DNA from: Leucoraja ocellata
Lineage: Eukaryota
DNA length: 64,000 nucleotides
NCBI GenBank assembly: GCA_036785375.1
Contig: JAWMAR010001270.1
Span: 124,001 to 188,000 of the forward strand
Reading direction: 5' to 3'
Shown: piece after piece, positions 1-64,000 of the stretch
How the letters are laid out: the number at the start of each line of letters is the position of its first letter
How positions within the stretch are numbered: position 1 is the first letter of the stretch
The notes under the pieces: generated by a model
Seen by the model: only the letters and a program-made list of their open reading frames with translations
The model's database searches: none
What the model was told of the DNA's origin: nothing
Translations under genes and position numbers: made by a program

Positions 1-389
1 TCTTAATAAGCAAACCTCTTTACAATCTGCCGCAGTGTGTGTGATTTGTTCGTTCGGTACATTCCAATATTACCTTACAATTCATGGGCAATGGAGGACC
101 CGGCGTGGGGAGACCGCCGTGAGGCAGGGGGGAGGGAGGAGAACAACTGGGGACCTGACGCGGGGGTACTTTGTATGCGCCCTTTATGGGCGACTATTTG
201 CGTACCCTGGGTAGGCAAGCAAAGAATTTCACTGTGACGTGTCACATGTGACGACGAAGTATTGAATCTGGTATTTATTGCATATTTTATGCAGGGAGGG
301 TGGATAGATACCTTAAAATGCACTGCTTTTTTGTCTCCCTATTCCTGAATATGTGTTCCTATGGTTCACAGTTTCTTATGTTTCGCCAG

Positions 390-497
390 ATCCAGAAACC
401 ACTGACAAAACACAAATTATTGGATGTGTAGTGGGCGGACTAGTAATTGTGATTCTGATCATATTTTTCACAAGATTCGGATTAAAGGCGCAACCGG
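390..497 (+). CDS. TM exon 1 of an upstream gene B paralog whose L/V/C1 exons lie left of the window
   Basis: Identical to 41600-41707, same splice sites. Confidence 0.8.
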
Positions 498-635
498 GTA
501 AGAACGTTGCATATTTGACCAAGTACTGCAATGTATCGGTTCTGTTCATTGATCAGAGACAGGATACATTCTATTGCAGCGAGAAACACGATTTCAATGT
601 TATTTACTGCTTGAAAATTGATAATAGCCGTCTAT

Positions 636-857
636 CTTTCAAGAGAGAACTAGATAGGGCTCTTCAAGGGAGAGCTAGATAGGGCTCTTCAAGAGAGAGC
701 TAGATAGGGCTCTTAAAGATAGCGGAGTTAGGGGATATGGGGAGAAGGCAGGCACCGGGGTACTGATTGTGGATGATCAGCCATGATCACATTGAATGGC
801 GGTGCTGGCTCGAAGGGCCGAATGGCCTACTCCTACACCTATTGTCTATTGTCTATT
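636..857 (+). mobile_element. CR1 LINE 3' end with an internal 25-bp triplication (copy at ~41846-42067)
   Basis: FKRELD-coding segment, 3' UTR gatcagccatgatc...gaagggccgaatggcctactcctg-type, and (attgtct)n tail. Confidence 0.8.
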
Positions 858-1704
858 TTCTATTGTCAGTCAAACACTGAATCTGAATAGAAAATTATTT
901 CATCTGCCCCACACCTCCCTGGCATCACATATAACCCTTAAAGGTTCCTTCCAGTTTCAACTATTTGGTCAAACGAGGAAATGCAGGAAGCATTTTAAAC
1001 GAGTTCTACATCAGATTAGAAATACAGCTGCGTAGTTGTTCAAACACGAGAGATAGAAGTGTGAATTGTATTATTTGTGATGAAAGACCAACGTGCAAGC
1101 AGCTCAAAAACTAATACCTCATTCAATGCATCCCGACTGAGATGAATTAACAACCTGAATTTATGTGCGGCTTATTTCATAGTAAACAATCGTGAGTATA
1201 TAGGACTGCGCGGCCAGATTCGGCTCAATATCCATCTACAAATTTGTAGACGACACCACGGTTGTGAGCATGATCGCAGACAGTGGCATGTGCGTGTGTC
1301 CCTAGTTCTCGAATTCACTCTTAACCCCCTCTTTTACATCACCCATTGCTAAAATACGTCGTTACATCTTCACGGTGTCTGCACGCGTGTCCTATTATGT
1401 GGATCGATGACAAATTATACTGTTCAATGCTTCTGTTTTTTTTTTAAACTGATGTCTAGTGTAACAATATGAAAAAATAAATCTCTTCTTAACCTTAATC
1501 AATTATCCCCTACAGAAAGAGCTACTTTGTAAAGTGACGCGTTTGCTTGATAATTAAAACATTAACCCATAATTGTTGCAATATGTATTTCCGACAATAT
1601 TTTTTGGTGGGTTGGAGCGTTACTTTTCAATGCTCTGCCTTATTAGCTTTTACTCCCTGTATAATTAATATGTCTTACGGTTTCTTATTTTTCACCTAAT
1701 CCAG

Positions 1705-1806
1705 AATGTACCTATAAAATACTGATTCTCACACGTGCAGTGGGCGGGTTGGTAATTTTACTTTCGATTATAATTTTGACCAGATTAGCATGGACGGCAC
1801 AACATG
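1705..1806 (+). CDS. Candidate TM exon 2 of the upstream gene B paralog (ECTYKILILTRAVGGLVILLSIIILTRLAWTAQH)
   Basis: Copy of 42922-43023. Arg codon CGT at 1734-1736, donor G|gtaaga. Confidence 0.55.
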
Positions 1807-2755
1807 GTAAGAACCTTGGATTGTTCAGTTATTTCAATTGTATTTCTAGAAAAGAGAAAATATGCGTTTTTATTCGGAATTAAACAGAACATCCATAGTA
1901 TTTATCTATTTTACAGTTGGCTATACCATTGTAAACTGCGCCTTAAAATGCAATGATTTCACCTTTCCATTCGAAGTATTCACTCCTCCCCTGAACCATT
2001 GCTTTTTGAACACCTGTGTTTATTCGCCGAAATGTGTCCCTCGTGACAAAACGAGAGGAAACCGAGCGTCCGAGAGCAAAGTAACCCATTTCAATCTGTC
2101 CAAAAGGCCATGCCGGCAAACGGCAACAACCTGTGATCCGACTGACAAATGGAAGTTTATCACTAAATTCAGAATGGGAATTTACACCATGGCCTTGACA
2201 GATGAAACTGATTGCCAGCGATCAAACACAAATACATCAAAACGGCTCTGTGCAATATTAGTACTTCACATGGATAGTATCCTATGTGTTTAAGAATTTA
2301 ACGAATCTCTTAATCTGGCCTTCAATGTCGCCTGTTTGACGTTTGTTCCTTCTCCTTATGACCCCGTGGATTTATTCCGGGTGTTCCTGCTTTCTAGCAC
2401 ATCTCAAAGATGTGTGGAATGGCGGGTTAATTATCCCATGTAATATGCTCATCTGGTAGAGGACTGCTAAAGTTTGGGGGCGCAGGGGAGGTTAATGACA
2501 ATATGAAGATAATAAAGTAGAATTTGGGTTAATGGGAGTTTGACGGTCGGCGCAGACTTGGATCCGCGTAACTACGACATAGTTATGTGGACCAAGATCG
2601 GCTCATGTAAAAATCGAGAAAAATATTGATATAAAATCCATATATCCTTTCTGCAAACTAAAATGTATAATTGTTGAATACCTTAGAATGTTATTGGAAA
2701 TAAAAACGATTGTTTTTACGATGGACTAACGGCCGATATGGAATTACTTCCACAG

Positions 2756-2866
2756 ACTAAAGGAGGGGGAGCCAACAAGCTGTTCCGCATCTTCCCAACT
2801 AATAACAAATCAACAACTAAGCAAAACGGCAAACACGCAAAGGTTTCAAAGAAAGCGAGAAGTTGA
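2756..2866 (+). CDS. Tyrosine-less terminal-exon homolog of the upstream gene B paralog
   Basis: gactaac...ttacttccacag|ACTAAAGG; copy of 44058-44168. Confidence 0.5.
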   Translation, partial: TKGGGANKLFRIFPTNNKSTTKQNGKHAKVSKKARS

Positions 2867-3408
2867 GAAACAAAATACATTTCGTTTCTGTGGACTGTAA
2901 GGAATTACGGGTTCGAAGTATTGTTCCTTTGTATCTACTGCATGCAGTCAAAACAACGATGGAGGTCACAGATACAGGAGAGGATGGTGAAACGTTCGTT
3001 TTCACATTAGGCATTATGATAAACTGCAGAAATTGTCGCTGAATATGTTAATTTACCGAGTGTTCAATGTCGAAAGCGATAGCAGTTTAAAGCGGATAGC
3101 AAAACTAAACACCTGCGCTAGTTTATTTAGGATGCTTTCAAACAACCTTACAGATGGCGAGACTTCACGAACATTTCGCAACTCATTTCAAACCAAATGC
3201 CAATTAATTACATTTTAAAATGAAATAACGTTCCATTCATTAAATCACTTTCTTTTGCAAATCAAGCCATGGTTTACAGTTCATCAGCTGTTATGAAATG
3301 CGACGGCGTGGAGACAAACTACAGAAGGAACTTTGTCGCTGAACCGACAGAAGGCACATTGGAAGTCAGAGCATTCAATACAGACGTTGGGAGGCCATGG
3401 TACAGTAG

Positions 3409-4050
3409 CATAAGAAACACAGAAACATAGAAACATAGAAAATATGTGCAGGAGGAGGCCATTCGGCCCTTCGAGCCAGCACCGCCATTCATTGCGATCA
3501 TGGCTGATCGTCCCCAATCAATAACCCGTGCCTGCCTTCTCCCCATATCCCTTGATTCCACTAGTCACTAGCCACCATCTAACTCTCTCTTAAATCCATC
3601 CAGTGATTTGGCCTCCACTGCCCTCTGTGGCAGGGAATTCCACAAATTCACAACTCTCTGAGTGAAAAAGTGTTTTCTCACCTCAGTCTTAAATGGCCTC
3701 CCCTTTAAAACTGTGCCCCCTGGTTCTGGACTCGCCCAACATTAGGAACATTTTTCCTGCATCTAGCTCGACCAGTCCTTTTATAATTTTATATGTTTCT
3801 ACAATATCTCCCTCTCATCCTTCTAATCTCCAGTGAATACCTCTGTTCAATCTTTCCACATATGACAATCCCACCATCCCCGGGATCAACCTTGTGAACC
3901 TACGCTGCACTGCCTCAATCACAAGGATGTCCTTCCTCAAATTAGGAGACCAAAACTGTACACAATACTCCAGATGTGGTCTTACCAGAGCCCTATACAA
4001 CTGCAGAAGAACCTCTCTAACCCTATACTGAAATCCTCTTGTTATGAAGC
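3409..4050 (-). mobile_element. 5'-truncated CR1 LINE (copy at ~44711-45350)
   Basis: Minus-strand [22 protein letters not shown] and (catagaaa)n tail. Confidence 0.9.
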
Positions 4051-4215
4051 TATAGCAATGTGACCAAATCTTCCTATCGTTCTGAATTATTTTTAATAAG
4101 CGATGCATTTAATAATATCTAGGTCCTGGGTCATTCGGGTATAAACATTCTCGCCAGCTGAGCTACTGTGTGTGTATGGACCTGCGTATTCATTTCAATG
4201 AGATTTATAAATAAA

Positions 4216-5354
4216 CTATACTAAGTGGGATCCGTTGGGTCCCTGTCACACAAGAGGCTTGGTTCCCCAACGCAATATTGCATCACTCACCCATAGCCCC
4301 CAACTGCACGGGCGCAGCTCATTTCCCCTCATCCCTAGCACTCTCGCCCCTCCCCTTCACCCTCCCTCTTCATTCCCATCTATTCATCCCCTCCACCACC
4401 ACCCCCTTCACCTCTCTCTCCCTCTCCTTTCCCCTACCCTCAGTCACTCCCCCCCCTCCATAACTGCTCTCACTTCCCTAATCCCCTCCTCTCCCTCTAT
4501 TTCCCCTCCTCTCCTACTTTCCCTCCTCACTTCTACACTATCCTCCTACCCTCCCCCAAATCTTCCCTCGCCTCTCCTTGCCCCTACCCTCAGTCACACT
4601 CTCCCTCCCTCCATAACTCATCCCCCCCCTCCTCCCCCACTCCCCCTCCCCAGGGTCTCGAGGTTGCCGCTCCTCTCCCTTCTTATGAGCCCTGGAGGCG
4701 CATCAGCCGTCGGCGCCCTCAGAGCCAGGCCTCGGATCGGCCCGGAAGCACCAGCAGCTGTGTCTTTGTGCCAGCGTGTAGGGGGGGGGGGAGAGATCAG
4801 AGAAAAGACGGGGGAAGAGTCATGGGGAGAGGGGGTATCACGGGGAAGGGGGCAGGGTCCAGCGAGGGGCACGAGAGGGGAAGAGGCAGGAGCTGGGGGG
4901 CTTTGCGATGGTGGTATGTTTGGGACTCACAGTGGTCGCTGGACTTTCTCCTCCGCCGAGGTCAGATTCACCACTTTCCATTTGGCGACGTCTGCCATGC
5001 AGCGCCGCTTCCGGTACCTCCGAAAATGGTGTCCGGTTGGGGACCTACGTCGGCCACCCACGGCGTCTCTCAGCTCCAATAAAGACGCGATGGCGCAGGA
5101 AGGGGCGCACCGTCCTGATGAGTGACAGGAAAAGAGACCATTTCCGCGCGGCGCTGACTGGCAGGAGAGGAGATCGATCTGCACCTGCGCAGTTTTACAG
5201 ATTTTTATATCTCGCTAACGTTTACAATAGGACAATAGCACAGCACAACGGTGAGTAAGAAAAATCATAGCACTGTCCCGTACCACTTTTGCGCAAATAG
5301 AAAAACTACGCAAACCGGAAGAGCAGAAGATCACAAGATCAGAGCTTTCGTTAT
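4216..5354 (-). mobile_element. Non-autonomous Helitron-like element (complete copy at 45518-46679)
   Basis: Minus strand ends with hairpin GGGACCCAACGGATCCC, 7 nt, then ATAG|T. Copy 2 begins A|TCTGTACATAACTAAAGCTCTGATCTTG. Internal pyrimidine-rich low-complexity tract. Confidence 0.6.
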
Positions 5355-5582
5355 NNNNNNNNNNNNNNNNNNNNNNNNNNNNNNNNNNNNNNNNNNNNNN
5401 NNNNNNNNNNNNNNNNNNNNNNNNNNNNNNNNNNNNNNNNNNNNNNNNNNNNNNNNNNNNNNNNNNNNNNNNNNNNNNNNNNNNNNNNNNNNNNNNNNNN
5501 NNNNNNNNNNNNNNNNNNNNNNNNNNNNNNNNNNNNNNNNNNNNNNNNNNNNNNNNNNNNNNNNNNNNNNNNNNNNNNNNNN
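5355..5582. other. Assembly gap (N run)
   Basis: N bases. Confidence 1.
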
Positions 5583-6188
5583 ACAAAGTGCTGCACATCA
5601 CTAATCATTGACAAAAAAGTTAATACACACCAAAAATAACAATCAAAATAAATAGTAGGAAAAGACATGTAAAATAAAGAAACATCAAAAACACCAAAAA
5701 CAGAAGCAAAGTCTCAGGCATGGTCTAAAGCCAGGGAGTACAAATGTGTTTTAACACTGGATTTGAAGATGGACAGTGAGGGGGCCTGTCTGATGTGCAA
5801 CGGCAGGGTGTTCCAGAGTGCCGGAGCAGCAACAGAGAAGGCTCTATCCCCTCTGAGCCTCCGACTAGACCTCGGTACCTCCAGGAGCAGCTGACCAGCT
5901 GACCTGAGGGACCGGGCAGGAGCGTATGGGTGGAGCAGCTCAGAGAGGTAAGGTGGGGCGAGCCCATTCAGAGATTTAAAAACAAATAACAGTATCTTAA
6001 AATGAACTCGAAAGTGCACCGGGAGCCAGTGGAGGGAGGCCAGAATTGGCGATATGTGCTCCCTCTTTCGAGTCCCTGTTAAAAGGCAAGCAACCGCATT
6101 CTGAACCAACTGGAGACGAGCCAGTGAAGAACGAGCAACTCCAAAATGGAGCGCGTTACAGTAATCCAGCCTAGATGTAATAAAGGCA
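5583..6188 (-). mobile_element. L2-clade LINE 3' fragment, seen only in duplication copy 1
   Basis: ORF SRLDYCNAL...LQLVQN...HISPILASLHWLPV...RAFSVAAP, typical of the L2 ORF2 C-terminus. Confidence 0.85.
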
Positions 6189-8499
6189 TAGGTTAGAAAG
6201 TTCAGATTGGATTCCAACAGGCTGGTTAAACTTTCGAGGTGGATTGGCTTAAATAAAGATGCTGTCGCTTTAACCTCTGCTATTGGTTCCAGTCTGTCAG
6301 CACAAAGTTGGGAGCCTGGTCCGGTTGACCAGGCGGTGATAATTATGAGAATTTACAGCTATTTGAATGCAGCAAAACTAGAGTCTTCACTCAGGAGTAG
6401 GTCGCACCTCCCCAGCTGATGGGCCCTTTTCTTGCTCTCTATCGCCCACCCTATCAAGTGGGCAAACGCAGAGCCAACCCGTAATATGAGTGGGAGCATT
6501 TTCTCAGTCAGACTTTGTCGACAGTTGGGGTGGGGGATCTGGGAGAGAGAGAGCTGGTGATGCCGCACAGATGTAACAGTTTAATAACGACCCATTAAAA
6601 TCCACCCTTCAGCCATTCGGCAACCTGGGCTGATCTGATCTGACAGCCCTCTCACTAGCTCGCCGCTTGCCCAATCCTAATGTAGAGCCTCCACAAAACC
6701 TTTGGGCTTCAGGTAACACCTGCAGAAAGAGCCTCTGCTAACAAGGGCAGGCAAACTGTGCTGGTCAATGTGCACTGTGCGAGATGGCTGGGGGAAATGT
6801 ACTGCAACCACCGCAAACTTGGAACAGCACAGACACTCCACTCAATCTATCCAATACTAAAAGGTGGGCATTTCGCAGTTAAATGTCTTATATTGGATTG
6901 GAAGCTTCTTCACAGGGCCAACACTTTACTAATTTTTCCTCTGAGATTAATCTTTGCCTGAATGGTACATTCACACCGCCTGTAGGTAAAGCATCAGCCC
7001 ACATCACACCGATACAGTCGCTGCCTGCCTCAGGTTATATATATGTTTACACATAAATTATGAATAAGACAATGTTTCCAACGTAATATTTTCTTATTTC
7101 AGTACATATTAAGGATTCAATGAAAATAATAAATAAATTTTGAATATCTCACAATTGCAGATTAATGAACTGAACTAGAACTGGGACTGTGTAACAACAG
7201 AACAAGAAAGGAAGAAAATGAGTTGACAGAATTCTACATTAATTCCTTGGTAGAATAGTAAATGATTTATACACAGTTTATACAGTGCTGTGTTTGCTTT
7301 TATTATCCCGAATGACCTTTGACAAATCCCATAATTCCTTACGTTTATCAAGATACCGAACTTGTTTATCCTACGAGGGATGCACAACTGAAACATAAGA
7401 ATTACCTTTCAGGCAATTACAGTGCAAGTGGGGAGATAGTTATACACATGAGAACCTCGTTACCGAGTTCCTAGCATGAAGAGTTATCCCGGATTTTCTC
7501 GATTCATCTGCGCAAACGATTGCTTTTCAATTTTAGACCGCAATGTATCTCAGGTCGAAAGTTTTCACCTGGTGAAAGGGAGGAGACCAAGCTCGATTTC
7601 TCACCCTTCCATGCAAAATTGAATCAAATTCATTATAAAAGGAGAATACTGGAAGTACTTAGTAAACCCACAACATCCGTGAAAACAGAGCATTATCTTT
7701 ATTTATAGTGGATTTTGTGTATCTGTTTGTTTAATCGAATCACATTGTCACTCTCTGTCATGTGATGGATCTTTACTTTTGTTGTCTGGTATGGTATAAT
7801 GCTCATAATATTAACCAGAAAATGCACATTGTGATATTAGAAATTTGACAATAAGGCCGTAAAAGTTGTCTTCTGTGTCCTGGTTCTGTGGACCAGAAAT
7901 AACAAGCAGAATTTTCAATCCTCTCAGTCTAGTTACAGAGTGCATTCATGTACATTTCAGTTAAAGTCGAATCACGGTTCAGTTAATGTCGAATACGAAA
8001 GGGAATACGAGGTCCTGCAGCCAAAAATACAATTTCAGCAAGGATTGGAATGAAGCACTAATTCCATTTGTCTGAGTATTCGCGGATTGCTTCGGTGTGA
8101 GAGATTCATACTCTCCAACTTTCTGGATGAAAAATTGCTTCCTGTTGAATGTTGAATGGCCCAATCTTATTTCCAAAATTACCTCTCACTCTGTGGATCC
8201 ATCATCAGAAAAATAATTGCGATTTCATAACCTCCTACCTCTGCTGGAGGAGTGGGCTCCTCCTGGTGGCTTCACAGAATATTGCAGACGTTTATCACCT
8301 ATCCCCAACATCATGAGTAAATTTCGCCAGCGAGAGAGGATGTTGCAGAACTCTCGTCGGCGCTTCTTCCACCTAGGCCGCAAATCCAATATCCATATGT
8401 TAGTTGCTACCAACATTTCAGCACTCCCACATTCCCGAAGCGGATGATTGCATAGTACTCATCGTACTGCCCCTATCTGTATGTCATCTGCCAGGCTCA

Positions 8500-8628
8500 A
8501 TTTGAAGAAGGGTTTCCGCCCGAAACGTTGCCTATTTCCCTCGCTCCATAGATGCTGCTGCACCCGCTGAGTTTCTCCAGCATTTTTGTCCACCTTCGAT
8601 TTTCCAGCATCTGCAGTTCCTTCTTAAA
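8500..8628 (+). mobile_element. Penelope-type terminal repeat fragment
   Basis: gaagaagggtttccgcccgaaacgttgcc...gctgagtttctccagc; related sequences recur across the window. Confidence 0.55.
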
Positions 8629-8893
8629 CAATTCACTTGATCTAATTTCATTCTACACTATAATTTATTATACATTTTTTCTTCACAATGACAATAGTTG
8701 AGCAAAACCACTTGGTCTTCTTCTTCTTGCGTATGACGTGCACAGCCTAAAGTTGTAGGACAACTTGGTCTAGTTAATCTTATTTGATTTTGCACGCATT
8801 CATTGAAACAGGGCGGACCACGTGAAGGTTGCAATCTTCCACCACTACCACTTGACCAATTCATTAGGTTTATAGAATATAAGAACGGTGAAC

Positions 8894-8957
<64 letters not shown>
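8894..8957 (+). repeat. (AAT)n microsatellite, ~21 units, at the tail of an L2 fragment (~8958-9160, minus strand)
   Basis: Direct inspection. The equivalent site in copy 2 is an N gap. Confidence 0.95.
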
Positions 8958-8958
<1 letters not shown>

Positions 8959-9391
8959 TATTTATTTATAGAGCACTTTAAAAACAACCACTGTTGCAAC
9001 AAAGTGCTGTACATGACTAATCATGGACAAAAAATTATTACACGACAATAAAAACATTAAAAGAGAGTACAAACAATAAAATTAAAAACATTAAAAGCAC
9101 TAAAACAGGAGCAAAGTCTCAAGCAGGGTCAAAAGCCAAGGAATATAAATGTGTTTTAATACTGGTTAATAATAATGGAGAAGAAGCACATACATTGGGG
9201 AGTGGACATGGAACGGTGGAGCGGGGTGATGAGTCAAGTAACACGAGGGGTATAGAAAATGTGAAAATGGGAGAGATACGCTGGGTGGACTTGTGCGAGT
9301 GAGAAAGACACACAGGGCCAGTGGGTTACATGTAAGTGGAAAGATCAGTGTTCATGCCACTGAGTGGCATGTTCTGTCTAAGCGGTATGAA

Positions 9392-9722
9392 CATTGACTT
9401 CTCTAACTTCAACTAACCATTGCTTTCCCTCTCTATCCATCCCTCCCCCTTCCCAGTTCTTCGACCAGTCTTCCTGTCTCCAACTACATTTTATCTTTGT
9501 TTGCTTTGTTGTTACCTTCTCTCGGCTAACAATGATCTATTCTACATTGCCCTTGATCTCCATTCCCTTTGCCCTGTTTTCACAACTTCAAACTTCCTTA
9601 TCTATCTATATCCCTCCCCCCTGACGTCAGTCTGAAGAAGGTCTAGACCTGAAACGTTACTCATTCCTTCTCTCTACCTGTCCCTCTGAGTTACTCCAGC
9701 ATTCTGTGTCTATCTCTGGTTT
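9392..9722 (+). mobile_element. Penelope-type 3' repeat with a minimal hammerhead-like motif at 9629-9661
   Basis: ttgacttctctaacttcaa...cagtCTGAAGAaggtctagacctGAAACGTTact...ctgagttactccagc. Confidence 0.6.
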
Positions 9723-9729
9723 ATAGAGA

Positions 9730-11870
9730 ACCGGCCTCCACCACCTTCTGAGGCAGAGAATTCCACAGACTCACAACTCTCTGTATGAAAAAGGTATTCT
9801 TCATCTCCGTTCTAAATGGCTTACCCCTTATTCTTAAACTGTGACCCCTGGTTCTGGACTCCCTCAAAATCGGGAACATGTTTCCTGCCTCTAGCTTGTC
9901 CAATCTTATATGTTTCAATAAAACGCACTCCCATCCTAAATTCCAGAGTATACAAGCCCAGCGGCTCCATTCTATCAACATATGATAATCCCACCATCCC
10001 GGGAATTAACCTGGTGAACCTACGCTGCACTCCCTCAATAGCAAGAATGCCCTTCCTCAGATTTGGAGACCAAAACTGCAATAAATATTCCAGGTGTGGT
10101 CTCACTAGTGCCCTGTACAACAGCAGAAAGACCTCTTTGCTCCTGTACTCAACTCCTCTTGTTATGAAGGCCATTTGCTTTTTTTCCCAACTTGACACCA
10201 TATAGATAATAACCTGCCTTCCTGTTTTGCCACCAAAGTGGATAACCTCACATTTATCCACATAAAACGGCATCTGCCATGCATCTGCCCACTCACCCAA
10301 CCTGTCCAAGTCATGCTGCATCCTCATAGCATCCTCCTCACAGGTCACACTGCCACCCAGCTTTGTGTCATTCGCAAATTTGCTAATGTTATTTTTCATC
10401 CCTTCATCAAAATCATTATCGTATATTGTAAATAGCTGCAGTCCCAGCACCGAGCCTTGCGGTACCCCACTAGTCACTGCCTACCATTCTGTAAGGGACC
10501 CGTTAATCCCTACTCTTTTCCTGTCTGCTAACCAATTTTCTATCCATCAGCATTCTACCACCAATACCATGTGCCCTAATTTTGCCCACTAAGCTCCTAT
10601 GTGGGGCCTTATCAAATGCTTTCTGAAAGTCCAGGTACACTACATCCACTGGCTCTCCCTTGTCTATTTTCCCAGTTAAATCCTCAAAAAATTCCAGAAG
10701 ATTAGTCTAGCATGATTTCCCCTTCGTAAAACCATGCTGACTCTGACTGATCCTGCTACTGTTATCCAAATGTGTGGCTATTTCATATTTTATAATTAAT
10801 TCCAGCATCTTCCCCACCAATGTCAGACTAACTGGTCTATAAATCCCTGTTTTCTCCCTCCCGCCTTTCTTAAACAGTGGGATAACATTAGCTACCCTCC
10901 AATCCACAGGAACTGATCCTGAATCTACAGAACATTGGAAAATAATCACCAATGCGTCCATGATTTCCAGAGCCACCTCCTTAAGTACCCTGGGATGCAG
11001 GTCATCGGGCCCTGGGGATTTATCAATCTTAAGTCCCATCAGTCTACCCAACACCATTTCCTGCCTAATGTGCATTTCCTTCAGTTCCTCCGTCACCCTA
11101 GATCTTATGGCCACTGGTACATCAGGGAGATTGTTTGTGTCCTCCTTAGTGAAGATGGATCCAAAGTACCTGTTCAACTCGTCTGCAATTTCCTTGTTCC
11201 CCATAATAAATTCACCTTTCTCAGTCTTCAATGGTCCAACTTTGATCCTAACTTTTTTTTTTCCTCTTCACATACCTAAATAACATTTTAATATCCTCCT
11301 TTATATTCTGGGCCATCTTACCTTCGTACCTCATCTTTTCTCCCCGTATTGCCTTTTTAGTTATCTTCTGTTGCTCATTAAACGTTTCCCAATCTTCTGG
11401 CTTCCTGTTCATCTATGCTATTTTATGTCTTCTCTTTTATTTTTATATTGTCCCTGACTTCCCTTGTCAGCCACGGTCGCCCCTTACTCCCCTTGGAATC
11501 TTTCTTGCTCTTTGGAATGAACTGATCCTGCACCTTCAGTATTATTCCAAGAAATACCTGCCATTGTTGAATCCATTGCCATCCCTGCTAGGGTATCTTT
11601 CCAGTCAACTTTGGCCAGCTCTTCCCTCATCGCTTCATAATCCCCTTTGTTCAACTGTAATACTGACACCTCCGATTTATCCTTCACCCTCTCAAATTGT
11701 AGATTAAAATTTATCAGATTATGGTCACCACCTCCTAATGGCTCCTTGACATCGAGTTCCCTTTATCAAATGCGGTTTATTACACAACACTAAATCCAAA
11801 ATTGCCTTCTCCCTGGTAGGTTCCAGTACAAGCTGCTCTAAGAATCCATCTCGGAGGCACGCCACAAACT
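9730..11870 (-). mobile_element. CR1 LINE ORF2 (RT) fragment, degenerate (copy at ~50852-53072)
   Basis: Minus-strand ORFs KSPGPD.LHPRVLKE, YRPVSLT, SQHGF, GVPQGSVLG and ISKFANDTKL, with frameshifts. Confidence 0.95.
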
Positions 11871-11930
11871 CACTATATTTCTATATATTATGTCGTTCAC
11901 ATTTCCCCTGTTTCTCTCTTGATCCATAAG

Positions 11931-12029
11931 ATGCAGATAAAAACCTAATTATCGGATGCGCAGTGGGTGTCTTGGCAGTTTTAATTTTGGCCATTATCTT
12001 GATAAGGCTCCAATTAAAGGCACAAAATG
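11931..12029 (+). pseudogene. Orphan TM exon 3 (DADKNLIIGCAVGVLAVLILAIILIRLQLKAQN)
   Basis: Paralog of TM1. The homologous acceptor reads TG and the GAA codon reads TAA. In-frame AGs at 11929-11930 and 11935-11936. Donor G|gtgaga. No V or C1 exon recognised upstream. Confidence 0.65.
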
Positions 12030-13244
12030 GTGAGAATTATACACATCTTACGGTATTCTCGGTCTTAATCATAATGGTGGTTAAAAAAAACAAGGGCAGT
12101 AAATGCTATTCGATTGCAAAACAATAAAACAATTGAGAATAAAACTGACCATTAACAATGACAAAAATAAATCTCAAGATATAAATCTTACATCTTCCCA
12201 TGTCAATGTTTCAATCGTCGTATATTTTTGTTGTCTCCATCGGTTACTGAATTCACCGAAATTCGGTAGTGGTGCCGAAGCCGACGGATATTAAGCAGAG
12301 TGCAGTGATAACACTTTCAATCTACCAAGTATGCAATGGGGTCAAGGAAGGAGCGTTCACGTCGCGGCCCTGTTTCCACCAATCTTTCCACCACCACGCA
12401 CTAGAAGAACAAGAACAGACACCATTGTATGCAGATGCCGAGACGTGTGTTCAACTCTGGATGAACATCTTGTGTGTGGTCTCGATAAGAAGAGTACGCA
12501 ATGTTGGATGATTTCAGCCCAAGGACACTATGAACAACTCTATTTCCGAGCGACCATTGATTTCCTGACAATTGTGCAGGCAGGTTCAACGTAGAATCTA
12601 CCCCATGGGAATATAGGTTAAACTGTCTATCAGCGAATCTCAAAATTGCACTTTGCATTATCAGCATTTTTAATACGTAATATTAAATGTTTGCTACTTT
12701 AAGTTTACTGTTCGTCTGCCCCCTAAAGCAGATTCCATTTACGTTCATACAAATGATCGGCAATAACGAAGAAAGCTAATGTTGTTCTGTGGGCCAGTAA
12801 TGATTAGAAGCACCGAAGATCAACACTAAGTGAAATCAGGGAAAGAAAATTAATGAAGAATGGCAAAAAAAAATCTGATAACATTTTGCTACCGGCAGAT
12901 CACTGGAAGATCGCTAACTCAACTAAACAACACTAAAACACACAATAATCCACCCCAGCAGTAGCGCGCAATACAGTTTTAGAATAAACTACTGTTTTCT
13001 CAACTCATTAGAAGCAGTTCCCCAACTTGCAGTAAAGCACTTTTATTCCCGTGCCCGTGTATCATTAAAGGTGACGGATAACAATTCCATATTTGTTTGC
13101 ACGTTGGTGCAGTCTCATGGATTAGTATGAATCCTGAAATGTATATACATTCTCTTTGAGACTGGTAGTATTTTGTTACAAAATCGTATTCTTTGTGCCA
13201 CCAGAGGGTAATTGACTAATGGCCGATATAAATTACTTTCACAG

Positions 13245-13373
13245 ACTAAAGATGATAGATTCTACGTTATATCATGTCGATTTGCAGTTACTCAACACCA
13301 ATCAGCAGTAACATTTAACCAGAAAGAGGAACATGTACCTTATGCAGATGGAAATGTTTTAAAGAAGGAGTGA
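13245..13373 (+). pseudogene. Orphan terminal exon with degenerate ITIM/ITSM (TKDDRFYVISC...HVPYADGNVLKKE*)
   Basis: Acceptor region homologous to 30006 and 2756. ISC aligns with LTY, and VPYADG aligns with TVYADV. Confidence 0.6.
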
Positions 13374-15171
13374 AGCTGGGAATCGAAGCTGTAGACTGTG
13401 AATAATTGCAGGCGGAAATATTGCTACTTTCTGATCATTGCAGCCAAGCTAATGAACTCCCATGGTAACAATCGTTGGAGCTGCAGGTCGTTTTCACCTG
13501 CATTGAGTCAATGCTTTGGTGTAAATGACCATCATCTAACAAGCATCCAACACTTTCTGAAAGCAGGGATGAAAGTGCCAGTTTGCATTTGGTGTATTTT
13601 AAAAATCGTGTTTGTTTATTTTACTTCTGTTCTCAAATGTGAATAATTTCGCTGGTGCTTTGTGAAGAAACTATGGCCACGTCCGTTCGTGATAACATGT
13701 CACTTAATGATGTCTGATTTAAAAAAAAATCCGCCGATTATTCAGTTGTGCAACCAATATATTTTCCCTTCATTAAATTCCATGCTTTTTCAATGCACCT
13801 GAGCCTTTGTCCTCTCATTTGTTTCGAAATACACTAACGTCAACACAAACCAGAGAAGGAAATCCGAAGAAACCCATCAACCAATCAAGTGCACTACCAT
13901 TGAATACACTTGTAATGAAATGGTATTAGTCAGTCATGTGATGATAGCCTGGCGGAGCAAAGCGCCTCAGTGAGGTCAGTGGCATAGCCACCTACAGTGG
14001 AACAGAAGATGTAAGTTCTGTCAGGTGCCAGTTCTGCACGGATGGTTCCATTTGCCCAGACATTACTGTTGGTAACTTCATGTGTTCCACGTAAAAAGCA
14101 AAGCAAATCAGTACGTGCATCAGCATGTAGTGACTGGAAGCACCAGCAGACCTTGGCGGACTGAGCACACACACGCGCGCATACACACACACCCTTCCCT
14201 TCTTACATATACAACCGCCGCCTTCTCGACATGACAATTTCACCCATCAACTGCATCCACCTATCACTGGATCGGTTTTGGCCCACCCCAGCTATCTTCC
14301 AGCTTAATCCACACTATTCTGAAGAAGGGTTCTAACCTGACACGTCGTCTGCCCATTCCCTCCACAGATGCTGCATCGCCTGCTGAGTTCCTCCAGCGCT
14401 TTGCTGTTTTTCTCATGATCCCAGCAATGACAGTCTCAAATATCTTAATGTGTAGTAACCGTCCATGCAGCTCCCTGCGGACTGTGTTCTGGATGCTGAA
14501 ACAGTGCGCCCACTTGTCACTGTATTCATCCTGTACGTCCCATTATGAACTCAATCAGATAAATAGATGGAAAACTAATGTCATTTAATCAAATACGATT
14601 GATTCGTCTTGGATGAATTATGATTTTCAACAGATCCTGATAATTAATTACGAAAAAATATATGGTGTCACAAGAGACTGAAGGTGCTGGAATCTTGAAC
14701 TGCAAGAAATCAGCAGGCAGGCAATATCTGTTGAGGGAAATGGAGAGACGACCTTGCGGATTGGATCCCGTCTTCAGACTGACCTTCAGAAATGTATGTC
14801 ACTTGGTCACTTAAATAGGTAGATTTCTGTTTACATTAAATCCATTGTGCTGTATTCAACTAAAGGTGTGAATTAAATCGTCCACACTGGATGGTGATGC
14901 AACTTAATAAATATCAAGACTGTGCACAAATTGCAAACTGTTTATGATTATTTCCACTGATGCACCTATGACATAGTGAAATAATGTGAATGCCAGAGTG
15001 TGCCACAGGCCATATGTATACTCTTGCTCTTGGGATAATGTGGCAATTTATTTGTGTTTGCCTATCCCTTCTCGCTTCTCAAAAGCGCGATTTCCCCTTA
15101 TCTGAAATTATAATCTACTGCTCTTGTGAATAGTTTAATAACATTAACTCTTGTGAATGAGTTTAACTTGT

Positions 15172-15305
15172 CATAAGGTCATAAGTGATAGGAATAGAAT
15201 TAGGCCATTCGTCCCATCAAGTCTACTCTGCCATTCAACCATGGGTGATCTATCTCTCCCTCCTATCTCCACTCTCCTGTCTTCTCCCCATAACCCCTGA
15301 CACCT
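15172..15305 (-). mobile_element. Short CR1 3' end
   Basis: cataaggtcataag...taggccattcg...ttctccccataaccc. Confidence 0.65.
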
Positions 15306-15639
15306 GAATTTCCATGAACTCGTGCCACCGACTCAAGCAGCGGGCCACATACCTGCAAATCTGGATAATTTATTTCAAAATCAAGTATCCACAAGATTGA
15401 CCAGGACAATTATCTGCAAAGTCTCTTCGCTAAGTACTATTCCTAATGACCACAGGAAATCGATTTCCCACAGTTTAGTAGCGAAGCATAAACCTCCGCA
15501 TAACCTACCAGATCTCCCATTACTAAACACTTTAACATCCCCATCAGAGTGGGGCTCAGTGCAAATTGGAGGAAGAGCACCGACTATTTCGCTTGGTAAG
15601 CTTCCCCTACAGTGGTATGAATATTGACCTCCAACTTCA

Positions 15640-16881
15640 AGTAACCCACCTCTCAACCAATACCAATATTGGTGGCCAGTGGGGGGGGGGGGGGGGGGGG
15701 CTTTCTGGAGCGCTAGTATGGTGTTGTGGTCTGAAGGGACTGGTTTCCAGAGGGCTAGTATGGACACAGTGGACCGAATGAATTCTTGGGCTGGCGGCTC
15801 AGTCACACATGCCTGTTGTGCTGGCAGCTCACTCACTCACGGCTGGTGGGCTGGCAGTTGACTCACTGCTATTCCTTGAAATTCCATTACAAGCAGGGTG
15901 CAAGGCCATCAAATTCAAGTGCAGTTTCATACCATTTCAAGCAGGGTGCAAGGCCACTAAAGACAGCAGTCGTCACCTCTCGTACATCTTGCAGAGACTG
16001 AGCCACGCCCACACTTCTGGGTTTTATAGTCCCTCCCACCCCCTCCCACCAGAAGGGGCGGGGCCTTCATGGCGTAATTAACAGGAGAGAGAATATGAAC
16101 ATTTTTTAAAACACTAATAATAACTCTTTTATTTTTCATCGATGGGAAAAATCCTTGGCACCTGATGCGTGGAGGGGTACTCTGAGTAAGATGTCCAAAG
16201 ATCACAGCCGTACATGGTAGCGTTGTTTCTAAAATCAATACAAAGCGTAAACGGGAAGTGGTCAAGATTAGACATGTATTATATTGAAGGCAAAGCAACT
16301 TTAATTGGGCAAGGCAACTTTAATTAGGCAAGGCAACTTTAATTAGGCAAGGCAGCTTTAATTAGACAAGGCAACTTTAATTATGCAACTTTAATTAGGC
16401 AAGGCAACTTTAATTATGCAACTTTAATTAGGCAAGGCAACTTTAATTAGGCAACACAGCTTTAGCATTTCCAAACCAAAGGCAGCACAGATTTAGCTTT
16501 TCCAAGCTATATTTTCAAACCACATTAAGGGCACTGACAGGTCAGTAAAACCACTCACAGTTTAGTAGACATGTGTTCAGTGTTATTTACAGCTCAGATT
16601 GAGAGACATTACCCTCTCGCGCCCCCATCTTGCAGAGACTGACTGAGGCACTCAACACTTCCGGGTTTTATAGTCCCTTCAGGAGAGAGAATCTCAACAT
16701 TTTAAAAACACTAATAACTCTTTTATTTTTAATCATGGGGAAAATCCTCTTATCCTGCACAGCGGAAGGGGACTCTAAGTAAGATGGCCAAAAATCACAG
16801 CCATCAGTGGCAGCGTTTTTTCTAAAAATCAATATATAGAACAACCGGAAGTGGTCAAGATCAGACTTTTAATAATATAGA
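15640..16881 (-). mobile_element. Non-autonomous Helitron-like element with duplicated 5' end; left boundary uncertain (copy ends ~58061)
   Basis: Minus strand starts A|TCTATATTATTAAAAGTCTGATCTTG, similar to the 5' end at 46679. About 15985-16285 is a diverged repeat of about 16626-16880. Confidence 0.55.
16292..16455 (+). repeat. Minisatellite, ~20-bp unit aaggcaactttaattaggc (shorter array at ~57502-57633)
   Basis: Direct tandem repeats without unique spacers. Confidence 0.9.
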
Positions 16882-17277
16882 TATATGTGTGTGTGTAAAT
16901 GTATGTTTTATATACACACACTGGACTATTTTCCCGTTTATTGTATTGCTCACAGTGTACTATCTTTACATATTCTGTTGTGCTGCTGGAATAAAGAATG
17001 TCGTTGTTCTATCTGGGACATATGACAATAAAACGCTCTTGGCGTGTTTTCTTCTGAGACTGGCCACCTAGCTGAAGAATTGGAAATTACGAGAAGCACG
17101 GATAGTGTTTTCGTCGGAACCTATGAAAGATAGGAAGGTATTGCTTTAACATCTAAGGTGTAGAGTTATGCTGGGCCAGCTTTTCACGCAGAAAGTGCCT
17201 AGAACGCATTACCAGGGATGCTGGAAGAAGAGAAGACAGCAGTTTTTAAAGAGTCTTTTCGATAGGCATATAAATAT

Positions 17278-17402
17278 GTACAAAGGAACTGCAAATGCTG
17301 GTTTAAACCGAAGATAGACACAAAAAGCTGGAGAACAGCGGGACAGGCAGCATCTCTGGAGAGATGGAATGGGTGACGTTTCGCGTCGAGACCCTTCTTC
17401 AG
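17278..17402 (-). mobile_element. Penelope-type terminal repeat (related pieces at 14318-14435 +, 18117-18203 -, 23940-24115)
   Basis: Minus strand CTGAAGAAGGGTCTCGACGCGAAACGTCACCC followed by the conserved gatgctgcctgtccc tail. Confidence 0.6.
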
Positions 17403-17876
17403 AAATATTGCAGGCATGGTGGGATGTGGATCATATGCAGATAGAGGAGATTAGTTTATCTTCGCATCATGTTCCGCGTAGACATACTAGGCCGAGAGAC
17501 CCATTGCAGTGTTTAACTGTTGTATGTTTTATAATCTATTTGCTTTCGGAGACCTGAGTTCGATTCTCACTACTTCATCTGCGAATTATAAATCTGCATA
17601 TTTAAATTAAATTATGTATATGCGTATACGCCGTCCTTGCTCTGCTCTTTTTTAGATGCCTCTTATTTGTTTCATTAGGACGAAGCGTATGCCCTTCCGA
17701 ATCAGATATCTTTTGGACTTCTGCTTGTAATTAGCAAACACGAATGTGTCCATGCGAGCTTCTGCAACGTTTCTAAAAAAAAGATGCATCGAAACTAAGT
17801 TTTTTCCATCGTCTACTGACTAACTAATCATCTACTGACTAACTAACTGACCACTGCATTTCTAGCTTGACAAAAT

Positions 17877-17949
17877 AGAAATAACACACAGCATGAAAAT
17901 AGAACTGTTCTCGTGAGTCTGCTGGCGACGTCATGGAAAGGCTTGCGGT
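17877..17949 (+). promoter_or_regulatory. Putative conserved upstream element of gene A (CRE-like / NFAT / RUNX motifs)
   Basis: CGACGTCA-TGGAAA-ggct-TGCGGT. About 30/40 nt identical without gaps to the core of 33827-33900 upstream of gene B. Confidence 0.45.
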
Positions 17950-18854
17950 CGAATGCTGTGCCTATCTGAAACAAACAAGTCACGGACGGCTCGCGTTATC
18001 ATCTTAGAAACTAAAGTGTAGAACAAGAAGTTTAATTTAAGACCATTGAGTAAAAGTCCGCTTCCGTCAATGAAACATTTCTAAGGTTGTACTGTAATCT
18101 TCATTATTTCGCAGGTAGACACAAAATGCTGGAGTAACACAGTGGGACAGGCAGCATCACTGGAGAGAAGGAATGGGTGACGTTTCGGGTTGAAACCCTT
18201 CTTTCCTTTATTGTTCTTTCCCTAATTATTTCGTGTTCGTTCTGGGAAAAAATAAATACGTGGTAAACTTCATCATGGCAATTAAATGGCTGATTTTTAA
18301 ATATAACCATATAATATAACTATATAACAAGTACAGCACGGAAACAGGCCATCTCGGCCCTTCTAGTCCGTGCCGAACATTTACTCTCACCTAGTCCCAT
18401 CTACCTGCACTCAGAACATAACCCTCCATTCATTTCCGTCCATATACCTGTTTCATCATTCTTGCCTGCTTGGAGTCCCGGGTATTTAATATGGTTGACG
18501 CGTTGTCACTTTTGCTCAGAAGAGCAGAGACGTGTGGTGCCTCTCCGGCATAGAGGAGCTGAAATATATCCGTGAGGGTTACTGGTCAGACTACCCCTGT
18601 GCACTTGACCTATGTGGGTGCGCTTAGTTCGTATTCCATACAACATTTGACAAGTTGTGATGATTCTATTGATAATAAGAAGATATCGCCTGTAATTAGA
18701 GGCAACTTCCTGGCATTAACTATAAAGTTCATAGGGGCCGCTCGAATGGATAAGGAGAATGCAGATTGACTGGCAATATGTCGCAATTGATGACCGTCGG
18801 AGATATGCATTTAGTGCATTTACATCTTCAGTCTACATCTAAATTCCAGTTTTG

Positions 18855-19152
18855 TTTAATTTAGTTTAGAGATGCAGCGCGAAAACTGGCCCTTCGGCCC
18901 ATTGGGTCCGTGCCGATAAGCGATCAACGCATATTAGCACAATCCTACCCACGCTAGGGACATTTTTTACATTTACCAAGCCATTTACCTACATGCCTGC
19001 ACGTCTTTGGAGTGTGGGAAGAAACCGGATAAAGAAAGCCCACGCGGTCACGGGGAGAACGTACAAACCCCGTACAGGCAGTCCCCGTAGTCGGGATCGA
19101 ACCCGGGTCCCCGGCGCTGCAAGTGCTGTTAGGCAGCAACTCTACCGCTGCG
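18855..19152 (-). mobile_element. tRNA-derived SINE, HE1/V-SINE-like (copy at ~60035-60332)
   Basis: Minus-strand B box GGTTCGATCCC, core acgttctccccgtgaccgcgtggg...cccacactccaaagacgt, and a LINE-like 3' tail. Confidence 0.8.
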
Positions 19153-19673
19153 ATCACTTGGAAACAAAGTTGTGGCAAGATCATTACTGGATAATGCTAG
19201 ATTGCAGGTACTTTGTAATCTGAAATTAATCACGAAATATTGTGAATTCTAGGCGTCGAGGACAATCTGTGGAGAAAGAGAAACAGTAAATATTTCTATA
19301 TTATAACAGAAATGATCAACTCGAGACGTTAGTTCTATTTCGCAATCTGACCTGTTGCAGGATTCCAGTCAATTCCACCAAATGGGAGAAAACAGTATTT
19401 TCTTGTTAATGGCAATCCAACACATCTTGTCGAAAGGAGAATAAATACGCAATCTAACCAATTATTCCCATCAGACATTGTTAATAATATTTGGATAACG
19501 CATCTGCGATGACGTCATCAACAATGTAAGGGTCTAACGTTATGGAAAACAACATTATGTTGCCCAAAGCTTTCCGCGTCTCCTGTTTACTAAATTAATC
19601 TAATTTAATGAAACTTTAAAAATATAGGAGCCATCTTGGAACCATTTAATCGAAGTTAAATTAATAATGCAAA

Positions 19674-20378
19674 CATGATTGAAGGTAGGCATGCAGGTGC
19701 AGCAGGCAGTAAAGAAAGCGAGTGGTATGTTGGCTTTCGTAGCAAAAGGATTTGAGTATAGGAGCAGGGAGGTTCTACTGCAGTTGAACAGGGTCTTGGT
19801 GAGACCACACCTGGAGTATTGCGTACAGTTTTGGTCTCCAAATCTGAGGAAGGACATTATTGCCATAGAGGGAGTGCAGAGAAGGTTCACCAGACTGATT
19901 CCTGGGATGTCAGGACTGTCTTATGAAGAAAGACTGGATAGACTTGGTTTATACTCTCTAGAATTTAGGAGATTGAGAGGGGATCTTATAGAAACTTACA
20001 AAATTCTTAAGGGGTTGGACAGGATAGATGCAGGAAGATTGTTCCCGATGTTGGGGAAGTCCAGGACAAGGGGTCACAGCTTAAGGATAAGGGGGAAATC
20101 CTTTACAACCGAGATGAGGAGAACTTTTTTTCACACAGATAGTGGTGAATCTCTGGTACTCTCTGCCACAGAGGGTAGTTGAGGCCAGTTCATTGGCTAT
20201 ATTTAAGAGGGAGTTAGATGTGGCCCTTGTGGCCAAGGGGATCAGAGGGTATGGAGAGAAGGCAGGTACGGGATACTGAGTTGGATGATCAGCCATGATC
20301 ATATTGAATGGCGGTGCAGGCTCGAAGGGCCGAATGGCCTACTCCTGCACCCAATTTCTATGTTTATATGTTTCTATG
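19674..20378 (+). mobile_element. 5'-truncated CR1 LINE (copy at ~60854-61547)
   Basis: [17 protein letters not shown]...RRLRGDLIETYKIL...TRGHSL and (tttctatg)n tail. Confidence 0.95.
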
Positions 20379-20833
20379 ATCTTTTTCAGTTTTCGCTTGC
20401 GGTATCACAATATTCTTTTCTATTAAACAATGGGAATATACCGATGCATTTCCTCAAAATGTGGCAAATAAAATTCTTCAAATCCATTTTGTAAGATTAT
20501 TATTGGTCCATTGTTGCAGAACAGCCCTTCGCTGACAGTAGCTTGCAAACATGCACAGAAATCCTTAATTTGTCAGATTTGCCGTGTACTGAGGTTTTCT
20601 CGAACTGCCGCTGGTTTCTTTGCACTGCTGACTTCACTAAAAAAGAAACAACGTGCCGCTTTAAATCTGAGTCCAGTCTTCATTATCTTCAAGACCAGCA
20701 TCACAAACCGGAATGTTCTTGTTGCAGCCCTTCGTTTGAACGGTTAATGTGGACAGACTTACACCCGAAATTACGCAATCTTTACATGGAAGTTCAAATA
20801 GAAGCCATTTACAGAAGCAGTTTTTTTAGCAAT

Positions 20834-21130
20834 AGTTTAGAGATACAGCGCGGAAACAGGCCCTTCGAGTCCGCGCCGACCAGCGATCACCCCGTACATT
20901 AGCACTATCCTGCACGCTAGGGACAATTTACAATCTTTACCGAAGCCAATCAACCTACGAACATGTACGTCTTTGGAATGTGGGCGGAAACCGGAGCGCC
21001 CAGAGAAAGCCCAAGCCAGTCATGGGACGAACGTACAAACTCCATACAGACAGCACCCGCAGTCGGGATCGAACCCAGGTCTCTGGCGCTGTAAGTGCAG
21101 CAACTCTACTACTGCGATACGGTCCTGCCC
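20834..21130 (-). mobile_element. tRNA-derived SINE, same family as 18855-19152 (copy at ~61797-62092)
   Basis: gtttagagatacagcgcggaaacaggccc...gggatcgaaccc...ggcgctgtaa. Confidence 0.8.
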
Positions 21131-22278
21131 GATTTCAGTAATTTAAAAAATATCCAGAGAATTACTGTGTATATTTGGAATATTATGTCCTCCCATTGAA
21201 CGGCACAAGGTCTCTAAGTGAGGCGCATCAAACATTTAAATTACACGAAAATTACTTAACCATTTGGCCTACAACAGGTTTCTGCTCGTGCAATTTAATG
21301 TGTGTTCTGAAGCCAAAATCATTGGTTTGTGCAGAGGAATGTGAGTATAACCACGATACGGGGAAAACATAAATAGTTCAAACCGCCTCGCTCACAACGT
21401 TGGCTTCTTGCCTGTAGTCCAAACTTTAAGTAATCCTTCATTTCTACGATGTTTAAAACAATACTTTGGAGGAAATTATAAGATTAACAGTTTGGTTTAA
21501 ATCTCCCTAATTTATATTGGCCCATTCGATTAATTTACAGCCCCTATTCTCCTGTGTTGTGTGGATGTCAACAGCATAAGTTGATTGCTCTACTGGGCAT
21601 TATCGGAAGAAAAAAACTAGATTTCATTCATACGTTAGCTGTCGCGGCTTGGCGCCAATTTTCTGCTGGACTCCCCATAGAATATTGCTGCAATGGTGTT
21701 TATGAAAATAGTAGAAATATTAGTTAACAAAAACCAGCATGGAGATTTGGTTTTGTAGGAATAGCAACCGGAGTTAGTGTTAAAAACGTCAGATGGAAAC
21801 ATAATCAATAGAAAGCTGCGGATGGCGATGGTGAGGGCTGAACAGGAAGAGACGAAAAGGGTGATTGTTGTTTGAATGTATATAATCGAAAGAGCGAAGG
21901 AGCACAACACAAATTGGGAAGGGAGGGAGATTCAAGGGAAGGTGGGTGTCTACGTGTGTGCATCTAAATATTCACAAGCACTCCTTACCTTATACGCGGA
22001 ACGATTTGTGACAATTAACTGAGTAGGCAGCTGATGCATATTTAATTCCGAGTAAAAATCTGGATGCTACGGGAGGAGGTTGTGAACATGTTTCAGGAAG
22101 TATTGGAAGGCTTTGTTACAATGGGAATGGGCCGAGCTATGACCTCTCCCGCCGCACGAGCCACAGTCGTGGGATATATTACGTCACGGTCACGTTTCAT
22201 ATATTTACTCATAATTTCCTTTTCCGCAGAGCAAGTTTTGAGTAAACTAACAACAAGTTGGCAATTTATTCTTGTAAT

Positions 22279-22333
22279 ATGTCGGTGAAAGTTAGAGTTT
22301 GGTCCATGGCTCTTCTGGTCATACTAACGCAGG
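22279..22333 (+). CDS. Gene A leader (signal peptide) exon, MSVKVRVWSMALLVILTQ
   Basis: ATG plus 18 codons with a hydrophobic core, ending in a phase-1 donor G|gtatag. Same length as the gene B leader. Confidence 0.85.
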
Positions 22334-25300
22334 GTATAGTTAAATTGTGTGCCATTTCTGGTCTAAGTATTATTTTTCGAAAATTCGGACCTGGTTTCGA
22401 GCTATTAGGTTCATCTATTAGGCGCTCGTGGGTTTATAGTTGTTTCGTGCTTTTCGACAGTTGGTTCCTGTTTTCTCTGTCCAGTATTTAAAAAAGTATC
22501 AATTGTTCTTGCTTTTTCCCCGACAGCTACCGAAGTCTATCCGACCAGAGTGTCCCAATTCCCTGCCATCTTGGACGTTGGCGGCGGTGAACATGCTATC
22601 ATGTATTGCACATTTCCAATATCGAAAGACACTATTGGCGTTAATTGGTGGAGGGACGGCATGAAGACATTCCTTGAACCGGACAGTAGAAAACAATTTA
22701 CGATAGATTCTGGAAGGGAAATATTTACTCTCCAACATGTGCGTGTCGCTGACTCCGGCCTGTATTACTGTCAAGTAAAGTTCCAGCATCAGGTTATCGG
22801 GAATGGAAGTGGCAGCCTGATCACCGTATTTGGTGAGTGTGTGTGTTAGGAAAATAAGCAATTTTCAGTTCTATGTCATTTGTAAAGTCTAGTCGCGAGG
22901 ATAATATGAAAAATCTCCTGTTGATAAATATCCGGTAATAACAATTTTAAATTACAGGGACCAGTAATTCAAAATAAAACAAAGCACAATGGACATAACC
23001 AGCAGGTCGAGTCGCACTTGTGGGACGCGTGGGTATTGAGGGTTATTCTGTTCATTGTACGATACTTTGCGAGACTCCTTTTCATTGCCGCTATGAATGG
23101 GCGCAGCCCATTCATTTAGCGGTCCCGAATTTTAAGCCAATCTCCCAGATGGATGTATCGCTAAGAACGGGTAACTGCTGAGATGGAAGGAATTCATTCT
23201 GAGGAGTGGTTAGAAATGTTTTGCGATGATATATTTAAATGATATTCCTGTTAGTTTGAGTGGCTGGAGTGTGATATCCAGGTTTCTCGTCACTAAGAAA
23301 AGAGAGTAGGAGCAATTTTAATACGTCGATGGTAGAGTCTGTCATGCCTCTATTCTACATCGACAGCTTTAGAACCTCATAAGACCAATGTGCTCCTGCA
23401 ACACAAGGACCTTGGTATTCCAACATGTGGGACTCATCGCTGCTGATTCCAAGCTACTTCAATGAAATCTTTTTTCTTTTTTTTGACATCGCTTGATACT
23501 AATTTTGTCAGGCATAACCTCAGTCTATTCAACCAATTTGGCACCGTACGGGGGAAAAAAGAAGTAAACAACATCTCAACTGAAATTATTTAAAGTCCGG
23601 GAATAAACAGTAACATTTATTTCATCATTAAAGATTATCCTGATTAAGTGAATTAAGTCAAGCTTTCTAAAGATTTGTAATAAACGGACAAAGCAACCCA
23701 ACATTCAACTCCCCGTCCAGTTAGACACCGACTGCAGCTCGTACGGAAGGAGTTCGCGTTAATAAATGCCAAATATAGGGCCTTTTACGTGCAGACCTAA
23801 CTGAGTAGAATCTGCACAGCGAGAAACAGAGCTTGTTCTTTTCCCTCGTTTGGCTTCTGCAAGCTATCATCATTAACGCCGATCTAACGTTGTCGATTCA
23901 CTGTCGCCAATTTAGCACAACAGATGGAACTGATTTGTATAGAGACACAAAATGCTGGAGTAACTCAGCGGGACAGGCAGCATCTCTGGGTAGGAGAAAT
24001 GAGTGACGTTTGGGGTCGATACCCTTCTTCAAACCTCGACCAGAAACGTCACCCATTCGTTATCCGAAGAGATGTTGCTGTTCGGTTTAAACCAGCTTTT
24101 GTAGTTCTTTCCTACATACTGACATAGAATAAGTGCGCTCGTAGATTGCTTGTAATAGAAACCACGGTGTTTTAATAAAAGCATTCAATGCGCGAGAAAG
24201 GTAGGTGTTCCAGCACTTGGTTCACATGCAGGTAAATGGTTGTGATCGGCATTTCAAACCCATATCTGGTTCTGGTTCTGGTTGATTACTGCGCAAACAC
24301 CTCATGTGGTTATCTCGCGCAGGTCGGAGTGAGTAGAGTAGAGTAGTGATTAAATGTTGAAGTGGGTGTTTTTGACCAGGGCGAGGAGATTTAGTTCATA
24401 TACTACTTAAAGTGCTAACGGGATTAAACATTAATCTTCATGTATAACCGCTTCCTGTCATCACACTATACAAATCTGTTATATTTCGATTATGATGGCT
24501 CCATTTCTTTTGCAACATATGAATGATCCGAACATGGCCACTTTTAAATAATCACGGCAGGCTTCTGGCAAAAACTTTCGCGCGATACCGGGGAACGTCC
24601 ATTCAGAACAGAGTTTATTTTGGAACTCCTTAAATTCTGTTGGCACTCCTTTAATTCACCCTCTTTGTATCTTGGTGGAGTTCGTCCGTGTGTCCGCTAG
24701 GAAAGGGAGTATAAATGAACGACAAACTGGGAAGTTTAAATATTAAATAATTTGGTCTTGACAAATACGACTCGGTGGCGAGATAAAATGTAAATATTTG
24801 CAATGAAATGGAAAGCGAACACCGATACATTTTTTTTTTTCTTTGCTTAAGATCCCCCAACTCCCTTGACAATTGTTCCTGCTGAAGGACTTGGATCTCC
24901 ACGGAAACTTGTGTGCAAAACTGGCGCCTTTTATCCGGAGAAATTAGAAATATTCTGGCTAAGAAATAACGAGGAAATTCGCACTGGAATCGAAACTGTG
25001 AAAAAACCGAGCGAAGAAGGATTGTTTGTGGCTACTAGTTCTTTGGAAATAACGCAGCCTGGGGAGGGCAAAGATATTTACACCTGTCTGGTATCACATG
25101 TCTCCCTGAAGGTGGCGGCCAGTTTCAGTTACACCCTGGGCCAAGGTAAGACTGGAGCCAGTTACACATGATATTGGGGCGGTAGATCAAATTCGATCAG
25201 ATTAATAACTGGACAGCTTTCCGTACACGGAGCGAAGGGTAAATGTGGCTCGCATTTATTCGCATGAAAGCAACACTTGCATGCTGTTTAAAATGAATTG

Positions 25301-28300
25301 CACTCCATCAGTTCTTGTAAGGAAATCCGTGTGAGATGAATTGACAAACTGAATTGATATAATGATTGTAATGAGCAAAAACGTCCTGGGATATGCATAT
25401 CTACTGTCTGGTGAAATATATGAATATAAAGCCTAAATTCCGTTTAACGTCAGTAAGCAGCTTTCCACACATGGGCACAATACAACGGCAATTGTTTGTC
25501 CTGTGGATTCCATTACTAACTTCCATCTGGTGCCTCATGATATACCTTCCAAACTTTCCGATGTGGGTATTAAAATGCACCTACGAAATGATTTGCCTTG
25601 TTGACTTCCGTTTGTATATTTGTTCTGAAATGTATAAATTCTTTACAGTTTCTTAATTTTCAGTTGCTTCATCAGGAATTGATCGCAAACAGATGATCGT
25701 ATATGCAGTAGGTGGATCAGTAATTTTAATTCTGATTATAATCGTGATAAGACTCAGCTTAAAGATATGGCACGGTAAGAATCTTGATAATAATCATACA
25801 ATAATCATTTCTATGGTTAAAACGAGAATGGATATGTCAATGGTGTTTGCTCACAGAGGAGAAAAGGAAACGTAGATGGACATGTAAAGAAATTTCTGAA
25901 GCCGGTTTTGATATATGTGTGTGATAATATGATGGATCTTCAAATTCAATTATTTCAGCTTGGAATTTGATGTATTCAATTATCACCTATGCATATATTT
26001 TCAAATATAAGGAATTTTTCAAATCCAGTGTGATTGACAATTAATGCAATGGAAGATTACGATTTTGAGGAAAAAATAACTGTGGCTTTCTGTGGCAATG
26101 AGCAAAACCAAACATCTCCTTATGTTTACATTACATTGCTGTTTCGACATGGACACGGTTCCTCATAAACCATTACAATTTTAAAGTTTCAGTTAAAATT
26201 TAGGTCCAGTGGGCGCAACATCGCGAAAGAGTACAAGATGCGTTGTATTGTTATAATTGTGACAATTGGTGCTGCTGAGCACCATCGGATATTTAAAAAT
26301 GCAATCGTTCTTATTTTCTGCAGTAAATTTGATTAAAATGAGAAGAATAATGTCAAAATCTACAGATCAATCTTTACAATTCAAGTTGTTTTTATGTAAC
26401 TCTTATTTCATTCCTCTAGGCCATAACGTAACCTCTGTAGGAATACGTCCGAACGGGGAGCCGGTAGGTGAAATGTCTCCTCTTGTTTCAAAATAGGGAT
26501 TATTCGTAGCAGAAATATTAATCAGTTTTATTCTATAGTATCGTGGAATACTCTAGGGCAGGATGAAACCATTATTTATTTTTCAGGTTACGTCAAGTAT
26601 ACATCCACTAATAATTTGAAAATTCCTGTTGTATCTGCTTCAACATCTTTTGACAATTCCATGCCAGATCATATCCTAATTTATTCTAAAGTGAAAGGTG
26701 ATGTTTAGGATGAAAATATGAGCCTTTATTAGTTCTGGTGGCAGGAATACTTAAAAATATACGGTACGGTAATTAAAATGAAAATGAAAAGAACCTTTGT
26801 CGAGAATTTAATTTGCTTTCTTGAGCCGTTCTTTAACGTGTTAATTGCAGTTTTGGCTTCGATCCTTAACGAAGGGCCATTTAACCGGATATCGTGGATA
26901 GGGGAGAACCAGTGGATGTGGTGTATCTGGACTTCCAGAAGGCTTTCGACAAGGTCCCACATAAGAGATTAGTATACAAACTTAAAGTACGCGGCATTGG
27001 GGGTTCAGTATTGATGTGGATAGAGAACTGGCTGGCAAACAGAAAGCAAAGAGTAGGAGTAAACGGGTCCTTTTCACAATGGCGGGCAGTGACTAGTGGG
27101 GTACCGCAAGGCTCAGTGCTGGGACCCCAGCTATTTACAATATATATTAATGATCTGGATGAGGGAATTGAAGGCAATATCTCCAAGTTTGCGGATGACA
27201 CTAAGCTGGAGGGCAGTGTTAGCTGTGAGGAGGTAGCTAGGAGACTGCAAGGTGACTTGGATAGGCTGGGTAAGTGGGCAAATGTTTTGCAGATGCAGTA
27301 TAATGTGGATAAATGTGAGGTTATCCGTTTTGGTGGCAAAAACAGGAAAGCAGACTATTATCTAAATGGTGGCCGACTAGGAAAAGGGGAGATGCAGCGA
27401 GACCTGGGTGTCATGGTACACCAGTTATTGAAAGTAGGCATGCAGGTGCAGCAGGCAGTGAAGAAAGCGAATGGTATGTTAGCTTTCATAGCAAAAGGAT
27501 TTGAGTATAGGAGCAGGGAGGTTCTACTGCAGTTGTACAGGGTCTTGGTGAGACCACACCTGGAGTATTGCGTACAGTTTTGGACTCCAAATCTGAGGAA
27601 GGACATTATTGCCATAGAGGGAGTGCAGAGAATGTTCACCAGACTGTCAGGACTGTCTTATGAAGAAAGACTGGATAGACTTGGTTTATGCTCTCTAGAA
27701 TTTAGGAGATTGAGAGGGGATCTTATAGAAACTTACAAAATTATTAAGGGGTTGGACAGGCTAGATGCAGGAAGATTGCTCCCGATGTTGGGGAAGTCCA
27801 GGACAAGGGGTCACAGCTTTAAAACCGAGATGAGAAGAACTTTTTTTCACACAGAGAGTGGTGAATCTCTGGAACTCTCTGCCGCAGAGGGTAGCCGAGG
27901 CCAGTTCATTGGCTATATTTAAGAGGGAGTTAGATGTGGCCCTTGTGGCTAAGGGGATCAGAGGGTATGGAGAGAAGGCAGGCACGGGATACTGAGTTGG
28001 ATGATCAGCCATGATCATATTGAATGGCGGTGCAGGCTCGAAGGGCCGAATGGCCTACTCCTGCACCTAATTTCTATGTTTCTATGTTTCTATGTTTCTA
28101 TATGGCCTACACGGCATCGAAACTGCTTCTCACAAAATTACTATTTTGTGCTGGCTGCTAAATGGAATCCCACAAATGCATCTTCCACTCTGCAATACTT
28201 AGAAGAAGAAATCTCCAAAATCTGCAAAAGACTGATATTCGTATTGGCACTGGTTAATTATTGTCATGTACACCGAGATTCAATTATAAACTTTATTTTG

Positions 28301-30140
28301 CGTGCAATCCGGAAAATGGATACCATGTATGGGTACAATCATACCATACCCAAGTGCAAAAAGGGAAATGACACAGGATGCAAAATATTGTGTTACAGCT
28401 AAAGAGAAATTCCACATTTTAAAAGCGCAAGGACCAGAACGCGGTAAATCACAGATCAGGATTGCACCATTAACTTGCTTGACGCCTGTTTAGTAACTTG
28501 ATAACATCGAGTATAAAGCCGTTTTTAAATCTTACACAAGGCGATTTCAAGCTATTCGTATTCTGTCCGCCGAGGGAAGAGGAGAGAATGACGGAAGCTT
28601 GTTTACGTGGTTGGCTGGGCTGCAATCACAGGTTCCTGCGTTTCTTAAGGTCCTGGGCAAAGCTGTCGCTAAACCAATTTGGGATTCATCCCCATATAAT
28701 TATTTCGACAGTGCAGCTGTGGAATTTGGGAAGAGACTTTGGAGACCGTCCAACTTTCCTTGGTCCTCTGGGAAGGTCGAGGCAATGGTGTGCTTTCATG
28801 GTGTTAGAATTAATGTGGTTGGACCAGTGCAAATTATTGGTGATGTTTATCGCCAGGAAACTCGACCAACACCATTATCCACCCCTTTCCTTGAAATGAC
28901 ATAGTTGGTAATATCATTGAAAGCAAGTGAAATGTTAATCTATTCCTCTATATCCCGCGTGCATCGATTTTCAGCCCCAGTTACAGTTCTAGTGCCATAT
29001 CAGCTATATAAGCCTGGTCACCCGCAGTATTAAATGTACTTTTCTAATAGGTGAGACAAGCACCAATTGAACATACCGCTGCCTATGCTACACTGAATTT
29101 AAGCGAGAGCAAAGGATTTTCAAATGGTCTACAAGAAGAACAACATGTCGCCTATTCACAGGTAATGCTCTTGGACAGCGTAATTTAGATATGGAATGAG
29201 CATTGTTCCAAATGTAGTTGCTTTTTCCAAACTGCAGGGAAAATATAAGTGCACAATGGCAAATCTTCATTTAAGTAAAACCTATCACCCGCTGCTCATC
29301 AGAGCATAAATATAATTTTCCTTTCCTTATTCGGGTTTAAATTCAAATGTAAATTGTATGTGAAGAAATAAAGGGTGGGAAGCTAGGAACACACAAACCT
29401 ACCCAGTTCTATAATCAGGGCGAAATTAAATACAAATGCAAGTCAATGGCCTGGGAAAAGAGAGTAAACAAGCCGTTCAAATTATCCACCGAATAGGGGA
29501 CTCGTGTCAAAAACTGGGGACGCAGAGCCATAGGAAGTAGTACCAACTTATATTCTATTGCATTTCGGTGCCACTGATGAAGCCGTGAGCCGCGGTGTCT
29601 ATTGGAGAGGTACCGGTAGCTTCAGTCTGCGAACCACCTCTTGGGCTCGACAGGCAAAATGGATTCCCGCCAATCCCACAAATACACTTTAAAAGGGGCT
29701 TCGAATTATGCCAAATATTTAATACTGCGGATACAATTTTGAGCAATCACCAATTCTCCTAACTTTCGTAATTACATCGAAGTTGACATAAACGAAAAAG
29801 AAAATAATTCTTTTGTGGGACAAGAACAGCTCCTCGCGTTTAAACTCAATATCAAGCAGAAAGGTATAGCCAAAAATAAATCTGCAAATCAATACCATTG
29901 TAAAAATAACAACTGATGGGTTGCATAAAATATTATTTTAAAGCAGTATGCTCAAATTCGCCACTGAATGATTGCCTAATCACCGATCATTAATTACTTT
30001 CGCAGACTAAAAGAGGTGGACATGACAAGCTGACCTACGCAACTGTGCAACATGACAACCCCAAGAAAACGTCAGTATCCAAACAGAACAAATACACGGT
30101 GTACGCAGATGTGAATACTTCAAAAAAGACGTGTAACTGA
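22279..30140 (+). CDS. Gene A: inhibitory-type IgSF receptor, L-V(J)-C1-TM-cyt with ITIM+ITSM, 314 aa. join(22279..22333,22527..22832,24852..25145,25664..25774,26420..26463,30006..30140)
   Basis: Six exons with canonical AG/GT ends and intron phases 1,1,1,1,0. Total 945 nt, open to a TGA at 30138-30140. Domain motifs are listed in the exon entries. Confidence 0.85.
22527..22832 (+). CDS. Gene A V-type Ig exon with germline J-like G strand
   Basis: Acceptor cccgacag|, donor G|gtgagt. Motifs VSQFP...IMYC...VNWWR...FTLQHVRVADSGLYYC...IGNGSGSLITVF. Confidence 0.93.
24852..25145 (+). CDS. Gene A C1-set Ig exon
   Basis: Poly-T tract and taag| acceptor, donor G|gtaaga. C1 hallmarks LVCKTGAFYP, W, and YTCLVSHVSL. 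Confidence 0.93.
25664..25774 (+). CDS. Gene A transmembrane exon (VASSGIDRKQMIVYAVGGSVILILIIIVIRLSLKIWH)
   Basis: ttttcag| acceptor, G|gtaaga donor, uncharged hydrophobic stretch. Homologous to the other TM exons. Confidence 0.88.
26420..26463 (+). CDS. Gene A short cytoplasmic linker exon (GHNVTSVGIRPNGEP)
   Basis: tttcattcctctag| acceptor and CCG|gtaggt donor. Its 44 nt convert phase 1 to phase 0, exactly what is needed to read the terminal exon in the ITIM frame. Confidence 0.7.
26890..28102 (+). mobile_element. CR1 LINE RT fragment in the last intron of gene A
   Basis: 342-aa ORF with YLDFQKAFDKVPH, GVPQGSVLGP and FADD; (tttctatg)n tail. Confidence 0.96.
30006..30140 (+). CDS. Gene A terminal exon with ITIM (LTYATV, 30030-30047) and ITSM (TVYADV, 30096-30113)
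   Basis: ctaat branch-like motif and tactttcgcag| acceptor. Translates to TKRGGHDKLTYATVQHDNPKKTSVSKQNKYTVYADVNTSKKTCN*. Not in the ORF track because it has no ATG. Confidence 0.87.
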   Translation, partial: TKRGGHDKLTYATVQHDNPKKTSVSKQNKYTVYADVNTSKKTCN

Positions 30141-30880
30141 CAATCCAAATAAGGTTTAGATGGTAGACTATTTGTTTGAGTATAAGCCCAAAGTTTAACT
30201 TGTTGCGTCCAGAATTTATAGTAATAATTGTTAGAGGGTAGAAAGCAAGTGACCATTTTCATCTTCGATGAAAGACAGGCTCACTGTTGGAATTTGTCTA
30301 TTGCAGATTAAAATAAGAATATACAAAGTAGAAGCAGCAATATGTTATTCATAACTATTAACTTTCATTCCTGGTCCGTATCGAACTTCTCCAAATGCAA
30401 ACGCTTCAAGTTATGCTTCTTGGATACCATATATTTGCATTTACATAGCGATCCTGCTGCGAAATGTTTGTCGAATGTGGTATTTTATTTCAAAGTGGGA
30501 ATTTGAAGATAGGGACAGAGATGCTAGCTACACAGAGATTTTGATAGGAAGGAAACGTTACAGCAGCTGAGTGAAAAAAATGGTCAAATGGTAGGTTCAA
30601 TGAAGATTGGGCGAGAGGGATTGGGGGTGGGGGGAAAGTATCTATAGCTTGGGACTTGCCTTAAATTAGTACTGAGATGGAATATCATTCCACACCAAAT
30701 TTCTTAGACAATAATACCTTTTGTGCAATTATCACACCATTTTGCTGGATATGGGTCAACGGACTGTATGGTACATGCTTGTAAATGAGTAAAACAAATG
30801 TTCTTCCTAAAGCACTGTTGTTTCTGGGATAGGGCGACTGGTTACAAATAAAGCCTTCTGAAAGCCCAGATATAAGACAT

Positions 30881-30989
30881 CCACTGGTTCTCCCTTATCC
30901 ACTCTACTAGTTACTCCACTTATCCGCTCCACTAGTTACACCCTTATCCACTCCACTCCACTAGTTCTCCCTTATCGACTCTACTAGTT
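30881..30989 (+). repeat. Short imperfect tandem repeat (unit approx. ccactagttctcccttatccact)
   Basis: About four diverged units. Confidence 0.7.
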
Positions 30990-31438
30990 TATGGAGGGAG
31001 GGAGTGGCTGAGGGTAGGGGAAAGGAGAGGGAGGAAGAGGTGAGGGAGGGGGGTTGGGAGAGGAAGAGGAGAGAGAAAAGAGGGTGAAGAGAAGGCAGAG
31101 GGAATGCTGGGAGATGAGGGGGGAGGGAGGAGGATAGGGGTAGGAAGAGAGATGGCGAGGTAATGGAGGAGGGGAGGGGGAAGAATGAGGAGGGGCGGGA
31201 GGGGTGAGGGGAGGAAGCAGAGGGGGGTTGGTGGAGACTGGGGAGAGGGTGGATAATGGAGGAGGGGAATAGGAGACTGAAGAGGGAGAGTAGATGCGTA
31301 AACATTGATCTTATTTTTTACGTTATTGCCATTTTAAACTTTAAAAGCATCCGCCGCGCCTGCGCAGTTGGGAGCTATGGGTGAGTGAAGGAATATCGCG
31401 ATGGGGGAACGGGGCCCAACGAGTCCCACTTGGTCTAG
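30990..31438 (+). mobile_element. 3' part of the same Helitron-like family as 4216-5354
   Basis: Ends GGGGCCCAACGAGTCCC-acttggt-CTAG|T. Reverse complement matches about 4216-4320. Confidence 0.65.
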
Positions 31439-31969
31439 TTGACTTTGAAATCCAATATCAGCAGATCTGGTGACAGGTATAAGGGAAATGCAAGTTTCCA
31501 AAGTTTGGATGATGGTCACCGATGAGCTCATTAAAAAAACGGGGAAGGCTCTTGCACGGGGCTCTTCGGTTGCAACCAGCATGATGATGAACGACTTTGA
31601 AAAGTAGAGGGTATCTGATGGTAAGTAAAAATAAGCCCTGATTTTTTTAATCAGCCCATAACGCTTCAGAAAAACAGCGTCACTCTTCAGCTGTTCTTTC
31701 ACGAAGGCCCTGTAATAACACATTAATTGTTTGTGAACCTCATTCCATAATATGTTTGTGAAAATTGTTTAGTGCCACTGGATCCTGGCCCAGATCTGTC
31801 TGTGCACCAGTCTCCCCACGGTAAACAAAGTCACGCACAGGTTTTCCTCCATTTAGGGTATAGCATCCTGCAGCCACCCATGTTTGAGTCAATGGGTATG
31901 TGCATGTGGTGGATACAAACTTTAATTTGGACCTGTACCGTACAGACCTATGCATATGTCAATAAATTC

Positions 31970-32845
31970 AATAGTCAATAGTCAATAGTCTATTTAATTG
32001 TCATTTGGACCCCTGGAGGTCCAAATGAAATGCCGTTTCTGCAGCCATACATTACACACAAATAGACCCCAGACACAACATAATTACATTTTACATAAAC
32101 ATCCATCACATAGCTGTGATGGGAGGCCAAAAAAGCTTATCTCTCCACTGCACTCTACCCCCCCCCCCCCCCCCATGTCAGAGTCAAAGTCAAAGCCCCC
32201 GGCTGGCGATGGCGATTGTCCCCCGGCCATTAAAGCCACGCCGGGTGGTGCGAGGTCGCACACCGGGTCTTGGTGTTAAAGACCCCGGTGTGCGCTCGCA
32301 GAGTCCCGCGGCCATTCCAAGCCGCGCGGGGCAGTGATGTTAGGCCCCGCTCCAGGAGCTCTTCGACCCCGCAACTCGGGCGGGAGAAGTCGCCGTTGCA
32401 GGAGCCCTGAAAAGCGGTCTCGCTCCAGGGAGCCGCGGGCTCCCGGTGCCGCCGTCCGCAGACCCGCAATAGCAGCCTCCGCATCAGCAGCAGCAGCGGC
32501 AGCAGCAGCAGCGCTCCTCCACCGCTCCACCCGCTCCGGTCTCGGCCAGCTCCGCGACAGCGACGGTGAGTCGTAGCACCAGAGTCCCCGGCTTCTTCCT
32601 GTTGGAGGCCGCTCCTCGTTGCGGCCCCAACGACAACTGAGACCCGACGAGAAAAAGTCGGGTCTCCAGTGCAGGGAGAGATTCAAAAGTCCCCCCCCCC
32701 CCCCCCCTCCCACACCAACCCCGCCCCCCCACACACACACCCCAACATAAAATAACAAAAACTACATAAAAACACAGACAAAAAATAATAAAAACGCGGA
32801 CGGCTGCAGAGGCCGCTGCTGACCAGAGTCGCGCCGCCTACCGGA
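31970..32845. mobile_element. Unclassified GC-rich interspersed repeat with a (caatagt)n end and a CAG tract
   Basis: Abrupt compositional change and a short tandem tail typical of a non-LTR 3' end. Family not recognised. Confidence 0.45.
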
Positions 32846-33199
32846 TTCTACCAAATTCTACTTGACTCTATACATCACGAATGTTGTAATAATCTACATT
32901 TTGCAAACGAATAGGGAAATTAATAGTTCTCCTATAACCTTTCATGAGACATGGGAAATAGAAACTGAGACAAAACGATGTAAAAATAGGAAATCAAAAC
33001 GGTTGGATAGATGAACAGGTCAGACTGCAGGCTGGAGGGAAAAACGTTTAATATTTCAGACGAGGGATCCCTGATCAGAACTGTGAAATAGAGAAAGGTG
33101 TTAGCCTACTGAATATCAAGATTTTGAAGAGGATGATGGGTGGAATAAAGATAATTCGCTAATAAAATCATGATTAGATTTGATTATACCATGGCCGTG

Positions 33200-33573
33200 T
33201 AGAAAAATAGAACATAGGTGCAGGAGTAGGCCATTCGGCCCTTCGAACCTGCACCGCCATTCAACATGATCATGGTTGATCATCCAACTTAGTATCCCGT
33301 ACCTGCCTTCTCTCCATACCCCCTGATCCATTTAACAACAAGGGCAACATCTAACTCCCTCTGAAATATAGCCAATGAACTTGGCCTCAACTACCTTCTG
33401 TGGCAGAGAATTCCACAGATTCACCACTCTCTGTGTGAAAAATGTTTTTCTCATCTCGGTCGTAAAAGACTTCCCCCTTATCCTTAAACTATGACCCCTT
33501 GTTCTGGACTTCCCCAACATCGGGAACAATCTTCCTGCATCTAGCCTGTCCAACCCCTTAAGAATTTTGTAAG
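33200..33573 (-). mobile_element. CR1 3' fragment
   Basis: Minus-strand ORF TYKILKGLDRLDAGRLFP...FFTQRVVNLWNSLP. Confidence 0.9.
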
Positions 33574-33826
33574 TTGGTGCTAATTTGATTCTACCTCCGG
33601 GACAGAAGTGGAATGAAGAAACTAGAATTATGAGGTTCATAGACAGGGGAGATAGTCAAAAATCTTTTGTCAAATGGTAGGGGAGTCTAAAACTAGAAGG
33701 TGTATGTTTAAAACAAAAATTGATATATTTGGTGAGTACACGGAGTAATCTGCCTGGATGTTGTTGTCTTATGCTGCACGTCTCCGTTTTCCCTTTAAGC
33801 GAATGTATCTGCAGCTCGAGTTAATA

Positions 33827-33900
33827 AGAAATTCACAAATAGCCGAGACTAGAATTGCGCTCGCGAACTTGCTGATGACGTCGTGGAAACACTTTGTGGT
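33827..33900 (+). promoter_or_regulatory. Putative conserved upstream element of gene B (CRE-like / NFAT / RUNX motifs)
   Basis: TGACGTCG-TGGAAA-cactt-TGTGGT; paralogous to 17877-17949. Confidence 0.45.
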
Positions 33901-34009
33901 GAAAAGCAAAATGTCGCCTTCTTACGTTACAGATCAGAACGGCGATTTGAGCAATTTATGCAATAGCTTATTTCGGCGTGACAAATGTATGTAAAGTTGC
34001 TCCGAAAAG

Positions 34010-34860
34010 TCTGTGTTTCAATTCCAAGTCGTGTGTTTAGTTCAGTTTACTTCAGCAAATTATTGTCGCGTCTACCGAAATACAATGAAAAACAATTCAG
34101 TGCGTGCTGTCCTGTCAAAGAAAATACTATACATGAATACAATCAAGCCGTCAACAATGCACAGAGAAATTGTAACGGGTACAAAACTGAGTGCAAGATA
34201 AAGGCCAATGAAAGATGGTTCAAAGTTCTTATGTGAGATGGATGAGGTAGACGAGGAGCGCACTCTAGCTGATCAGAGGACCGTTCGTTCATTTGCCAGA
34301 TGACAGCTGGGAGGAAATTGTCCCTGATTCTGGAGATATGCGTCGGAAACTTCTGTAAGACTTGCCTCGTGTGAGAGGGGAGAAGAGTGATGGCCGGTGT
34401 GAGGCTGGTCCTTGATTATCCTGACGGCCTTGCCGCGGCAGATGGAGTGTAGACGGAGTCAATGGATGGGAAGTTGGTTTGTGTGATGGTCTGAGTTACG
34501 TCCATAACTTCTTGCAATTTCTTGTGGTCTTGGATGGAGCTGTTTCCAACCCCGTCTATAATACATCCCAAAAAAGTTGTTTACAATGTCTCTGTCGAAG
34601 TTGGTGGGGGTTATTGATGTCATGCCGAAATCCCTAATCCTTCTCAGGACGTAGAGGCATTCGTGGGCATTTCTGGCCATAGTTTCGACGTGGCTGGTCC
34701 AGGACAAATTGCGGGTGATATTTATTCTAAGGCACTTGAACCTTTCGACCATTTCTGCTTCGGTGCCATCAATGCATAAGTGGGGTGTGCACTGTTTCTC
34801 TTGCTGAAATCAACCACAGTCTCCTTTGTCTTGCTGACATTGAGGGAAAGGTTGGCTTGA
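34010..34860 (-). mobile_element. Degenerate Rex/Babar-type LINE fragment
   Basis: Minus-strand peptides NLSLNVSKTKETVVDF and VERFKCLRINITRNLSWTSH...LYVLRR. Confidence 0.7.
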
Positions 34861-34982
34861 ATGTTCTCAATCTCCTCTCTGTTCTCTGGCCAGAAATAAA
34901 ATGAGAATATATACTTCAACATTTTTTCCTGGAATTAATTTTTCAGTTATGATGAGAGACTGGGAAGGCTGTCTGTCGCATA

Positions 34983-36270
34983 AGGGCCTGTCCCACTTAA
35001 GGGTCTGTCCCACTAACGCGACCTTTCAGCGACTGTCTTCGCCCTTCAAGCTCGAGGGCACTTTCCTGAACAACCTCGAGCTGGATTGACCGTCAGCGAT
35101 GAAACCGCGAGCTGGATCGACCGACCGCACATACACACATCGCAAAAGCGGGGGCCAGGGGACGCGGGGGTGGGGTGGGGGCGCAGTCTGAAATTCACAC
35201 CCGCGATGAACAGGAACGTAAAAGACGACGGCACAGTGTACGGTAAGTCCTTTAGCGAGCGCGGATGGGAGGGGGGGGGGGGGGGGTGATGGGGAGAGAG
35301 GGGGAGAGAAGGGGGGAGGGGGGGTGGAGACACTTTTACGAAGCCAGACAACTTTTAATAAAGTTTAGCGGGCATTTAACCTACCGGTCGGTTTTCCTTA
35401 GCCCAGAAAACGCCAATGAGCCAATTAAATTACCCGGTCAGCCAAGGAGATTGCCTATGGCTGCCCTCGACTGCCTATAACTACACAGCGACCCCATTCC
35501 ACTGCACTACGAGTTCAAAGGAACCATGGCGAAGACAAATTTTCAACATGCTGAAAATGTTTCCTCGACCAAACTGAGGCATGGTTCCAGAGACCTCCTA
35601 GGACCACGTGTCGACCATGCTGCGAGTTTGAGTCGAGGGCAAACTCTTCTAAACTCGCAGATTAGGTCGCCTCAGTGGGACTGCCCCTTTAGGCGACTTT
35701 TTTGGCGAGTGCAGGAGACTCTGTGCTCACCACATGGTCGCCACATATTCGCTGATGGTCTCTGGTGAGTCTCCTTGGGATGGGAGATTGCAACCTTCAC
35801 GTGGTCCGCCCTGTTTCGACGAATGCAATCAACCCAGCGTGCACAATCAAATAAGATCAAATAAAACAAGTTGTCATACAAAATGTTGCTGCGACCAAAA
35901 ATTGGTCGCCACGGAGAAAATCGATAATCCTGTGGTCCTAAAGGTGCAGTCGTAGTGGGGTTACCATATAGTTGTAGGTAGTCGAGGTAGTCGTAGGAAG
36001 TCTTAGTTAATCGCCTTTGCTGACCGGTCATTTTCATTGGCTCATTGGGGAAAACAAACATAAGCACGAATTTTCAGAACTAAAGATAACCCACCGGTAA
36101 TGTTAAATGCCCGGCGAACTTCACATCTGTGTATCTCTGGCTTATTAAACGTTGTATGGCTTCTTAAAAGTGTCTCCACTCCTTCTCCCCCATTCTCCCC
36201 CCTTCTCCCCTTCTCCCCGTATCCCCTTCTCCCCTCTTCTCCCCTCCCTACTGCCCCCTCTTTTAAAGTT
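34983..36270. mobile_element. Outer related MITE interrupted by the 35000-35688 element; right end not found
   Basis: agggcctgtcccac-tta-ggcgactttt is reconstituted when the inner element is removed. Confidence 0.6.
35000..35688. mobile_element. PIF/Harbinger-type MITE with TIRs and TTA target-site duplication
   Basis: TTA|AGGGTCTGTCCCACT ... AGTGGGACTGCCCCT|TTA; TIRs match at 13/15. Confidence 0.8.
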
Positions 36271-37576
36271 CTTTCGTTTGCACACACGTTTGATCATCTT
36301 ATGTTCCTTCACACGTCACCTTTTTTGATTCACGTTTTGTTATTCATCTTACCATAATAACTATTCTTTGTGTGTTGAAAATGTGAACCTGAAATAACTG
36401 AAAGGAAATACATTTACAAAGATGATTCTTGAACAATTATAACTTTTAAAAAGCTACGTCGCACATTGCATTGACCGGGAACAAACTCCATTGACTATAC
36501 ACCTTGCTCATGCTGCTCTTTTAAAATTTGGCATCACAAGTTGTCAAGTGCTCAAATCTCCAAGAATGCAACAATTTTAAGTTAGCAGTCATACTGTAAA
36601 GAATTCTATTTTTTGTCTCTGAAGTCTTTTGTGGTCTTGGACGTATTTCTCCTTTTCTTTGATAATCGATTCTATGTCTAACAATTCAAGCTTTTACTTT
36701 AATAAACTCGCATCGTCTTTTGTTTGCTGATGTGGTCCCCTTCTCTTCAGTAATCGGGTTTTGTAATGCACATTTGGCCCTTGAATACCTTTGCGCGAAA
36801 GTTGCTGTTGCAAATATCTGCGAATGTAACAGATTAATACTTGGGAGCAAGGAGCTAGTTAATTCCTGAATTTTAACAATGGAAAGAGATTATAACATTT
36901 TTGCTTATAGTCACATATGGCACCACGGAGAAAGGTAGCAGAGGAATGCACTATATATTGTAAGCGAAAAAGAATGCAATCAAAGATTCAGTTGACTATG
37001 GGTTTCCCTTTCTAAATTCCTTGTGTGAAGAATTAGACGATCCGAATCAATAGCGAAAAACTCTTAATGGTACGCCGCCCAATTGCCATCTAGTGGACGA
37101 TCAAATCCTTATCAACAACATCACTTGATGTAATGCATCTCATTTAAATGCTGCAATTGAGGCTTGGAGTTTTTGGCTGAAATGAAAGAAATTCGCAGCG
37201 GGACTAACTCAAAGGTCATCACACCCTCCTGCATTCAAGGTGGGATAATCTGTGACAGAAATATACGAGGCTGAATAGTTGACAGCACTGTCATCTTATG
37301 CTCCGGTAGGACAAAGTCTCAATTTGAGAATGAGGTAGAGGTAAATGGATTTCAATATGTGTTGTCCAAACGCGGTGCACCTACAATGGCTGGGAGAGAA
37401 ATCATTTTGGAGTAGGAAATCGAAGAAAACATATTTCCTAGATCATACTCGCTGAAACATAAATATACTCAAAATGCATCACGATGCCTTAGTCATGTGA
37501 TTTACGGCGTTGGTGTCACACGCTTCAGGCATTCTATGAAAACCTATTTCTTATGCACACCCTTCTATTTTGCAGT

Positions 37577-37631
37577 ATGCCGGTGAAAGCAATGGTTCGG
37601 TACATGGGTCTTCTTGCTTTGCTTTGTCAAG
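37577..37631 (+). CDS. Gene B leader exon, MPVKAMVRYMGLLALLCQ
   Basis: 55 nt like the gene A leader, shares MxVK...LL...Q, donor G|gtatgc. Confidence 0.85.
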
Positions 37632-40600
37632 GTATGCTTAGTTTCTGTACCGATTTCGCTAAGCAAATCATATTTGACAATATTTTACACTAGTATGCCA
37701 CAGTAAATTAAATTTACAACGTTTCTACAATTGGCTAACCATTATTTCCTAATTGTTTTGTATTTGTGTATCCATTGGCTCTTTTTCTTGGTGCTGTATG
37801 TACAAATGTTTTCATCATATTTACTTATTTCTGCCACTGACAAAAGCAACTTCGAGCAAAGTGGAACAATTCCCCGCAATCCTGAAGGTCCCCAGGGGCA
37901 GAAATGAGACCATGTTCTGCAAATTTCCAATATTAAGAGAAACCGCTGACGTTTCATGGTGGAGAGAGGGCGAGAAGACATTTATAGAATCGGACAACAG
38001 AAAACAATTCAAAGTAGGCAAGGGAAGGAGCACATTTACTTTATTGAATGTGAGTGTCGATGACTTCGGGATGTATTACTGTCGAGTGAAACATCAACTG
38101 CAACTTATCGGCAATGGAACTGGCTCCCAGCTAATTGTGTTAAGTAAGTGTCTTTGTTACGAGTAGTGGGGTATGTTCTTCTGTTGCAATGTTACTAAAG
38201 CTTCCTGGTTGTGGAAATATTAATCTTAACTAGCTCTATAATTTTAATAGTTACTTCCGAGATGGAAATCTGAAATAAAGGGAAAATACTGAAAAATATT
38301 CCACCCGTCGGTCAATATACGTTCAGCGAGAGTTCTGTTATAGTTTTGTTTTATTTACTCCGGGTTATGTTAAAAAGTCATAGTGACGTTACCCTGGTTA
38401 TTGCTCTTGTAAATTGGCAGGTCACTTTATATTTTGACCTCCAGCTTTTCAAATACCCAACCAAATTCACGTTACTCCGAATTTCCAGAAAGTTGCAAAT
38501 TTCCCACGCCGACAAACTTTCACATCAACTAAAAACGGAGGAGAAATTGATCTCACAGTTTTGAGGTGGATAATTTTGTTTTCACATTCACTGTCTCCAG
38601 GAAAGTTCATGGAATGAAAAAAGAAAAAACAGAACTACAACTGAAATTCTCCGATATTATTTCTTTGCTTGGTAATTAATTATATGGCACAGGGAGTAAA
38701 ATGTACTATATCTTTATTAATTAATAATTATAGTACAATGAGATGTTATTACACAAATGAAGGAAAATAAATATGCTTAAACAGAAACGAGGTGATTACG
38801 CAATTAATTGCCAAAAAAAGGTACAATTAACTCTCCCGCTCGCTAAATATTACTGACAGTGGCTCCAGCACAAATGGAACCATGGTCGTTAATGTCTTGT
38901 TAATAAAATATATGAAATGAGAAACAGAGTTTGCTCCGTTCATCCTTGCGTGCTTTTCGAGAAAAGCAGTTGTCGCCGATGTACTTCTGCCATTCAGTGC
39001 AGTCCATTTTCTGTAACTACCATATGCACATAAGAAAGAGAAAATGTTCAGAAGAAATGCGTGATTTTGAATTCAACATAAAGCACTGTCACGGAATCTT
39101 ACCAAGCAATGGTCACATTCCTTCATAATAATCGCGCTAGGCAGCACTCCATTCATGCTTTGTTTCAATTACACTACTTACCTTGATATCCTCCGTAAAA
39201 TAATGTATAACAAAATTATAAACTCAAGAAACAACCACACGGATAACAGGAGGCAGCAGCAACGGTTCAGCGACAATTGTGTTCATTGAAATAAAATATA
39301 TTTTGCAGCTTCACGCTTTTTTTTTATTGTTCCAGCTCCCCCAACTCCATTGAAAATCGTTGCTATTGAAGGAAGTGCACCGCATTTGCCGCAACTCGTG
39401 TGTAAAACGGCTGCGTTTTATCCAATGGAATTAGACGTAATCTGGCAAAGAAACAACGTGGAAATTTTGACCGGCATTGAAACCGTGAGAAACAGAACAG
39501 CGGATGGACTTTATGAGGCTTCCAGTTTTTTGCACGACACGCAGCCTGCGCCAGGCAAAACTGTTTACACCTGCCTGGTATCCCACGTATCTCTTACAGC
39601 CCCTGCCAGTTTCAGCTACATTGTCGAGCAAGGTAAGCCGGGAGGCATTTAACGCAGACCCCAGCCTGCCGAGAAATACAATCCGAACAAGTCAAGTCAA
39701 GTCACATTTATTTATCTAGCACATTTAAAAAAACAACTCTCGTTTGCCAAAGTGCTTTACATTTGTTATAAGAATAGTATAAACAAGCAAACTACATAAT
39801 AGATACATATAGCCCGCGCTCAGTGGACGTCAGGAAAGACTTGGGAGTATAGATAAGTTTTATGTCTTGACTTAAAGGAGTCGATGGAGGGGCAGTTCTG
39901 ATGGGAAGGGGGTAGTTGTTCCACAGTCTAGGAGCTGCAACCGCAAAGGCGCGGTTGCCCCTAAACTTATGCCTAGACCGCGAGATATTCAGCAACCCCA
40001 AGTCGGCCGATCAGAGGGACCTGGAGGCGGAGTGGTGGGTGAGAAGACTTTTAATGTAGGAGGGGGCAAGCCCATTGAGGGCTTTGTAGACATAGAAGAG
40101 GGTCTTGAAATGTATACGGAATCGCACAGGGAGCCAATGGAGAGAGGCCAGGATCGGGGTGATGTGGTCCCTTTTTCGGCTGCTCGTCAGGAGTCTCGCT
40201 GCGGCGTTTTGGACCAGTTGCAGGCGGGACAGGGAAGATTGGCTGATCAGTGTAAAGGGAGTTGCAGTAATCTAGGCGGGAGGAGATAAATGTGTGGATG
40301 ATCTATTCGAGGTCATCAAAGTGGAAGAATTGTTTTATTTTAGCTATCGTCCGAAGCTGAAAGAAGCTAGCTTTTACCACGGCATTGACATGTTTGTCAA
40401 ATTTCAGTGCTGAGTCAAATATCACGCCGAGGTTTTTGACTGAGGTTTGAGTAGTTTGGTAAGGCTTCCAAGGCTGCCTGCTATCATTTTGATTGTCGGA
40501 GGGGCCGAGAAGGATTACCTCAGACTTACTCTCATTTAGTTGGAGGAAGTTCTGGGCCACCCAGCACTTTATATCCTCGAGGTTGCGGGTGAGGTTAAGC

Positions 40601-43600
40601 AGATTTGATTGTTTTTTGGGCTTCAGGGGGAGATAGAGTGTGTATCGTCTGCGAACAAGGGTCTAGATCCGATTCCTTTACCCCAGAGATGTTGCCTGTC
40701 CCGCTGAGTTACTCCAGCTTTTTTTGTGTCTATTTTCTAATACAATTAGATAGTTGTGCAAACACAAAAATCCAGTTCCTTTTCATATTTACTGGAACCT
40801 GTGGCGGCGGGTCCAGGGTGTCAGACCCAGAATATAAAATGCATTCTGACTTTGTAAACTGTTGTCAAAGTACCGGGCGTAGTTTTGTAAAATAAAAATT
40901 AACCCACATCTTAACATAATAACCAAACCTCAGCAAAGAGCCGCCGTATAATGTGATCTGTTCTATAAATTCGTCATTACAGTACAATGCGTGCCATGTG
41001 GCAGTCATAAAATCTTTGTGCAGAAATTATTGAAGCAGCGGTGAATTTCGTGGGCGAAGCTTGGCGCTTCGTTGTGCTTATGGCTGGCAGAACAGGGAAA
41101 TTCAGCCGATAGTATGAAATAAATGAACTTTGTACCTTCATTTATTGATCAGGGGTATTTTGAACTTGGGGCCAAAGTACTGCGTTGTAAACATAAATAA
41201 AATCCTTTTATCTTAATAAGCAAACCTCTTTACAATCTGCCGCAGTGTGTGTGATTTGTTCGTTCGGTACATTCCAATATTACCTTACAATTCATGGGCA
41301 ATGGAGGACCCGGCGTGGGGAGACCGCCGTGAGGCAGGGGGGAGGGAGGAGAACAACTGGGGACCTGGAGCGGGGGTACTTTGTATGCGCCCTTTATGGG
41401 CGACTATTTGCGTACCCTGGGTAGGCAAGCAAAGAATTTCACTGTGACGTGTCACATGTGACGACGAAGTATTGAATCTGGTATTTATTGCATATTTTAT
41501 GCAGGGAGGGTGGATAGATACCTTAAAATGCACTGCTTTTTTGTCTCCCTATTCCTGAATATGTGTTCCTATGGTTCACAGTTTCTTATGTTTCGCCAGA
41601 TCCAGAAACCACTGACAAAACACAAATTATTGGATGTGTAGTGGGCGGACTAGTAATTGTGATTCTGATCATATTTTTCACAAGATTCGGATTAAAGGCG
41701 CAACCGGGTAAGAACGTTGCATATTTGACCAAGTACTGCAATGTATCGGTTCTGTTCATTGATCAGAGACAGGATACATTCTATTGCAGCGCGAAACACG
41801 ATTTCAATGTTATTTACTGCTTGAAAATTGATAATAGCCGTCTATCTTTCAAGAGAGAACTAGATAGGGCTCTTCAAGAGAGAGCTAGATAGGGCTCTTC
41901 AAGAGAGAGCTAGATAGGGCTCTTAAAGATAGCGGAGTTAGGGGATATGGGGAGAAGGCAGGCACCGGGGTACTGATTGTGGATGATCAGCCATGATCAC
42001 ATTGAATGGCGGTGCTGGCTCGAAGGGCCGAATGGCCTACTCCTGCACCTATTGTCTATTGTCTATTTTCTATTGTCAGTCAAACACTGAATCTGAATAG
42101 AAAATTATTTCATCTGCCCCACACCTCCCTGGCATCACATATAACCCTTAAAGGTTCCTTCCAGTTTCAACTATTTGGTCAAACAAGGAAATGCAGGAAG
42201 CATTTTAAACGAGTTCTACGTCAGATTAGAAATACAGCTGCGTAGTTGTTCAAACACGAGAGATAGAAGTGTGAATTGTATTATTTGTGATGAAAGACCA
42301 ACGTGCAAGCAGCTCAAAAACTAATACCTCATTCAATGCATCCCGACTGAGATGAATTAACAACCTGAATTTATGTGCGGCTTATTTCATGGTAAACAAT
42401 CGTGAGTATATAGGACTGCGCGGCCAGATTCGGCTCAATATCCATCTACAAATTTGTAGACGACACCACGGTTGTGGGCCGGATCGCAGACAGTGGCATG
42501 TGCGTGTGTCCCTAGTTCTCGAATTCACTCTTAACCCCCTCTTTTACATCACCCATTGCTAAAATACGTCGTTACATCTTCACGGTATCTGCACGTATGT
42601 CCTATTATGTGGATCGATGACAAATTATACTGTTCAATGCTTCTGTTTTTTTTTTAAACTGATGTCTATTGCCTAGTGTAACAATATGAAAAAATAAATC
42701 TCTTCTTAACCTTAATCAATTATCCCCTACAGAAAGAGCTACTTTGTAAAGTGACGCGTTTGCTTGATAATTAAAACATTAACCCATAAGTGTTGCAATA
42801 TGTATTTCCTACATTATTTTTTGGTGGGTTGGAGCGTTACTTTTCAATGCTCTGCCTTATTAGCTTTTACTCCCTGTATAATTAATATGTCTTACGGTTT
42901 CTTATTTTTCACCTAATCCAGAAAGTACCTATAAAAGACTGATTCTCACACGTGCAGTGGGCGGGTTGGTAATTTTACTTTCGATTATAATTTTGACCAG
43001 ATTAGCATGGACGGCACAACATGGTAAGAACCTTGGATTGTTCAGTTATTTCAATTGTATTTCTAGAAAAGAGAAAATATGCGTTTTTATTCGGAATTAA
43101 ACAGAACATCCATAGTACCTTGGAGTGTTCAGTTATTTCAATTGTATTCCTAGAAAAGAGAAAATATGCGTTTTTATTCGGAATTAAAGAGAACGTCCAT
43201 AGTATTTACATATTTTACAGTTGGCTATACCAGTGTAACTGCGCCTTAAAATGCAATGATTTCAACTTTCCATTCGATGTATTCACTCCTCCCCTGAACC
43301 AATGCTTTTTGAACACCTGTGTTTATTCACCGAAATGTATCCCTCGTGAAAAACGAGAGGAAACTGAGTGTCCGCGAGCAAAGTAACCAATTTCAATCTG
43401 TCCAAATGGCCATGCCGGCTAATTGCAACAACCTGTGATCCGACTGACAAATGGAAGTGTATCACTAAATTCAGAATGGGAATTTACACCATGGCCTTGA
43501 CAGATGAAACTGGTTGCCAGCGATCAAACACAAATACATCAAAACGGCTCTGTGCAATATTAGTACTTCACATGGATAGTATCCTATGTGTTTAAGAATT

Positions 43601-44168
43601 TAACGAATCTCTTAATCTGGTCTACAATGTCGCCTGTTTGACGTTTGTTCCTTCTCCTTATGACCCCGTGGATTTATTCCGGGTGTTCCTGCTTTCTAGC
43701 ACATCTCAAAGATGTGTGGAATGGCGGGATAATTATCCCCTGTTAAATGCTCATCTGGTAGAGGACTTCTAAAGTTTGGGGGCGCAGGGGAGGTTAATGA
43801 CAATATGAAGAGAATAAAGTAGAATTTGGGTTAATGGGAGTTTGACGGTCGGCGCAGACTTGGATCCGCGTAACTACGACATAGTTCTGTGGACCAAGAT
43901 CGGCTCATGTAAAAATCGAGAAAAATATTGATATAAAATCCATATAACCTTTCTGCAAACTAAAATGTATAATTGTTGAGTACCTTAGAATGTTATTGGA
44001 AATAAAAACGATTGTTTTTACGATGGACTAATGGCCGATATGGAATTACTTCCACAGACTAAAGGAGGGGGAGCCAACAAGCTGTTCCGCATCTTCCCAA
44101 CTAATAACAAATCAACAACTAAGCAAAACGGCAAACACGCAAAGGTTTCAAAGAAAGCGAGAAGTTGA
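37577..44168 (+). CDS. Gene B: paralogous L-V(J)-C1-TM receptor with alternative TM exons and no intact tyrosine motif; 3' structure uncertain
   Basis: Exons 37577..37631, 37847..38143, 39336..39632, then TM1 41600..41707 and/or TM2 42922..43023, then a terminal-exon homolog from 44058. The ectodomain is fully open. Confidence 0.72.
37847..38143 (+). CDS. Gene B V-type exon with J-like end (IGNGTGSQLIVL)
   Basis: VEQFP...TMFC...VSWWRE...FTLLNVSVDDFGMYYC. Acceptor is aag| (weaker), donor A|gtaagt. Confidence 0.9.
39336..39632 (+). CDS. Gene B C1-set exon
   Basis: ttgttccag| acceptor, LVCKTAAFYP...W...YTCLVSHVSL, donor G|gtaagc. Confidence 0.93.
39688..40655 (-). mobile_element. L2-clade LINE fragment in the gene B C1-TM intron
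   Basis: Minus-strand FADDT, MAQNFLQLNESKSE...LGVIFDS and RAFAVAAPRLWN; (caagt)n tail. Confidence 0.88.
41600..41707 (+). CDS. Gene B TM exon 1 (DPETTDKTQIIGCVVGGLVIVILIIFFTRFGLKAQP), uncharged, GxxxG
   Basis: tttcgccag| acceptor, G|gtaaga donor, phase 1-1. Confidence 0.85.
42922..43023 (+). CDS. Gene B candidate TM exon 2 (ESTYKRLILTRAVGGLVILLSIIILTRLAWTAQH) with Arg in the hydrophobic segment
   Basis: Nucleotide paralog of TM1. The acceptor homologous to TM1's reads TA, but an in-frame ccag| lies 6 nt downstream. Donor G|gtaaga is intact. Could be a pseudo-exon. Confidence 0.55.
43030..43204 (+). repeat. ~88-bp tandem duplication just after the TM2 donor, specific to copy 2
   Basis: accttgga.tgttcagttatttc...tccatagt occurs twice here and once at ~1813-1899. 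Confidence 0.9.
44058..44168 (+). CDS. Gene B terminal-exon homolog lacking tyrosines (phase 0: TKGGGANKLFRIF...KARS*; phase 1: D*)
   Basis: Acceptor region and first 27 nt are homologous to the gene A terminal exon. Alignment breaks at the ITIM position. Confidence 0.55.
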   Translation, partial: TKGGGANKLFRIFPTNNKSTTKQNGKHAKVSKKARS

Positions 44169-46693
44169 GAAACAAAATACACTTCGTTTCTGTGGACTAT
44201 AAGGAATTACGGGTTTGAAGTATTGTTCCTTTGTATCTACTGCATGCAGTCAAAACAACGATGGAGGTCACAGATACAGGAGAGGATAGTGAAACGTTCG
44301 TTTTCACATTATGCATTATGATAAACTGCAGAAATTGTCGCTGAATATGTCAATTTACCGAGTGTTCAATGTCGAAAGCGATAGCAGTTTAAAGCGGATA
44401 GCAAAACTAAACACCTGCGCTAGTTTATTTAGGATGCTTTCATACAACCTTACAGATGGCGAGACTTCACGAACATTTCGCAACTCATTTCAAACCAAAT
44501 GCCAATTAATTACATTTTAAAATGAAATAACGTTCCATTCATTAAATCACTTGCTTTTGCAAATCAAGCCATGGTTTATAGTTCATCAGCTGTTATGAAA
44601 TGCGACGGCGTGGAGACAAACTACAGAAGGAACTTTGTCGCTGAACCGACAGAAGGCACATTGGAAGTCATAGCATTCAATACAGACGTTGGGAGGCCAT
44701 GGTACAGTAGCATAAGAAACACAGAAACATAGAAACATAGAAAATATGTGCAGGAGGAGGTCATTCGGCCCTTCAGGCCAGCACCGCCATTCATTGCGAT
44801 CATGGCTGATCGTCCCCAATCAATAACCCGTGCCTGCCTTCTCCCCACATCCCTTGATTCCACTAGTCACTGGCCACCATCTAACTCTCTCTTAAATCCA
44901 TCCAGTGATTTGGCCTCCACTGCCCCCTGTGGTAGGGAATTCCACAAATTCACAACTCTCTGAGTGAAACAGTGTTTTCTCACCTCAGTCTTAAATGGCC
45001 TCCCCTTTAAAACTGTGCCCCCTGGTTCTGGACTCGCCCAACACTGGGAACATTTTTCCTGCATCTAGCTCGACCAGTCCTTTTATAATTTTATATGTTT
45101 CTATAATACCTCCCTCTCACCCTTCTAATCTCCAGTGAATACCTCTTTTCAATCTTTCCTCATATGACAATCCGACCATCCCCGGGATCATCCTCGTGAA
45201 CCTACGCTGCACTGCCTCAATCACAAGGATGTCCTTCCTCAAATTAGCAGACCAAAACTGTACACAATACTCCAGATGTGGTCTTTCCAGAGCCCTATAC
45301 AACTGCAGAAGAACCTCTCTACTCCTATACTGAAATCCTCTTGTTATGGAGCTATAGCAGGGTGACCAAATCTTCCTATCGTTCTGTATTATTTTTAATA
45401 AGCGAGGCATTTAATAATACCGAGGTCCTGGGTCATTCGGGGATAAACATTCTCGCCAGCTGAGCTACTGTGTGTGTATGGACCTGCGTATTCATTTCAA
45501 TGAGATTTATAAATAAACTATACTAAGTGGGATCCGTTGGGTCCCTGTCACACAAGAGGCTTGGTTCCCCAACGCAATATTGCATCACTCACCCATAGCC
45601 CCCAACTGCACGGGCGCAGCTCATTTCCCCTCATCCCTAGCACTCTCGCCCCTCCCCTTCACCCTCCCTCTTCATTCCCATCTACTCATCCCCTCCACCA
45701 ACCCCTCCCCCTTCACCTCTCTCTCCCTCTCCTTTCCCCTACCCTCAGTCACTCCCTCCCTCCCTCCCTCCCTCCATAACTCCTCTCACTTCCCTAATCC
45801 CCTCCTCTCCCTCTATTTCCCCTCCTCCCCTACTCTCCCTCCTCACTTCTTCCCTTTCCTCCTACCGTCCCCCAAATCTTCCCTCGCCTCTCCCTTCCCC
45901 TACCATCAGTCACCCTCTCCCTCCCTCCATAACTCCCCCCCCCCCCCCCTCACCCACTCTCCCTCAACAGGTTCTCGAGGTTGCAGCTCCTCTCCCTTCT
46001 TATGAGCCCTGGAGGAGCATCAGCCGTCGGCGCCCTCAGAGCCAGGCCTCGGATCGGCCCGGAAGCACCAGCAGCTGTGCCTTTGTGCCAGCGTGTGGGG
46101 GGGGGGGGGGGGGGGGAGAGATCAGAGAAAAGACGGGGGAAGAGTCATGGGGGAGAGGGGGTATCACGGGGAAGGGGGCAGGGTCCAGCGAGGGACACGA
46201 GAGGGGAAGGGGCAGGAGCTGGGCGGCGTTGGGATGGTGGTATGTTTGGGACTCACAGTGGTCGCTGGACTTTCTCCTCCGCCGAGATCAGATTCACCAC
46301 TTTCCATTTGGCGACGTCTGCCATGCAGCGCCGCTTCCGGTCCCTCCGAAAATGGTGTCCGGTTGGAGACCTCCGTCGGCCACCCACGGCGTCCCTCAGC
46401 TCCAGTAAAGACGCGATGGCGCAGGAAGGGGTGGACCGTCCTGATGAGTGACAGGAAAAGAGACTATTTCCGCGCGGCGCTGACTGGCAGGAGAGGAGAT
46501 CGATCTGCGCCTGCGCAGTTTTAAATATTTTTATATCTCGCTAACGTTTACAATAGGACAATAGCACAGGACAACGGTGAGTAAGAAAAATCATAGCACT
46601 GTCCCGTACCACTTTTGCGCAAATAGAAAAACTAGGCAAACCACAAGAGCACAAGATCAGAGCTTTAGTTATGTACAGATAGAAGATGAATAG

Positions 46694-46967
46694 NNNNNNN
46701 NNNNNNNNNNNNNNNNNNNNNNNNNNNNNNNNNNNNNNNNNNNNNNNNNNNNNNNNNNNNNNNNNNNNNNNNNNNNNNNNNNNNNNNNNNNNNNNNNNNN
46801 NNNNNNNNNNNNNNNNNNNNNNNNNNNNNNNNNNNNNNNNNNNNNNNNNNNNNNNNNNNNNNNNNNNNNNNNNNNNNNNNNNNNNNNNNNNNNNNNNNNN
46901 NNNNNNNNNNNNNNNNNNNNNNNNNNNNNNNNNNNNNNNNNNNNNNNNNNNNNNNNNNNNNNNNNNN
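46694..46967. other. Assembly gap (N run)
   Basis: N bases. Confidence 1.
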
Positions 46968-49900
46968 GCAGTAGGCCACAGCGTACTGCAGCCTGCCCAA
47001 ATCCACAATTGTATCTATTTAAATTATTGACTCAATACAGCACCAGCCTTCAAAACGCAAGAATGTCTGGAATGAACCTGTCAATTATCATATCCCTGTG
47101 TCACAGCCATTCAAATTCGATATTGATTAACGCGAATTACAAGCTGTGTGGTCAACCAATTTGAGACAGTCCTTACATTCCTATCTAAACAAACTTCCTG
47201 GATTGAAGGAAACAAGGAGAATCTGCTGTGTTGGGGATAGGTTAGAAAGTTCAGATTGGATTCTAACAGGCTGGTTAAACTTTCGAGGTGGGTTGGCTTA
47301 AATAAAGATGCTGTCGCTTTAACCTCTGCTGTTGGTTCCAGACTGTCAGCACAAAGTTGGGAGCCAGGTCCGGTTGACCGGGCGGTGATAATTATGAGAA
47401 TTTACAGCTATTTGAATGCAGCAAAACTAGAGGCTTCACTCAGGAGTAGGTCGCACCTCCCCAGCTGATGGGCCCTTTTCTCGCTCTCTATCGCCCACCA
47501 TATCAGGTGGGCAAACGCAGAGCCAACCCGTAATATGAGTGGGTGCATTTTCTCAGTCAGACTTTGTCGACAGTTGGGGTGGGGGATCTGGGAGAGAGAG
47601 AGCTGGTGATGCTGCACAGATGTAACAGTTTAATAATGACCCATTAAAACCCACCCTTCAGCCATTCGGCAACCTGGGCTGATCTGATCTGACAGCCCTC
47701 TCACTAGCTCGCCGCATGCCCAATCCTAATGCAGAGCCTCCACAAAACCTTTGGGCTTCAGGTAACACCAGCAGAAAGAGCCTCTGCTAACAAGGGCAGG
47801 CAATCTGTGCTGGTCAATGTGCACTGGGCGAGATGGCTGGGGGAAATGTACTGCAACCACCGCAAACTTGGAACAGCACAGACCCTCCACTCAATCTATC
47901 CAATACTAAAAGGTGGGCATTTCGCAGTTAAATGTCTTATATTGGATTGGAAGCTTCTTCACAGGGCCAACCCTTTACTCATTTTTTCTCTGAGATTAAT
48001 CTTTGCCTGAATGGTACATTCACACCGCCTGTAGGTAAAGCATCAGCCCACATCACACCGATACAGTCGCTGCCTGCCTCAGATTAAATATATGTTTACA
48101 CATAAATTATGAATAAGACAATGTTTCAAACATGTAATATTTTCTTATTTCAGTACATATTAAGGATTCAATGAAAATAATAAATTATTTTTGAATATCT
48201 CACAATTGCAGATTAATGAACTGAACTAGAACTGGGACTGTGTAAGTAGTGTGTGAACAACAGAACAAGAAAGGAAGAAAATGAGTTGACAGAATTCTAG
48301 ATTAATTCCTTGGTAGAATAGTAAACGATTTATGCACAGTTTATACAGTGCTGTGTTTGCTTTTATTATCACGAATGACCTTTGACAAATCCCATAATTC
48401 CTTACGTTTATCAAGATACCGAACTCGCTTATCCTACAAGGGATGCACAACCGAAACATAAGAATTACCTTTCAGGCAATTACAGTGCAATTGGGGAGAT
48501 AGTTATACACATGAGAACCTCGTTACCGAGTTCCTAGCATGAAGAGTTATCCCGGATTTTCTCGATTCATCTGCGCAAACGATTGCTTTTCAATTTTAGA
48601 CCGCAATGTATCTCAGGTCGAAAGTTTTCATCTGGTGAAAGGGAGGAGACCAAGCTCTATTTCTCACCCTTCCATGCAAAATTGAATCAAATCCATTATG
48701 AAAGGAGAATACTGGAAGTACTTAGTAAACCCACAACATCCGTGAAAACAGAGCATTCTATGTATTTATAATGGATTTTGTGTATCTGTTTGTTTAATCG
48801 AATCACATTATCAGTCTCTGTCATGTGATGGATCTTTACTTTTGTTGTCTGGTGTGGTATAATGCTCATAATATTAACCAGAAAATGCACATTGTGATAT
48901 TAGAAATTTGACAATAAGGCCGTAAAAGTTGTCTTCTGTGTCCTGGTTCTGTGGACCAGAAAGAACAAGCAGAATTTTCAATCCTCTCAGTCTAGTTACA
49001 GAGTGCATGCATGTACATTTCAGTTAAAGTCGAATCACAGTTCAGTTAATGTCGAATACGAAAGGGTTAATAGAACAATGAACAACCAAGCTGCAAAAAA
49101 AAAACGAGGTCCTGCAGCCAAAAATACAATTTCAGCAAGGATTGGAATGAAGCACTAATTCCATTTGTCTGAGTATTCGCGGATTGCTTCGGTGTGAGAG
49201 ATTCATACTCTCCAACCTTCTGGATGAAAAATTGCTTCCTGTTGAATGTTGAATGGCCCGATCTTATTTCCAAAATTACCTCTCACTCTGTGGATCCATC
49301 ATCAGAAAAATAATTGCGATTTCATAACCTCCTACCTCTGCTGGAGGAGTGGGCTCCTCCTGGTGGCTTCACAGAATATTGCAGACGTTTATCACCTATC
49401 CCCAACATCATGAGTAAATTTCGCCAGCGAGAGAGGATGTTGCAGAACTCTCGTCGGCGCTTCTTCCACCTAGGCCGCAAATCCAATATCCATATGTTAG
49501 TTGCTACCAACATTTCAGCACTCCCACATTCCCGAAGCGGATGATTGCATAGTACTCATCGTACTGCCCCTATCTGTATGTCATCTGCCAGGCTCAATTT
49601 GAAGAAGGGTTTCCGCCCGAAACGTTGCCTATTTCCCTCGCTCCATAGATGCTGCTGCACCCGCTGAGTTTCTCCAGCATTTTTGTCCACCTTCGATTTT
49701 CCAGCATCTGCAGTTCCTTCTTAAACAATTCACTTGATCTAATTTCATTCTACACTATAATTTATTATACATTTTTTCTTCACAATGACAATAGTTGAGC
49801 AAAACCACTTGGTCTTCTTCTTCTTGCGTATGACGTGCACAGCCTAAAGTTGTAGGACAACTTGGTCTATTTAATCTTATTTGATTTTGCACGCATTCAT

Positions 49901-49972
49901 TGAAACAGGGCGGACCACGTGAAGGTTGCAATCTTCCACCACTACCACTTGACCAATTCATTAGGTTTATAG

Positions 49973-50100
49973 NNNNNNNNNNNNNNNNNNNNNNNNNNNN
50001 NNNNNNNNNNNNNNNNNNNNNNNNNNNNNNNNNNNNNNNNNNNNNNNNNNNNNNNNNNNNNNNNNNNNNNNNNNNNNNNNNNNNNNNNNNNNNNNNNNNN
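49973..50100. other. Assembly gap (N run) at the AAT microsatellite position
   Basis: N bases. Confidence 1.
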
Positions 50101-53100
50101 AAAAACAACCACTGTTGCAACAAAGTGCTGTACATGACTAATCATGGACAAACAATTATTACACGACAATAAAAACATTAAAAGAGAGTACAAACAATAA
50201 AATTAAAACCATTAAAAGCACTAAAACAGGAGCAAAGTCTCAAGCAGGGTCAAAAGCCAAGGAATATAAATGTGTTTTAATACTGGTTAATAATAATGGA
50301 GAAGAAGCACATACATTGGGGAGTGGACATGGAACGGTGGAGCGGGGTGATGAGTCAAGTAACACGAGGGGGGATAGAAAATGTGAAAATGGGAGAGATA
50401 CGCTGGGTGGACTTGTACGAGTGAGAAAGACACACAGGGCCAGTGGGTTACATGTAAGTGGAAAGATCAGTGTTCATGCCACTGAGTGGCATGTTCTGTC
50501 TAAGCGGTATGAACATTGACTTCTCTAACTTCAACTAACCATTGCTTTCCCTCTCTATCCATCCCTCCCCCTTCCCAGTTCTTCGACCAGTCTTCCTGTC
50601 TCCAACTACATTTTATCTTTGTTTGCTTTGTTGTTACCTTCTCTCGGCTAACAATGATCTATTCTACATTGCCCTTGATCTCCATTCCCTTTGCCCTGTT
50701 TTCACAACTTCAAACTTCCTTATCTATCTATATCCCTCCCCCCTGACGTCAGTCTGAAGAAGGTCTAGACCTGAAACGTTACTCATTCCTTCTCTCTACC
50801 TGTCCCTCTGAGTTACTCCAGCATTCTGTGTCTATCTCTGGTTTATAGAGAACCGGCCTCCACCACCTTCTGAGGCAGAGAATTCCACAGACTCACAACT
50901 CTCTGTATGAAAAAGGTATTCTTCATCTCCGTTCTAAATGGCTTACCCCTTATTCTTAAACTGTGACCCCTGGTTCTGGACTCCCTCAAAATCGGGAACA
51001 TGTTTCCTGCCTCTAGCTTGTCCAATCTTATATGTTTCAATAAAACGCACTCCCATCCTAAATGCCAGAGTATACAAGCCCAGCGGCTCCATTCTATCAA
51101 CATATGATAATCCCACCATCCCGGGAATTAACCTGGTGAACCTACGCTGCACTCCCTCAATAGCAAGAATGCCCTTCCTCAGATTTGGAGACCAAAACTG
51201 CAATAAATATTCCAGGTGTGGTCTCACTAGTGCCCTGTACAACAGCAGAAAGACCTCTTTGCTCCTGTACTCAATTCCTCTTGTTATGAAGGCCATTTGC
51301 TTTCTTCACTGCCTACTGTACCTACATGCTTACTTTCAGTGACTGATGAACAAGGACCCCCCAGATCCTGTTGTACTTCCCTTTTTCCCAACTTGACACC
51401 ATATAGATAATAACCTGCCTTCCTGTTTTGCCACCAAAGTGGATAACCTCACATTTATCCACATAAAACGGCATCTGCCATGCATCTGCCCACTCACCCA
51501 ACCTGTCCAAGTCATGCTGCATCCTCATAGCATCCTCCTCACAGGTCACACTGCCACCCAGCTTTGTGTCATTCGCAAATTTGCTAATGTTATTTTTCAT
51601 CCCTTCATCAAAATCATTATCGTATATTGTAAATAGCTGCAGTCCCAGCACCGAGCCTTGCGGTACCCCACTAGTCACTGCCTACCATTCTGTAAGGGAC
51701 CCGTTAATCCCTACTCTTTTCCTGTCTGCTAACCAATTTTCTATCCATCAGCACTCTACCACCAATACCATGTGCCCTAATTTTGCCCACTAAGCTCCTA
51801 TGTGGGGCCTTATCAAATGCTTTCTGAAAGTCCAGGTACACTACATCCACTGGCTCTCCCTTGTCTATTTTCCCAGTTAAATCCTCAAAAAATTCCAGAA
51901 GATTAGTCTAGCATGATTTCCCCTTCGTAAAACCATGCTGACTCTGACTGATCCTGCTACTGTTATCCAAATGTGTGGCTATTTCATATTTTATAATTAA
52001 TTCCAGCATCTTCCCCACCACCGATGTCAGACTAACTGGTCTATAAATCCCTGTTTTCTCCCTCCCGCCTTTCTTAAACAGTGGGATAACATTAGCTACC
52101 CTCCAATCCACAGGAACTGATCCTGAATCTACAGAACATTGGAAAATAATCACCAATGCGTCCATGATTTCCAGAGCCACCTCCTTAAGTACCCTGGGAT
52201 GCAGGTCATCGGGCCCTGGGGATTTATCAATCTTAAGTCCCATCAGTCTACCCAACACCATTTCCTGCCTAATGTGCATTTCCTTCAGTTCCTCCGTCAC
52301 CCTAGATCTTATGGCCACTGGTACATCAGGGAGATTGTTTGTGTCCTCCTTAGTGAAGATGGATCCAAAGTACCTGTTCAACTCGTCTGCAATTTCCTTG
52401 TTCCCCATAATAAATTCACCTTTCTCAGTCTTCAATGGTCCAACTTTGATCCTAACTTTTTTTTTCCTCTTCACATACCTAAATAACCTTTTAATATCCT
52501 CCTTTATATTCTGGGCCATCTTACCTTCGTACCTCATCTTTTCTCCCCGTATTGCCTTTTTAGTTATCTTCTGTTGCTCATTAAACGTTTCCCAATCTTC
52601 TGGCTTCCTGTTCATCTATGCTATTTTATGTCTTCTCTTTTATTTTTATATTGTCCCTGACTTCCCTTGTCAGCCACGGTCGCCCCTTACTCCCCTTGGA
52701 ATCTTTCTTGCTCTTTGGAATGAACTGATCCTGCACCTTCAGTATTATTCCAAGAAATACCTGCCATTGTTGAATCCATTGCCATCCCTGCTAGGGTATC
52801 TTTCCAGTCAACTTTGGCCAGCTCTTCCCTCATCGCTTCATAATCCCCTTTGTTCAACTGTAATACTGACACCTCCGATTTATCCTTCACCCTCTCAAAT
52901 TGTAGATTAAAATTTATCAGATTATGGTCACCACCTCCTAATGGCTCCTTGACATCGAGTTCCCTTTATCAAATGCGGTTTATTACACAACACTAAATCC
53001 AAAATTGCCTTCTCCCTGGTAGGTTCCAGTACAAGCTGCTCTAAGAATCCATCTCGGAGGCACTCCACAAACTCACTATATTTCTATATATTATGTCGTT

Positions 53101-53133
53101 CACATTTCCCCTGTTTCTCTCTTGATCCATAAG

Positions 53134-53232
53134 ATGCAGATAAAAACCTAATTATCGGATGCGCAGTGGGTGTCTTGGCAGTTTTAATTTTGGCCATTAT
53201 CTTGATAAGGCTCCAATTAAAGGCACAAAATG
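53134..53232 (+). pseudogene. Orphan TM exon 3, duplicate copy
   Basis: Copy of 11931-12029. Confidence 0.65.
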
Positions 53233-54442
53233 GTGAGAACACATCTTACGGTATTCTCGGTCTTAATCATAATGGTGGTTAAAAAAAACAAGGGCAGTAA
53301 ATGCTATTCGATTGCAAAACAATAAAACAATTGAGAATAAAACTGACCATTAACAATGACAAAAATAAATCTCAAGATATAAATCTTACATCTTCCCATG
53401 TCAATGTTTCAATCGTCGTATATTTTTGTTGTCTCCATCGGTTACTGAATTCACCGAAATTCGGTAGTGGTGCCGAAGCCGACGGATATTAAGCAGAGTG
53501 CAGTGATAACACTTTCAATCTACCAAGTATGCAATGGGGTCAAGGAAGGAGCGTTCACGTCGCGGCCCTGTTTCCACCAATCTTTCCACCACCACGCACT
53601 AGAAGAACAAGAACAGACACCATTGTATGCAGATGCCGAGACGTGTGTTCAACTCTGGATGAACATCTTGTGTGTGGTCTCGATAAGAAGAGTACGCAAT
53701 GTTGGATGATTTCAGCCCAAGGACACTATGAACAACTCTATTTCCGAGCGACCATTGATTTCCTGACAATTGTGCAGGCAGGTTCAACGTAGAATCTACC
53801 CCATGGGAATATAGGTTAAACTGTCTATCAGCGAATCTCAAAATTGCACTTTGCATTATCAGCATTTTTAATACGTAATATTAAATGTTTGCTACTTTAA
53901 GTTTACTGTTCGTCTGCCCCCTAAAGCAGATTCCATTTACGTTCATACAAATGATCGGCAATAACGAAGAAAGCTAATGTTGTTCTGTGGGCCAGTAATG
54001 ATTAGAAGCACCGAAGATCAACACTAAGTGAAATCAGGGAAAGAAAATTAATGAAGAATGGCAAAAAAAAATCTGATAACATTTTGCTACCGGCAGATCA
54101 CTGGAAGATCGCTAACTCAACTAAACAACACTAAAACACACAATAATCCACCCCAGCAGTAGCGCGCAATACAGTTTTAGAATAAACTACTGTTTTCTCA
54201 ACTCATTAGAAGCAGTTCCCCAACTTGCAGTAAAGCACTTTTATTCCCGTGCCCGTGTATCATTAAAGGTGACGGATAACAATTCCATATTTGTTTGCAC
54301 GTTGGTGCAGTCTCATGGATTAGTATGAATCCTGAAATGTATATACATTCTCTTTGAGACTGGTAGTATTTTGTTACAAAATCGTATTCTTTGTGCCACC
54401 AGAGGGTAATTGACTAATGGCCGATATAAATTACTTTCACAG

Positions 54443-54592
54443 ACTAAAGATGATAGATTCTACGTTATATCATGTCGATTTGCAGTTACTCAACTCCAAT
54501 CAGCAGTAACATTTAACCAGAAAGAGGAACATGTACCTTATGCAGATGGAAATGTTTTAAAGAAGGAGCGAAGCTGGGAATCGAAGCTGTAG
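54443..54592 (+). pseudogene. Orphan terminal exon, duplicate copy (reads 7 codons further)
   Basis: Copy of 13245-13373 with CGA in place of TGA; corresponds to ORF track 54410..54592. Confidence 0.6.
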
Positions 54593-57500
54593 ACTGTGAA
54601 TATTTGCAGGCGGAAATATTGCTACTTTCTGATCATTGCAGCCAAGCTAAGGAACTCCCATGGTAACAATCGTTGGAGCTGCAGGTCGTTTTCACCTGCA
54701 TTGAGTCAATGTTTTGGTGTAAATGACCATCATCTAACAAGCATCCAACACTTTCTGAAAGCAGGGATGAAAGTGCCAGTTTGCATTTGGTGTATTTTAA
54801 AAATCGTGTTTGTTTATTTTACTTCTGTTCTCAAATGTGAATAATTTCGCTGGTGCTTTGTGAAGAAACTATGGCCACGTCCGTTCGTGATAACATGTCA
54901 CTTAATGATGTCTGATTTAAAAAAAAAATCCGCCGATTATTCAGTTGTGCAACCAATATATTTTCCCTTCATTAAATTCCATGCTTTTTCAATGCACCTG
55001 AGCCTTTGTCCTCTCATTTGTTTCGAAATACACTAACGTCAACACAAACCAGAGAAGGAAATCCGAAGAAACCCATCAACCAATCAAGTGCACTACCATT
55101 GAATACACTTGTAATGAAATGGTATTAGTCAGTCATGTGATGATAGCCTGGCGGAGCAAAGCGCCTCAGTGAGGTCAGTGGCATAGCCACCTACAGTGGA
55201 ACAGAAGATGTAAGTTCTGTCAGGTGCCAGTTCTGCACGGATGGTTCCATTTGCCCAGACATTACTGTTGGTAACTTCATATGTTCCACGTAAAAAGCAA
55301 AGCAAATCAGTACGTGCATCAGCATGTAGTGACTGGAAGCACCAGCAGACCTTGGCGGACTGAGCACACACACGCGCGCATACACACACACCCTTCCCTT
55401 CTTACATATACAACCGCCGCCTTCTCGACATGACAATTTCACCCATCAACTGCATCCACCTATCACTGGATCGGTTTTGGCCCACCCCAGCTATCTTCCA
55501 GCTTAATCCACACTATTCTGAAGAAGGGTTCTAACCTGACACGTCGTCTGCCCATTCCCTCCACAGATGCTGCATCGCCTGCTGAGTTCCTCCAGCGCTT
55601 TGCTGTTTTTCTCATGATCCCAGCAATGACAGTCTCAAATATCTTAATGTGTAGTAACCGTCCATGCAGCTCCCTGCGGACTGTGTTCTGGATGCTGAAA
55701 CAGTGCGCCCACTTGTCACTGTATTCATCCTGTACGTCCCATTATGAACTCAATCAGATAAATAGATGGAAAACTAATGTCATTTAATCAAATACGATTG
55801 ATTCGTCTTGGATGAATTATGATTTTCAACAGATCCTGATAATTCATTACGAAAAAATATATGGTGTCACAAGAGACTGAAGGTGCTGGAATCTTGAACT
55901 GCAAGAAATCAGCAGGCAGGCAAAATCTGTGGAGGCAAATGGAGAGACGACCTCGCGGATTGGATCCCGTCTTCAGACTGACCTTCAGAAATGTATGTCA
56001 CTTGGTCACTTACATAGGTAGATTTCTGTTTACATTAAATCCATTGTGCTGTATTCAACTAAAGGTGTGAATTAAATCGTCCACACTGGATGGTGATGCA
56101 ACTTAATAAATATCAAGACTGTGCACAAATTGCAAACTGTTTATGATTCTTTCCACTGATGCACCTATGACATAGTGAAATAATGTGAATGCCAGAGTGT
56201 GCCACAGGCCATATGTATACTCTTGCTCTTGGGATAATGTGGCAATTTATTCGTGTTTGCCTATCCCTTCTCGCTTCTCAATAGCGCGATTTCCCCTTAT
56301 CTGAAATTATAATCTACTGCTCATGTGAATAGTTTAATAACATTAACTCTTGTGAATGAGTTTAACTTGTCATAAGGTCATAAGTGATAGGAATAGAATT
56401 AGGCCATTCGTCCCATCAAGTCTACTGCGCCATTCAATCATGGGTGATCTATCTCTCCCTCCTAACTCCACTCTCCTGTCTTCTCCCCATAACCCCTGAC
56501 ACCTGAATTTCCATGAACTTGTGCCACCGACTCAAGCAGCGGGCCACATACCTGCAAATCTGGATAATTTATTTCAAAATCAAGTATCCACAAGATTGAC
56601 CAGGACAATTATCTGCAAATTCTCTTCGCTAAGTACTATTCCTAATGACCACAGGAAATCGATTTCCCACAGTTTAATAGCGAAGCATAAACCTCCGCAT
56701 AAACCTACCAGATCTCCCATTACTAAACACGTTAACACCCCCTTCAGAGTGGGGCTCAGTGCAAATTGGAGGAAGAGCACCGACTATTTCGCTTGGGAAG
56801 CTTCCCCTACAGCGGTATGAATATTGACCTCCAACTTCAAGTAACCCACCTCTCAACCAATACTAATATTGGTGGCCAGTGGGGGGGGGGGGGGGGGGGG
56901 GGGGGCTTTCTGGAGCGCTAGTATGGTGTTGTAGGCTGAAGGGACTGGTTTCCAGAGGGTTAGTATGGACACAGTGGACCGAATGGATTCTTGGGCTGGC
57001 GGCTCAGTCACACATGCCTGTTGTGCTGGCAGCTCACTCACTCACGGCTGGTGGGCTGGCAGTTGACTCACTGCTATTCCTTGAAATTCCATTTCAAGCA
57101 GGGTGCAAGGCCACCAAATTCAAGTGCAATTTCATACCATTTCAAACAGGGTGCACGGCCACTAAAGACAGCAGTCGTCACCTCTCCCTCCTACATCTTG
57201 CAGAGACTGAGCCACGCCCACACTTCTGGGTATTATAGTCCCTCCCACGCCCCTCCCACCAGAAGGGGCGGGGCCTTCATGGCGTAATTAACAGGAGAGA
57301 GAATATGAACATTTTTTAAAACACTAATAATAACTCTTTTATTTTTCATCGATGGGAAAAATCCTCTGCACCTGATGAGTGGAGGGTTACTCTGAGTGAG
57401 ATGTCCAAAGATCACAGCCGTACGTGGTAGCTTTGTTTCTAAAAGCAATACAAAGCGTAAACGGGAAGTGGTCAAGATTAGACATTTATTATATAGAAGG

Positions 57501-59056
57501 CAAGGCAACTTTAATTGGGCACGGCAACTTTAATTGGGCAAGGCAACTTTAATTAGGCAAGGCAGCTTTAATTAGACAAGGCAACTTTAATTATGCAACT
57601 TTAATTAGGCAAGGCAACTTTAATTAGGCAACACAGCTTTAGCATTTCCAAACCAAAGGCAGACACAGATTTAGCATTTCCAAACTATATTTTCAAACCA
57701 CATTAAGGGCACTGACAGGTCAGTAAAACCACTCACAGTTTAGTAGACATGTGTTCAGTTTTATTTACAGTTCAGATTGAGAGACATCACCCTCTCGCTC
57801 CCCCATCTTGCAGAGACTGACTGAGGCACTAAACACTTCCGGGTTTCATAGTCCCTTCAGCAGAGAGAATCTCAACATTTTTAAAAACACTAATAACTCT
57901 TTTATTTTTAATCGATGGGAAAAATCATCTTGTCCTGCGCAGCGGAAGGGGACTCTAAGTAAGATGGCCAAAAATCACAGCCATCAGTGGCAGCGTTTTT
58001 TCTAAAAATCAATATATAGAACAACAGGAAGTGGTCAAGATCAGACTTTTAGTAATATAGATATATGTGTGTGTGTAAATGTATGTTTTATATACACACA
58101 CTAGACTCTTTTCCCGTTTATTGTATTGCTCACAGTGTACTATGTTTACATATTCTGTTGTGCTACTGGAAATAAGATTGTCGTTGTTCTATCTGGGACA
58201 TATGACAATAAAACGCTCTTGACGTGTTTTCTTCTGAGACTGGCCACCTAGCTGAAGAATTGGAAATTACGAGAAGCACGGATAGTGTTTTCGTCGGAAC
58301 ATATGAAAGATAGGAAGGTATTGCTTTAACATCTAAGGTGTAGAGTTATGCTGGGCCAGGTTTTGACGCAGAAAGTGCCTAGAACGCATTACCAGGGATG
58401 CTGGAAGAAGAGAAGACAGCAGTTTTTAAAGAGTCTTTTCGATAGGCATATAAATATGTACGAAGGAACTGCAGATGCTGGTTTAAACCGAAGATAGACA
58501 CAAAAAGCTTGAGAACAGCGGGACAGACAGCATCTCTGGAGAGATGGAATGGGTGACGTTTCGCGTCGAGACCCTTCTTCAGAAATATTGCAGGCAGAGT
58601 GGGATGTGGATCATATGCAGATAGAGGAGATTAGTTTATCTTCGCATCATGTTCCGCGTAGAGGTACTAGGCCGAGAGACCCATTGCAGTGTTTAACTGT
58701 TGTATATTTTATAATCTATTTGCTTTCGGAGACCTGAGTTCGATTCTCACTACTTCATCTGCGAATTATAAATCTGCTTATTTAAATTAAATTATGTATA
58801 TGCGTATACGCCGTCCTTGCTCTGCTCTTTTTTAGATGCCTCTTATTTGTTTCATCAGGACGAAGCGTATGCCCTTCCGAATCAGATATCTTTTAGACTT
58901 CTGCTTGTAATTAGCAAACACGAATGTGTCCATGCCAGCTTCTGCAACGTTTCTAAAAAAAAGATGCATCGAAACTAAGTTTTTTCCATCGTCTACTGAC
59001 TAACTAATCATCTACTGACTAACTAACTGACCACTGCATTTCTAGCTTGACAAAAT

Positions 59057-59129
59057 AGAAATAACACACAGCATGAAAATAGAACTGTTCTCGCGAGTCT
59101 GCTGGCGACGTCATGGAAAGGCTTGCGGT
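59057..59129 (+). promoter_or_regulatory. Same upstream element in front of gene A'
   Basis: Duplicate of 17877-17949 with all three motifs retained. Confidence 0.42.
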
Positions 59130-62100
59130 CGAATGCTGTGCCTATCTGAAACAAACAAGTCACGGACGGCTCGCGTTATCATCTTAAGTGTAGAACAAGA
59201 AGTTTAATTTAAGACCATTGCTTAAAAGTCCACTTCCGTAAATGAAACATTTCTAAGGTTGTACTGTAATCTTCATTATTTCACATGTAGACACAAAATG
59301 CTGGAGTAACACAGTGGGACAGGCAGCATCACTGGAGAGAAGGAATGGGAGACGTTTCGGGTTGAAACCCTTCTTTCCTTTATTGTTCTTTCCCTAATTA
59401 TTTCGTGTTCGTTCTGGGAAAAAAATAAATACGTGGTAAACTTCATCATGGCAATTAAATGGCTGATTTTTAAATATAACCATATAATATAACTATATAA
59501 CAAGTACAGCACGGAAACAGGCCATCTCGGCCCGTCTAGTCCGTGCCGAACACTTACTCTCACCTAGTCCCATCTACCTGCACTCAGAACATAACCCTCC
59601 ATTCATTTCCGTCCATATACCTGTTTCATCATACTTGCCTGGTTGGAGTCCCGGGTATTTAATATGGTTGACGCGTTGTCACTTTTGCTCAGAAGAGCAG
59701 AGACGTGTGGTGCCTCTCCGGCATAGAGGAGCTGAAATATATCCGCGAGGGTTACTGGTCAGACTACCCCTGTGCACTTGACCTATGTGGGTGCGCTTAG
59801 TTCGTATTCCATACAACATTTGACAAGTTGTGATGATTCTATTGATAATATGAAGATATCGCCTGTAATTAGAGGCAACTTGCTGGCATTAACTATAAAG
59901 TTCATAGACTTTAGGGGCCGCTCGAATGGATAAGGAGAATGCAGATGGACTGGCAATATCTCGCAATTGATGACCGTCGGGGATATGCATTTAGTGCATT
60001 TACATCTTCAGTCTACATCTAAATTCCAGTTTTGTTTAATTTAGTTTAGAGATGCAGCGCGAAAACTGGCCCTTCGACCCATCGGGTCCGCGCCGATAAG
60101 CGATCAACGCATATTAACACTATCCTACCCACGCTAGGGACATTTTTTACATTTACCAAGCCATTTACCTACATGCCTGCACGTCTTTGGAGTGTGGGAA
60201 GAAACCGGAGAAAGAAAGCCCACGCGGTCACGGGGAGAACGTACAAACCCCGTACAGACAGTCCCCGTAGTCGGGATCGAACCCGGGTCCCCGGCGCTGC
60301 AAGTGCTGTTAGGCAGCAACTCTACCGCTGCGATCACTTGGAAACAAAGTAGCGGCAAGATAATTACTGGATAATGCTAGATTGCAGGTACTTTGTAATC
60401 TGAAATTAATCACGAAATATTGTGAATTCTAGGCGTCGAGGACAATCTGTGGAGAAAGAGAAACAGTAAATATTTCTATATTATAACAGAAATGATCAAC
60501 TCGAGACGTTAGTTCTATTTCGCAATCTGACCTGTTGCAGGATTCCAGTCAATTCCACCAAACGGGAGAAAACAGTATTTTCTTGTTAATAGCAATCCAA
60601 CACATCTTGTCGAAAGGAGAATAAAAACGCAATCTAACCAATTATTCCCATCGGGCATTGTTAATAATATTTGGAAAACGCATCTGCGATGAGGTCATCA
60701 ACAATGTAAGGGTCTAACGTTATGGAAAACAAAATTATGTTGCTCAAAGCTTTCCGCGCCTCCTGTTTACTAAATTAATCTAATTTAATGAAACTTTAAA
60801 AATATAGGAGCCATCTTGGAACCATTTAATCGAAGTTAAATTAATAATGCAAACATGATTGAAGGTAGGCATGCAGGTGCAGCAGGCAGTAAAGAAAGCG
60901 AATGGTATGTTGGCTTTCGTAGCAAAAGGATTTGAGTATAGGAGCAGGAAGGTTCTACTGCAGTTGTACCGGGTCTTGGTGAGACCACACCTGGAGTATT
61001 GCGTACAGTTTTGGTCTCCAAATCTGAGGAAGGACATTATTGTCATAGAGGGAGTGCAGAGAAGGTTCACCAGACTGATTCCTGGGATGTCAGGACTGTC
61101 TTATGAAGAAAGACTGGATAGACTTGGTTTATACTCTCTAGAATTTAGGAGATTGAGAGGGGATCTTATAGAAACTTACAAAATTCTTAAGGGGTTGGAC
61201 AGGCTAGATGCAGGAAGCTTGTTCCCGATGTTGGGGAAGTCCAGGACAAGGGGTCACAGCTTAAGGATAAGGGGGAAATCCTTTAAAACCGAGATGAGGA
61301 GAACTTTTTTCACACAGAGAGTGGTGAATCTCTGGTACTCTCTGCCACAGATGGTAGTTGAGGCCAGTTCATTGGCTATATTTAAGAGGGAGTTAGATGT
61401 GGCCCTTGTGGCCAAGGGGATCAGAGGGTATGGGGAGAAGGCAGGTACGGGATACTGAGTTGGATGATCAGCCATGATCATATTGAATGGCGGTGCAGGC
61501 TCGAAGGGCCGAATGGCACCTAATTTCTATGTTTCTATGTTTCTATGATCTTTTTCAGTATTCAGAACTGCCGCTGGTTTCTTTACACTGCTGTCTTCAC
61601 TAAAAAAGAAACAACGTGCCGCTTTAAATCTGAGTCCAGTCTTCATTATCTTCAAGACCAGCATCACAAACCGCAATGTTCTTGTTGCAGCTCTTTGTTT
61701 GAACGGTTAATGTAGACAGACTTAAAACCCGAAATTACGCAATCTTTACATGGAAGTTCAAATAGAAGCCATTTACAGAAGCAGTTTTTTTAGCAATAGT
61801 TTAGAGATACAGCGCGGAAACTGGCCCTTCGAGTCCGCGCCGACCAGCGATCACCCCGTACATTAGCACTATCCTGCACGCTAGGGACAATTTACAATCT
61901 TTACCGAAGCCAATCTTTACCGAAACATGTACGTCTTTGGAATGTGGGCGGAAACAGGAGCGCCCAGAGAAAACCCAAGCCAGTCATGGGACGAACGTAC
62001 AAACTCCATACAGACAGCACCCGCAGTCGGGATCGAACCCAGGTCTCTGGCGCTGTAAGTGCAGCAACTCTACTACTGCGATACGGTCCTGCCCGATTTC

Positions 62101-63245
62101 AGTAATTTAAAAAATATCCAGAGAATTACTGTGTATATTTGGAATATTATGTCCTCCCATTGAACGGCACAAGGTCTCTAAGTGAGGCGCATCAAACATT
62201 TAAATTACACGAAAATTACTTAACCATTTGGTCTACAACAGGTTTCTGCTCGTGCAATTTAATGTGTGTTCTGAAGCCAAAATCATTGATTTGTGCAGAG
62301 GAATGTGAGTATAACCACGATACGGGGAAAACATAAATAGTTCAAACCGCCTCGCTCACAACGTTGGCTTCTTGCCTGTAGTCCAAACTTTAAGTAATCC
62401 TTCATTTCTACGATTTTTAAAACAATACATTGGAGGAAATTATAAGATTAACAGTTTGGTTTAAATCTCCCTGATTTATATTGGCCCATTCGATTAATTT
62501 ACAGCCCCTATTCTCCTGTGTTGTGTGGATGTCAACAGCATAAGTTGATTGCTCTACTGGGCATTATCGGAAGAAAAAACATAGATTTCATTCATACGTT
62601 AGCTGTCGCGGCTTGGCGCCAATCTTCTGCTGGACTCCCCATAGAATATTGCTGCAATGGTGTTTATGAAAATAGTAGAAATATTAGTTAACAAAAACCA
62701 GCATGGAGATTTGGTTTTGTAGGAATAGCAACCGGAGTTAGTGTTAAAAACGTCAGATGGAAACATAATCAATAGAAAGCTGCGGATGGCGATGGTGAGG
62801 GCTGAACAGGAAGAAACGAAAAGGGTGATTGTTGTTTGAATGCATATAATAGAAAGAGCGAAAGAGCACAACACAAATTGGGAAGGGGGGGGGGGAGATT
62901 CAAGGGAAGGTGGGTGTCTACGTTTGTGCATCTAAATATTCACATGCACTCCTTACCTTCTACGCGGAAACGATTTGTGACAATTAACTGAGTAGGCAGC
63001 TGATGCATATTTAATTCCGAGTAAAAATCTGGATGCTACGGGAGGAAGTTGTGAACATGATTCAGGAAGTATTGGAAGGCTTTGTTACAATGGGAATGGG
63101 CCGAACTATGACCTCTTCCACCGCACGAGCCACAGTCGTGGGATATATTACGTCACGGTCACGTTTCATATATTTACTCATAATTTCCTTTTCCGCAGAG
63201 CAAGTTTTGAGTAAACTAACAACGTTGGCAATTTATTCTTGTAAT

Positions 63246-63300
63246 ATGTCGGTGAAAGTTAGAGTTTGGTCCATGGCTCTTCTGGTCATACTAACGCAGG
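63246..63300 (+). CDS. Gene A' leader exon
   Basis: Identical in sequence to 22279-22333. Confidence 0.85.
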
Positions 63301-63492
63301 GTATAGTTAAAATGTGTGCCATTTCTGGTCTAAGTATCATTTTACGAAATTCGGACCTGGTTTCGAGCTATTAGGTTCATCTATTAGGCCCTCGTGGGTT
63401 TATTGTTGTTTCGTGCTTTTCGACAGTTGGTTCCTGTTTTCTCTGTCCAGTGTTTACAACTGTTTCAATTGTTCTTGCTTTTTTCCCGACAG

Positions 63493-63798
63493 CTACCGAA
63501 GTCTATCCGACCAGAGTGTCCCAATTCCCTGTCAACTTGGACCTTGGCGGCGGTGAACACGCTATCATGTATTGCAAATTTCCAATATTGAAAGGCAATA
63601 TTGGCGTTAATTGGTGGAGGGACGGCATGAAGACATTCCTTGAACCGGACAGTAGAAAACAATTTATCATAGATTCTGGAAGCGGAACATTTACTCTCCG
63701 ACATGTGCGTGTAGCCGACTCCGGCCTGTATTACTGTCAAGTAAAGTTCCAGCAGCAGGTTATCGGAAATGGAAGTGGCAGCCGAATCACCGTATTTG
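63493..63798 (+). CDS. Gene A' V exon (gene continues beyond the window)
   Basis: Same splice sites as the gene A V exon, open frame, 14 amino-acid differences from A. Confidence 0.92.
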
Positions 63799-64000
63799 GT
63801 GAGTGTGTGTGTTAGGGAAATAAGCAATTTTCAGTTCTATGTCATTTGTAAAGTCTAGTCGCGAGGATAATATGAAAAATCGCCTGTTGATAAATATCCA
63901 GTAATAACAATTTTAAATTACAGGGACCAGTAATTCAAAATAAAACAAAGCACAATGGACATAACCAGCACGTCGAGTAGCACTTGTGGGACGCGTGGGT

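What the first reader, a model, noticed from the sequence alone, without database searches (positions are those of the whole stretch)
22279..44168. Candidate paired immune-receptor system: inhibitory gene A beside tyrosine-less gene B, duplicated as one cassette
Seen: two adjacent same-strand paralogs share an L-V-C1-TM layout with clearly homologous ectodomains. A ends in ITIM+ITSM. B has no intact tyrosine motif and offers an Arg-containing TM exon. The order B-A-B-A' repeats at about 41 kb. Established: KIR, LILR/PIR, SIRP, CD300, chicken CHIR and teleost NITR families pair ITIM receptors with short-tailed, charged-TM partners in expanding clusters. Inference: this is an analogous paired family in a cartilaginous fish, built on a VJ-C1 scaffold. 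I cannot tell whether it has already been described.
Basis: partly seen in the sequence, partly recalled or inferred. Interest (0 to 1): 0.9.

Follow-up and report, generated by a model that had tools for sequence, protein, structure and literature searches.

The report
Shark-type inhibitory receptor beside tail-less paralog
Two neighbouring antibody-like receptor genes of a cartilaginous fish, one with a complete inhibitory tail and one that has lost it, belong to a large receptor family found here only in sharks, rays and chimaeras that public annotation names inconsistently.

Summary
Gene A (22279-30140, +) is an intact seven-exon gene: leader, compact VJ-type V, C1, TM and three cytoplasmic exons ending in LTYATV (ITIM) and TVYADV (ITSM). 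Gene B (37577-44168, +) has intact leader, V, C1 and two tandem TM exons, one neutral and one with Arg. It shows no trace of A's two membrane-proximal cytoplasmic exons. By exon phase, TM spliced to its last exon reads Asp-stop, so B is probably tail-less and the "tyrosine-less tail" is probably untranslated. The cassette lies in a 41.1 kb tandem duplication (96-99.5% identical).

Database searches returned V-C1 relatives only from Chondrichthyes. RefSeq names them SIRP-alpha-like, B7H6-like, Ig-lambda-like or tapasin-like. Among 58 retrieved relatives with a TM, 21 carry ITIM/ITSM tails and 25 are short-tailed. A TM charge occurs in 12 of the 25 short-tailed and 3 of the 21 ITIM-tailed proteins.

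Against a strict pair: A and B are only 54% (V) and 59% (C1) identical and belong to different old ray lineages. Four RNA runs of unknown tissue gave no reads on B's C1 or TM exons.

Verdict: a real paired-type family. A is inhibitory by sequence; B's role is unproven. First-stage notes flag similar receptors on other pieces of this genome. I found no paper describing the family.

The parts
22279..22333 (+). Gene A exon 1: leader, 55 nt, ends in phase 1
   Evidence: ATG and donor read directly. The leader of B is the same length.
22527..22832 (+). Gene A exon 2: compact VJ-type V domain with a GNGSG J-like motif
   Evidence: It is 48-59% identical to the V of chondrichthyan relatives.
24852..25145 (+). 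Gene A exon 3: C1-set domain
   Evidence: Pfam C1-set E 5.3e-12. PDB hits are beta-2-microglobulin/MR1, IgM and UrIg2. Up to 70% identical to ray relatives.
25664..25774 (+). Gene A exon 4: stalk plus uncharged TM, phase 1 to 1
26420..26463 (+). Gene A exon 5: 44 nt membrane-proximal cytoplasmic exon, phase 1 to 0
   Evidence: Found by local alignment to the same stretch of relatives. The ag/gt sites and pyrimidine tract were read.
29051..29161 (+). Gene A exon 6: cytoplasmic, with AAYATL and VAYSQ tyrosines
   Evidence: tblastn with P0023, P0158, P0152 and P0174. Splice sites.
30006..30140 (+). Gene A exon 7: ITIM LTYATV (30030-30047), ITSM TVYADV (30096-30113), then stop
   Evidence: It is 56-62% identical to the tails of ray relatives.
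37577..37631 (+). Gene B exon 1: leader, 55 nt, phase 1
37847..38143 (+). Gene B exon 2: VJ-type V, open frame with all family-invariant residues
   Evidence: It is 65-66% identical to Mobula P0019 and Narcine P0033. It joins their clade in the V tree (97).
39336..39632 (+). Gene B exon 3: C1-set domain
   Evidence: Pfam C1-set E 6e-9
41582..41707 (+). Gene B TM exon 1: uncharged (Cys at the variable site), phase 1 to 1. A second in-phase acceptor lies at 41599/41600.
   Evidence: It is identical in the other unit at 372-497.
42922..43023 (+). Gene B TM exon 2: Arg (42951-42953) in the outer part of the TM, phase 1 to 1, good acceptor and donor
   Evidence: The copy at 1705-1806 differs at 2 nt, both outside the TM core.
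44058..44168 (+). Gene B last exon: homolog of A exon 7 without tyrosines. After a phase-1 TM exon it reads GAC TAA, which is Asp-stop.
   Evidence: It is identical at 2756-2866.
53134..53232 (+). Third TM exon, uncharged, with no V or C1 of its own in the unit. It is either an alternative 3' exon of B or a relic of a third gene.
   Evidence: Closest to Pristis P0175 and Hemitrygon P0176. The copy lies at 11931-12029.
54443..54592 (+). Tail-like exon of the third unit. It keeps two tyrosines, but their flanks no longer fit ITIM or ITSM.
   Evidence: The copy at 13245-13394 has an extra stop.
63246..63798 (+). Gene A' of the next unit: leader and V exon (63493-63798). The rest lies beyond the window.
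   Evidence: Its V is 86% identical to A in protein.
41211..64000 (.). Second unit of the 41.1 kb tandem duplication, matching 1-23034
   Evidence: Self-blastn: seven blocks of 95.8-99.5% identity

Best explanation
The region is part of a tandemly expanding cluster of a non-rearranging VJ-C1 type I membrane receptor family. My searches found this family only in cartilaginous fishes.

Gene A is a complete inhibitory receptor. When its tail tyrosines are phosphorylated, the ITIM-ITSM tandem, 22 residues apart, should recruit SHP-1/SHP-2-type phosphatases and damp the cell. This step is inferred from the motifs.

Gene B descends from an ITIM-bearing ancestor of a different, older ray lineage. It has lost the two exons that link the TM to the last exon. 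Its message should therefore stop one codon after the TM exon, leaving a cytoplasmic stub of about 8 residues. It carries alternative TM exons. The one with Arg could dock an ITAM adaptor, which would make B an activating or at least non-inhibitory counterpart. This step is also inferred.

The whole B-A unit was copied in tandem recently. The V exon is diverging faster than its flanks.
For: **Gene A is intact and its tail is conserved.**
- All seven exons have ag/gt sites and compatible phases.
- Each exon aligns to RefSeq proteins of rays and sharks.
- The tail layout recurs from chimaera to rays (alignment A1). 21 of the 58 retrieved relatives with a TM carry ITIM/ITSM strings in the tail.

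**Family distribution.** Hits were chondrichthyan in:
- 33 of 34 proteins;
- 47 of 48 proteins;
- 18 of 20 looked-up representatives.
The remainder were two unnamed Logan fragments and one C1-less frog protein.

**Pairing is a family trait.**
- A charged residue lies in the TM core in 12 of 25 short-tailed relatives and 3 of 21 motif-bearing ones.
- Mobula P0164 and P0168 have Arg one residue away from the site of B's TM2 Arg.
- P0159 and P0164 share about 93% of the ectodomain but have unrelated TM and tail.

**Gene B.**
- Leader, V, C1 and the TM exons are open and have good splice sites.
- A's exons 5 and 6 have no match in B or in the third unit above shuffled controls. tblastn with the Narcine B-lineage protein P0033 also found none.
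- Phase 1 plus ACT AAA gives Asp-stop.
- P0033 keeps LTYASL, so the loss in B is derived.

**V exon divergence.** A and A' differ at 20 of 306 nt in the V exon against 55 of 2069 nt in the flanks (Fisher p = 0.0012). 14 of the 18 changed codons are non-synonymous.

Against: **No RNA support for B.** Four RNA runs of unknown tissue, read to 5-32%, gave depth 0 on the C1, TM1 and TM2 exons. One run (X16) gave depth of at most 1.7 over 43906-44600. No listed holder of the stretch is on record as RNA.

**A and B are not a close pair.** They are only 54% (V) and 59% (C1) identical, so a shared ligand is doubtful.

**The TM2 Arg is ambiguous.** It lies near the outer end of the helix. Use of TM2 is not shown.

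**Selection on V is not demonstrated.** dN/dS between A and A' is 0.72, not above 1. Gene conversion could explain the fast V exon.

**The family statistics are soft.** The relatives are predicted RefSeq models. Some are isoforms of one gene, so the 12/25 against 3/21 contrast is not built from independent counts.

**Motif caveats.** If the TM1 intron were retained, read-through would add a chance TKYCNV string. An undetected short linker exon could still bring B's tail into frame.
Confidence: 0.55

Rival explanations
1. Gene B is a decaying relic. After it lost its linker exons it stopped being used, and only gene A is functional. The Arg codon and the extra TM exons would then be leftovers.
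For: - Zero RNA depth on B's C1, TM1 and TM2 exons in 4 runs.
- Exons 5 and 6 are lost and both tail tyrosines are gone.
- In one unit the third unit's tail copy has gained a stop.
Against: - The leader, V (98 codons), C1 (98 codons) and all TM exons are open, with canonical splice sites and every family-invariant residue.
- B's lineage is older than the split of Narcine and Mobula. A long-dead gene should show stops or frameshifts.
- The tissues of the RNA runs are unknown and only 5-32% of each run was read.
Confidence: 0.25
2. Gene B is functional but not activating. It would be a tail-less decoy, co-receptor or ligand-like surface protein that uses the neutral TM exon. A and B would simply be neighbours from two subfamilies with different ligands.
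For: - Ectodomains are only 54% and 59% identical and lie in different lineages.
- TM1 is uncharged and comes first.
- 13 of the 25 short-tailed relatives have a neutral TM.
- RefSeq's automatic naming calls many B-like proteins B7H6-like.
Against: - TM2 keeps an open frame, a strong acceptor and a GTAAGA donor despite about 50% divergence from TM1.
- Charged residues recur at or next to this TM site in relatives.
Confidence: 0.15
3. The 41 kb cassette duplication is an assembly artefact: two haplotypes laid in tandem. A and A' would then be alleles.
For: - 96-99.5% identity between the units.
- N runs lie at the same relative place in both units.
- The V exon difference of 6.5% is in the range seen for polymorphic immune genes.
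Against: - The junction between the units is continuous sequence without N.
- Divergence varies by block from 0.5% to 4.2%.
- First-stage notes describe further, differing units beyond the window's end. These notes are unchecked.
Confidence: 0.05

Closest known systems
SIRP family (SIRP-alpha, beta, gamma) of mammals
   Same: - VJ-like V followed by C1-set domains.
- An ITIM-bearing member next to short-tailed, charged-TM members in one cluster.
- RefSeq's automatic naming calls many relatives 'tyrosine-protein phosphatase non-receptor type substrate 1-like'.
- The family profile aligns to V+C1 of SIRP-alpha 2wng at E 2.5e-26.
- A's tail has four tyrosines. I recall that as SIRP-alpha-like; it was not tested.
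   Different: - One C1 domain, not two.
- UrIg2 (1.1e-34) scores better than SIRP-alpha, and antibody light chains (about 1e-23) score about as well. The ectodomain therefore gives no specific SIRP signal.
- The tail-region search found only Heterodontus proteins: 5 of 5 hits among 64 candidates.
- Orthology by tree or synteny was not tested.
PRARP genes (Fu et al. 2019, J Immunol; recalled from the abstract, paper not held)
   Same: As I recall them, they are non-rearranging VJ genes with a C1 domain in bony fish, amphibians and reptiles, a TM and a possible ITIM. PMC10751288 cites them as VJ genes of the MHC (passage seen).
   Different: - They were not reported from cartilaginous fish, as far as I recall.
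- No PRARP sequence was available here.
- No V-C1 protein from outside Chondrichthyes was among the listed V hits that I examined, those under 800 residues. Only 20 representatives had their species looked up.
- Membership is untested.
UrIg and UrIg2 of elasmobranchs (PMC12227049)
   Same: A non-rearranging VJ followed by C1 domains in sharks. UrIg2 is the best non-antibody PDB match of the family profile: 9dmx, E 1.1e-34, covering V and C1.
   Different: [quoted passage not shown] The paper's main text has no occurrence of 'ITIM', 'ITSM' or 'inhibitory' (outline and passages). Here there is one C1 and a signalling tail.
KIR, LILR/PIR, CD300, chicken CHIR and teleost NITR paired receptors
   Same: The same logic applies: ITIM receptors give rise to short-tailed, charged-TM forms in fast-duplicating clusters. 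The listing and abstract start of PMC2213150 state recurrent formation of activating from inhibitory KIR and Ly49.
   Different: The scaffolds differ: those families have no VJ-C1 unit. Here one gene carries two or three alternative TM exons, which I do not know from those families.
NKp30 (NCR3) and B7H6 (NCR3LG1)
   Same: The compact VJ-type V gives a weak match to NKp30 (E 0.016). The V-C1 layout is that of B7H6. RefSeq names many relatives 'NCR3 ligand 1-like'.
   Different: NKp30 has no C1 domain. B7H6 did not appear among the best 60 PDB matches of either exon or of the profile. The key paper (PMC3709836) was not held.

Membership tests
Paired inhibitory/activating Ig-superfamily receptors (functional class) | One member has cytoplasmic ITIM/ITSM motifs | tested here: met
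   A has LTYATV and TVYADV. They fit the consensus quoted in PMC12151841.
Paired inhibitory/activating Ig-superfamily receptors (functional class) | The partner has a nearly identical ectodomain | tested here: not met
   A against B is 54% in V and 59% in C1. The feature is met elsewhere in the family: Mobula P0159 against P0164 is about 93%.
Paired inhibitory/activating Ig-superfamily receptors (functional class) | The partner has a short tail without ITIM | tested here: met
   By sequence only. Splicing TM to the last exon gives Asp-stop, and the tail frame has no tyrosine. No transcript was seen.
Paired inhibitory/activating Ig-superfamily receptors (functional class) | A charged TM residue that recruits an ITAM adaptor | tested here: inconclusive
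   Arg is present in TM2, and charges recur in relatives. Use of the exon and adaptor binding cannot be tested here.
Paired inhibitory/activating Ig-superfamily receptors (functional class) | Expression on leukocytes | tested here: inconclusive
   Zero depth on B's exons in 4 RNA runs of unknown tissue.
SIRP | V plus two C1 domains | tested here: not met
   There is one C1 exon per gene. Most relatives also have one.
SIRP | Orthology by phylogeny or synteny with the SIRP cluster | not tested
SIRP | CD47 binding | not testable with these tools
   Needs a binding assay.
UrIg/UrIg2 | A VJ followed by several C1 domains, antibody-like | tested here: not met
   One C1, then a TM and a signalling tail, against a VJ plus nine C1 in nurse shark UrIg2.
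NKp30 | A single V domain with no C domain | tested here: not met
   A C1-set exon is present in both genes.
NITR | V or V/I ectodomain without C1, in teleosts | tested here: not met
   A C1-set domain is present. The definition of NITR is recalled.
PRARP | VJ-C1-TM with a possible ITIM, forming a clade with chicken PRARP1/2 | not tested
   The paper was not held and no sequences were available. The architecture as I recall it fits.

The most novel reading that the evidence does not exclude
Gene B is one gene that chooses among mutually exclusive TM exons: neutral, Arg-bearing, and perhaps the third one 9 kb downstream. The same ectodomain could then be silent or coupled to an ITAM adaptor. 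That would be a splice-level signalling switch inside a non-rearranging VJ-C1 receptor of the oldest jawed vertebrates. The family as a whole would stand close to the ancestor of SIRP and PRARP receptors, and so near the stock from which antigen receptors arose.
Probability: 0.15. Interest if true: 0.8.

Novelty: new member of a known kind. Interest (0 to 1): 0.55.

Why it matters
Paired inhibitory and activating receptors are well described in mammals, birds and teleosts. They are poorly charted in cartilaginous fishes. If this holds, sharks, rays and chimaeras have a large, fast-evolving family on an antigen-receptor-like VJ-C1 scaffold, with ITIM/ITSM members and charged-TM short-tailed members.

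That would give a concrete candidate for NK-like or myeloid self/non-self sensing at the base of jawed vertebrates. It would also give a test case for how activating forms arise from inhibitory ones by exon loss. Finally, it adds a further non-rearranging VJ-C1 gene set to place beside UrIg, SIRP and PRARP in models of antigen-receptor origin.

The practical gain is a consistent name and gene models for proteins that RefSeq labels in at least seven contradictory ways.

Tried and rejected
**RNA check of gene B.** One read-laying run on 39200-44600 with 4 RNA runs. All real depth lay on interspersed repeats (40648-40828 and 41734-42095, reads 95-99% alike with loose ends). Nothing lay on the exons. 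This is inconclusive, not negative, because the tissues are unknown.

**UrIg membership.** Rejected on architecture.

**NKp30 and NITR.** Rejected because a C1 domain is present.

**A third full gene in the unit.** The HMM scan found no further V or C1.

**Homologs of A's exons 5 and 6 in B and in the third unit.** Local DNA alignments scored 17-21, within shuffled controls (median 17-19, 95th percentile 21-23).

**Tail homologs outside sharks.** The region search with P0152 residues 254-380 gave 5 proteins, all from Heterodontus. The recalled likeness to SIRP-alpha's tail stays untested.

**Positive selection on V.** dN/dS is 0.72, so it is not claimed.

**Literature.** Nine full-text searches ran and none found a description of this family. 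Supplements were closed. Supplementary Note XI of the elephant shark genome paper (PMC3964593) and the supplements of PMC12227049 and PMC10751288 may list such genes.

**Other ORFs of the window.** Of 10 scanned against Pfam, 1 matched a family at E 0.01 or better: a reverse transcriptase.


Full report
**What is in the window.** The window holds about 1.55 units of a 41.1 kb tandem duplication. Positions 1-23034 match 41211-64000 in seven blocks of 95.8-99.5% identity. A tblastn search with the exon translations found V-type exons at three places and C1 exons at two. An HMM scan of all six reading frames found no more. The order is therefore: 3' end of a B copy, gene A, gene B, start of A'. 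Three N runs (5355-5582, 46694-46967, 49973-50100) were left alone.

**Gene A (22279-30140, + strand).** I read the splice sites directly and checked each exon against relatives.

| Exon | Coordinates | Content | Phase |
|---|---|---|---|
| 1 | 22279-22333 | leader | ends in 1 |
| 2 | 22527-22832 | V | 1 to 1 |
| 3 | 24852-25145 | C1 | 1 to 1 |
| 4 | 25664-25774 | TM | 1 to 1 |
| 5 | 26420-26463 | 44 nt cytoplasmic exon | 1 to 0 |
| 6 | 29051-29161 | cytoplasmic | 0 to 0 |
| 7 | 30006-30140 | cytoplasmic, stop | 0 |

- Pfam calls exon 3 a C1-set domain (E 5.3e-12). It calls exon 2 a weak V-set/I-set domain (V-set 27.0 bits, cut-off 26).
- The V ends in a J-like GNGSG motif.
- The tail has four tyrosines. 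The last two are LTYATV and TVYADV, which fit the ITIM and ITSM consensus quoted in PMC12151841 (passages). They lie 22 residues apart.
- A LINE reverse transcriptase ORF sits in the intron between exons 5 and 6.

**Gene B (37577-44168, + strand).**

| Exon | Coordinates | Content |
|---|---|---|
| 1 | 37577-37631 | leader, 55 nt as in A |
| 2 | 37847-38143 | V |
| 3 | 39336-39632 | C1 (Pfam C1-set, E 6e-9) |
| TM1 | 41582-41707 | uncharged TM |
| TM2 | 42922-43023 | TM with Arg |
| last | 44058-44168 | homolog of A's exon 7 |

- All exons are open, with canonical splice sites.
- TM2 has Arg (42951-42953) three residues before the conserved Gly-Gly. TM1 has Cys there and A has Tyr.
- Only 15 uncharged residues lie between TM2's two arginines. 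A membrane helix of normal length must therefore include one of them.
- In the last exon both tyrosine sites of A are replaced.

**B has probably lost its tail, not just its tyrosines.** A's exons 5 and 6 carry the frame from phase 1 to phase 0. Neither has a detectable counterpart between B's TM exons and its last exon, or in the third unit. DNA local alignments scored 17-21 against shuffled medians of 17-19 and 95th percentiles of 21-23. tblastn with the Narcine B-lineage protein P0033 matched B's leader, V, C1 and last exon but nothing in between. A phase-1 TM exon spliced straight to ACT AAA reads GAC TAA. B would then end one residue after the TM exon, leaving a cytoplasmic stub of about 8 residues. 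The "tyrosine-less tail" would be untranslated. This rests on sequence and phase alone. An undetected short linker exon cannot be excluded.

**A third TM and tail set.** Each unit also has a third TM exon (53134-53232, uncharged) and a tail-like exon (54443-54592) with no V or C1 of their own. The tail-like exon keeps two tyrosines, but their flanks no longer fit ITIM or ITSM. They are either alternative 3' exons of B or the relic of a third gene. The TM is closest to Pristis P0175 and Hemitrygon P0176.

**RNA.** No listed holder of the B stretch is on record as RNA. I laid four raw-read RNA runs of the same species label on 39200-44600. Their tissues were not shown, and 5-32% of each run was read. 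Depth was 0 on the C1, TM1 and TM2 exons in all four. One run gave depth of at most 1.7 over 43906-44600. All other depth lay on interspersed repeats. This neither shows nor excludes expression.

**The family.**
The V exon of A alone was scored against 1.84 billion representatives. That gave 448 proteins at E 0.001 or better, of which the best 150 were listed.
- Apart from giant multi-Ig proteins, the hits were 130-490 residue proteins 35-59% identical over the whole V. Their sequences show leader, V, C1, TM and often a tail like A's.
- Names were looked up for 20 representatives. 18 are from Chondrichthyes, one is an unnamed Logan fragment, and one is a frog protein without C1.
- Two word-indexed searches gave 34 proteins (33 chondrichthyan, 1 unnamed) and 48 proteins (47 chondrichthyan, 1 unnamed).
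- Species represented: Mobula, Hypanus, Hemitrygon, Narcine, Pristis, Amblyraja, Leucoraja, Heterodontus, Heptranchias, Chiloscyllium, Hemiscyllium, Stegostoma, Scyliorhinus, Carcharodon, Mustelus, Pristiophorus and Callorhinchus.
- RefSeq's automatic names include SIRP-alpha-like, NCR3 ligand 1-like, Ig lambda-like, tapasin-related-like, TCR beta-like, PD-L1-like and CD276 homolog. There is no agreed name.
- These searches depend on shared words or on the top 150 rows. Absence from bony vertebrates is therefore not proven.

**Pairing as a family trait.** 71 retrieved proteins matched both the V profile (45 bits or more) and the C1 profile (60 bits or more). Of these, 58 have a TM.

| Class among the 58 with a TM | Number | Charged residue in TM core |
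|---|---|---|
| ITIM/ITSM strings in the tail | 21 | 3 |
| No motif, tail of 60 residues or fewer | 25 | 12 |
| Long tail without a motif | 12 | not counted |

- Two of the three charged, motif-bearing proteins are short-tailed shark proteins with a chance motif match.
- Mobula P0164 and P0168 carry Arg one residue from the site of B's TM2 Arg. P0160 has Lys.
- Mobula birostris P0159 (ITIM tail) and P0164 (Arg TM, short tail) share about 93% of leader, V and C1, and have unrelated TM and tail.
- These are predicted models and some are isoforms, so the counts are not independent.

**Where A and B sit.**
- In a quick maximum-likelihood tree of 53 V domains, B joins Narcine P0033 and Mobula P0019 and P0018 (SH-aLRT 97). 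A and A' join a 23-row clade of stingray and manta proteins (95). Both lie inside a ray clade (97).
- The C1 tree of 45 rows agrees but with weaker support: a ray clade at 99, and A as sister to the stingray/manta set at 93.
- A and B are 54% (V) and 59% (C1) identical. They are old paralogs, not a recently split pair. A shared ligand is doubtful.
- Narcine's B-lineage protein still has LTYASL in its tail. The loss in B is therefore derived.

**Evolution of the V exon.** Between A and A' the V exon differs at 20 of 306 nt. The flanking non-coding DNA differs at 55 of 2069 nt (Fisher p = 0.0012). The leader exon differs at 0 of 55 nt. 14 of the 18 changed codons are non-synonymous. dN is 0.064 and dS is 0.088. 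The V exon is a hot spot. dN/dS is below 1 and dS is also raised, so gene conversion is as good an explanation as selection.

**Closest known.**
- The family profile (13 proteins) matched UrIg2 (9dmx, E 1.1e-34, V and C1), SIRP-alpha (2wng, 2.5e-26, V and C1), SIRP-gamma (2.5e-22) and many antibody chains.
- Multi-domain chains gain score from extra C1 domains. No solved family stands out.
- NKp30 is excluded because it has no C1 domain (that it has none is recalled).
- SIRP fails the two-C1 criterion. Its orthology was not tested.
- The PRARP genes of bony vertebrates fit the architecture as I recall their abstract. I could not test this because the paper was not held and no sequences were available.
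- A search with the tail of P0152 found only Heterodontus proteins. My recalled likeness of the four-tyrosine tail to SIRP-alpha remains a lead only.

**Mechanism.**
- Shown by sequence: an intact ITIM/ITSM receptor gene; a neighbouring paralog with an intact ectodomain, alternative TM exons (one with Arg) and no in-frame tail; a recent tandem copy; and a family in which such forms recur.
- Inferred: A recruits SHP-type phosphatases, whose binding residues are conserved in sharks. B is tail-less. B's Arg form may dock an ITAM adaptor.
- Not shown: transcription, exon choice, ligands and cell type.

Noticed in passing
window 26894-27922 (also 19679-20394, 27427-28104, 33200-33575, 60858-61547): A LINE-type reverse transcriptase ORF lies inside gene A's intron (Pfam RVT_1, E 4.1e-20). 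Related fragments are scattered through the window.
   Followed up: partly
window 41915-42095 and 40648-40828: Interspersed repeat pieces show depth from about 150 up to about 3760 in all four RNA runs. The reads are 95-99% alike and have loose ends. These are expressed repeats elsewhere in the genome, not gene B.
   Followed up: no
window 53134-53232 and 54443-54592 (copies at 11931-12029 and 13245-13394): An orphan third TM exon and tail-like exon occur in each unit. The first-unit copy of the tail has an extra stop codon.
   Followed up: partly
window 5355-5582 and 46694-46967: N runs lie at the same relative place in the two duplication units. They were left untouched, as ordered.
   Followed up: no
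window 22527-22832 against 63493-63798: The V exon diverges 2.4 times faster than the flanking non-coding DNA between the two units (20/306 against 55/2069 nt). 14 of the 18 changed codons are non-synonymous.
   Followed up: yes
window 43006-43200: A short tandem repeat of about 87 nt (two copies) lies in the intron after B's TM2 exon. It is visible as a repeated peptide string in one reading frame.
   Followed up: no
window 31000-36300: A stretch that is G+C-richer (0.44-0.49) and of low complexity lies between A and B. It has long open frames rich in Pro, Ser, Gly and Ala on both strands. Two such ORFs gave no Pfam match.
   Followed up: partly
stored proteins P0044, P0178, P0101, P0064, P0057; and P0114, P0155, P0156, P0187, P0190: The family has further classes in sharks. 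One has a TM with Arg near the outside and Asp-His or Glu-His near the inside. Another has a WWIY-type TM, a Cys-Lys-rich juxtamembrane stretch and tails that are tyrosine-free in the five proteins listed.
   Followed up: no
stored proteins P0061, P0073, P0141: Multi-V proteins without C1 appeared among the V-exon hits. Their tails carry an ITIM-then-ITSM-like pair. Their species were not looked up.
   Followed up: no

What the first reader, a model, noticed from the sequence alone, without database searches (positions are those of the whole stretch)
22527..25145. Non-rearranging VJ-C1 ectodomain with an unusually compact V domain
Seen: the V exon carries its own J-like G strand (GSGSLITV in A, GTGSQLIV in B) with no RSS, and splices in phase 1 to one C1-set exon. 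Only 53 residues lie between the two cysteines in A, A' and B, so the C'/C'' (CDR2) region looks largely missing. An N-glycosylation sequon (GNGS/GNGT) sits in the G strand of all three. Established: C1 domains are restricted to few families (Ig, TCR, MHC, B2M, tapasin, SIRP, some B7), and germline VJ-C1 genes are the proposed form of the antigen-receptor ancestor. NKp30 has a comparable GNGT G strand. Inference: the family may inform antigen-receptor origins, and its short V parallels the CDR2-less VNAR.
Basis: partly seen in the sequence, partly recalled or inferred. Interest (0 to 1): 0.75.

Follow-up and report, generated by a model that had tools for sequence, protein, structure and literature searches.

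The report
Shark-and-ray compact-V paired receptor family
These genes encode antibody-like cell-surface proteins that do not rearrange, belong to a gene family found across sharks, rays and chimaeras, and likely act as inhibitory (with activating siblings) immune receptors whose unusually small binding domain is predicted to fold like the shark single-domain antibody; they look like relatives, not ancestors, of antigen receptors.

Summary
Three V exons have 53 residues between the cysteines, an in-exon J-like G strand and no adjacent RSS; domain 2 is C1-set. Relatives occur in 15 named cartilaginous fishes, chimaera included, mostly on one long contig per species; many carry ITIM tails, about nine a transmembrane arginine and short tail, the layout of a paired-receptor family. 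A confident model lacks C'' and nearly all of C'; its best matches are VNARs, tied with TCR V-alpha and NCAM I-set domains. The sequon's Asn occupies the J-motif Phe/Trp position (0 of 83 keep F/W), so Fv-type pairing is unlikely, and the register differs from NKp30. The 53-residue form looks derived from 58-residue relatives, twice. Relatives are not on the MHC chromosome in catshark or sawfish. Splicing, expression, ligand and orthology to SIRP or PRARP are unshown. Ten literature searches found no description; key papers were unavailable. Verdict: new variant of a known kind.

The parts
22279..22333 (+). Gene A leader exon (18 codons + 1 nt, phase 1)
22527..22832 (+). Gene A compact VJ-type exon: 53 residues between cysteines, GxG bulge, sequon Asn at the J Phe/Trp position
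24852..25145 (+). Gene A C1-set exon
   Evidence: (46.7 bits)
25664..25774 (+). Gene A transmembrane exon, uncharged helix
26420..26463 (+). Gene A cytoplasmic exon 1 (phase 1 to 0 linker)
29051..29161 (+). Gene A cytoplasmic exon 2 with two tyrosines (AAYATL, VAYSQT)
   Evidence: (54 bits to family profile)
30006..30140 (+). Gene A last coding exon with ITIM (LTYATV) and ITSM (TVYADV), 22 residues apart, then stop
   Evidence: (58.7 bits); motif definitions from PMC12151841
37577..37631 (+). Gene B leader exon
37847..38143 (+). Gene B compact VJ-type exon (54% identical to A), 53 residues between cysteines
39336..39632 (+). Gene B C1-set exon
   Evidence: (36.7 bits)
41600..41707 (+). Gene B transmembrane exon (TM1); no cytoplasmic exon found after it
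42922..43023 (+). Second transmembrane-type exon (TM2) with an Arg in place of the usual Cys; no V or C1 exon of its own found
44058..44168 (+). Degenerate copy of the last exon, open but without tyrosines
53134..53232 (+). Third transmembrane-type exon (TM3), orphan
54443..54592 (+). Second degenerate copy of the last exon
63246..63300 (+). Gene A' leader exon, identical to A
63493..63798 (+). Gene A' V exon, 86% protein identity to A; rest of the gene lies beyond the window
390..13373 (+). First-copy counterparts of TM1 (390-497), TM2 (about 1705-1806), degenerate last exon (2756-2866), TM3 (11931-12029), degenerate last exon (13245-13373)
1..64000 (.). Tandem duplication with period about 41.2 kb (1-23034 matches 41211-64000 at 96-99.5%)

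Best explanation
Gene A encodes a leader, a compact non-rearranging VJ domain, one C1 domain, a transmembrane helix and a tail with an ITIM and an ITSM, and it likely works as an inhibitory member of a cartilaginous-fish paired immune-receptor family that would bind its ligand with one unpaired, VNAR-like V domain. Shown by sequence and tools: exon anatomy, C1-set identity, tail motifs, family membership and breadth, Asn at the J Phe/Trp position. Predicted: loss of C'' and most of C', VNAR-like fold, spliced product. Inferred from known ITIM/ITSM receptors (PD-1, SIRP): ligand binding leads to tyrosine phosphorylation, docking of the tandem SH2 domains of SHP-1/SHP-2 and damping of leukocyte activation. 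Inferred: siblings with a transmembrane Arg and short tail pair with an ITAM adaptor and activate; a glycan on the G strand plus the missing C' strand prevents Fv-type V-V pairing. Gene B has the same ectodomain but no tyrosine tail in the window and is likely tailless, a decoy or decaying.
For: Intact 351-codon frame over 7 exons with canonical splice sites. Tail exons match family profiles at 54-59 bits. 37 of 48 family tails of 40 residues or more (of 91 C1-bearing proteins, isoforms not merged) hold an ITIM or ITSM, against mean 5.1 and maximum 12 in 500 shuffles. About 9 of the 91 have a transmembrane Arg and short tail on inspection, among them catshark, sevengill shark and chimaera proteins. 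33 of 34 hits and 45 of 47 hits are named cartilaginous-fish proteins, with one recurring contig length per species. Model pLDDT 91.9 with strands A, A', B, C, D, E, F, bulged G and one bridge for C'. The 14 top rows of the second-look alignment are all VNARs, Z 14.4-14.8, rmsd 2.0-2.3, 93-97 aligned. Asn aligns ungapped with J Phe/Trp of light and heavy chains; 61 of 83 parsed V domains have Asn there, 58 a sequon, none F or W (6 of 89 unparsed). ESM feature search puts SIRP-alpha clusters first, 0.97.
Against: No RNA support for splicing or expression, no ligand, no cell type. VNAR, TCR V-alpha and NCAM I-set matches are within 1 Z unit, and Pfam does not separate V from I. Many family models are automated and include isoforms and fused models, so counts overstate independence. 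The Arg class rests on a rough pattern plus inspection; the window's own TM2 Arg is a different position and could be a single point change in an orphan exon. Monomeric state is inferred, not modelled; UrIg2 V dimerises through its A and G strands in a non-Fv way (PMC12227049).
Confidence: 0.72

Rival explanations
1. The family is the cartilaginous-fish branch of an already named lineage, SIRP or PRARP, with a shortened V; mechanism as above but membership already known.
For: RefSeq names many relatives SIRP-alpha-like; ESM features rank SIRP-alpha first; SIRP-alpha aligns over the whole V plus C1 (105.7 bits summed). SIRP and PRARP are listed as joined-VJ genes in PMC11599192. From recall only: PRARP has V-C1 and ITIM/ITSM outside birds.
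Against: Only 4 of 91 models have two C1 domains, two of them apparently fused gene models. Light chains score as well over V plus C1 (70.9-72.2 bits in one stretch), and the C1-weighted profile ranks UrIg2, Ig and MHC class II above SIRP-alpha (scores summed over domains). No bony-vertebrate relative scored in the profile search, which needs shared 5-residue words.
Confidence: 0.3
2. One reading: a relic close to the non-rearranging VJ-C1 gene that the RAG transposon invaded, its short V sharing ancestry with VNAR.
For: Leader, VJ and C1 exons in phase 1 like a light or TCR chain; best single-stretch sequence matches are light chains; best single-domain V match and best folds are VNARs; family predates the chimaera-elasmobranch split.
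Against: J Phe/Trp absent in 83 of 83. 53-residue V appears in two separate clades among 57-59-residue lineages, with different deletions. Catshark and sawfish members lie on contigs of 198.8 and 54.0 Mb, while the MHC chromosome gene lists end at 163.4 and 19.8 Mb. Identity to VNAR only 20-28%. UrIg/UrIg2 are better-placed candidates (PMC12227049).
Confidence: 0.12
3. Domain 1 is an I-set domain, and the protein is an adhesion-type I-C1 receptor with an inhibitory tail.
For: I-set scores at or above V-set in A and B; NCAM2 Ig1 Z 14.3 against 14.8 for VNAR; Robo and contactin head the sequence searches.
Against: Those heads are sums over many domains; the best single-domain hit is a VNAR (48.3 bits). 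GxG bulge, Gln-x-Pro A strand and long FG hairpin are V-frame marks; in 6 of 8 full-length relatives V-set beats I-set.
Confidence: 0.08
4. B7H6-like or tapasin-like V-C1 ligand or chaperone rather than a signalling receptor.
For: RefSeq names several relatives B7H6-like or tapasin-related.
Against: Names vary at random among close paralogues; conserved ITIM/ITSM tails; J-like G strand.
Confidence: 0.04
5. Germline-joined immunoglobulin light-chain genes.
For: L-VJ-C1 layout; such genes exist in cartilaginous fish (PMC12227049).
Against: Transmembrane and tail exons follow C1; short V; no FGxG; no octamer within 400 bases upstream of any of 3 leaders.
Confidence: 0.01

Closest known systems
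SIRP family (SIRP-alpha and activating SIRP-beta)
   Same: Joined VJ plus C1 ectodomain, tyrosine-motif inhibitory tail, clustered genes with charged-transmembrane siblings (pairing recalled; VJ status PMC11599192); nearest by ESM features.
   Different: Usually one C1, not two; compact V; Arg near the outer end of the helix (SIRP-beta uses Lys, recalled); orthology and CD47 binding untested.
PRARP and tetrapod VJ-C1 genes
   Same: Non-rearranging VJ-C1 genes (PMC10751288 passages); ITIM/ITSM tail (recalled).
   Different: Primary papers not held, no sequence compared; here a large multigene family with a short V.
VNAR (IgNAR variable domain)
   Same: Loss of the C'/C'' region; top structural match; likely unpaired.
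   Different: VNAR rearranges and sits on an antibody; identity 20-28%; this V is germline-joined and carries a G-strand sequon.
NKp30 / NCR3
   Same: Single-exon VJ domain, G-strand sequon, Arg in the helix of some relatives.
   Different: NKp30 has 68 residues between cysteines (counted), Asn inside the GxG, no C1; NCR3 is MHC-linked in sawfish, this family is not.
UrIg / UrIg2
   Same: Elasmobranch non-rearranging VJ followed by C1; UrIg2 heads the C1-weighted search (three domains summed).
   Different: Three to eleven C1 domains, disulfide-linked dimers, MHC or AgRC linkage (PMC12227049); here one C1 and an inhibitory tail.
CD79b and PD-1
   Same: CD79b is a compact V among the top fold hits (ranks 2, 6, 8); PD-1 shares the ITIM plus ITSM tail.
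   Different: Both have a single Ig domain and no C1; CD79 carries an ITAM (recalled).

Membership tests
C1-set domain (domain 2) | Pfam C1-set above cut-off and best | tested here: met
   46.7 and 36.7 bits, cut-off 21; 8 of 8 relatives 37.9-60.1
Joined-VJ V domain | V frame with A' strand and GxG bulge in one exon | tested here: met
   GxG invariant in at least 90% of 59 rows
Joined-VJ V domain | C' and C'' strands (CDR2) | tested here: not met
   model has one bridge at residue 48 and no C''; prediction, not a solved structure
Joined-VJ V domain | Phe/Trp before GxG (FGxGT consensus, PMC11599192) | tested here: not met
   0 of 83 parsed domains; Asn in 61
I-set domain | Profile and fold closer to I-set than V-set | tested here: inconclusive
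   Pfam scores within 1 bit in A; Z 14.3 versus 14.8
Rearranging Ig/TCR | RSS at the V 3' end, separate J | tested here: not met
Germline-joined Ig light chain | Ends after C1; octamer promoter | tested here: not met
   transmembrane and tail exons; no octamer in 3 of 3 upstream regions
SIRP | V-C1-C1 ectodomain | tested here: not met
   one C1 in A and B; two in 4 of 91 relatives
SIRP | ITIM-type inhibitory tail | tested here: met
SIRP | Orthology by tree and synteny | not tested
   no SIRP sequence or flanking gene available; similarity ranks mixed
SIRP | CD47 binding | not testable with these tools
   -
PRARP | Orthology to chicken/reptile/amphibian PRARP | not tested
   paper not held; architecture recalled only
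NKp30/NCR3 | Single full-length V, no C1 | tested here: not met
NKp30/NCR3 and UrIg | Location on the MHC chromosome | tested here: not met
   indirect: contig lengths of catshark and sawfish relatives exceed the MHC chromosome lists; assumes the same assemblies
UrIg2 | Location in the antigen-receptor complex | tested here: inconclusive
   catshark AgRC on chromosome 17 (listed genes to 133.5 Mb) and an unplaced scaffold, stingray on chromosome 26; lengths not given, a different chromosome is likely
UrIg/UrIg2 | Three or more C1 domains | tested here: not met
Paired immune-receptor family | Clustered paralogues with ITIM tails and with charged helix plus short tail | tested here: met
   (sequence level)
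Paired immune-receptor family | SHP recruitment, adaptor association, leukocyte expression | not testable with these tools
   RNA lay uninformative

The most novel reading that the evidence does not exclude
An undescribed paired-receptor cluster, older than the chimaera-elasmobranch split, is the main germline NK/myeloid receptor system of cartilaginous fishes, and its glycan-capped single-domain VJ on a C1 stalk descends from the same pre-RAG receptor as VNAR, Ig and TCR: a living model of a membrane-bound, unpaired antigen-receptor precursor.
Probability: 0.12. Interest if true: 0.85.

Novelty: new variant of a known kind. Interest (0 to 1): 0.5.

Why it matters
Large germline inhibitory/activating receptor families of cartilaginous fishes are poorly charted (own knowledge). 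This one is built from antigen-receptor-type parts, spans chimaera, sharks and rays, and is scattered under misleading automatic names (SIRP-, B7H6-, light-chain-, TCR-beta-, tapasin-like). It offers a second, apparently independent route to a CDR2-less V domain and a testable device, a glycan at the J Phe/Trp position, for keeping a V domain unpaired. Placing it by synteny and trees would test whether VJ-C1 inhibitory receptors and antigen receptors share a proto-MHC origin.

Tried and rejected
RNA: no RNA holder listed. Four RNA runs of a related label were laid on 22200-41800 at 85% likeness; repeats took nearly all reads, the bin with leader and V of A had summed depth 0 to 0.25, and no exon joint was among the rows shown: uninformative. 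First fold on 3 sequences failed (pLDDT 38) and was not used. Search with the V exon for longer proteins found nothing. An exon candidate at 26587-26708 with an ITIM-like word was dropped: no family homology. Positive selection between A and A' V exons rejected: pN 0.061, pS 0.083; the exon is more divergent than flanks (6.5% versus 2.5%) at silent sites too, which fits exchange with another paralogue. No V or C1 exon found for TM2 and TM3 and no linker exon after TM1-TM3; N gaps could hide them. SIRP is absent from the shown rows of the fold searches, which excludes nothing. The tree is the quick one, midpoint-rooted, without outgroups, on 81 rows with both domains. No whole genome was held, so flanking genes and paralogon could not be read; cluster members could not be listed. 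No complex was predicted: a pass would mostly reflect likeness to Fab. Literature: nine answered searches plus one on VNAR listed no paper on this family; seven look-ups were not held, among them the VJC1, PRARP, UrIg and shark NCR3 papers, which may describe it. Term searches in PMC3964593 (one supplement) and PMC10529500 (text and one supplement) found nothing. Earlier scan findings: none.

Full report
Observation. The window is vertebrate DNA rich in LINE fragments with a 41.2 kb tandem duplication at 96-99.5% identity. It holds three V-like exons: A (22527-22832), B (37847-38143) and A' (63493-63798). Each has 53 residues between its two cysteines, a GxG motif and an N-G-S/T sequon before a phase-1 donor. 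Five RSS-like sites occur in the window, none at a V exon's 3' end. The next exons of A and B are C1-set (46.7 and 36.7 bits).

The gene is longer than reported. Tails of relatives aligned to the window located a transmembrane exon and three cytoplasmic exons, giving gene A an intact 351-codon frame from 22279 to 30140 with canonical splice sites. The last exon carries LTYATV and TVYADV, which fit the ITIM and ITSM definitions given in PMC12151841 (passages read), 22 residues apart. Gene B has leader, V, C1 and a transmembrane exon, but no tyrosine tail was found; downstream lie two more helix exons and two decayed last exons without V or C1 partners. Splicing is predicted; the RNA lay was swamped by repeats and shows neither joints nor expression.

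Family. A profile of the three V exons recovered full-length V-C1-TM-tail relatives. Two named searches returned 33 of 34 and 45 of 47 hits from 15 cartilaginous fishes, chimaera included; the other rows were an unnamed C1 fragment nearly identical to B and two weak unrelated hits. Within a species nearly all members share one contig length, which points to one cluster. Automatic names are inconsistent (SIRP-, B7H6-, light-chain-, TCR-beta-, MHC II-, tapasin-like). In a quick tree A is sister to an expanded stingray/devil-ray clade, so the window is likely from a skate or ray (inference). Of 91 C1-bearing proteins (isoforms not merged), 39 match an ITIM, a few spuriously, and about 9 have an Arg near the outer end of the helix and a short tail. 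ITIM/ITSM words occur in 37 of 48 long tails against 5.1 in shuffles. This is the layout of a paired-receptor family.

The compact V. Inter-cysteine spans in 78 parsed domains are 53 (33), 55 (3), 56 (1), 57 (5), 58 (34), 59 (2), so shortness is family-wide. The 53-residue form occurs in an elasmobranch clade (27 of 28 rows, with A and B) and separately in a chimaera clade of 5 with a different deletion, amid 57-59-residue lineages: further shortening looks derived, though the tree has no outgroup. A model from 59 sequences (pLDDT 91.9) shows A, A', B, C, D, E, F, a bulged G, a single bridge for C' and no C''. Foldseek ranks VNAR, CD79b, TCR alpha and PD-1 first. The wide search gives a skate VNAR Z 14.8 (rmsd 2.1, 96 aligned) and NCAM2 Ig1 Z 14.3 (2.0, 93), a tie; in the second look the top 14 rows are VNARs, with TCR V-alpha and NCAM within 1 Z. 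Pfam does not separate V from I for the window exons. The domain is best called a V frame with an I-set-like edge, as VNAR is; CD79b shows that compact joined-VJ domains are not unique.

The sequon. The family profile aligns without gaps to light- and heavy-chain J segments with Asn opposite Phe or Trp. Of 83 parsed domains 61 have Asn there, 58 as a sequon, none Phe or Trp. That aromatic residue is part of the V-V interface in antibodies and TCRs (own knowledge), so a glycan there, with loss of C', should prevent Fv-type pairing (inference).

Linkage. Catshark and sawfish relatives lie on contigs of 198.8 and 54.0 Mb; the MHC chromosome gene lists in the supplement of PMC10751288 end at 163.4 and 19.8 Mb. 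The family is therefore probably not MHC-linked, assuming the same assemblies. The antigen-receptor complex test is inconclusive, and other paralogons were not testable.

Mechanism. Most likely (0.72): a germline receptor binds a self or pathogen ligand through a single V domain, its ITIM and ITSM are phosphorylated and recruit SHP-1/2, and leukocyte activation is damped, while Arg-helix siblings signal through an ITAM adaptor. Anatomy and motifs are shown; fold and splicing are predicted; signalling, monomeric state and cell type are inferred. Rival memberships overlap this mechanism: SIRP or PRARP orthology (0.3) is open, since ESM features favour SIRP-alpha while sequence profiles rank light chains and UrIg2 as high.

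Literature. Seen: PMC10751288 (passages; supplement term searches and parts 1, 15, 19), PMC12227049 (abstract, text parts 1-3, most of the discussion, part 1 of table S1), PMC11599192 (passages, discussion), PMC12151841 and PMC11999971 (passages), PMC3964593 (abstract start, supplement term search), PMC10529500 (term searches). They establish non-rearranging VJ and VJ-C1 genes as a known kind and UrIg/UrIg2 as the leading precursor candidates; none of what I read describes this family. Ten searches listed no such paper, but the VJC1, PRARP, UrIg and shark NCR3 papers were not held, so prior description cannot be excluded. PRARP's architecture is recalled, not read.

Verdict. Real, and richer than reported: a compact-VJ-C1 paired-receptor family of cartilaginous fishes. 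New variant of a known kind; interest 0.5. The antigen-receptor-ancestor reading is not excluded but is weakened (0.12).

Noticed in passing
window 1-23034 versus 41211-64000: 41.2 kb tandem duplication at 96-99.5% identity with N gaps (5355-5582, 46694-46967, 49973-50100); may be a real recent duplication or unmerged haplotypes.
   Followed up: partly
window 41600-54592 and 390-13373: Three helix exons and two decayed last exons follow gene B with no V or C1 of their own; alternative 3' cassettes or remains of deleted genes.
   Followed up: partly
window 22334-22832 versus 63301-63798: Intron 1 (5.7%) and V exon (6.5%) differ more between copies than flanks (2.0-2.5%), silent sites included; suggests exchange with another paralogue. 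Replacements cluster in the BC and DE loops.
   Followed up: partly
proteins P0158, P0162, P0171: Two devil-ray proteins join an A-clade ectodomain to a B-type helix bearing Arg, and one horn-shark model joins a 58-residue V to a C1 of the 53-residue clade: exon shuffling within the cluster or chimeric models.
   Followed up: no
proteins P0053, P0172, P0186, P0080, P0084, P0104: A shared helix type with Arg at the outer end and Asp/Glu-His at the inner end, from catshark, sevengill shark and chimaera: candidate ancient activating form.
   Followed up: partly
window about 22181 and 63150: A CRE-like ACGTCA word about 97 bases upstream of the A and A' start codons; absent before B.
   Followed up: no
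window 19679-20378, 26885-28094, 33200-33575, 60858-61557 and others: Reverse-transcriptase-bearing LINE fragments (CR1-like by recall) and short interspersed repeats, heavily represented in RNA runs.
   Followed up: no
proteins P0008, P0027, P0040, P0081, P0100: Unnamed multi-V receptors with J-like G strands, 51-62-residue spans and ITIM tails scored next below the family; possible distant relatives.
   Followed up: no

Follow-up and report, generated by a model that had tools for sequence, protein, structure and literature searches.

The SIRP proteins are paired receptors with a V-C1-C1 ectodomain, of which SIRP-alpha is inhibitory, SIRP-beta is coupled to an adaptor and SIRP-gamma is short-tailed. 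NKp46, LILRA and PIR-A are Fc-gamma-associated receptors. The partners of Fc-gamma carry an Arg N-terminally within the transmembrane (TM) segment, at position 3 in FcalphaRI (PMC1440944). Exon 17 of Dscam1 is represented by two mutually exclusive TM exons, one of which is used per transcript, and the pair has been conserved among the fly, the mosquito and the bee (PMC1397879). The passages cited here on the horse CEACAM1 paralogs describe loss of the ITIM, altered splicing of the TM exon and replacement of a disrupted TM acceptor by a nearby one; there is one TM exon per gene, and cDNA showed that the putative activating TM exon was skipped (PMC5856374). For KIR, the passages cited here describe no more than cryptic exons and the skipping of a TM exon (PMC6288254). 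UrIg and UrIg2 are non-rearranging VJ-C1 genes of elasmobranchs, and UrIg2 has nine C1 domains (PMC10751288, PMC12227049). In a literature that included few subscription journals, none of the 15 papers listed out of 1,341 matches was on point, by title or beginning of abstract, concerning alternative TM exons that switch activation, and no paper on the shark and ray receptor family considered below was found in the same literature.

The window, that is, the whole stretch of 64,000 nt that was analysed, carries a cluster of receptor genes of leader-V-C1-TM organization (Table 1). The named proteins closest to the C1 exon of gene B are ray and shark sequences (56–67% identity), which makes a ray or skate the most likely source of the window. 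Many relatives are annotated as PTPNS1-like, and others as NCR3LG1-like, tapasin-like or light-chain-like; among PDB matches, 9dmx (UrIg/UrIg2) was at the top and SIRP-alpha (2wng) was also present. The genes of the cluster look like SIRP-like V-C1 receptors of a cartilaginous fish. Gene A is intact and has four Tyr motifs of the ITIM/ITSM type.

Table 1. Positions of the receptor genes, TM exons and associated gene fragments in the window
Feature	Positions	Strand	Remarks
Gene A, intact paralog	22279..30140	+	351 aa, encoded by leader, V, C1, TM and three tail exons
Gene B leader exon, coding part	37577..37631	+	ATG at 37577, donor gtatgc; frame agrees with V and C1
Gene B V-type Ig exon, J-like end	37847..38143	+	Pfam Ig families
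Gene B C1-set exon	39336..39632	+	Pfam C1-set, E 5.6e-9
TM1, TM exon of gene B itself	41600..41707	+	108 nt, ccag/gtaaga; helix core uncharged
Interspersed repeat between TM1 and C1 remnant	41898..42071		82% alike to an inverted copy at 44723-44896
Dead 3′ remnant of a C1 exon	42121..42189	+	Aligns with 39567-39650 at 73% over 85 nt
TM2, orphan TM exon with Arg	42922..43023	+	102 nt, ccag/gtaaga; acceptor moved 6 nt
T2, degenerate terminal exon	44058..44168	+	Homologous to last exon of gene A; both Tyr motifs gone
TM3, second orphan TM exon	53134..53232	+	Phase 1-1, Cys, core without Arg; donor gtgaga
T3, degenerate terminal exon	54443..54592	+	Homologous to last exon of gene A
TM1 copy	390..497	+	0/108 differences
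TM2 copy	1705..1806	+	2/102 differences, each altering a stalk residue; Arg retained
TM3 copy	11931..12029	+	0 differences

Positions 1-23034 are repeated at 41211-64000 with 96–99% identity, as a 41-kb duplication. Each copy of this repeat contains a gap of N (5355-5582 and 46694-46967), the two gaps being homologous in place, and the copies may represent haplotypes that were set in tandem. The V exon of gene A is present at 22529-22831 and at 63495-63797, and these copies differ in 18 of 101 codons, 14 of them with a change of residue. This divergence exceeds the roughly 3% of the flanking block, and diversifying selection on the ligand-binding V domain of gene A is possible.

The V exon of gene B matches the Pfam V-set with an E value of 1.4e-4, which falls under the curated cut-off of that family. 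An unnamed protein with 99% identity, P0001, is an unspliced read-through of the C1 exon and has no TM segment. The products of gene B considered here were obtained by joining exons in silico. Splicing of TM1 to T2 would give a protein of 253 aa, TM2 to T2 one of 251 aa, TM1 and TM2 together to T2 one of 287 aa, and TM3 to T3 one of 250 aa; joined to a TM exon, both T2 and T3 read Asp-stop, so each of the four products ends in this way. The tails are short throughout and no form contains a cytoplasmic ITIM, in the case of the TM1 and TM2 forms because both terminate in the Asp-stop at 44058. This absence from every predicted form makes it likely that gene B is a short-tailed partner of gene A; several of its closest relatives in rays are also short-tailed (P0046 and P0004). 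With 105 proteins of the family as queries, no other V exon, intact C1 exon or middle tail exon was found within 39633-63486.

It had originally been predicted that TM1 and TM2 are paralogous in-frame exons of phase 1-1, and that a TGT codon (Cys) in TM1 is replaced by CGT (Arg) in TM2. The coordinates, the translations and a match of 71% over 153 nt (E 8e-17) agree with this; the resemblance is not due to chance, and the two codons are found at 41635-41637 and 42951-42953. The further description, of two tandem exons set apart by a Cys-to-Arg change, was correct as to the change itself but not as to the number of exons or the extent of their differences. Three tandem paralogous TM exons of equal phase are situated behind gene B, TM3 being the third, and over the last 96 nt of TM1 and TM2 there are 32 differences, with many residues affected beyond the Cys/Arg site. 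Comparison of four TM exons gave six pairs, each alike at 56–64 of 96 nt; TM2 therefore stands no nearer to TM1 than do the other paralogs. The best matches of TM1 are the ray proteins P0007 and P0046, which are also the best for the V exon of gene B. TM3 matches the TM segments of the intact ray genes P0005 and P0050, and is 73% identical to that of P0005, an intact sawfish protein.

The ancestral acceptor of TM2 is mutated, as had been noted: CCTA is found at the position homologous to the TM1 acceptor, and 6 nt downstream of it there is an AG in frame. The replacement looks comparable to the acceptor of TM1, with 15 pyrimidines out of 19, a 56-nt zone free of AG and a branch-like motif. TM2 contains neither indels nor stops, and the adjoining C1 remnant and T2 do contain indels. 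Faster rotting of TM2 than of TM1 was tested for and was not seen: at sites common to other paralogs, the divergence of TM2 was 22–27% and that of TM1 21–24%, and the profile scores were nearly equal (54.8 and 54.0, respectively). Both the usable-looking splice sites and a divergence no higher than that of TM1 weigh against plain decay.

TM1 and TM2 are open, with intact donors, in the other copy of the duplication as well, as had been reported. The copies are 98.6% identical across the TM1/TM2 block, however, and are therefore not independent evidence. In simulations with two random substitutions, the open frame, the AG and the GT of a TM2-like exon all survived in 85% of trials; with 10 substitutions they did so in 46%. 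Since openness is to be expected so often after so few changes, the survival of TM2 in both copies shows nothing, and the proposition that it reflects selection was rejected. Immediately behind the TM2 donor there is an 87-nt tandem duplication (43030-43204) that is missing in the other copy. When the T3 copies (13245-13402 and 54443-54592) are read in the frame of gene A, only one has a stop, as is expected of untranslated sequence.

The surroundings of TM2 and TM3, where a C1 fragment and two terminal exons had escaped the original description, bear on their origin. Between TM1 and TM2, 734 nt upstream of the latter, lies the remnant of a C1 exon, the similarity of which extends into the intron; its alignment score was 54, compared with a maximum of 30 in 200 shuffles. 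The remnant has a Cys codon changed from TGC to TCC, one extra base and a donor changed from GT to GA. It matches the C1 exon of gene B at 49 of 68 positions, and the C1 exon of gene A matches that of gene B at 49 of 68 as well. T2 is situated approximately 1.0 kb past TM2 and T3 approximately 1.2 kb past TM3, and both have conserved acceptors and degenerate bodies. TM2 and TM3 thus have terminal exons of their own, and TM1 has none. An orphan TM exon with its own dead C1 and its own terminal exon would have the anatomy of a broken paralog. The inverted copies of the interspersed repeat flank the C1 remnant, TM2 and T2, and could loop all three out of a longer transcript.

The explanation to which we give a probability of roughly 60% is that TM2 and TM3 come from two neighbouring receptor genes that lost their ectodomain exons and left their 3′ halves stranded. 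A tandem cluster of V-C1-TM genes would have lost the DNA from just past TM1 into the C1 exon of the next gene, by deletion or unequal crossover, and the tail of gene B itself would have been removed in the process. What would be left behind is the 3′ end of the next gene's C1, TM2 and the terminal exon T2. Gene B would then splice C1 to TM1 and borrow T2, giving the 253-aa form, a receptor with a short tail that would not signal, next to the inhibitory gene A. TM2, having kept usable-looking splice sites, may be included at some rate, most simply alongside TM1, and its Arg may date from a time when its paralog was an activating receptor, or may be due to drift. The layout of the debris is, we infer, that expected if two paralogs lost their front halves by deletion; an internal duplication of old date, comprising the C1 end and the TM exon, would look alike. 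The caveat of the original prediction, that decay is plausible, thereby becomes its better part, TM2 being surrounded by the anatomy of a broken paralog. If the stranding of TM2 and TM3 is the correct explanation, as is likely, the locus is an ordinary case of birth and death among clustered immune receptor genes, in which the breakpoint can be read unusually well.

The significance of the Arg was considered against the TM segments of the wider family, which includes inhibitory, short-tailed and Arg/Asp-His members across sharks and rays. Helix prediction with insertion-energy parameters placed the Arg at position 3–6 in the five best helix windows, that is, in the outer part of the TM as had been proposed; the insertion scores of TM2 and TM1 were close (−3.1 and −3.3). 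Ninety-nine proteins were examined, of which 76 had a TM by the threshold of the analysis and 23 were dropped, including P0105, which carries an Arg together with ITIM-like motifs. A separate TM class of seven shark relatives (P0012, P0020, P0028, P0029, P0101, P0166 and P0193) has, in every member, an Arg one column before that of TM2, and Asp-His at the inner end. Tyr motifs are absent from four of the seven, the other three have one pattern match in the tail, and the class is likely to represent the family's dedicated adaptor-coupled activators. No TM exon of this type was found in the window, and TM2 is outside the class by the lack of the Asp-His end. In the column of TM2's own class (69 TMs, one of which, P0142, is misfiled), Cys is found in 45 and Arg in two. 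An Arg near the TM2 site is found in nine of the 69, and ITIM-like motifs are absent from eight of these nine compared with 26 of the other 60 (p 0.013). The p value becomes 0.043 when P0105 is added and 0.076 when two near-orthologs are merged, and many of the tails counted are truncated predictions; because the proteins are predicted and related, this enrichment is only a hint.

The best match of TM2 is P0051 of an electric ray, by the narrow margin of a score of 64 to 63 for the next; the two have a stalk motif in common, but P0051 has Cys and ITIMs, which suggests that the Arg of TM2 is likely to be a derived change. The closest look-alikes of TM2 in rays (P0051, P0043 and P0049) all have Cys. 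In a weak search of proteins with the TM2 frame, none of 21 candidates scored, and thus no ortholog of TM2 was found. TM2 has a charge bias of −2, with basic residues outside, the lowest among 68 family TMs being −1; an inverted bias of this kind would fit either decay or a second passage through the membrane. Other irregular members of the family were observed. The unnamed protein P0125 has its TM and tail repeated in tandem, and would be either another partial duplication or a merged gene model. P0018 and P0019 of a devil ray have an ectodomain near one subgroup and a TM near another, with an Arg one column before the Cys site, and are possible chimeras.

It is against this background that the remaining explanations must be weighed. 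The original prediction envisaged mutually exclusive use of TM1 and TM2, with a neutral and an activating outcome. It is unlikely, in our estimation, that gene B has co-opted the stranded exons in such a manner that TM1, TM2 and TM3 are alternatives for the splicing machinery. It is doubtful to the same degree that the TM2 form pairs with an adaptor of the FcR-gamma or CD3-zeta type and activates, with the TM1 and TM3 forms neutral. The intact-looking splice sites of TM2 are in its favour, as are the short tail of all gene B forms, the Arg of all seven dedicated class members one column away, the occurrence of nearby Args mainly where ITIM-like motifs are absent and a predicted helix position near that in FcalphaRI (position 3; PMC1440944). 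The TM2 form would accordingly have features of an Fc-gamma- or CD3-zeta-associated receptor, namely a predicted N-terminal TM Arg and a short tail without an ITIM, and an activating TM2 form is structurally possible. However, the enrichment weakens as described above, an Arg in the exact column is rare, TM2 has an inverted charge bias and no Asp-His end, and when a polyleucine helix was given an Arg at position 3, its binding to Fc-gamma came to only 11% of that of the wild type (PMC1440944). No device for mutual exclusion was found among short introns, frame or NMD effects, U12 sites and competing RNA pairings, although a weak or protein-based one may be present. The intron between TM1 and TM2 is 1214 nt long, the exons (108 and 102 nt) both keep the frame, and the sites are GT-AG; the 36 pairs from a scan for inverted repeats, made without a shuffle control, included none that was convincing (the longest were of 33 nt, with 73% pairing, and 24 nt, with 75%). 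The exclusive choice was therefore not borne out, given this result and the dead C1 and terminal exon that TM2 has of its own. What stands of the neutral and activating forms is that both lack an ITIM, and that an Arg near the site recurs in relatives lacking one. The complete scheme, in which three receptor genes were fused by deletions and splicing picks either a neutral anchor (TM1 or TM3) or an Arg anchor that recruits an ITAM adaptor (TM2), is improbable. If it were true, a paired receptor system would have been folded into one gene and made from gene debris. Were TM2 spliced to C1, exon choice would decide the signalling of a single ligand-binding domain, and the locus would exhibit gene fusion as the origin of such arrays.

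Joint inclusion of TM1 and TM2 is in frame, as had been stated, and if TM2 is recognised at all it would be the simplest outcome. We consider it unlikely, nonetheless, that the two are normally included together to give the 287-aa protein, in which the cytosolic loop would be short and basic and the C-terminus would lie outside, and just as unlikely that the Arg faces the inner leaflet, which is not the FcR-gamma site. TM2 follows TM1, precedes the nearest terminal exon and has splice sites of good appearance, all of which would favour such a protein, and the basic residues on the N-side of TM2 and the loss of the C-side Lys fit a pass from inside to outside; but decay predicts the same charge change, one Arg of the loop is Ile in the other copy, and among the C-terminal regions inspected no relative has two adjacent TMs, P0125 repeating a TM plus tail. 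Finally, tandem genes might have been collapsed or mis-joined in the assembly, which would then lack the ectodomain exons that go with TM2 or TM3, and the duplication might represent haplotypes. The N gaps that separate TM2 from TM3 (46694-46967 and 49973-50100), the corresponding gap of the other copy and the close likeness of the copies are consistent with this. However, the stretch from TM1 through the remnant to TM2 is free of gaps in both copies, and assembly would not create the three inactivating lesions of the remnant; an artefact is plausible only for TM3, and as an account of the locus it is very unlikely.

Transcript data do not alter these assessments. Reads from four of 12 raw RNA runs (approximately 5,990 million letters) were placed on 37500-44700, where they were almost confined to repeats, and the depth was zero over the leader, V, C1, TM1, TM2 and T2. 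The organism code of these runs differs from that of the sequencing runs containing this sequence, and the V and C1 exons of gene B are equally blank, so the zero depth says nothing on TM2. A search of sequencing runs identified no RNA run containing the sequence, and three matching runs of unrecorded kind, from one study.

Comparison with the known systems places the locus among them only in part. It resembles UrIg and UrIg2 in having VJ and C1 domains in cartilaginous fish, and differs from them in its single C1 and in being a multigene cluster. Dscam1 exon 17 is similar in outline only, in that tandem paralogous TM exons follow one ectodomain, whereas the extra TM exons of gene B each come with the debris of a whole gene. 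The horse CEACAM1 paralogs likewise exhibit tinkering with a TM exon after duplication, of a single exon there and of three here, and the exon skipping observed in that case warns against inferring function from genomic exons. The Fc-gamma-associated receptors are separate genes in which the TM is wired to its own ectodomain, whereas TM2 is an orphan exon. The adaptor residue here would be an outer Arg, in contrast to the central Lys of SIRP, and each gene has one C1 exon, so that the V-C1-C1 ectodomain of SIRP is not found. The likeness to SIRP consists in a V domain with a J-like end and a C1, and in a cluster where gene A bears ITIM/ITSM motifs and gene B is short-tailed. The cluster would thus appear to work like a paired cluster of the SIRP type, the likeness being one of architecture.
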